A stretch of DNA of 40,444 nucleotides from Nemertoderma westbladi (taxonomy: Eukaryota > Animalia > Xenacoelomorpha), in NCBI GenBank assembly GCA_032718475.1, contig JAUCBJ010000694.1, positions 1 through 40,444 of the forward strand, in the 5' to 3' direction. This document shows, piece by piece, positions 1-40,444 of the stretch (positions are counted from its first letter, which is position 1; every line of letters starts with the position of its first letter). A program made the translations under genes and the position numbers. The notes under the pieces were generated by a model. It was given only the letters and a program-made list of their open reading frames with translations. It was not told where the DNA came from and made no database searches.

Positions 1-1331
1 TATATTTAGAGGCAAAGCTTTGATTAGGACGGGTGCTATTCCTGTTGCGCTTTTATTTATTTTTAGGGAGTCTATGGCGTCATCTACTTCAATGGCTGTG
101 ATTGGGTCGTCTAGCAATGGTATATATGGGGAGTTTGACGTATCAATCGTTTCTAAAGAAGTGGCATCCTCGTTATTTAACAACTTCGAGAAGTGGTTCT
201 TAAAATCGTTATCAGTAGGTGTGTTAGTTGTTGTGTTGTTTCCTACGTCAATACAACCTTTCCAATTAATCGAGGTCCATATGGCTTTTGCATCGTTCGA
301 GCTTAATAAATTTTCCCATTGTTTATAATTTGTTTTTCTTGTAGCTGCCGGGTGAAATTCTTTTGTGTGTAACTTACCGCTCCATCTAAAGCATTCTTAG
401 CCTGGTAATTAAATTGTTCCAGCCAATCTGTTACTGAGTCTATATTGCTAGGCAGGTTCTCAAGGTTCACGTTTTCGGTAATGTTTCGTCCAAATGTTGT
501 TGTATTTAGTACACCATTGTTCGTCACCTTCACATTCCCTGATCTATTCTTACACTTATCAAGATATATCGATCCGCCAAGATTCTGTGAGCTCAGTATG
601 AGTTTATTCCAATCGCGTTTCTGTAATCCAGTGACATTGATTTCGAGAGCTGCATGATCAGATGGTAGTGTTAAGTCTTGATTTATAAAAATATCTATTT
701 AAAATTTTTCTGTGGAGGTTATCTTTCTAGAGACTAAACAAAGGTCAACTTGACTCACCCATTTGGTCTTGCGTCGGTATGTAAGATCACTGGCCGCTGG
801 TGGTACGTTATTAATCACTTTTAGATTACAATCTTTGGCTAGTTTTTCAATCTCTATTCCATGTGCGTTTTTGGGTTTATATAGGTGTCCATTGAGGTCG
901 CCAAATATTATTGGCTGTTTACCCGAGAGGCAAAACCCTTGTAGAATACCCCATACGCAATTATTATAGTATGAAGAATCTTTGGGTTCAATGTAACAGC
1001 CGCAAAACAGTGTGTCCGTGTAGGATTGAAATTCGATTGAAATAAAGTTTGTGTACTCGGTATTTACAGAGACTACATCTTCTAGCAATTTATTTTTCAC
1101 CAACAGGGCGATGCCACCGTGAGTTCCTTTACGATTTGGGTTACAGAAAATTTTAAATCCTGGTACCGATATCTTAGCGCAGGATTTAATTTCATAAATC
1201 CAGACGAGATCAAAGTCATTTAAGTAATTAAAAATTTTCTCAATTTTTAGCTTGTCCCGTAATGTACCTATATTCCATGACAGAATATGAAGTTTATCAT
1301 CGTACTCACATTTATCTTTGCCGCCTCTGTT
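1..1331 (-). pseudogene. LINE ORF2 N-terminus (APE endonuclease), frameshifted
   Basis: Frame open from 1331 to 699 (LHILSWNIG…WIYEIKS…HGGIALLVK…IFGDLNG). It continues in other frames (SDHAAL, WTSINWKG, PLLDDPI). Confidence 0.85.
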
Positions 1332-2153
1332 CTAAGCCATGAAGTTTGGCTTATAGCGATCTATTATCGTCCCATCTCGGTACAACGTTCCCGTTTTGTA
1401 TTCGTAGAAGATTTTACATCCTTGGTTCTCAGGTTTAGCTTTCTCAGCATTCTCGACTTCTCGGAGCCTCGCCCGCTCTCTCCGAATCGCTGGATGTGTA
1501 TCCTTCTTTATGTATACTTTCGTATACTCCGTGATGGTTTTCAACTTCTTTGACATATTCAGTATCTGTTCTCTATCCTGTCGCTTTTGAAACTTTAGTA
1601 GTAAAGGCCGTGTTCTCCTGTTTGCAGCTCCAATCCTTCCGTTACCCGCTCCCGTGGCATCCTCGTTTGCTTTCCCAAGCCTGCGAAACTCAACGTTGTT
1701 TACTGAGATTTCGTTTGTCTGTTCACCCGTATTGAGAGTTCGGAATAACTTCTTAAGTGCATCGCCATCATCGGTCGTTTCTTCTGGCAAACCCAGTACG
1801 ACGAGGTTATGTGCTCGTATATCCATATCAATACTCTCAAGATACCGCTGTTGATTTCTAATAACGTTATAACATACACCTAACTCTTCACGCATCTTGC
1901 CAAACTCGTTATTAAATTTATCCTCAAAATAGCCTTTTAGATTGTGTATTTCTTTGATAATCTCGTTCTCAGCCATTGTAGACCTACCTGCTGTATCGCC
2001 TGTTTGATCTTGAGGAGGAGGTTCATCGATTATATTGCGTAATATCGATCGCATCTCTTCATTCTTTAAACTGTTAAGTCTACTCTTACCTAAATTTCTG
2101 AGACCCATTATAGTAGTCGGGGTGGACATTTTTACAGTTCGGGAGCGGCTCAC
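1332..2153 (-). CDS. LINE ORF1 protein (coiled coil + RRM-like nucleic-acid-binding region)
   Basis: Motifs NLVVLGLPE, RRLGK, RPLLLKF, KKLK..VYIKKD; clearly homologous to ORF 16558-17370 (shared HPAI..E..RLR, AEKAKPEN, IIDR). Confidence 0.85.
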   Translation of the reverse strand: MSRSRTVKMSTPTTIMGLRNLGKSRLNSLKNEEMRSILRNIIDEPPPQDQTGDTAGRSTMAENEIIKEIHNLKGYFEDKFNNEFGKMREELGVCYNVIRNQQRYLESIDMDIRAHNLVVLGLPEETTDDGDALKKLFRTLNTGEQTNEISVNNVEFRRLGKANEDATGAGNGRIGAANRRTRPLLLKFQKRQDREQILNMSKKLKTITEYTKVYIKKDTHPAIRRERARLREVENAEKAKPENQGCKIFYEYKTGTLYRDGTIIDRYKPNFMA

Positions 2154-2293
2154 CGGTCTGCGAGGCCGTCGGTACCGGTACTAATTTCAGGTTCAGTACC
2201 GGTCAGCAGTACAGCAGTACAGCAGTGTTACAATAGTCAGTCTATACAATATTCAATTACAATAAACTATAACAAGTCTATACAATTACAATA

Positions 2294-4272
2294 CAGGTGG
2301 TATTGTACCATAAAGCTGGGCGTTTGTCATGTGTTGTCTCCAGCTGATGTTTAGGGCTGCCCTTAGTAGTCTTGTGTAGCAACCATCAATTCGTTGTTTA
2401 AGTGATTTAGTCAGTGTCCAGGTCTCACCCCCGTATAAAAATACACTTTCCACTGTGGCTCGAAAGAACTTGGTCTTCAGGTGCCTGGAGAGATCTGATT
2501 TCCAGATGGTATCCATTTTTGATAGAGCTACCCAAGCCTTTGCTTTCCTAACTTCTATGTCCTTTTTGCTACTCTCTATCCATGATCCAAGGTACTGGAA
2601 GTCATCGACCTTCCTTAGTTGATTATTATCAATGGTTGTCAAGTTTCCATCAACATTAAAGGTCATGAATTCGGTCTTGGTAGCATTTATATGCAATCCA
2701 ACCTCCTTAGCAGCCCTCTCCACTTTATTTAGTAGAAGCTGTGCATCTGCTAGCGTATTAGAGAGCAGGGCGATGTTATCCGCAAAGTCGGTGTCTGTGA
2801 CTGTAGTTGCCGGATATCTACTACTTCTGTGTTCTTGAAGTGTGAATCCCAGATCTTCACCCTTTGTGGCCGTCCTCATTGCGTAATCCAGCACAATTAC
2901 GAATAGTAATGGTGCTAATGTGTCACCTTGCAGTACGCCAGCCAGGATTGAGAAAAACTCAGTTTCACCATCTGGTGAGAGTACCTGCGCTTCTGTGTCA
3001 CAATATAACAATCCAATGCCAGCAACAATTACTTCTGGTATTCCATAAGCTCTTAGGATTTCAAGCATTTTACCTCTATGGATGGAGTCGAATGCCTTCT
3101 TGAAGTCCACAAAAGTCATGACTGCGGGGAGATTCTTTGACTTAATTCCTTCTATCAGTCTCCGTAGTGCAAGTATCTGAGCTATTGTTGATCTACTTGG
3201 TCGAAATCCGTTTTGGCTCTTACGCAGTAGTTTCTCTATGTGAGGCCTAATCCTATATAGAATCATTTTATTGTATATTTTGGCAGCTACCACAAGCAGA
3301 CAGATCCCACGATAGTTTGTTGGTATGCCGAGGTCTCCTTTCTTGGGAGAGGCTTTAGTTGACCTTTAGTCCAAATTGGTGGTGGCTTTTCCCCTTTTAA
3401 CATCCGGTTGCAAACATTCAATAATGGTCTATTTAGCACTCCGGTTTTCCATACCTCCGCTGGGATTTCATCTAATCCACTCGCTTTATTATTGGACATG
3501 CTTTTAATGCTTCTTTGGAGTTCGGCAGGTGTGAAGTCCCCTGTTTCTATAGGTAGTGTCTTGTCATATATTTTCCTTGTAGGGCTGACCTCGATGTTTG
3601 GTGGCTGCCCAAGCAAGTTGCTGAAGTGATTTTTCCACTTCCCAACACGTTCTTCAGGACTATCGGCTTTGAGGCGCCCCTTTGCACAACTGTTCCGACC
3701 AGATACCTCATTTACAGTTTGCCAGGTAAGTCTTGATTGTTGCTGTATGTGAGCAGTTGTAATTGCTTCAGTTTTATCCTGTATGTACTTTTCCTGGCTG
3801 ATGTTGTAGGCCAATTTAAGATCGTCCTTAGCTTTCTCAACCTTGTTAATGTTTTCGGTTGTTGGTTTTTCGGTTTTAACTTTGTAGGCTATCTTAAGAT
3901 CTTCTCTCTTACAAGTAACCTCAGAGTTTTGCCATGGCACATACTGTTTTCGTTTAGGTTTCTGGGGGATATGCCTCTTAGCTGATTCCTTGTGGGCTGT
4001 TATTATATTCTGGTATATTGAATCGGTGGATTGGTCTTCATCCATTGACTGAAGTGCTTCAAAGCGGTTTTGAACTTCTACTGTATAAGCATCCTTTACA
4101 GCATTGTCAGTTCTGAGTTTCTCCCAGTCATAGTTGATTTTCTTGCTTGTCCTGGGTTTGCTGGCTCTCAAACTGAGTCTGATCTCTGCAGTCACAATTC
4201 TGTGGTCCGAACCAATTAGGTTGAACGAACTGTATGCCTCACAGTTGATCATGCTATTTCTCCACTTTTTCT
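2294..4272 (-). mobile_element. RTE-clade LINE fragment, inactive (endonuclease C-terminus + reverse transcriptase)
   Basis: Motifs GSDH, KASGLDEIP, QNGFRPSRST, FVDFKKAFDS, GVLQGDTLAP, YLGS. The catalytic FADD is mutated to FADN and there is a frameshift at ~3290-3350. It is cut at the 3' end by the 5' end of the adjacent LINE. Confidence 0.9.
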
Positions 4273-4379
4273 CCATTTCTTGAATAAATAGACCTAATAG
4301 TAATAAATATTGTTGGCAAATACATTTATATTACTAATATAATAATTAAGGATAAATACTCCTAATACTAATATAATTG

Positions 4380-5373
4380 TTATGGATAAATAGTCCTAAT
4401 ACTATTATGAAAGGAACTCAAACAAACAAATGTCAATAGCGTCCTCCTACGCGGGCATATACTGTACGAGAGTTTTTTTATCATAGGTCTTCGAAAATAA
4501 GTAAAAGCTGGTTGATTTTCTTTACTTTCATCTTCCTCATTAACCAACTGTTTCTTAATTTTATTCAACTGTTCATTAATTTTCAGTAATTTACTTTTAT
4601 TTCCCAGAACTTGTCTTACTATCTCTTCTCTATTTTCCTCATTTTCTTCCATTTGTTTAATAAATTTCCGCATTTGATTTTTGTTTCCTAATATTTGTCT
4701 CAATATCTCTTCTTTATTTTCATCATTCTCTTCTAAATGTTTAATAATTTTCCGCAATTTATTCTTATTTCCAAGTAATTGTCTCAATATTTCCTTATTA
4801 TTATCATTTTCATCATCTTTTTCACTTTCCTGACCTTCACTTTCTTCGTCCTCTTCCCCGCCTTCACTTTCTTCATCCTCTTCCTGCTCTTCACTTTCTT
4901 CAACCTCTTCCTGTTCTTCACTTTCATCATTCTCTTCCTGACCTTCGCTTTCTTCACCCTCTTCCTGACCTTCACTTTCTTCGTCATCTTCCTGACCTTC
5001 ACTCACTTCGTTCTCAACCTCACTCTCTTCAACTTCATCCTGACCCTCACTATTTTCATTCTCCATCTCATCGTCCTCTTCTTATTCACCTTTCTCACTC
5101 AAATTTTCATCATTTTCTAGGGGTAACTGTTTTTGTATCCCTTTCAAAATAATCATAACTTTATGAAATTTATTTTCCATTGTCTGTTTTATCTTTAACA
5201 TCATGCTCATCTCTCTTTTTCTTTTCATCTTCACTAAAAATATCTTCGGATTTTTTAAATTTCTTTGGTAATGGATCCATTAGTTTATTCTTTCTATGTC
5301 TTTCCATATGACGAGATAGATTGTCTTGTCTCATTTCTTTATTACAAACCAAACATCTTTCATAACTAGGCAT
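4380..5373 (-). pseudogene. Disrupted ORF: C2H2 zinc finger + acidic low-complexity repeat + 3x ~27-aa coiled-coil repeat; unknown origin
   Basis: CLVC-x12-H-x3-H in 5170-5373; (EESEGQEED)n and (EILRQLLGNKNKL…)x3 in 4380-5066; stops lie between the two ORFs. Confidence 0.45.
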
Positions 5374-6149
5374 TATATAGCAATGTCAATTGATATTATG
5401 AATTTTCGTTGGATGATTTTACAAAATTTTAAATAAATAAAACTTTTATGAAAATAAATAAAACTTTTAAAAATAAAAATTAGAGAATGAATGGGAATGC
5501 GGTGAATGGGGGCTATTATAGAGGGAGGCTAGAATGGAGTTGTGAAAGAAGAATAATCTATTGCAAAACCAGATGTTTATTATAATTTTCTTAGGCGATT
5601 TGACAATGGTTTGCATGATAACGAGGCTGGAGGTTTAAATAATTTAAAATTTGTGGCAGGTCCATGTTGGTATACAGTATAACTCAACATAGGATTAAAA
5701 GGGATTAGTCATGCTACGTCTAATAAGAGCCCAAACAGCCACAGATTATTGAGGGATTGAGCTAGGACCAAACTGGCCCACTTTATTTTCGTGTGAGGCT
5801 AATTTATGTTTTGGGCCCCGTTCTCATCTTTATATTTCATTCTACGTTTACCTTCTATTGTACGACAAAAATAATACAAATGTACTGTATATTGTATTAT
5901 TGTTCCTATTGTATTGTATATTTCATCTACTGTAGTACAATCTATTCATCGCGCGTCCCTATCTGATTGATTTGTGTCAAATTAAATTGCCTTTGGCAAC
6001 ATTATTAGATACAAATCAATTGATTAAACAATTAATTAATTGTTTAATCGACCAATTAATTAATTGTTTAATTAATTAATGACCTACTTAACACCCAAGG
6101 TGCGAAGTAGGTCCAACTGTCGCCGAAGTAGGGTAAACCATTACTACTG

Positions 6150-7230
6150 ACATCTGAATGTTATCTTTGTTGACTTCTTCAAGGCCTTTGATTCAGTATC
6201 TCGCTCACTTATGTTCACGTTCAGCATACTTTCATTATATTGGATTCCTGATGAAATTCTAGCATCAATCAGATCAGTATATCATGGTTTGACGACATTT
6301 GCGAATACTGTTGATGGTGACACAGATTCATTCGAAGCGTACCTTACTGATCAAGACTTTGCTGATGACTTAGGAGTACTCTGAGAATCACTAGAGGGAG
6401 TCCATCGGCTCCTCAGCTCATTAGAACACGCTGCTTCTAGTGTTGGTCTTTTTTTAACTCCAGGAAGACAAAATGTTGACAGTTAACTTTGAAAGTCCTC
6501 AGGAAATGTCTGATGGTATGAGCATAAGCTCAAAGGATGGTAGGCTTGAGCATGTGGACGACTTCTGTTACCTGGGATCATGGATCCGAAAGTCAGGTGA
6601 TGACCTTCGAATACGTAAGGGAAGGCATGGGCAGCCTTGAATAGGCTTTCCAGGATTTGGAAGTCACCTAGAATTCATCGGAAACTTAAGGTCCGATTAT
6701 TTAGAGCAGCAGTAGTTCCAGTACTCCTCTGTGGGAGTCCATGATGGGCTCTAACTGCTTAGGACACCAAATCTCTGAATGGCATATTCACAAGAATGCT
6801 ACGCCGGGTTCATTGTGTCAAGTACAATGCACACATTTCCAACCAGACACTATATAACTTTGGGGGTGTCTCATTGATTCCCCCAAGCTTGACACTTGAA
6901 CATACCCGCCTCCGCTTTGCAGGACATTGTTTACGCCGTGAGGACCTGCTACTACTACTAGGATCGGCATGCTGCATTGCAACTGCATTGTTAAGAATGC
7001 TGTGCCGGCTTGTCAACAAAATGAGGACCAGCCTGTGCACAATCTAGTACTTTGGCAGCCCCATGGAGAAAACAAGCATGGTGGACAGCCCATGATTTTC
7101 GTGAGACGCCTCCTAAAGGACATTGATCTTGAAGATGCGGATAATCTCGCAAAAGCCATGGTGGATAGGGAGTTGTGGCGGTGCAACTTTGTTGATAAGC
7201 TGTCATAGCATTCTTAATGCAGGCTGCATT
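6150..7230 (+). mobile_element. Decayed RTE-clade LINE 3' fragment
   Basis: Remnants of FVDFFKAFDS, DFADDLG, DDFCYLGSW, RLRFAGHCLRRE and LVLWQP, with many stops and indels. Confidence 0.85.
6947..7021 (-). mobile_element. 75-bp 5'-truncated retrocopy of the 3' end of the same RTE family
   Basis: Flanked by an 8-bp direct repeat TGAGGACC (6939-6946, 7022-7029). It has a (TAG)n tail on the - strand, and 6991-7020 is an inverted match (26/30) to 7188-7217. Confidence 0.75.
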
Positions 7231-7920
7231 GGGCTTGTCAATTGTGGATTGCATGGTGGTGGCAAAATGTTTTTGTTAAACTGGCATATCATCTTAATGT
7301 GCAGTTTTAATGCAGCTGGCCGATTATAGAAAAATCTAATATTGAATATATGTAAAATCGTATAATGCATTGCACAATTCTACAGATAGGTAGGTGAATA
7401 CTGAATAGGTAGTGTTTTTAGTCACATACAATATAATTCTGTATGTTGATGACCCTAGAACTATTAATTTTTTTTAATGTACGTATGTATAGAAAGTATA
7501 TGTATTTTGTATGTATTTAATAATATATTTGTTTTGTATTCTATTGTTGCTTGTATAGATTTTTTATGTTTAAATATGCAATACAATGCCAACTCATTAA
7601 TTAATAATTATTATTAAATACATCCCGTGTATTTTTTGTAACTTTCAGAAAATATGATTATCGTATTATAAAAAGTGCCCTTTTTTAACACTTTTGCTGC
7701 CCCCGTCGCACAAATTTGCTTCCTGCGCCCCTGATTGTTGTGACGGACGTGTTAAGGGAAGGGAGCAGGTTAATGTTACGCCTAAAGTGGCACCTTATTC
7801 TAACCTAAACAATAAACGAAAAAGTCAATAGAACAGGTCACTACTGCTTTACTTGTAATACTGTAAGATTAAATCCGTTGTTATTAAATATCAGTGTTAA
7901 TTAAATTTTCTTCTTCGCAT

Positions 7921-7980
7921 TACAGTAGCCTACAGTAGCCTACAGTAGCCTACAGTAGCCTACAGTAGCCTACAGTAGGC
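7921..7980. repeat. (TACAGTAGCC)n tandem repeat, ~6 copies
   Basis: 10-bp unit read directly from the sequence. Confidence 0.95.
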
Positions 7981-8329
7981 CTGTACGTACTGTAGAACTC
8001 AAAGTTAGTTAAACCATCTTCATCTAGACTGGCATACTTTGGCCACAAAATATTATTTTTTAGTCAAACAAGTTTATTAAATAAAACAACCTGATTCCAT
8101 TTTTAAGGATATTGTTCAATATTTCGCCCTCCTAATATTTGGTACCACCAGCTTCTGGTACTATAATAATGGGTGGGCAAAATAAGTGGCAAAAATATTT
8201 GCGTTTAAAAAAAACGGAAATTTTAACATATATCAGTAAGTTAATATTCTATTATAAAGTATCCGAAAGTTTCACACTTATGTTATATCATTATTAACAT
8301 ACTGCAGATATTAATAATTAATGTTCCAG

Positions 8330-8914
8330 ACTTGCCGAATACTATAACCATTATCTCGGATTCCATTACCAACGGACGGATTACAAAGAAAAAAGATGAA
8401 TCGTTGGTATTAAAATGTTCTGTTGATGAATTCAATGTGGATCCATCTTGGTCCTGGTATGTTGATGGTATTAAAGATGTTACTGAACCATCTTTATCAA
8501 CATATAGAATAGACCCTTTAGGCGCCGACGATGGTGGTGATTATAAGTGCGAGTTTACCGGTCGTTACAGCAACGGTGAGGAAGAGAGTATCGAAAGTCC
8601 AACGATACCGGTAATTGTACAATATTGTGATCTGCGACTGGAAGTTTCTGGTACTTCTTATACTCTAAACACTTCTAAACTAATCATAAGAAATATGACA
8701 GACCATAATGACCCAATAGAAGTAAAGTGGATTCCAGATAACTGCAATATATATGTTGGTTATATTTGGAGTGGCGACTTCGTAACCGGTGGAGATGAAG
8801 TTAGGAATATCGAAATAAATAGATCTTCAGGGAATTACACAACTACAGCCGAATATAGGTTTTATGATTCATCAACTATTACAGAGTCATTCACTATTGA
8901 GTTAATAGTTCAGT
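8330..8914 (+). CDS. Internal coding exon of an Ig-superfamily (nephrin/sidestep-like) cell-surface protein; one Ig domain plus a degenerate Ig-like domain
   Basis: LKC…WSWY…DDGGDYKC Ig signature. Acceptor ttccAG at 8328-8329 (phase 1; an alternative in-frame AG ends at 8307). Donor CAGT|GTAAGT at 8915. Confidence 0.85.
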
Positions 8915-10153
8915 GTAAGTAACAATAAACTACTGTAAATATTACCCTCCATCACTGTTAGTAGAACAGGAGTCATTCACTATTGAGTTAATAGTTCAGT
9001 GTAAGTAACAATAAACTACTGTAAATATTACCGTCCATCACTGTTAGTAGAACAGGAGTCATTCACTATTGAGTTAATAGTTCAGTGTAAGTAACAATAA
9101 ACTACTGTAAATATTACCCTCCATCACTGTTAGTAGAACAGGAGTCATTCACTATTGAGTTAATAGTTCAGTGTAAGTAACAATAAACTACTGTAAATAT
9201 TACCCTCCATCACTGTTAGTAGAACAGGAGTCATTCACTATTGAGTTAATAGTTCAGCGTAAGTAACAATAAACTACTGTAAATATTACCCTCCATCACT
9301 GTTAGTAGAACAGGAGTCATTCACTATTGAGTTAATAGTCCAGTGTAAGTAACAATAAACTACTGTAAATATTACCCTCCATCACTGTTAGTAGAACAGG
9401 TGTCATTCACTATTGAGTTAATAGTTCAGTGTAAGTAACAATAAACTACTGTAAATATTACCCTCCATCACTGTTAGTAGAACAGGAGTCATTCACTATT
9501 GAGTTAATAGTTCAGCGTAAGTAACAATAAACTACTGTAAATATTACCCTCCATCACTGTTAGTAGAACAGGAGTCATTCACTATTGAGTTAATAGTCCA
9601 GTGTAAGTAACAATAAACTACTGTAAATATTACCCTCCATCACTGTTAGTAGAACAGGTGTCATTCACTATTGAGTTAATAGTTCAGTGTAAGTAACAAT
9701 AAACTACTGTAAATATTACCCTCCATCACTGTTAGTAGAACAGGAGTCATTCACTATTGAGTTAATAGTTCAGTGTAAGTAACAATAAACTACTGTAAAT
9801 ATTACCCTCCATCACTGTTAGTAGAACAGGAGTCATTCACTATTGAGTTAATAGTCCAGTGTAAGTAACAATAAACTACTGTAAATATTACCCTCCATCA
9901 CTGTTAGTAGAACAGGTGTCATTCACTATTGAGTTAATAGTTCAGTGTAAGTAACAATAAACTACTGTAAATATTACCCTCCATCACTGTTAGTAGAACA
10001 GGAGTCATTCACTATTGAGTTAATAGTTCAGTGTAAGTAACAATAAACTACTGTAAATATTACCCTCCATCACTGTTAGTAGAACAGGAGTCATTCACTA
10101 TTGAGTTAATAGTTCAGTGTAAGTAACAATAAATATTACCCTCCATCACTGTT

Positions 10154-11247
10154 TTTATTTATTTATTTATTTATTTAAAACTCGACATTAAAATATGTGA
10201 AATACACATAACATAGAAACATACATACAGAACAAAGAATACACAAAAGGTCGAGGGAGGGAAACTGCCCAGGCTCAAGGCACTTACGGGAGTTTGGGTA
10301 CTATAAAGTAAACATAAAATATACTGTAATGCACATACAGTACACATTACAAATTGCTATAATATTTTAAATTTCTAATAAAATTGAGACTTATAAAAAG
10401 AAAACGAGACGAAAAACTAAAACAATAAAAAAAAATGACAAAAAAGATATTTGTCACTGTTGTGCTAAAAATAATGGATTGCCAGGGGGTCGTGTAAAAT
10501 TAAAGTGTTCCAAAAAGTCGATCGCCTGCAACTTGCGTGAAAATATGTTCAGGTTACAAGAATCAACTACTGAAGAAGGGAGATTATTCCATATTCTGAC
10601 TGCACGAGATGAGAAAGAATGTTTGCTGATATCTAAACGACACCTAGGTACGTAAAGTTTCCTACTGTTGCCACGAAGACCAGCTCGGGGAGCTTGAGAG
10701 AAATAATTATCAAAGTCAAGATCAACAAGACCTTGTGTAATTTTGTAAACCATTTTTAGGTCGAATATCATTCGACGCACTTCTAAAGGTTGTAGGAAAA
10801 GCAATTCGAGGCGGTCCATGTAGCTAGAGTAGGGTAACTTACAGCGCATAAACAGACGACGAGTAAAGTAGCGTTGAACACCCTCAATCATGTCTATGCT
10901 GCGTTTTGTATGTGGAGACCAGACAGGCGCGCAATATTCTACAAGTGGCCGAGCTATGGCTTTATAAGCTATTATTAAAGCTTGACGGTTACTAGTTACG
11001 ATGCTCCTGAATAACATATTGATAACTTTGTAAGCTTTTGCTGTTTGGTCTCTACAATAAAGATCAAATTTTAGATCGGATGAAATTGTTAGGCCCAGGT
11101 CCTTACAGTGTGTATCAGAGGTGAGCACAGACGGATTGAGAGTGTATTCGCGCTTCGCATTGGATGAGCCAACATAAATAACAATACATTTATGGGTTGC
11201 AATAGAGAGCTGCCATTCGTTCGCCCATGCCTCCAGCTTGCTGAGTG
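10154..11247 (-). mobile_element. 5'-truncated CR1-like LINE, copy 1 (RT C-terminus + 3' UTR + (TAAA)n tail)
   Basis: Motifs WQLSIA..KC, KDLG, RPLVEYCAPVWSP, EGVQRYFTR, LRGN..KL, FSSRAVRIWNNLP. Flanked by CTGTT repeats. Confidence 0.92.
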
Positions 11248-13431
11248 CTGTTAGTATAGAACAGGAGTCATTCACTATTGAGTTAATAGTTCAGTGTAAG
11301 TAACAATAAACTAATGTAAATATTACCCTCCATCACAGTTAGTAGAACAGGAGTCATTCACTATTGAGTTAATAGTTCAGTGTAAGTAACAATAAACTAC
11401 TGTAAATATTACCCTCCATCACTGTTAGTAGAACAGGAGTCATTCACTATTGAGTTAATAGTTCAGTGTAAGTAACAATAAACTAATGTAAATATTACCC
11501 TCCATCACAGTTAGTAGAACAGGAGTCATTCACTATTGAGTTAATAGTTCAGTGTAAGTAACAATAAACTACTGTAAATATTACCCTCCATCACTGTTAG
11601 TAGAACAGGAGTCATTCACTATTGAGTTAATAGTTCAGTGTAAGTAACAATAAACTACTGTAAATATTACCTTACATCACTGTTAGTAGAACAGGAGTCA
11701 TTCACTATTGAGTTAATATTTCAGTGTAAGTAACAATAAACTACTGTAAATATTACCCTCCATCACTGTTAGTAGAACAGGAGTCATTCACTATTGAGTT
11801 AATAGTTCAGTGTAAGTAACAATAAACTACTGTAAATATTACCTTACATCACTGTTAGTAGAACAGGAGTCATTCACTATTGAGTTAATAGTTCAGTGTA
11901 AGTATCAATAAACTACTGTAAATATTACCCTCCATCACTGTTAGTAGAACAGGAGTCATTCACTATTGAGTTAATAGTTCAGTGTAAGTAACAATAAACT
12001 ACTGTAAATATTACCCTCCATCACCGTTAGTAGAACAGGAGTCATTCACTATTGAGTTAATAGTTCAGTGTAAGTAACAATAAACTACTGTAAATATTAC
12101 CTTACATCACTGTTAGTAGAACAGGAGTCATTCACTATTGAGTTAATATTTCAGTGTAAGTAACAATAAATTACTGTAAATATTACCCTCCATCACTGTT
12201 AGTAGAACAGGAGTCATTCACTATTGAGTTAATAGTTCAGTGTAAGTGACAATAAACTACTGTAAATATTACCTTACATCACTGTTAGTAGAACAGGAGT
12301 CATTCACTATTGAGTTAATATTTCAGTGTAAGTAACAATAAACTACTGTAAATATTACCCTCCATCACTGTTAGTAGAACAGGAGTCATTCACTATTGAG
12401 TTAATAGTTCAGTGTAAGTGACAATAAACTACTGTAAATATTACCTTACATCACTGTTAGTAGAACAGGAGTCATTCACTATTGAGTTAATAGTTCAGTG
12501 TAAGTAACAATAAACTACTGTAAATATTACCCTCCATCACTGTTAGTAGAACAGGAGTCATTCACTATTGAGTTAATAGTTCAGTGTAAGTAACAATAAA
12601 CTACTGTAAATATTACCCTCCATCACTGTTAGTAGAACAGGAGTCATTCACTATTGAGTTAATAGTTCAGTGTAAGTAACAATAAACTACTGTAAATATT
12701 ACCCTCCATCACTGTTAGTAGAACAGGAGTCATTCACAATTGAGTTAATAGTTCAGTGTAAGTGACAATAAACTACTGTAAATATTACCCTCTATCACTG
12801 TTAGTAGAACAGGAGTCATTCACTATTGAGTTAATAGTTCAGTGTAAGTGACAATAAACTACTGTAAATATTACCTTAGTTAGTTTAGTTTATTGACATA
12901 ATTAAGTTCCACAAGCGACTGATGAAAGAAAGTGACAGAAAAATACAAACAGGTAACATAACAATATATGTAAGGAAGACACAACATTGATACAAACAAA
13001 TACAGTACATTTGTAAGCAGTCATAAAAACAATAACAAGAACAATGTGACAAACTATAGCATGCAGCAGACCACTAGGGAACGAGGACAATATGTGTATG
13101 ATTCATAAGTAATAATAATTAATCGATTAACAATAATGATAAACTAATGATATGCAAGCGGGATCAATGACAAGACACAAAATACAGATTCAAACGGACA
13201 CGGTAGAAAATGCGATGTAATTAATTATAATTGTTATCAACAGTCATACCCAATAACTAATTGATTAACACTTAATTTGTCCAAAAAGAAGCCAGTCAGG
13301 GCGGTATCAAAAAAAAGAAAATATATATATAGTAAGTACGTACGTAATGTAAAATAAATCAAATAAATAAATAAATAAATAATGTAAATAGAAATAGCAC
13401 AAACAACTTGATGGCATACTTTGTAGCTTAT

Positions 13432-13455
13432 GGGGGGGGGGGGGGGGGGGGGGGG
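13432..13455 (+). repeat. G24 homopolymer (poly-C on the LINE sense strand, just after the ORF2 stop)
   Basis: Read directly from the sequence. Confidence 0.9.
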
Positions 13456-13459
13456 TGTA

Positions 13460-16400
13460 CTACTCTAAAATGATAAGAGCAGCATGCAAGAAGTTGCAGC
13501 AATCATGCAGATGTTTATCCGAGAAGAAACCCTCTATTGATGTAAACGATAGATTGCTATGTGTGTCACGTAGGGTGGCTAGTGACTGGCACTCACATAT
13601 AATATGTATTTCGGTTTGTATCGAACCGCACTTACACATCCTTAATTCGGCTGGCAGACGCGACCAACGACCAGTTTCCACTGCTAGGTGCGTAGACATT
13701 AGCCTAAATCTAGACCAAGACAGTCTCGCAGCTTCCGAAAGTCCTAAAATTCTAGAATTATACAATGCGTGTGAAGTTAGTGTTGGGTTCAAAGAACGGT
13801 ACACGCTGCGGCGGGTAGTGGTACTACAATTAATGTGATTTACGATGGCCTCACGGTCTATCAAAACACAATTCCGGTCTAATGAGTCCAACTGCATGGT
13901 AATAGCTTTACCCATTCCGCTGTTTGTACCTCTCACAAGGTCTAGTGCAAAGAATAATGGGCCGTGTAGGTCGGGGTGAGCTAACATTGCCTTCAGAAAC
14001 TTGCGTTGCCGTGTTTCAATCAGAGTCTTTGGTGAAGGGCGACCTGTCTCAATTAACAATATATCATGACAGGTCTGGCTGCGGACAACAATCGCAGACT
14101 TGAGCATACTGAAGTATTGCGATGAAGTTGGGGTAATGTTTGCGCCTAGCCAAGTCTCGCAGCTATAAAAGATTGCTGAAGTCACAGCTGCATCAAAAAC
14201 TAAAAGTTTAACCCATAGAGGGCTAATGGAATGTTTATTAAGGAAGGCGTGGTATTTAGATACATGTTTAGTTTTTTCCTTTGCATGTAGTACAACAGAT
14301 TGGTTGATACCCCCGGCTTCACTGATTGATGCGCCTAAGTATATGTAGGACTTTGAATTCTTTACAATAATGTTAGAGATATTGGATGAAACAACGAGAT
14401 CGACTTTATCGTGTGTACTGCCGTTGATGACCATGAACTTAGTCTTCGAAAGATTTATAGACATGTTGAAGTCCTCACAAAATTTAAGAAGGATATTCAG
14501 TTTCTCAAGAGCTCGTACACGAGAAGTTGCTAACAAGGCCGAATCATCCATTAGAAGAAGACAATGAAGAGCCTTCAGGAATCCGTCATCAGTACATTGC
14601 TTCAGTCGTGTGATCAGAGGATTTATATAGAACGCAAACAATCTACAACTACCGGGTGCACCCTGCAGAACACCGCAAATACTTTGTATAAGTGAGGATC
14701 CTATCACACTTACTGTAGATCTATATAATGCCATAAGCGCCCTTAGCATAACACCGCCACAACCCATGGATTTAAGTAACTGAAATAATTTATGGCGGGA
14801 GACTCGATCATAGGCAGTGGCAAAATCTACAAAGATTATGAACAGTTTACACCTCTTGAAAGTGGCATAGTTAATCAATAAGTGGAGAGTTAAAATATGT
14901 TCCTCGCATCGGCGTTTTGATTGGGCACCAGCTTGCTCAATATCTGGTGCGCACCATTGAGAAAGGCGCTGACAGAGAATCCAGTCATATAATTTTGCGA
15001 TCGCATTCAGGATGGAAATACCACGATAATTAGTGCAAATTATACGTGACCCACGTTTGAAAACAGCCACCAGGCGGGACTGACACCAAGATGTGGGGAA
15101 AGTGGAGCCAAGGAATATTGAATTAAACAAAGATAGAAGAAACAATAACCAACTATAAGGTAGGAATTTGAGAATTCCTGGGGAAACACCATCCGGCCCT
15201 GCAGCTTTGTTAGGCTTCAATGAATTAATTCCGACTGAAACTTCATTGATGTTTATTGGCGAATCAAGCAATGGGATAAATGGACAGTCATGAGTGAGGA
15301 CAGGATCATCCAATGTAGATGCCGGGTCAGTGCACAACAGTTTCTCAAAATGTTCTGCAAATTCTATATCAGTCGGTTTATTATCGCTGTGGGAGGACGA
15401 TGTACTAGGTTCGAGACCACCCTTCCAGTTTATTCGGTTCCAAATAGTGCGCTCATTGCAGCTACAGGCTAGTTCATTCCATACCTGGTAGGGTTGACTG
15501 AAAGCATTACCTGAGAAATGGACAGGAATACCTTTACTGGTGGAAACACATGCAGAACTAGCAGCGGAATAAATTGCAGCTACAAAGGCTTCAGATGCAA
15601 TAGTAATATCTTGGGCAATTGTGTGCTGCATGTTTGGTTCCATGACACTGAGCGACGAACGAAATATAGTCGGCACCAATTGGCGTGGTTTTATGGGTTT
15701 CCTACATGAAGGCTTAGGGGCTTTTTCACAAAATTCAGAATAACTACCAAGCCAAAGTGAGCGAGCCAGTAAATGTGCTGCAGTAGGTACATTATCAAGT
15801 TTCACATTCAAATAAATGGCATTATGGTCAGAGGGCAACCTCTGATCAACTACACCAAAAGCAGTGATGTTACTAATAAAGTTAGTGCTGACTGCAGCAC
15901 GGTCAAGCTCAGAAATATGTTTTCCTTTCCTATGGTATGTTAAGGCACCACCAAACATAATATTGCCGAAACACCCATAACTAATGTTCAATAGATCACA
16001 ATCAGTAAGTAGTTGGCAAAAACGCTTGCCATTACTGTTCACTGTTAAATCGTGGGGATTTCTGTTCCTAAAATCGGCACCACTGGGTAGTTTAACTACA
16101 TTGGTTGAAAGTAAATTCCCAACCCGTGCATTAAAATCACCCAAAAGTATAACAGAACGGCTGCCACTGGTATCAAATATGTGTGACTGAATATCTGCCC
16201 ATACAAAGGGATCATAATAACGTGAATCAGTTGGTGCAATGTATGAGCATGCAAAATCTATGGATGGAAAATCCAATAAAGTAAACCAAATTACTTCATT
16301 TGTATCTGTACAGAACTCTTTAATTTTTAATCTGTTTTGGATCAGTACTGCAACACCACCCCTATCACTATTAGGGCTAGGGTTGTGTAAAATAGTAAAA

Positions 16401-16588
16401 CCTGGTACACAAAAACGGTAACCGGCCTTTGTTTCTTGTAAAAATATTATATTATAATTACTAAAAAGCCTGAAAACAGTTTGGCATAGGAATTTCGTAC
16501 CGAGCCCATTACAGTTCCAAGATAATATATTTAAAACGTCAGTTCGCTTGTGGCCAGTTAAAAAATCGGCATAAATCTGTCGATAATA
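13460..16588 (-). CDS. LINE ORF2: APE endonuclease + reverse transcriptase + C-terminal zinc knuckle; uninterrupted
   Basis: The frame is open upstream of the ORF-track start (ILSWNCNG, FLQETK, RGGVAVL). Then GDFNAR, SDHNA, KAAGPDG, NYRGISI, FVDFATAYD, GVLQG, LLLMDD, YLG. No ATG precedes the endonuclease. Confidence 0.9.
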   Translation of the reverse strand, partial: YYRQIYADFLTGHKRTDVLNILSWNCNGLGTKFLCQTVFRLFSNYNIIFLQETKAGYRFCVPGFTILHNPSPNSDRGGVAVLIQNRLKIKEFCTDTNEVIWFTLLDFPSIDFACSYIAPTDSRYYDPFVWADIQSHIFDTSGSRSVILLGDFNARVGNLLSTNVVKLPSGADFRNRNPHDLTVNSNGKRFCQLLTDCDLLNISYGCFGNIMFGGALTYHRKGKHISELDRAAVSTNFISNITAFGVVDQRLPSDHNAIYLNVKLDNVPTAAHLLARSLWLGSYSEFCEKAPKPSCRKPIKPRQLVPTIFRSSLSVMEPNMQHTIAQDITIASEAFVAAIYSAASSACVSTSKGIPVHFSGNAFSQPYQVWNELACSCNERTIWNRINWKGGLEPSTSSSHSDNKPTDIEFAEHFEKLLCTDPASTLDDPVLTHDCPFIPLLDSPININEVSVGINSLKPNKAAGPDGVSPGILKFLPYSWLLFLLSLFNSIFLGSTFPTSWCQSRLVAVFKRGSRIICTNYRGISILNAIAKLYDWILCQRLSQWCAPDIEQAGAQSKRRCEEHILTLHLLINYATFKRCKLFIIFVDFATAYDRVSRHKLFQLLKSMGCGGVMLRALMALYRSTVSVIGSSLIQSICGVLQGAPGSCRLFAFYINPLITRLKQCTDDGFLKALHCLLLMDDSALLATSRVRALEKLNILLKFCEDFNMSINLSKTKFMVINGSTHDKVDLVVSSNISNIIVKNSKSYIYLGASISEAGGINQSVVLHAKEKTKHVSKYHAFLNKHSISPLWVKLLVFDAAVTSAIFYSCETWLGANITPTSSQYFSMLKSAIVVRSQTCHDILLIETGRPSPKTLIETRQRKFLKAMLAHPDLHGPLFFALDLVRGTNSGMGKAITMQLDSLDRNCVLIDREAIVNHINCSTTTRRSVYRSLNPTLTSHALYNSRILGLSEAARLSWSRFRLMSTHLAVETGRWSRLPAELRMCKCGSIQTEIHIICECQSLATLRDTHSNLSFTSIEGFFSDKHLHDCCNFLHAALIILE

Positions 16589-19034
16589 TCATTGTCTCTA
16601 TAGATAACCCTCTCCTTGAAATCGAACTTAATAAAATGACCGGCATTTTCAGGTTTAAGTTTCTCAACTGCCGCAACTTTACGAAGACGCCCCAACTCTT
16701 TGCTAATTGCGGGGTGTACGTCCGCTTTCAGGTAGATTCTGTTAAAGGGGTCAGAAGCATCTTTTAATTTCTTTGCTGCAGAGAGAATGGCACCGCGATG
16801 TGGTGCAGAGGACTTCAGAGAGATCAGCAAGGGGCGACTGCGGGGGGGTTCCGCTACGGGTATCGCATCATTATTATGTTCTGGATTCTTTTCCTTACCC
16901 AGACGACGAACAGAGAAACTCTCAATGTCCAACTGCACTTCAAGGTGGTCAAATATCACCGCGCATTTCCTAGCGTCGTCCCTCTCACCTTCGAAGTTCC
17001 CCTCTGGAAGACCAGTACAAATAATCGTCCGGCTCCGTATGTCACGGTCAATAGACTCACTGAAAGCCATGTGGTTATCGAGACTCGCACGTAGATCAGC
17101 ATTCTCCTTTTCCAAAACATCAACTCGTTTCTCCAGCACAACCACGCGGTGGTTAACGGTTTCAGATATGATGGCGCGAAGGTCATCCACGGATAGGCTC
17201 GTTAGTGGTGTGCCCCCGGATGGTGGACTGGTAGTACCACCACCTGTGCTATTGCGAGGATCAGCAGTGTTGCGAAGTGGTATGGCATTAGAGCCTGAAA
17301 CGGGATTCTGATTCTGCCTCCTAAAACTACTGGGCAGAATAGGCCGGTCGTTTGGCCTGGGTATGTTCACATCGGTGTGATTCCGTCTTGCTGGGCCAGC
17401 AGACGCCTGCCCAGTTAAAAAAAACTATGTGCATCATATGTGGCTGCATAAATATTTTACACAAATGTGGCATACATCGAAATGAAACAGTCCAGACACA
17501 TATGCAGTGCATATGTCTAAGCATATATGCTCCAAAAATTATAAACATAGTGGTTGCATATATGCATGTGCTGTGCATCCCAGCAAACAATGTACGCTGA
17601 GACAGTCTATCCAATCACAGGGCGTTCCTAGTGCATGCTGTGATTGAGAGAGAGGGGGTGGGGGTTAGCCTACCTTATCTTATGTCTATGTCTACACCCT
17701 ACGGCCCTACACTTAGTATACTCTATACATACTGAGATCTAATCGCTTGAGTACATATGAAAATATATAATTCATTAAGACTGAGGAGTATCCTATATAA
17801 CTTTCAGCGACGATCAAAAAATATTATTTCGAATATTAAAATCGATATAATTGATTTTATTTTCAACTATATTAGATAATTCATTAGTATGAATTTACTA
17901 AAAATAGTACATTGTAGAACTGTTTAATATATAATTATAAACCATACTTCTATCCAATAATTTAAGTTTTTTGCAATTTAAGTCGGGGGTGGAGGGAGGG
18001 GTGGGGAGAAGGGGGGTGGTTGGTGTTTTGCGCTAGTTGAATTTTTGATCGTTTCATTTTTTATTTATGTTAACAGTATAAAATGCTAAAATACAGGATA
18101 TAATCGTAAAATGTATCCCTTGAGAGGGTTACATTATTTTTTCCTTTGATTGAGTTTAGAAAATATATCATCATCAAAAGAAAATATATCAATATGAAAA
18201 GTATTCTAATTGCGAAATGCTTTGTTGATAGGCTTATGTTGTAAATAATTTGAATTATCAAACAATTGTAAAAACGACATTGGGATAGCTTTAATTATGG
18301 TAATCTCATTTTAGGTACTCTACTATCGGAATGGACGCAAAACGTAATGTGTCGGCAGGATGTACTGTAGCTATATATTGACGTAGCTATTTCAATATCC
18401 ACTTTTAGCTATTTCAATATCGACCTTTACCTATCTCACTACAGTATATTGACTTAGCTATCTTAATATATTGACGTAGCTATCTATGGCAAAATGTGAT
18501 GATTTTCATCCGCATAAAAGTGTTTGAGTCAAATAAACACCCCGTTAGCATAAAATGAGAGAAGGCGTGGGAAAATAGACACAGAGATATGTACAGAAGA
18601 ACATAAGCTGTGACTGGCATATGTTTTGCACAAATTCCACACATATTCTCACCATAAATTTTCTGTCATGTTTACAGTAGCACATGTTAATCTTATGGGT
18701 ATCTGATATGTCAGTGCACAAATTATTGTGTGTCAAAGGCATATGTTTTAAATATATCAATCACAATTACATGAAACTGAGATTTAATGTGTGCCTTTAC
18801 CACATTCTCTGCTTATTTGCTGAAATTATGTTGCTGCATATATTTTTGTTGGGCATAAGTTTCCCACATGACACATGTAATTCACATATGATACATATTA
18901 CCATTTTTAACTGGGTGGCTGATCCCATTCTGGTTGGTTAGGCAGTCGTTGTTAGGCGCGGCGAAGCAGGTATCGCAAAGGAACCCGCGCTTTAATCGTG
19001 GCTGGAACGCCTTACAAGTGACACAGTATCCCAT
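16558..19034 (-). pseudogene. LINE ORF1 (322 codons when reconstructed), split by a DNA transposon at 17410-18915
   Basis: Joining 19034-18918 to 17409-16558 gives an open frame, MGYCVTCKAFQPRLKRGFLCDTC…GIS|QASAGP…DVNIPRP…RFMPIF*. Confidence 0.85.
17410..18915. mobile_element. Non-autonomous TIR DNA transposon (CMC/EnSpm-like, CCCAG ends)
   Basis: TIRs CCCAGTTAAAAA…TTTTTAACTGGG with a 2-bp TG duplication (17408-17409, 18916-18917) and CATATG-rich subterminal repeats. No transposase. Its removal restores ORF1. Confidence 0.85.
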
Positions 19035-22000
19035 TAGGCCTACTGCATACAGTTAGAGTTGCAGAATACAATATATCAGTGTACCAGTACAGTACATCAC
19101 AGTACAGTCACGACTACACCAAAGTGCGCTCTTTGCAATACTTACATCACTGTTAGTAGAACAGGAGTCATTCACTATTGAGTTAATAGTTCAGTGTAAG
19201 TAACAATAAACTACTGTAAATATTACCCTCCATCACTGTTAGTAGAACAGGAGTCATTCACTATTGAGTTAATAGTTCAGTGTAAGTAACAATAAACTAC
19301 TGTAAATATTACCCTCCACCACTGTTAGTAGAACAGGAGTCATTCACTATTGAGTTAATAGTTCAGTGTAAGTAACAATAAACTACTGTAAATATTACCC
19401 TCCATCACTGTTAGTAGAACAGGAGTCATTCACTATTGAGTTAATAGTTCAGTGTAAGTAACAATAAACTACTGTAAATATTACCCTCCATCACTGTTAG
19501 TAGAACAGGAGTCATTCACTATTGAGTTAATAGTTCAGTGTAAGTAACAATAAACTACTGTAAATATTACCCTCCATCACTGTTAGTAGAACAGGAGTCA
19601 TTCACTATTGAGTTAATATTTCAGTGTAAGTAACAATAAACTACTGTAAATATTACCCTCCATCACTGTTAGTAGAACTGGAGTCATTCACTATTGAGTT
19701 AATAGTTCAGTGTAAGTAACAATAAACTACTGTAAATATTACCCTCCATCACTGTTAGTAGAACAGGAGTCATTCACTATTGAGTTAATAGTTCAGTGTA
19801 AGTAACAATAAACTACTGTAAATATTACCCTCCATCACTGTTAGTAGAACAGGAGTCATTCACTATTGAGTTAATAGTTCAGTGTAAGTAACAATAAACT
19901 ACAGTAAATATTACCCTCCATCACTGTTAGTAGAACAGGAGTCATTCACTATTGAGTTAATAGTTCAGTGTAAGTAACAATAAACTACTGTAAATGTTAC
20001 CCTCCATCACTGTTAGTAGAACAGGAGTCATTCACTATTGAGTTAGTTCAGTGTAAGTAACAATAAACTACTGTAAATATTACCCTTCATCACTGTTAGT
20101 AGAACAGGAGTCATTCACTATTGAGTTAATAGTTCAGTGTAAGTGACAATAAACTACTGTAAATATTACCCTTTATCACTGTTAGTAGAACAGGAGTCAT
20201 TCACTATTGAGTTAATAGTTCAGTGTAAGTAACAATAAACTACTGTAAATATTACCCTCCATCACTGTTAGTAGAACAGGAGTCATTCACTATTGAGTTA
20301 ATAGTTCAGTGTAAGTAACAATAAACTACTGTAAATATTACCCTCCATCACTGTTATTAGAACAGGAGTCATTCACTATTGAGTTAATAGTTCAGTGTAA
20401 GTAACAATAAACTACTGTAAATATTACCCTCCATCATTGTTAGTAGAACAGGAGTCATTCACTATTGAGTTAATAGTTCAGTGTAAGTAACAATAAACTA
20501 CTGTAAATATTACTCTCCATCACTGTTAGTAGAACAGCAGTCATTCACTATTGAGTTAATAGTTCAGTGTAAGTAACAATAAACTACTGTAAATATTACC
20601 CTCCATCACTGTTAGTAGAACAGGAGTCATTCACTATTGAGTTAATAGTTCAGTGTAAGTAACAATAAACTACTGTAAATATTACTCTCCATCACTGTTA
20701 GTAGAACAGCAGTCATTCACTATTGAGTTAATAGTTCAGTGTAAGTAACAATAAACTACTGTAAATATTACCCTCCATCACTGTTAGTAGAACAGGAGTC
20801 ATTCACTATTGAGTTAATAGTTCAGTGTAAGTAACAATAAACTACTGTAAATATTACCCTCCATCACTGTTAGTAGAACAGGAGTCAATCACTATTGAGT
20901 TAATAGTTCAGTGTAAGTAACAATAAACTACAGTAAATATTACCCTCCATCACTGTTAGTAGAACAGGAGTCATTCACTATTGAGTTAATAGTTCAGTGT
21001 AAGTAACAATAAACTACTGTAAATATTACTCTCCATCACTGTTAGTAGAACAGGAGTCATTCACTATTGAGTTAATAGTTCAGTGTAAGTAACAATAAAC
21101 TACTGTAAATATTACCCTACATCACTGTTAGTAGAACAGGAGTCATTCACTATTGAGTTAATAGTTCAGTGTAAGTAACAATAAACTAATGTAAATATTA
21201 CCCTCCATCACTGTTAGTAGAACAGGAGTCATTCACTATTGAGTTAATAGTTCAGTGTAAGTAACAATAAACTACTGTAAATATTACCCTCCATCACTGT
21301 TAGTAGAACAGGAATCATTCACTATTGAGTTAATAGTTCAGTGTAAGTAACAATAAACTACTGTAAATATTACCCTCCATCACTGTTAGTAGAACAGGAG
21401 TCATTCACTATTGAGTTAATAGTTCAGTGTAAGTAACAATAAACTACTGTAAATATTACTCTCCATCACTGTTAGTAGAACAGCAGTCATTCACTATTGA
21501 GTTAATAGTTCAGTGTAAGTAACAATAAACTACTGTAAATATTACCCTCCATCACTGTTAGTAGAACAGGAGTCATTCACTATTGAGTTAATAGTTCAGT
21601 GTAAGTAACAATAAACTACTGTAAATATTACCCTCCATCACTGTTAGTAGAACAGGAGTCATTCACTATTGAGTTAATAGTTCAGTGTAAGTAACAATAA
21701 ACTACAGTAAATATTACCCTCCATCACTGTTAGTAGAACAGGAGTCATTCACTATTGAGTTAATAGTTCAGTGTAAGTAACAATAAACTACTGTAAATAT
21801 TACCCTCCATCACTGTTAGTAGAACAGGAGTCATTCACTATTGAGTTAATAGTTCAGTGTAAGTAACTTTAAACTACAGTAAATATTACCCTCCATCACT
21901 GTTAGTAGAACAGGAGTCATTCACTATTGAGTTAATAGTTCAGTGTAAGTAACAATAAACTACTGTAAATATTACTCTCCATCACTGTTAGTAGAACAGG

Positions 22001-24249
22001 AGTCATTCACTATTGAGTTAATAGTTCAGTGTAAGTAACAATAAACTACTGTAAATATTACCCTACATCACTGTTAGTAGAACAGGAGTCATTCACTATT
22101 GAGTTAATAGTTCAGTGTAAGTAACAATAAACTAATGTAAATATTACCCTCCATCACTGTTAGTAGAACAGGAGTCATTCACTATTGAGTTAATAGTTCA
22201 GTGTAAGTAACAATAAACTACTGTAAATATTACCCTCCATCACTGTTAGTAGAACAGGAATCATTCACTATTGAGTTAATAGTTCAGTGTAAGTAACAAT
22301 AAACTACTGTAAATATTACCCTCCATCACTGTTAGTAGAACAGGAGTCATTCACTATTGAGTTAATAGTTCAGTGTAAGTAACAATAAACTACTGTAAAT
22401 ATTACCCTCCATCACCGTTAGTAGAACAGGAGTCATTCACTATTGAGTTAATAGTTCAGTGTAAGTAACAATAAACTACTGTAAATATTACCCTCCATCA
22501 CTGTTAGTAGAACAGGAGTCATTCAGTATTGAGTTAATAGTTCAGTGTAAGTAACAATAAACTACTGTAAATATTACCCTCCATCACTGTTAGTAGAACA
22601 GGAGTCATTCACAATTGAGTTAATAGTTCAGTGTAAGTAACAATAAACTACTGTAAATATTACCCTCCATCACTGTTAGTAGAACAGGAGTCATTCACAA
22701 TTGAGTTAATAGTTCAGTGTAAGTAACAATAAACTACTGTAAATATTACCCTCCATCACTGTTAGTAGAACAGGAGTCATTCACTATTGAGTTAATAGTT
22801 CAGTGTAAGTAACAATAAACTACTGTAAATATTACCCTCCATCACTGTTAGTAGAACAGGAGTCATTCACAATTGAGTTAATAGTTCAGTGTAAGTAACA
22901 ATAAACTACTGTAAATATTACTCTCCATCACTGTTAGTAGAACAGGAGTCATTCACTATTGAGTTAATAGTTCAGCGTAAGTAACAATAAACTACTGTAA
23001 ATATTACCCTCCATCACTGTTAGTAGAACAGGAGTCATTCACTATTGAGTTAATAGTTCAGTGTAAGTAACAATAAACTACAGTAAATATTACTCTCCAT
23101 CACTGTTAGTAGAACAGGAGTCATTCACTATTGAGTTAATAGTTCAGTGTAAGTAACAATAAACTACTGTAAATATTACCCTCCATCACTGTTAGTAGAA
23201 CAGGAGTCATTCACAATTGAGTTAATAGTTCAGTGTAAGTAACAATAAACTACTGTAAATATGACTCTCCATCACTGTTAGTAGAACAGGAGTCATTCAC
23301 TATTGAGTTAATAGTTCAGCGTAAGTAACAATAAACTACTGTAAATATTACCCTCCATCACTGTTAGTAGAACAGGAGTCATTCACTATTGAGTTAATAG
23401 TTCAGTGTAAGTAACATTAAACTACTGTAAATATTACTCTCCATCACTGTTAGTAGAACAGGAGTCATTCACTATTGAGTTAATAGTTCAGCGTAAGTAA
23501 CAATAAACTACTGTAAATATTACCCTCCATCACTGTTAGTAGAACAGGAGTCATTCACTATTGAGTTAATAGTTCAGTGTAAGTAACAATAAACTACTGT
23601 AAATATTACCCTCCATCACTGTTAGTAGAACAGGAGTCATTCACTATTGAGTTAATAGTTCAGTGTAAATAACAATAAACTACTGTAAATATTACCCTCC
23701 ATCACTGTTAGTAGAACATGAGTCATTTACAATTGAGTTAATAGTTCAGTGTAAGTAACAATTAGCTACTGTAAATATTAACCTCCATCACTGTTAGTAG
23801 AACAGGAGTCATTCACAATTGAGTTAATAGTTCAGTGTAAGTAACAATAAACTACTGTAAATATTACCCTCCATCACTGTTAGTAGAACAGGAGTCATTC
23901 ACAATTGAGTTAATAGTTCAGTGTAAGTAACAATAAACTACTGTAAATATTACCCTACATCACTGTTAGTAGAACAGGAGTCATTCACTATTGAGTTAAT
24001 AGTTCAGTGTAAGTAACAATAAACTACTGTAAATATTACCCTCCATCACTGTTAGTAGAACAGGAGTCATTCACTATTGAGTTAATAGTTCAGTGTAAGT
24101 AACAATAAACTACTGTAAATATTACCCTCCATCACTGTTAGTAGAACAGGAATCATTCACTATTGAGTTAATAGTTCAGTGTAAGTAACAATAAACTACT
24201 GTAAATATTACCCTCCATCACTGTTAGTAGAACAGGAGTCATTCACTAT

Positions 24250-24786
24250 TGTGACGGGATCCAGGAGGGATCCCGATTTATCCGATGTGGTATTTAGTCC
24301 ACGCGTCCCCGCCGTGTATAAGAGTGAAATAAAGATAACTGAGTTCTGAAGTTCGGTGTATAATAAGAGGTTATAGGATATAGATATATTGTGAATGTGT
24401 ACAAGGCGGGATACGGTAACTAAAGTCCCGTGATCCCCTAACTAAACTAATTGGCTGTACCCTACGCTAGCACTGCTGCACTGAGATAACTGAATCACTG
24501 ATTAATAGGTTATTGGTTATATTGCACGGTGGCCTTACTGCTACTCAATCGATGCCATTCCCCCCTCTGATTGGTTAATACCCTTGTTGGCGCCCCGTGG
24601 AGTATTCCCGTTCACTCCACCTGTTCTCTCTGGGTTAGGGGTTTGGCCCCTGACCCTCTATTGTGTGCTTCCTTCCCACTCTTATTGGGATGGCACGAGT
24701 TGGTTAATTGCCCAATCTCGTGGCTCCCAATATTGCTTATCGGCTAATAACTTTATGGGGTGTTGGCGGGATTGAATAAGCTAACA
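24250..24786 (-). repeat. 3' LTR
   Basis: Direct repeat of 30980-31516, adjacent to the polypurine tract. Confidence 0.95.
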
Positions 24787-26097
24787 CTCCCCCCCATGCT
24801 ATCTTCCCGGTAAGGAGATAGCATCAACCAAAAAAGTGCGCTACAATCCCGCTGGATCCCGATCTAGTATCGGGTGTGGGGTGGAATTCTTTTCTCTTGG
24901 AGCCGGCTTTCCAGGCCGCCCCCTATGGGTATGATAACGCTACCCTGTGTGCCTGGCGTCTCATGTCGGGCCGATCGTGCTCGTCTCTCACACGATTTTT
25001 GTTTCCCCAACACTTTCGCCCTTGACTCTACTCTCCTTTCACTCTACTCTCGGACTTCTCTGTCCCTTACTCAGCCTCTTACTCCTTCCCCCCCACGCTT
25101 GAATTGCGCTCACACTATCTCCACACTATCTCCATACCACCTCTCGCTATCTCTCTTGCCACTCCCTAAGGCTTTAATCTCTAATGCTACCCCTGTGCTA
25201 TCATACTGTCTACCTACTGCTTACTAACTCTAACTATCTAACTAACTCTGCTAACTACTAACTCTTACTACTTCTAGCTCTAACTGAGAGCCTCTAACTT
25301 TCTACTGACTCTAACTCTCTACTAAGTCTAACTAACTCCTACTGACTCTAACTCTCTACTAACTCTACTTGACTCCTCTGAGTCTACCAACTCTGCTAAC
25401 TAGCTCTACCAACTCTACTCCACTAGCTCTGCTAACTCTACTCCACTAGCTCTGCTCTACTAACTCTACTCCACTCTTCTAACTACGTGGTGCTTGCGGT
25501 GCCCACAACCACTCTACTATCTGGCACCCTATGTGCCCGTCTCTACTCTTCTACTCTCTGGCACCCTATGTGCCCGTCTCTACTCCTCTACATCCCCTTT
25601 ACGTCTCATAGCCTACACGTGACGCTCTGAGTGCCGGCAGAGTGGGTACGTTAATTATGTGAACTACTACTGACTCTAACTAACTCTACTAACTCTCTAC
25701 GTGGCGCTAACGGTGCCCACAACCACAATCGGTACTACGTACCCTCTTACTAACTCTACCTCTATCTGCGTGGCGCTAACGGTGCCCACAACCACAACCG
25801 GTACTACGTACCCTCTTACTAACCTCTAACTCCCACTAACTCAACTAACTCTACTACTAACTCTTTTTGTGCCCGGCACCTCTTGTGCCCGGCACCCACC
25901 CTAATTAACATACCCTGCTCTTACATCAAACACGTCATCACGCCCGTGCCCCACTAAGTTTAGCGCATTCCCTACTAACTCTAACTACATGGCGCTTACG
26001 GTGCCCACAACCCTCTACTGCTACTACTTTCTATGTGGCGCTTACGGTGCCCACAACCATTCTACTACTAACTCTACTCTGCTAACTCTCTACTAAC

Positions 26098-26774
26098 GGT
26101 ACTACGTACCCTCTAACTCTTACTCTAACTAGCGGTACTACGTACCCTCTCACTCTAACTAACTATTGGTACTACGTACCTACTAACTCTCTAACTATCG
26201 GTACTACGTACCCTCTAACTCTAACTAACTATTGGTACTACGTACCTACTAACTCTCTAACTATCGGTACTACGTACCCTCTAACTCTAACTCTAACTAG
26301 GTACTACGTACCTACTAACTCTCTAACTATCGGTACTACGTACCCTCTAACTCTAACTAACTAGGTACTACGTACCTACTAACTCTCTAACTATCGGTAC
26401 TACGTACCCTCTAACTCTAACTCTAACTAGGTACTACGTACCTACTAACTCTAACTAGGTACTACGTACCTTCTAACTCTAACTCTAACTAGGTACTACG
26501 TACCTACTAACTCTCTAACTAGGTACTACGTACCCTCTAACTCTAACTCTAACTAGGTACTACGTACCTACTAACTCTCTAACTAGGTACTACGTACCCT
26601 CTAACTCTAACTCTAACTAGGTACTACGTACCTACTGACTCTCTAACTAACTCTAGGTACTACGTACCTACTAACTCTCTAACTCTAGGTACTACGTACC
26701 TACTAACTCTAACTCTAACTCTCTAATGGTACTACGTACCTACTAACTCTAACTCTAACTAGGTACTACGTACC
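26098..26774. repeat. Array of 21 GGTACTACGTACC palindromic motifs with CTAA/CTCTAA spacers
   Basis: Counted directly; spacing 28-40 bp; two further copies at 25731 and 25800. Confidence 0.92.
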
Positions 26775-26856
26775 ACCCTTTAACTAACTAACTAACTAAC
26801 TAACTAACTACCTAACTTCTACCTACTCTATTATTTAATTATTTTCTTATTTTTAA

Positions 26857-29800
26857 TTAAATAATTATTTTATATTTTGTGCGTGGGAAGGGCGTCTCGC
26901 CCTCATTCCCACCCCCCTCAGTCCAAAACTTTGGACGACTAAAAACTCTCACGTGCCCCTTCTTCCGGTAGGCACTCTCCTGCTGCCCTCCTATACGTCC
27001 TCTAACTCTTCGCCACACTCTCTTCGGTGCTACCTTTGCTGGCCTCCCCCTTCGTATGTGCGCTGGCATTAAGGCCCTCGACGACCCCCGCTCGTCCCTC
27101 AGTATACGCGGTGTCTGCCCGTGCAATGCCCCCTCGCACTGTGTCAGCCGTGCGTGTGTATGCAACACGCCTCCTTCTACTTTCCCGACTCCCTTATGTT
27201 TGCTAATGGGCTTCTCTGCCCCTGGTTTAGTCCTTTCATATCCTCTCCCTTTCCAACACTCTCCGGATCTGTGTCCTTTTACCACACATCGATGACATAG
27301 TCCGTTTGCGTCTGTGTAGGCTACACGATCTCGTTTGGGCAACGCTTGCCAGTACTTGCAACTCCTGGTCTTATGGGTTCCGTCCCGATGTAATTGACAT
27401 TGGAATCCTGGATTATAGCGTTTCCTGTATAGTCCTTCACGTATCGCGCTTAGGTTTATATGTACCGATTTAATGTTTTGGTTGTCTAGACTCGGCCTAC
27501 TGGGTATATTGGGATTGTGTTTATTATATATAGTGTTATTTTCTTTCTGTCCCTGCCACGGTGTTGCCCTGCTCCCAGCTAACTGTGGACTAGCAGTCCC
27601 CTGTACGGCCGCGTGTGGTGGTGACTGTCCGCACGACCTGCTCTCGTCCAGGGAGTTCGATGTTCTCGCTCCTATCGGGGTACATTGTCGATATTGTGAT
27701 GGGGGAATGTCACCCTGTCCCCCCCCAGCCGGTATGTTTGGTACTGGGGTTGATGTTAATACATTGGGGCCCATACGTCTATCTCCAATAACTCCCCCCT
27801 CCCCTGGATATATGTTATGTCCCTGTGTATTATAGTCATGCTGCTGTACCGATATAGGCCTATCTACCTCTCGCCTACCTACCGGTATTTACTCCGCGAC
27901 TTCCGGGTTTAATCCCGTCGTTCGCGCTACCCCATCGCCTACTCTATCTCTCCCAGCATGGCCTATAATAGTATGTGCAGTAAGACCTACAGTATGCCCT
28001 ACAGTCTGCATGTGTTGCTCGGGATCGAAGTTTATTCTTCTCGAATAATCCTCCCCGCGGCTACCGTATTCTCGATCGGTAGGTATATTCCGTCGGAAAG
28101 TTTCTCTTCGACCCCCCTCTCCACTGTTTTCATCTTCGTACCGGTACATCGCGTACCCCTCTCTCGGCGTGTAATGCGTCTCACCGGATCGCATCCCTCC
28201 GGGGCGACGGCAATCTCCCGGAGTCCGACCCCATTGACTCTCCGTTCTCATCTCGACTATCGACGGCTCGCTGTCCGTCCTCGCTCTTCTATCTTTTGCG
28301 GCGATACTTCTACTACTCTCTTCCTCTCTTCTCCTATCAGTGGAATATTCCCGCTCACGAGATCTCTCGTCGACCTCCCGGTTAAACCCCACTGTTCTTC
28401 TTTCCTCCTCTGATCGGGCTCGACGCTCCGTCTGCCCTCCCGCGACGTCAACCTGTCTTTCTCTGCTCGATCGCACGTCGCTGGGGATACTCGCAATCCC
28501 CCTATTACTTTCCGTCGCCGGTTGTTGCGGTTTACCTTGTTCGGCCCTCGCATTGTCCGCTGACGGCTGTGGGACACTCTCTGCCCCCCCCCTCTCGCCG
28601 CTAACTTTCTGTTGTGGGGTGCTCGTAGCCCCCCCCCCCCCCACTCGCTACATCTAACTTCGCTACCTCTCGCCCCGCTACTATATATCTCTCTAGTCGA
28701 CACATCAACCCTACCACAGTCGGGTCTATTCACCCCCGCCTCTCCCTCTGCTATTGCGTGGCCTTCCAGGCCCTCTGCTCCCTGTCTACCAACTACGTGG
28801 CCTACCAGGCCCTCTGCTCCCTGTCTACTAACTACGCGGCCTACCAGGCCCTCTGCTCCCTGTCTACTAACTACGTGGCCCGACGTGTTTACATTAATAG
28901 CACCCATATTGGAAACGGAATTAATTTGCTCATTTGAAACAAAATCATTTGTATTATTCTGCGCGACTACGTTATCTGAATTATTTTGTAAATTCGGGCT
29001 AAGATCATTATTTGAATTATTCGAATTATTCTGTGTAATTGCGTTATTTAAGTTATTTTGTAGGTCCGAATTCGAGTTATTATTTTGATTATTTGAATTA
29101 TTTTGCGTAACTACATCAATATTAGGATTATTTTCTACATTAACACTGGGATTGTTCTGATTTAAATTTAAATTACTACCACCAGGCAAAGTATTTCCTG
29201 TAATAAAGGTTTGATTAGCGTTATCCCATACGGTACTATTAATATCAACAACGTCTACTGTACCATTATTATTACCCCCCCCCGCCCGTACGGTCGCACC
29301 AGTTTTGGGTCTGTCGTGCGGTCCCTGTCAGTGGAGTATTAATAAATATATCTACGGCCCTCGGCTCCTCAAAAATACTCGAGCCGGCCCCAGTTTCAGA
29401 CGGCGGTCCCACTCGCACGTATTCCAACTCGTGCTCCCCTCTAATTATATTTCCCGCAAACTCACTCTGCCGTTTCTCTAATTCCTTGCGCTCCTTTTTA
29501 CTCTCTGCCACTATCCCCTCACGCTCCTGGGTGTCCTTGATGGCCGAGTCTGCGGCACTCTTAATGCTCTCCCTTCGTCTCGCCCCACGCTCTTTGCGTT
29601 CCTTTTCCTTTCTCGTCTCATATTCCTTGCGTTCCGCCTCACGCTCCTTGCGTTCCCTTTCCTCCCTTGCCTCACGCTCCTTGCGTTCCTTTTCCATTCC
29701 CGCCTCACGCTCCTTGCGTTCCGCCTCACGCTCCTTGCGTTCCCTTTCCTCTCTCGCTTCACGCTCCCTACACTCCCTTTCCTCTATCTCATCATACTCC

Positions 29801-30864
29801 CTTAGGCTTTTCAGAGCCCTTTCGGCCCTTTCTCCGGTTTCTCTAAGCAATACCGTTTCCCTCTCAAACCGCACTCTTCCCTCCTCTAGCCGTTCCTTCA
29901 TTTCTCTCTGACCTTGCTCTGCCATGCTGAGACGGTATGCGGCTCCTATTTTTCTCACCGCTCTTTCTTTCGCGGAGGATGTAGCAGACTTATCGGTTAC
30001 GACGGACTTCCCCCGCCTTCCCGACCTACTAACTTTCTCCCACTTCCCGGAGCTTTCTCCGACCGACGAGGCCGAATCCTCGGTGTTAACCTCGGATTCG
30101 CCCCCTTCGAGTCCCTTCCAACCCACCGGTTTTACTCCCCGGGCATCGACCAAGTATGGCCCTATGTACACTGGCGCTACACTAGGTTCCATACTCCCAC
30201 ACTCCCATAGTTCAAACAGTTCGCCGGCTATCCTTTCTGCTCTCTCCCCGGCCAGTTCTCTCTGCCCAAAACGTATTAGGTAATTTAAGTGCCTATCCGA
30301 CTCACCTAGTCGCTTTCTCAGTCTCACCTCGTCTACCTTCGCCCCTTCCTTCTTGGCGTCGTTTATCAGCTTCCGGGTCGCGTTGTAGGCCCGTCGAAGT
30401 CGCTCAGAAACCCCGACGTCCTCGTCGCCGACCTCTCCTCCGTCCCTCCGGGTCCGACGTCGTACCGGCGGCTCCACCGTCGCCGTTCCGGTGGGCCGTC
30501 CGTCGCCCTCGGCCTGTAGCTGGCCGGCGACATCGGTACCGATCTATCCTCCGTCTCTTCGTGTCCGGCGTCGCACCGTCGGCCCCACCGGTTCGGTGGG
30601 CCGCTCGTCGCCCTCGGCCGGTAGCTGGCCGGCGACATCGGCGCGCCGTCCTCCGTCCCGTGTCGACTCATCTCCTTCTCCCTCCGTCTCGCTCTCTTTC
30701 TCTCTTGGCTCGACTTCGGGTTCCAGGCCCTCCTCGTCCTGTGCTTCCGGTTCGCCCGTTATCGATGGCTCCGGGGTCGTGGGCCTGTATCGTTTGGTCG
30801 CGGCCTCGCGGATCGTTAGGTCTTCGTCCGGGGTCCGCGGTGGTGTCTCGCCCGACTCACTCAT
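26857..30864 (-). pseudogene. Disrupted gag-like ORF (~1330 codons)
   Basis: ORFs 30544-30864, 29272-30477, 27889-28644 and 26857-27774 share one frame. There are single in-frame stops at 30544 and 27889, and compensating shifts at C-runs 29275-29283 and 28629-28642. The C-terminus carries CQLH…H….C…LCHRCVVKGHRSGEC. Confidence 0.75.
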
Positions 30865-30979
30865 CTCGTCTGGTGGCTGATGGTTCGGCTAGCTAGGGTG
30901 GAGTTCTTTGTGTTTAACTGGGGCGGCAGCTCGTCTTTAGTTACTGAGTTTAGCTGGGGAAGCAACACCTTTTAGTTAC

Positions 30980-31516
30980 TGTGACGGGATCCAGGAGGGA
31001 TCCCGATTTATCCGATGTGGTATTTAGTCCACGCGTCCCCGCCGTGTATAAGAGTGAAATAAAGATAACTGAGTTCTGAAGTTCGGTGTATAATAAGAGG
31101 TTATAGGATATAGATATATTGTGAATGTGTACAAGGCGGGATACGGTAACTAAAGTCCCGTGATCCCCTAACTAAACTAATTGGCTGTACCCTACGCTAG
31201 CACTGCTGCACTGAGATAACTGAATCACTGATTAATAGGTTATTGGTTATATTGCACGGTGGCCTTACTGCTACTCAATCGATGCCATTCCCCCCTCTGA
31301 TTGGTTAATACCCTTGTTGGCGCCCCGTGGAGTATTCCCGTTCACTCCACCTGTTCTCTCTGGGTTAGGGGTTTGGCCCCTGACCCTCTATTGTGTGCTT
31401 CCTTCCCACTCTTATTGGGATGGCACGAGTTGGTTAATTGCCCAATCTCGTGGCTCCCAATATTGCTTATCGGCTAATAACTTTATGGGGTGTTGGCGGG
31501 ATTGAATAAGCTAACA
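30980..31516 (-). repeat. 5' LTR
   Basis: Direct repeat of 24250-24786; no mismatch seen by eye. Confidence 0.95.
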
Positions 31517-34500
31517 ACTATTGAGTTAATAGTTCAGCGTAAGTAACAATAAACTACTGTAAATATTACCCTCCATCACTGTTAGTAGAACAGGAGTCAT
31601 TCACTATTGAGTTAATAGTTCAGTGTAAGTAACAATAAACTACTGTAAATATTACTCTCCATCACTGTTAGTAGAACAGGAGTCATTCACTATTGAGTTA
31701 ATAGTTCAGCGTAAGTAACAATAAACTACTGTAAATATTACCCTCCATCACTGTTAGTAGAACAGGAGTCATTCACTATTGAGTTAATAGTTCAGTGTAA
31801 GTAACAATAAACTACTGTAAATATTACCCTCCATCACTGTTAGTAGAACAGGAGTCATTCACTATTGAGTTAATAGTTCAGTGTAAATAACAATAAACTA
31901 CTGTAAATATTACCCTCCATCACTGTTAGTAGAACATGAGTCATTTACAATTGAGTTAATAGTTCAGTGTAAGTAACAATTAGCTACTGTAAATATTAAC
32001 CTCCATCACTGTTAGTAGAACAGGAGTCATTCACTATTGAGTTAATAGTTCAGTGTAAATAACAATAAACTACTGTAAATATTACCCTCCATCACTGTTA
32101 GTAGAACATGAGTCATTTACAATTGAGTTAATAGTTCAGTGTAAGTAACAATTAGCTACTGTAAATATTAACCTCCATCACTGTTAGTAGAACAGGAGTC
32201 ATTCACAATTGAGTTAATAGTTCAGTGTAAGTAACAATAAACTACTGTAAATATTACCCTCCATCACTGTTAGTAGAACAGGAGTCATTCACAATTGAGT
32301 TAATAGTTCAGTGTAAGTAACAATAAACTACTGTAAATATTACCCTACATCACTGTTAGTAGAACAGGAGTCATTCACTATTGAGTTAATAGTTCAGTGT
32401 AAGTAACAATAAACTACTGTAAATATTACCCTCCATCACTGTTAGTAGAACAGGAATCATTCACTATTGAGTTAATAGTTCAGTGTAAGTAACAATAAAC
32501 TACTTTAAATATTACCCTCCATCACTGTTAGTAGAACAGGAGTCATTCACTATTGAGTTAATAGTTCAGCGTAAGTAACAATAAACTACTGTAAATATTA
32601 CCCTCCATCACTGTTAGTAGAACAGGAGTCATTCACTATTGAGTTAATAGTTCAGTGTAAGTAACAATAAACTACTGTAAATATTACTCTCCATCACTGT
32701 TAGTAGAACAGGAGTCATTCACTATTGAGTTAATAGTTCAGCGTAAGTAACAATAAACTACTGTAAATATTACCCTCCATCACTGTTAGTAGAACAGGAG
32801 TCATTCACTATTGAGTTAATAGTTCAGTGTAAGTAACAATAAACTACTGTAAATATTACCCTCCATCACTGTTAGTAGAACAGGAGTCATTCACTATTGA
32901 GTTAATAGTTCAGTGTAAATAACAATAAACTACTGTAAATATTACCCTCCATCACTGTTAGTAGAACATGAGTCATGTACAATTGAGTTAATAGTTCAGT
33001 GTAAGTAACAATTAGCTACTGTAAATATTAACCTCCATCACTGTTAGTAGAACAGGAGTCATTCACAATTGAGTTAATAGTTCAGTGTAAGTAACAATAA
33101 ACTACTGTAAATATTAACCTCCATCACTGTTAGTAGAACAGGAGTCATTCACTATTGAGTTAATAGTTCAGTGTAAGTAACAATAAACTACTGTAAATAT
33201 TAACCTCCATCACTGTTAGTAGAACAGGAGTCATTCACTATTGAGTTAATAGTCCAGTGTAAGTAACAATAAACTACTGTAAATATTACCCTCCATCACT
33301 GTTAGTAGAACAGGAGTCATTCACTATTGAGTTAATAGTTCAGTGTAAGTAACAATAAACTACTGTAAATATTAACCTGCATCACTGTTAGTAGAACAGG
33401 AGTCATTCACTATTGAGTTAATAGTTCAGTGTAAGTAACAATAAACTACTGTAAATATTAACCTCCATCACTGTTAGTAGAACAGGAGTCATTCACTATT
33501 GAGTTAATAGTTCAGTGTAAGTAACAATAAACTACTGTAAATATTACTCTCCATCACTGTTAGTAGAACAGGAGTCATTCACTATTGAGTTAATAGTTCA
33601 GTGTAAGTAACAATAAACTACTGTAAATATTACCCTACATCACTGTTAGTAGAACAGGAGTCATTCACTATTGAGTTAATAGTTCAGTGTAAGTAACAAT
33701 AAACTACTGTAAATATTACCCTCCATCACTGTTAGTAGAACAGGAGTCATTCACTATTGAGTTAATAGTTCAATGTAAGTAACAATAAACTACTGTAAAT
33801 ATTACCCTCCATCACTGTTAGTAGAACAGGAGTCATTCACTATTGAGTTAATAGTTCAATGTAAGTAACAATAAACTACTGTAAATATTACCCTCCATCA
33901 CTGTTAGTAGAACAGGAGTCATTCACTATTGAGTTAATAGTTCAGTGTAAGTAACAATAAACTACTGTAAATATTACCCTCCATCACTGTTAGTAGAACA
34001 GGAGTCATTCACTATTGAGTTAATAGTTCAGTGTAAGTAACAATAAACTACTGTAAATATTACCCTCCATCACTGTTAGTAGAACAGGAGTCATTCAGTA
34101 TTGAGTTAATAGTTCAGTGTAAGTAACAATAAACTACTGTAAATATTACCCTCCATCACTGTTAGTAGAACAGGAGTCATTCACAATTGAGTTAATAGTT
34201 CAGTGTAAGTAACAATAAACTACTGTAAATATTACCCTCCATCACTGTTAGTAGAACAGGAGTCATTCACAATTGAGTTAATAGTTCAGTGTAAGTAACA
34301 ATAAACTACTGTAAATATTACCCTCCATCACTGTTAGTAGAACAGGAGTCATTCACTATTGAGTTAATAGTTCAGTGTAAGTAACAATAAACTACTGTAA
34401 ATATTACCCTCCATCACTGTTAGTAGAACAGGAGTCATTCACAATTGAGTTAATAGTTCAGTGTAAGTAACAATAAACTACTGTAAATATTACTCTCCAT

Positions 34501-35357
34501 CACTGTTAGTAGAACAGGAGTCATTCACTATTGAGTTAATAGTTCAGCGTAAGTAACAATAAACTACTGTAAATATTACCCTCCATCACTGTTAGTAGAA
34601 CAGGAGTCATTCACTATTGAGTTAATAGTTCAGTGTAAGTAACAATAAACTACTGTAAATATTACCCTCCATCACTGTTAGTAGAACAGGAGTCATTCAC
34701 TATTGAGTTAATAGTTCAGTGTAAATAACAATAAACTACTGTAAATATTAACCTCCATCACTGTTAGTAGAACAGGAGTCATTCACTATTGAGTTAATAG
34801 TTCAGTGTAAGTAACAATAAACTACTGTAAATATTAACCTCCATCACTGTTAGTAGAACAGGAGTCATTCACTATTGAGTTAATAGTTCAGTGTAAGTAA
34901 CAATAAACTACTGTAAATATTAACCTGCATCACTGTTAGTAGAAGAGGAGTCATTCACTATTGAGTTAATAGTTCAGTGTAAGTAACAATAAACTACTGT
35001 AAATATTACCCTCCATCACTGTTAGTAGAACAGGAGTCATTCACTATTGAGTTAATAGTTCAGTGTAAGTAACAATAAACTACTGTAAATATTACCCTAC
35101 ATCACTGTTAGTAGAACAGGAGTCATTCACTATTGAGTTAATAGTTCAGTGTAAGTAACAATAAACTACTGTAAATATTACCCTCCATCACTGTTAGTAG
35201 AACAGGAGTCATTCACTATTGAGTTAATAGTTCAGTGTAAGTAACAATAAACTACTGTAAATATTACCCTCCATCACTGTTAGTAGAACAGGAGTCATTC
35301 ACTATTGAGTTAATAGTTCAGTGTAAGTAACAATAAATATTACCCTCCATCACTGTT

Positions 35358-36453
35358 TTTATTTATTTATTTATTTATTTAAAACTCGACATTAAAATAT
35401 GTGAAATACACATAACATAGAAACATACATACAGAACAAAGAATACACAAAAGGTCGAGGGAGGGAAACTGCCCAGGCTCAAGGCACTTACGGGAGTTTG
35501 GGTACTATAAAGTAAACATAAAATATACTGTAATGCACATACAGTACACATTACAAATTGCTATAATATTTTAAATTTCTAATAAAATTGAGACTTATAA
35601 AAAGAAAACGAGACGAAAAACTAAAACAATAAAAAAAAAAATGACAAAAAAGATATTTGTCACTGTTGTGCTAAAAATAATGGATTGCCAGGGGGTCGTG
35701 TAAAATTAAAGTGTTCCAAAAAGTCGATCGCCTGCAACTTGCGTGAAAATATGTTCAGGTTACAAGAATCAACTACTGAAGAAGGGAGATTATTCCATAT
35801 TCTGACTGCACGAGATGAGAAAGAATGTTTGCTGATATCTAAACGACACCTAGGTACGTAAAGTTTCCTACTGTTGCCACGAAGACCAGCTCGGGGAGCT
35901 TGAGAGAAATAATTATCAAAGTCAAGATCAACAAGACCTTGTGTAATTTTGTAAACCATTTTTAGGTCGAATATCATTCGACGCACTTCTAAAGGTTGTA
36001 GGAAAAGCAGTTCGAGGCGGTCCATGTAGCTAGAGTAAGGTAACTTACAGCGCATAAACAGACGACGAGTAAAGTAGCGTTGAACACCCTCAATCATGTC
36101 TATGCTGCGTTTTGTATGTGGAGACCAGACAGGCGCGCAATATTCTACAAGAGGCCGAGCTATGGCTTTATAAGCTATTATTAAAGCTTGACGGTTACTA
36201 GTTACGATGCTCCTGAATAACATATTGATAACTTTGTAAGCTTTTGCTGTTTGGTCTCTACAATAAAGATCGAATTTTAGATCGGATGAAATTGTTAGGC
36301 CCAGGTCCTTACAGTGTGTATCAGAGGTGAGCACAGACGGATTGAGAGTGTATTCGCGCTTCGCATTGGATGAGCCAACATAAATAACAATACATTTATG
36401 GGTTGCAATAGAGAGCTGCCATTCGTTCGCCCATGCCTCCAGCTTGCTGAGTG
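35358..36453 (-). mobile_element. 5'-truncated CR1-like LINE, copy 2 (same breakpoints as copy 1)
   Basis: Near-identical to 10154-11247, with the same CTGTT junctions and the same 10-bp deletion in the preceding satellite unit. Confidence 0.92.
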
Positions 36454-39400
36454 CTGTTAGTAGAACAGGAGTCATTCACTATTGAGTTAATAGTTCAGTG
36501 TAAGTAACAATAAACTACTGTAAACATTACCCTCCATCACTGTTAGTAGAACAGGAGTCATTCACTATTGAGTTAATAGTTCAGTGTAAGTAACAATAAA
36601 CTACTGTAAATATTACCCTCCATCACTGTTAGTAGAACAGGAGTCATTCACTATTGAGTTAATAGTTCAGTGTAAGTAACAATAAACTACTGTAAATATT
36701 ACCCTCCATCACTGTTAGTAGAACAGGAGTCATTCACTATTGAGTTAATAGTTCAGTGTAAGTAACAATAAACTACTGTAAATATTACCCTACATCACTG
36801 TTAGTAGAACAGGAGTCATTCACTATTGAGTTAATAGTTCAGTGTAAGTAACAATAAACTACTGTAAATATTACCCTCCATCACTGTTAGTAGAACAGGA
36901 GTCATTCACTATTGAGTTAATAGTTCAGTGTAAGTGACAATAAACTACTGTAAATATTACCTTACATCACTGTTAGTAGAACAGGAGTCATTCACTATTG
37001 AGTTAATAGTTCAGTGTAAGTAACAATAAACTACTGTAAATATTACCCTCCATCACTGTTAGTAGAACAGGAGTCATTCACTATTGAGTTAATAGTTCAG
37101 TGTAAGTAACAATAAACTACTGTAAATATTACCCTCCATCACTGTTAGTAGAACAGGAGTCATTCACTATTGAGTTAATAGTTCAGTGTAAGTATCAATA
37201 AACTACTGTAAATATTACCCTCCATCACCGTTAGTAGAACAGGAGTCATTCACTATTGAGTTAATAGTTCTGTGTAAGTAACAATAAACTACTGTAAATA
37301 TTACTCTCCATCACTGTTAGTAGAACAGGAGTCATTCACTATTGAGTTAATAGTTCAGTGTAAGTAACAATAAACTACTGTAAATATTACTCTCCATCAC
37401 TGTTAGTAGAACAGGAGTCATTCACTATTGAGTTAATAGTTCAGTGTAAGTAACAATAAACTGCTGTAAATATTACCCTCCATCACTGTTAGTAGAACAG
37501 GAGTCATTCACTATTGAGTTAATAGTTCAATGTAAGTAACAATAAACTACTGTAAATATTACCCTCCATCACTGTTAGTAGAACAGGAGTCATTCACTAT
37601 TGAATTAATAGTTCAGTGTAAGTAACAATAAACTACAGTAAATATTACCCTCCATCACTGTTAGTAGAACAGGAGTCATTCACTATTGAGTTAATAGTTC
37701 AGTGTAAGTAACAATAAACTACTGTAAATATTACCCTCCATCACTGTTAGTAGAACAGGAGTCATTCACTATTGAGTTAATAGTTCAGTGTAAGTAACAA
37801 TAAACTACTGTAAATATTACCCTCCATCACTGTTAGTAGAACAGGAGTCATTCACTATTGAGTTAATAGTTCAGTGTACGTATCAATAAACTAGTGTAAA
37901 TATTAACCTCCATCACTGTTAGTAGAACAGGAGTCATTCACTATTGAGTTAATAGTTCAGTGTAAGTAACAATAAACTACTGTAAATATTACCCTCCATC
38001 ACTGTTAGTAGAACAGGAGTCATTCACTATTGAGTTAATAGTTCCAGTGTAAGTAACAATAAACTAATGTAAATATTACCCTCCATCACTGTTAGTAGAA
38101 CAGGAGTCATTCACTATTGAATTAATAGTTCAGTGTAAGTAACAATAAACTACAGTAAATATTACCCTCCATCACTGTTAGTAGAACAGGAGTCATTCAC
38201 TATTGAGTTAATAGTTCAGTGTAAGTAACAATAAACTACTGTAAATATTACCCTCCATCACTGTTAGTAGAACAGGAGTCATTCACTATTGAGTTAATAG
38301 TTCAGTGTAAGTAACAATAAACTACTGTAAATATTACCCTCCATCACTGTTAGTAGAACAGGAGTCATTCACTATTGAGTTAATAGTTCAGTGTACGTAT
38401 CAATAAACTAGTGTAAATATTAACCTCCATCACTGTTAGTAGAACAGGAGTCATTCACTATTGAGTTAATAGTTCAGTGTAAGTAACAATAAACTACTGT
38501 AAATATTACCCTCCATCACTGTTAGTAGAACAGGAGTCATTCACTATTGAGTTAATAGTTCAGTGTAAGTAACAATAAACTACTGTAAATATTACCCTCC
38601 ATCACTGTTAGTAGAACAGGAGTCATTCACTATTGAGTTAATAGTTCCAGTGTAAGTAACAATAAACTAATGTAAATATTACCCTCCATCACTGTTAGTA
38701 GAACATGAGTCATTCACTATTGAGTTAATAGTTCAGTGTAAGTAACAATAAACTACTGTAAATATTACCCTCCATCACTGTTAGTAGAACAGGAGTCATT
38801 CACTATTGAGTTAATAGTTCAGTGTAAGTAAGAATAAACTACTGTAAATATTACCCTATATGTATAATTCCATGTCAACGCTTCCACACAATATATTTAC
38901 AATTTTCATTTTTTTATTTAATTTTCAATTTTCATTGATGGGATTGGCGTAAGTTACCCAACCCCCGTCTCGTTTTGTTAAAACTTAATGTTTTGTGCAA
39001 CTTTGAGACGGTGAACTGAACTGCACAACCCAGACCAGGCATGTATAAGGATTCAATACAAACAAAACAAACAATACAAACTTCAGGTCATTAATTATGA
39101 ATCATATTAATGATATAATCTACATCAATACGACCAATAACGCAGTAACTGTTCCAGAATCTATAATAATAAGGGAATTGTTGTGGGGCGAGTGACGCGG
39201 TGAATCAAATATACAATGTAAATATGGAGAGCATTATCATATTGTCCCATTTACATTGTATATTCCAGAATCTGGCTACTTTAAGATTTTGCTGCTTGAT
39301 TGCAACATGATCAATGTCTAGATAAAATATCAAGCTCGAAGCTCGCAATGTTATAATTTACCATTTCCTTATTCAGTCGTGTTTGGACTATTGATAGCTT

Positions 39401-39512
39401 CCCGACTCTGATTACAAGGTTCCACCTTGGTGTAGTCGTGTAGTGGTTGCATTGAATTCACATCTCCCACATAATAAATATAATTACAATACAAACATAT
39501 TTTTTTCTTTAG

Positions 39513-40139
39513 ACAAACCACATTGGATTCACAATAATACAATAGAGCGAACTGTTACAGGAGTTCTTGGGAAGGAGGTTAACCTAACATGTACAATGGA
39601 AAGTTATCCAGCTGTTATTGAATCGAGTTATTATTGGCTTAGTGGAGTTGACGTAAATAAGAAGCTGCCCGATGGTGATAAATATAGGACATCAGTTGTA
39701 GTGGAGAACTCTGAGTATAAAAGTACAGCTGTTTTAAGGCTAACTATATATAATGTAACGAGAGATGATCTTAATCCAACCTACTTTGGGAGGGTTGGAA
39801 ATGGTATCCCTAGGAGTAATACTGAGGTTGAATGTGACGTTAACTTAGATGCTGAAGGACCTCCACATATGCCGACTGGAGTTAAAGTAGAAGCTGTTGA
39901 CTCTTCTAGTGTAAAAGTTAGTTGGACACCAGGATTCGATGGTGGATCTAATCAATGGTTTAGAGTTGAGTACACCAATAGTAACCAAAAAATTGATTCT
40001 AAAACAACAGGAAAAACAAATGATTCAACTATAATCGTCCCAGAATTACCCAATGAACGTCATTATTTCTCTGTGGTGGCCTGTAATAAGCACGGTTGTC
40101 AGGATCCAACTCCTGTAATAGAAGGTGAACCAACAACAG
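39513..40139 (+). CDS. Next coding exon of the same gene: Ig domain + fibronectin type III domain
   Basis: Acceptor ttttttctttAG (39511-39512) and donor ACAG|GTAAGA (40140), both phase 1. Joining to 8914 gives VQ-Y-KP, a typical Ig linker. VNLTC…SYP…W Ig motif; VSWTPGFDGGSNQWF is a nephrin-type FN3 motif. Confidence 0.88.
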
Positions 40140-40444
40140 GTAAGATTTAATATGTTAACTTTTATACAATCTTGGGTTGAACAAAGTATATTTTTTTTTT
40201 ACATAATAATAAAAAAACATACATTATTTTATTTGCTTGATATTGATTGGTCTGTCAAAAATGTACTTCGTTCAACTCTAAATTATATTCAAGAGACCGG
40301 ATCATGCTTAACATGGTTGCTTAAATTATTATTATTATTAATTTTAATCCAGATAATGTACGTAAGACAATGTGTATTTTTCTTTTCTATATTTCATATT
40401 TCCTTTCCGTATCTACGTAGCTACATTCGTTTGATCTTATTACT

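Follow-up and report, generated by a model that had tools for sequence, protein, structure and literature searches.

A junction-spanning array of 166 candidate splice donors, probably a passenger, in one intron of a Nemertoderma westbladi Ig/FN3 gene

How does an intron come to carry some 165 tandem copies of its own 5′ splice donor, and which of them would the gene use? This question is posed by a 40,444-nt stretch of Nemertoderma westbladi DNA (hereafter the window). Our analysis suggests that an 86-nt piece of an exon/intron junction was amplified to 166 copies and split by transposons, and that the array is probably a neutral passenger in a gene that likely still splices its first donor (donor 1) to the next exon. 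The exons on either side of the array are as follows.

8330..8914, plus strand: exon A, 585 nt, phase 1-1; open frame with a CAG acceptor; an Ig domain and a second, divergent Ig-like domain.
39513..40139, plus strand: exon B, 627 nt, phase 1-1; Ig-like plus fibronectin type III; donor CAG/GTAAGA at 40140.

The Ig domain of exon A matched Pfam Ig_3 (E 4.3e-07), and exon B matched fn3 (E 5.5e-10) and Ig_3 (E 4.2e-04). The second half of exon A resembled Ig clusters in the Atlas (0.91), a lead only, and the Atlas and PDB matches of the exons were eukaryotic Ig/FN3 with nothing more specific. A single-sequence fold of exon A gave a mean pLDDT of 32 and was unusable. Joining 8914 to 39513 yields a single open frame across both exons, 403 codons without a stop or frameshift. 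The intron so defined (8915-39512) is 30,598 nt long, and the features bearing on the origin of its array are listed below.

8593..8625, plus strand: last 11 residues of domain 1, to which the copied exon end corresponds within the gene.
8884..8969, plus strand: unit 1, 86 nt (31 nt of exon end, 34 nt of intron start and a 21-nt spacer).
8915..8920, plus strand: donor 1, AGT/GTAAGT; likely the authentic 5′ splice donor.
38858..39512, plus strand: unique remainder of the intron, with a T-rich tract and a TAG acceptor.

As the original prediction had it, unit 1 starts at 8884 with the exon's final 31 nt, then runs through the donor at 8915 into the intron start, and the array ends mid-unit at 38857, where the last block stops after intron position +34. 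Unit 1 is also the commonest unit sequence: 52 of the 161 full units are identical to it and 109 differ. The further claim of a local origin from the gene's own junction gained support from two observations. The peptide at the exon end shares 8 of 11 residues with the end of domain 1, all eight encoded by different codons (17 of 33 nt identical), a match reached by 0 of 5000 shuffles; and the window holds no copy of the unit outside the array. The last-strand match was spotted by eye before testing, and it is to this strand that the strong similarity is limited, the full-length comparison of domains 1 and 2 being borderline (45 of 1000 shuffles). Among seven AGs tested near exon B, only that at 39512 gives the matching Tyr, and the 8914-39513 join completes this last residue. 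On these data, the view that the copied exon end is old coding sequence appears well supported. A 36-nt piece of the unit had no match in metagenome contigs, which may not hold this animal. Neither the exon nor the present flank of the intron is the source of the 21-nt spacer. It was also compared with the exon upstream of unit 1, where 11 of 12 nt agree with a gap, an agreement that 313 of 5000 shuffles and 63 of 1222 windows also show and that is hence not significant.

The array does not form one run. It comprises five blocks (14,255 nt in all) with four insertions between them (15,719 nt), one of which carries a nested element.

8884..10153, plus strand: block 1, 1270 nt, 15 units.
10154..11247, minus strand: truncated LINE-like copy 1, 1094 nt; 5′-truncated; 5-nt target duplication; 278-codon minus-strand frame; simple-repeat tail.
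11248..12878, plus strand: block 2, 1631 nt, 19 units.
12879..19140, minus strand: LINE, 6262 nt; open 1041-residue endonuclease/reverse-transcriptase frame; 4-nt target duplication.
17410..18915, no strand assigned: nested element with terminal inverted repeats (33-nt arms, 79% complementary) and a 2-nt target duplication; likely a non-autonomous DNA transposon.
19141..24249, plus strand: block 3, 5109 nt, 59 units plus the first 14 nt of a split unit.
24250..31516, minus strand: LTR retroelement, 7267 nt; two identical 537-nt LTRs; 5-nt target duplication; gag-like zinc knuckle.
31517..35357, plus strand: block 4, 3841 nt, the rest of the split unit plus 44 units.
35358..36453, minus strand: truncated LINE copy 2, 1096 nt; end points, target duplication and adjacent 10-nt unit deletion the same as for copy 1.
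36454..38857, plus strand: block 5, 2404 nt, 28 units.

Pfam recognized RVT_1 (E 1.8e-22) and Exo_endo_phos (E 6.4e-08) in the LINE at 12879..19140. Copy 1 had no Pfam match at E 0.01, and we take it to be a LINE from its anatomy. No Pfam match, reverse transcriptase included, was found in the three frames scanned of the LTR retroelement. The two truncated copies differ by four substitutions and one 2-nt indel, with another 2-nt indel in the flank, and units 73-79 repeat as units 122-128. A truncated LINE copied together with its neighboring deletion, and a repeated block of units, are the usual signs of tandem turnover. These details also bear on the possibility that the array arose as an artefact of assembly, or that the exon end was donated by a dispersed repeat. 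Polishing could account for the two identical LTRs, but the units that differ from unit 1 carry variants that are ordered and shared across blocks, the LINE copies differ at 4 bases, the target duplications are clean, and the exon end matches domain 1 at the protein level. We regard this explanation as hardly credible.

The growth of the intron can now be apportioned. The original prediction envisaged an ancestral intron of ~0.7 kb that grew more than 40-fold. The total agrees with this (30,598/689 = 44-fold), whereas the array alone accounts for ~22-fold, and the 0.7 kb is only a lower bound because 21 of the 86 nt of the unit come from neither the exon nor the present flank. With 15.7 kb in the four retroelement insertions against 14.3 kb in the array blocks, over half of the growth is transposon DNA.

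A burden of this kind could mean that the gene copy is dying or dead, having taken in the array and 15.7 kb of transposons under relaxed selection, or having had its splicing crippled by them. Five insertions in one intron, one of them recent as its two LTRs are identical, would fit, as would an exon B Ig domain with Gly at the expected position of the second canonical Cys. The searches for relatives of either exon would fit as well: none was found for exon A among 721 longer and 33 near-length protein candidates, or for exon B among 835 longer protein candidates and 49 metagenome stretches. Fast-evolving Ig genes, however, often lack word-search matches. The joined frame is free of stops and frameshifts and the splice sites are intact, although open frames are poor evidence that a gene is alive, with a roughly estimated ~18% chance of persisting if neutral over 1.3% divergence. 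Furthermore, each of the three independent retro-insertions runs antisense to the gene, the orientation expected inside a transcribed intron, though chance alone would give this in 1 case out of 8. Thus weighed, a dying copy is distinctly unlikely. Rfam gave no match at the gathering score.

As to donor choice, we counted 166 donor positions, i.e., 165 units by their start plus the unit split by the LTR element, and the exact copy number may be off. All have GT, with GTAAGT in 159, GTAAAT in five and GTACGT in two. The predicted ~165 tandem consensus donors were therefore found as to number, but they lie in five blocks and are consensus on the intron side only: positions +1 to +7 of donor 1 pair with the 5′ end of U1, whereas the exon side, AGT, is off consensus. 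The donor of the next exon pairs better with U1 than an array donor does (−11.0 versus −8.0 kcal/mol). Nothing in the predicted RNA structure sets donor 1 apart, its accessibility (0.026) being if anything below that of eight sampled later donors (0.035 to 0.10). A branch-point scan does not discriminate, as it found no match in the unit, nor any before the real exon B acceptor. Two further features of unit 1 govern what the use of other sites would yield.

8920..8929, plus strand: in-frame stop TAA (8920-8922), then AATAAA (8924-8929); both recur in most units.
8960..8961, plus strand: first spacer AG, intact in 160 of 161 units; in-silico splicing to it gives an in-frame 39-nt micro-exon (13 residues).

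Translation bore out that reading through a unit meets TGT AAG TAA. Only donor 1, used directly, keeps the frame open into exon B; units 2 and 3 when translated ran into a stop, and as this stop sits in unit 1, the same applies to every later donor. AATAAA starts 3 nt after each donor hexamer and is intact in 155 of 161 full units (160 copies in the blocks), and it also arises in 10 to 13% of unit shuffles. Several AG dinucleotides are likewise present in each unit; neither feature figures in the original prediction.

This layout invites the idea of a leaky or regulated array, in which transcripts not spliced at donor 1 would encode a protein that stops two residues on, and cleavage at one of ~160 AATAAA signals would yield a short Ig-only form, probably secreted, that becomes more abundant relative to the rest as copy number increases. 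The TAA and AATAAA do resemble the composite last exons of soluble receptors as presented in the accessible part of PMC3826338, and 6-16 and CBS make some use of later donors according to PMC1557585. But the geometry requires unit 1 alone, and for this reason it does not explain the array; the switch to a secreted isoform suggested by the original prediction meets the same objection. The AATAAA, so common in shuffles, is unprotected from variants, and U1 bound to a donor whose hexamer ends 3 nt upstream would be expected to suppress it, judging from the excerpts of PMC3826338. The label "secreted" comes from family resemblance, neither a membrane anchor nor a signal peptide being present in the window, which extends 305 nt beyond exon B. 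We consider such leakage unlikely.

The variants among the 161 full units speak to selection more generally, albeit with little power. The 47 distinct substitution alleles are evenly spread, with observed versus expected numbers of 5 versus 4.9 at donor positions −3 to +6, 4 versus 3.3 in AATAAA and 14 versus 16.9 in the exon part. GT is unchanged in all 161 units (0 alleles versus 1.1 expected, p 0.63). Since donors and poly(A) signals carry as many variants as expected, nothing points to selection for a U1 platform or an isoform switch. The proposal that the array serves as a U1-binding platform thus finds no support in the variant distribution, and the array adds about as many AATAAA (160) as donors (166). 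Outside the blocks there are 20 AATAAA in sense orientation, and for 9 of them the closest array donor upstream is over 1 kb away, beyond the U1 suppression range of ~1 kb quoted in the available text of PMC3826338.

Canonical recursive splicing relies on an acceptor and a donor juxtaposed (AG/GT) inside an intron. This signal is missing from the consensus unit, which has AG-T-GT (AGGT occurs three times in block 1 and not at all in blocks 2 to 5), and stepwise removal of the intron by this route, as had been suggested, loses its footing. Units could instead act as micro-exons with nested introns, the first spacer AG and the next donor delimiting a 39-nt exon, so that the intron is removed stepwise and extra 13-residue strands are added. 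No earlier AG lies at a workable distance downstream of the donor, the frame is kept, the stretch before this AG is as pyrimidine-rich as that before the exon B acceptor (0.64 in both), the 16 alleles in the 39 nt include none that creates a stop, and mirage units were proposed to be able to become exons in the part of PMC3087553 consulted. Against this, the alleles (6 synonymous to 10 non-synonymous) do not differ from neutral (p 0.10), an exon of random length is in frame one-third of the time, the 47-nt intron and 39-nt exon are both short, the next two AGs lead to immediate stops on in-silico splicing, and the AG/GT ratchet site is absent. Such micro-exons are thus very improbable. A broader version, in which the satellite is an isoform dial whose unit combines donor, poly(A) signal and 39-nt micro-exon, its copy number tuning full-length, lengthened and secreted output of a cell-surface Ig/FN3 gene, appears highly unlikely.

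We therefore return to the neutral passenger. Local tandem duplication at the exon/intron junction would have given birth to the array, unequal exchange or slippage would have enlarged it, and the last unit may have lost its tail. By analogy with F7, donor 1 would win, being transcribed first and pairing with the upstream exon acceptor, and later donors would stay silent; their rare use would give stop-containing RNA. The AATAAA in each unit would be shielded by U1 sitting on the donor just before it, and the expansion may be tolerated for this reason. Even so, 165 competitors over 30 kb may leak more than published tests, which concern at most 25 downstream sites in short introns of mammals and amphioxus. 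Should RNA show clean use of donor 1, the first-donor rule would extend to an invertebrate-type gene in which 165 near-identical competitors are spread over 30 kb. If the array leaks, donor and poly(A) use along it would form a natural distance series, made possible by the marks that 109 of the 161 units carry. The locus also illustrates how duplication of a single splice junction can set off a 40-fold expansion of an intron by creating a landing zone for transposons.

How, then, does the locus compare with known systems? Although it was first framed as an unexplained puzzle, junction-spanning minisatellites are already in print, and this locus shares their hallmarks, i.e., a first unit across the boundary, a reiterated splice signal and tandem turnover. 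As described in the accessible portion of PMC1557585, splicing at the 37-bp VNTR of intron 7 of human F7 uses the most upstream of the identical donors and no other, even where there are up to 12 units or where downstream sites are stronger; LMNB2 (100-bp unit) and PDGF (81-bp unit) are reported to behave like F7, and two further donors are used in 6-16 (IFI6) and in CBS intron 13. In all five, as here, the first unit spans the exon/intron boundary and the donor is reiterated in the intron, and the 86-nt unit here is close in length to those of PDGF and LMNB2. The available part of PMC10078293 contains nothing on junction-spanning arrays. U1-suppressed intronic polyadenylation gives rise to soluble receptor forms (VEGFR2, other RTKs, IgM) in the excerpts of PMC3826338, where, as here, a stop and a poly(A) hexamer come after the donor of an Ig/FN3 gene. 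Donor use in the F7 group is known and the receptor cases are single sites of shown use, whereas here the sites are candidates predicted from the sequence and the hexamer is within chance. Amphioxus "mirage" minisatellites (Adh3, the globins BflGb6 and BflGb9, TnC and PGBD5) leave splicing undisturbed, so far as the consulted text of PMC3087553 and PMC3902484 goes. Like the present array, they are invertebrate tandem duplications of exon/intron boundaries with concerted turnover, in units of 10 to 160 nt. They have few units where counted (3 and 6 in BflGb6) against 166 here, and, unlike in mirages, unit 1 here is still the commonest unit. The class of repeat is known, and the array is an unusually large case of it; as judged from the DNA, it remains a large example and not a new mechanism. 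Its 166 donors compare with 5 to 26 in F7, 6-16, CBS, LMNB2 and PDGF, about six-fold beyond the largest published case that we found (25 extra donors in 6-16, in the part of PMC1557585 seen), and it differs from that group in extending over 30 kb, in being split by transposons and in having units with AATAAA and possible acceptors.

The intron at 8915-39512, which contains the repeat array, lies between two predicted exons, each holding two domains.

8330-8914, exon A, 585 nt, phase 1-1; Ig by Pfam (E 4.3e-07)
39513-40139, exon B, 627 nt, phase 1-1; Pfam fn3 (E 5.5e-10) plus a weak Ig match (E 4.2e-04)

This layout differs from that of vertebrate Ig genes, which commonly carry one domain per exon. 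Joined, the exons form a single open frame of 403 codons. Their Atlas and PDB neighbours are Ig/FN3 proteins of the contactin, NCAM and titin types, at low similarity, and neither protein word searches nor a metagenome scan yielded relatives. Seven AGs near exon B were tested, two of which keep the frame open; the predicted junction is supported since the AG at 39512 alone gives a Tyr that matches domain 1, the first Ig domain of exon A. That match was spotted by eye before the shuffle test: the copied exon-end peptide plus the junction Tyr is identical to the end of domain 1 (8593-8625) at 8/11 residues, a level reached anywhere in the protein by 0/5000 peptide shuffles, while the alignment of the two exon A domains over their whole length is borderline (45/1000 shuffles). 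All eight matching residues use different codons (nucleotide identity, 17/33). Because residues were conserved while codons diverged, the exon end is, judged by this comparison, old coding sequence and not a donation from the repeat. This speaks against a dispersed repeat as its donor, and zero copies of the 86-nt unit occur in the window outside the array.

Tandem Repeats Finder placed the 86-nt repeat in five stretches within 8884-38857 (match, 96-98%). The 165 unit starts fall into blocks of 15, 19, 59, 44 and 28, and an LTR element interrupts one more, which brings the donor positions to 166 (GTAAGT at 159, GTAAAT at 5, GTACGT at 2). The original prediction was thus right in its count of about 165 copies and in its end points but not in describing one tandem run: the five blocks combined make up 14,255 nt and the four intervening insertions 15,719 nt, so that transposon DNA accounts for 52% of the span. 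A unit begins with 31 nt from the exon, continues with 34 nt from the intron and closes with a 21-nt spacer, for which the window holds no other source. In the simplest reading, the spacer would be former intron +35 to +55, deleted from the last unit; the predicted ancestral intron of about 0.7 kb therefore holds, at 689 nt, only as a lower bound.

The larger inserted elements are as follows.

12879-19140, LINE, 6.3 kb, with an open endonuclease/reverse-transcriptase frame (1041-residue ORF2)
17410-18915, inverted-repeat element nested in the 6.3-kb LINE, situated at the 5′ end of that LINE's ORF1 frame
24250-31516, LTR element, 7.3 kb, with identical 537-nt LTRs, a gag-like zinc knuckle and gag-like frames

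The LTR element also carries long simple-repeat tracts, and no reverse transcriptase was matched in the three frames scanned; it is likely non-autonomous and recent. The upstream intron (303-4330 and ~6170-7200) is likewise dense in LINE remains. Frames resembling endonuclease and ORF1 lie on its minus strand, 2286-3365 holds a reverse-transcriptase frame (Pfam RVT_1), and a decayed copy was noted by eye on the plus strand. An acidic, Glu-rich repetitive frame of 233 codons lies at 4380-5081 (minus strand), followed by coiled-coil-like repeats with 27- and 84-nt periods.

Target duplications flank all insertions. Two of these represent a single truncated LINE-like element: they share their ends, target duplication and an adjacent 10-nt deletion, yet differ by 4 bases and two 2-nt indels, so that one insertion was afterwards copied to a site 25 kb away inside the array. 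Among the 161 full units (four partial units and the split unit excluded), 52 are identical to unit 1, the first copy, and mean divergence is 1.3% from unit 1 and 2.5% pairwise. Variants recur in order: units 73-79 match 122-128, which lie on the other side of the LTR element, and units 87-91 match 99-103. Because of these ordered variants, the differing LINE-like copies and the target duplications, the array's history reads as a trace of tandem turnover and not as mis-assembly, although the exact copy number may still be off. An artefactual or dispersed origin is very improbable.

At +1 to +7 the array donor pairs with the 5′ end of U1, its exon side staying unpaired; the exon B donor pairs better. 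As had been predicted, choosing any later donor directly would give a truncated product, since the stop at 8920-8922 precedes them all. Stepwise intron removal in its canonical recursive form is disfavoured, since AG|GT, the mark of such sites, is missing from the consensus unit. By eye, joining donor 1 to the unit-end AG (8913-8914 with 8970-8973) would produce a GTGAGT that precedes the junction by two bases, in the manner of a shifted pseudo-ratchet site, and would break the frame. Predicted folding showed no preference for donor 1. The copied exon end contains an imperfect palindrome (8894-8910), which the predicted folds pair between adjacent units and which may have helped slippage. The unit also has an AATAAA starting 3 nt past the donor hexamer, with 160 copies across the blocks; the motif is present in 10-13% of unit shuffles.

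The 47 distinct substitution alleles of the full units are distributed as expected from length (all p > 0.4): 5 versus 4.9 expected at donor -3 to +6, 2 versus 3.3 in the donor core, 4 versus 3.3 in AATAAA, 14 versus 16.9 in the exon part and 12 versus 11.5 in the spacer. GT is intact in 161/161 units, without reaching significance at this sampling depth. The test has little power; it lends no support to the array as a U1 platform, as a poly(A) switch or as coding sequence. The proposed U1 platform would moreover be self-cancelling, because the array brings in poly(A) hexamers and donors in about equal number (160 versus 166) and because, of the 20 sense-strand AATAAA that fall outside the blocks, 9 are >1 kb away from the nearest array donor upstream, the suppression range being quoted as ~1 kb in PMC3826338. 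Nor do the alleles in AATAAA give any sign of selection for the suggested switch to a secreted isoform, and leakage from the array to a short secreted form is unlikely. Use of units as micro-exons or in nested fashion is highly doubtful. In silico, the first spacer AG would define an exon of 39 nt, in frame, after an intron of 47 nt; the following two AGs give stops, and alleles in the micro-exon frame are 6 synonymous, 10 non-synonymous (p 0.10) and 0 stops. The intron part and spacer (8920-8969) are stop-free in the exon frame from 8923, with a faint, probably chance, likeness to an Ig linker (Tyr-Pro-Pro-Ser). It is rather improbable that the gene copy is dying, a reading compatible with the missing second canonical Cys of the exon B Ig domain and with a rough ~18% chance that open frames survive neutrally over 1.3% divergence.

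Taken together, we consider it probable that the exon/intron junction was duplicated locally, that unequal exchange enlarged the array and that the growing array collected transposons; we infer that the spliceosome would commit to donor 1 at transcription and ignore the later copies, the array being neutral.

Similar arrays have been described. According to PMC1557585, the first unit of the human F7 intron 7 minisatellite spans the exon/intron boundary; in minigenes, the most upstream of the identical donors was used, both with up to 12 units and with stronger downstream sites, and only perfect-consensus sites competed. The same source reports two extra sites used in CBS (15-20 units), the two nearest of 25 extra sites used too in 6-16, and the authentic site alone in LMNB2 (100-bp unit) and PDGF (81-bp unit). 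The literature searched, mainly open-access articles, held no array with >25 extra donors. The amphioxus 'mirages', reported in PMC3087553 and PMC3902484 not to disturb splicing, are the invertebrate counterpart of the F7-type minisatellite. The array described here is thus of a known kind and is notable for its size.
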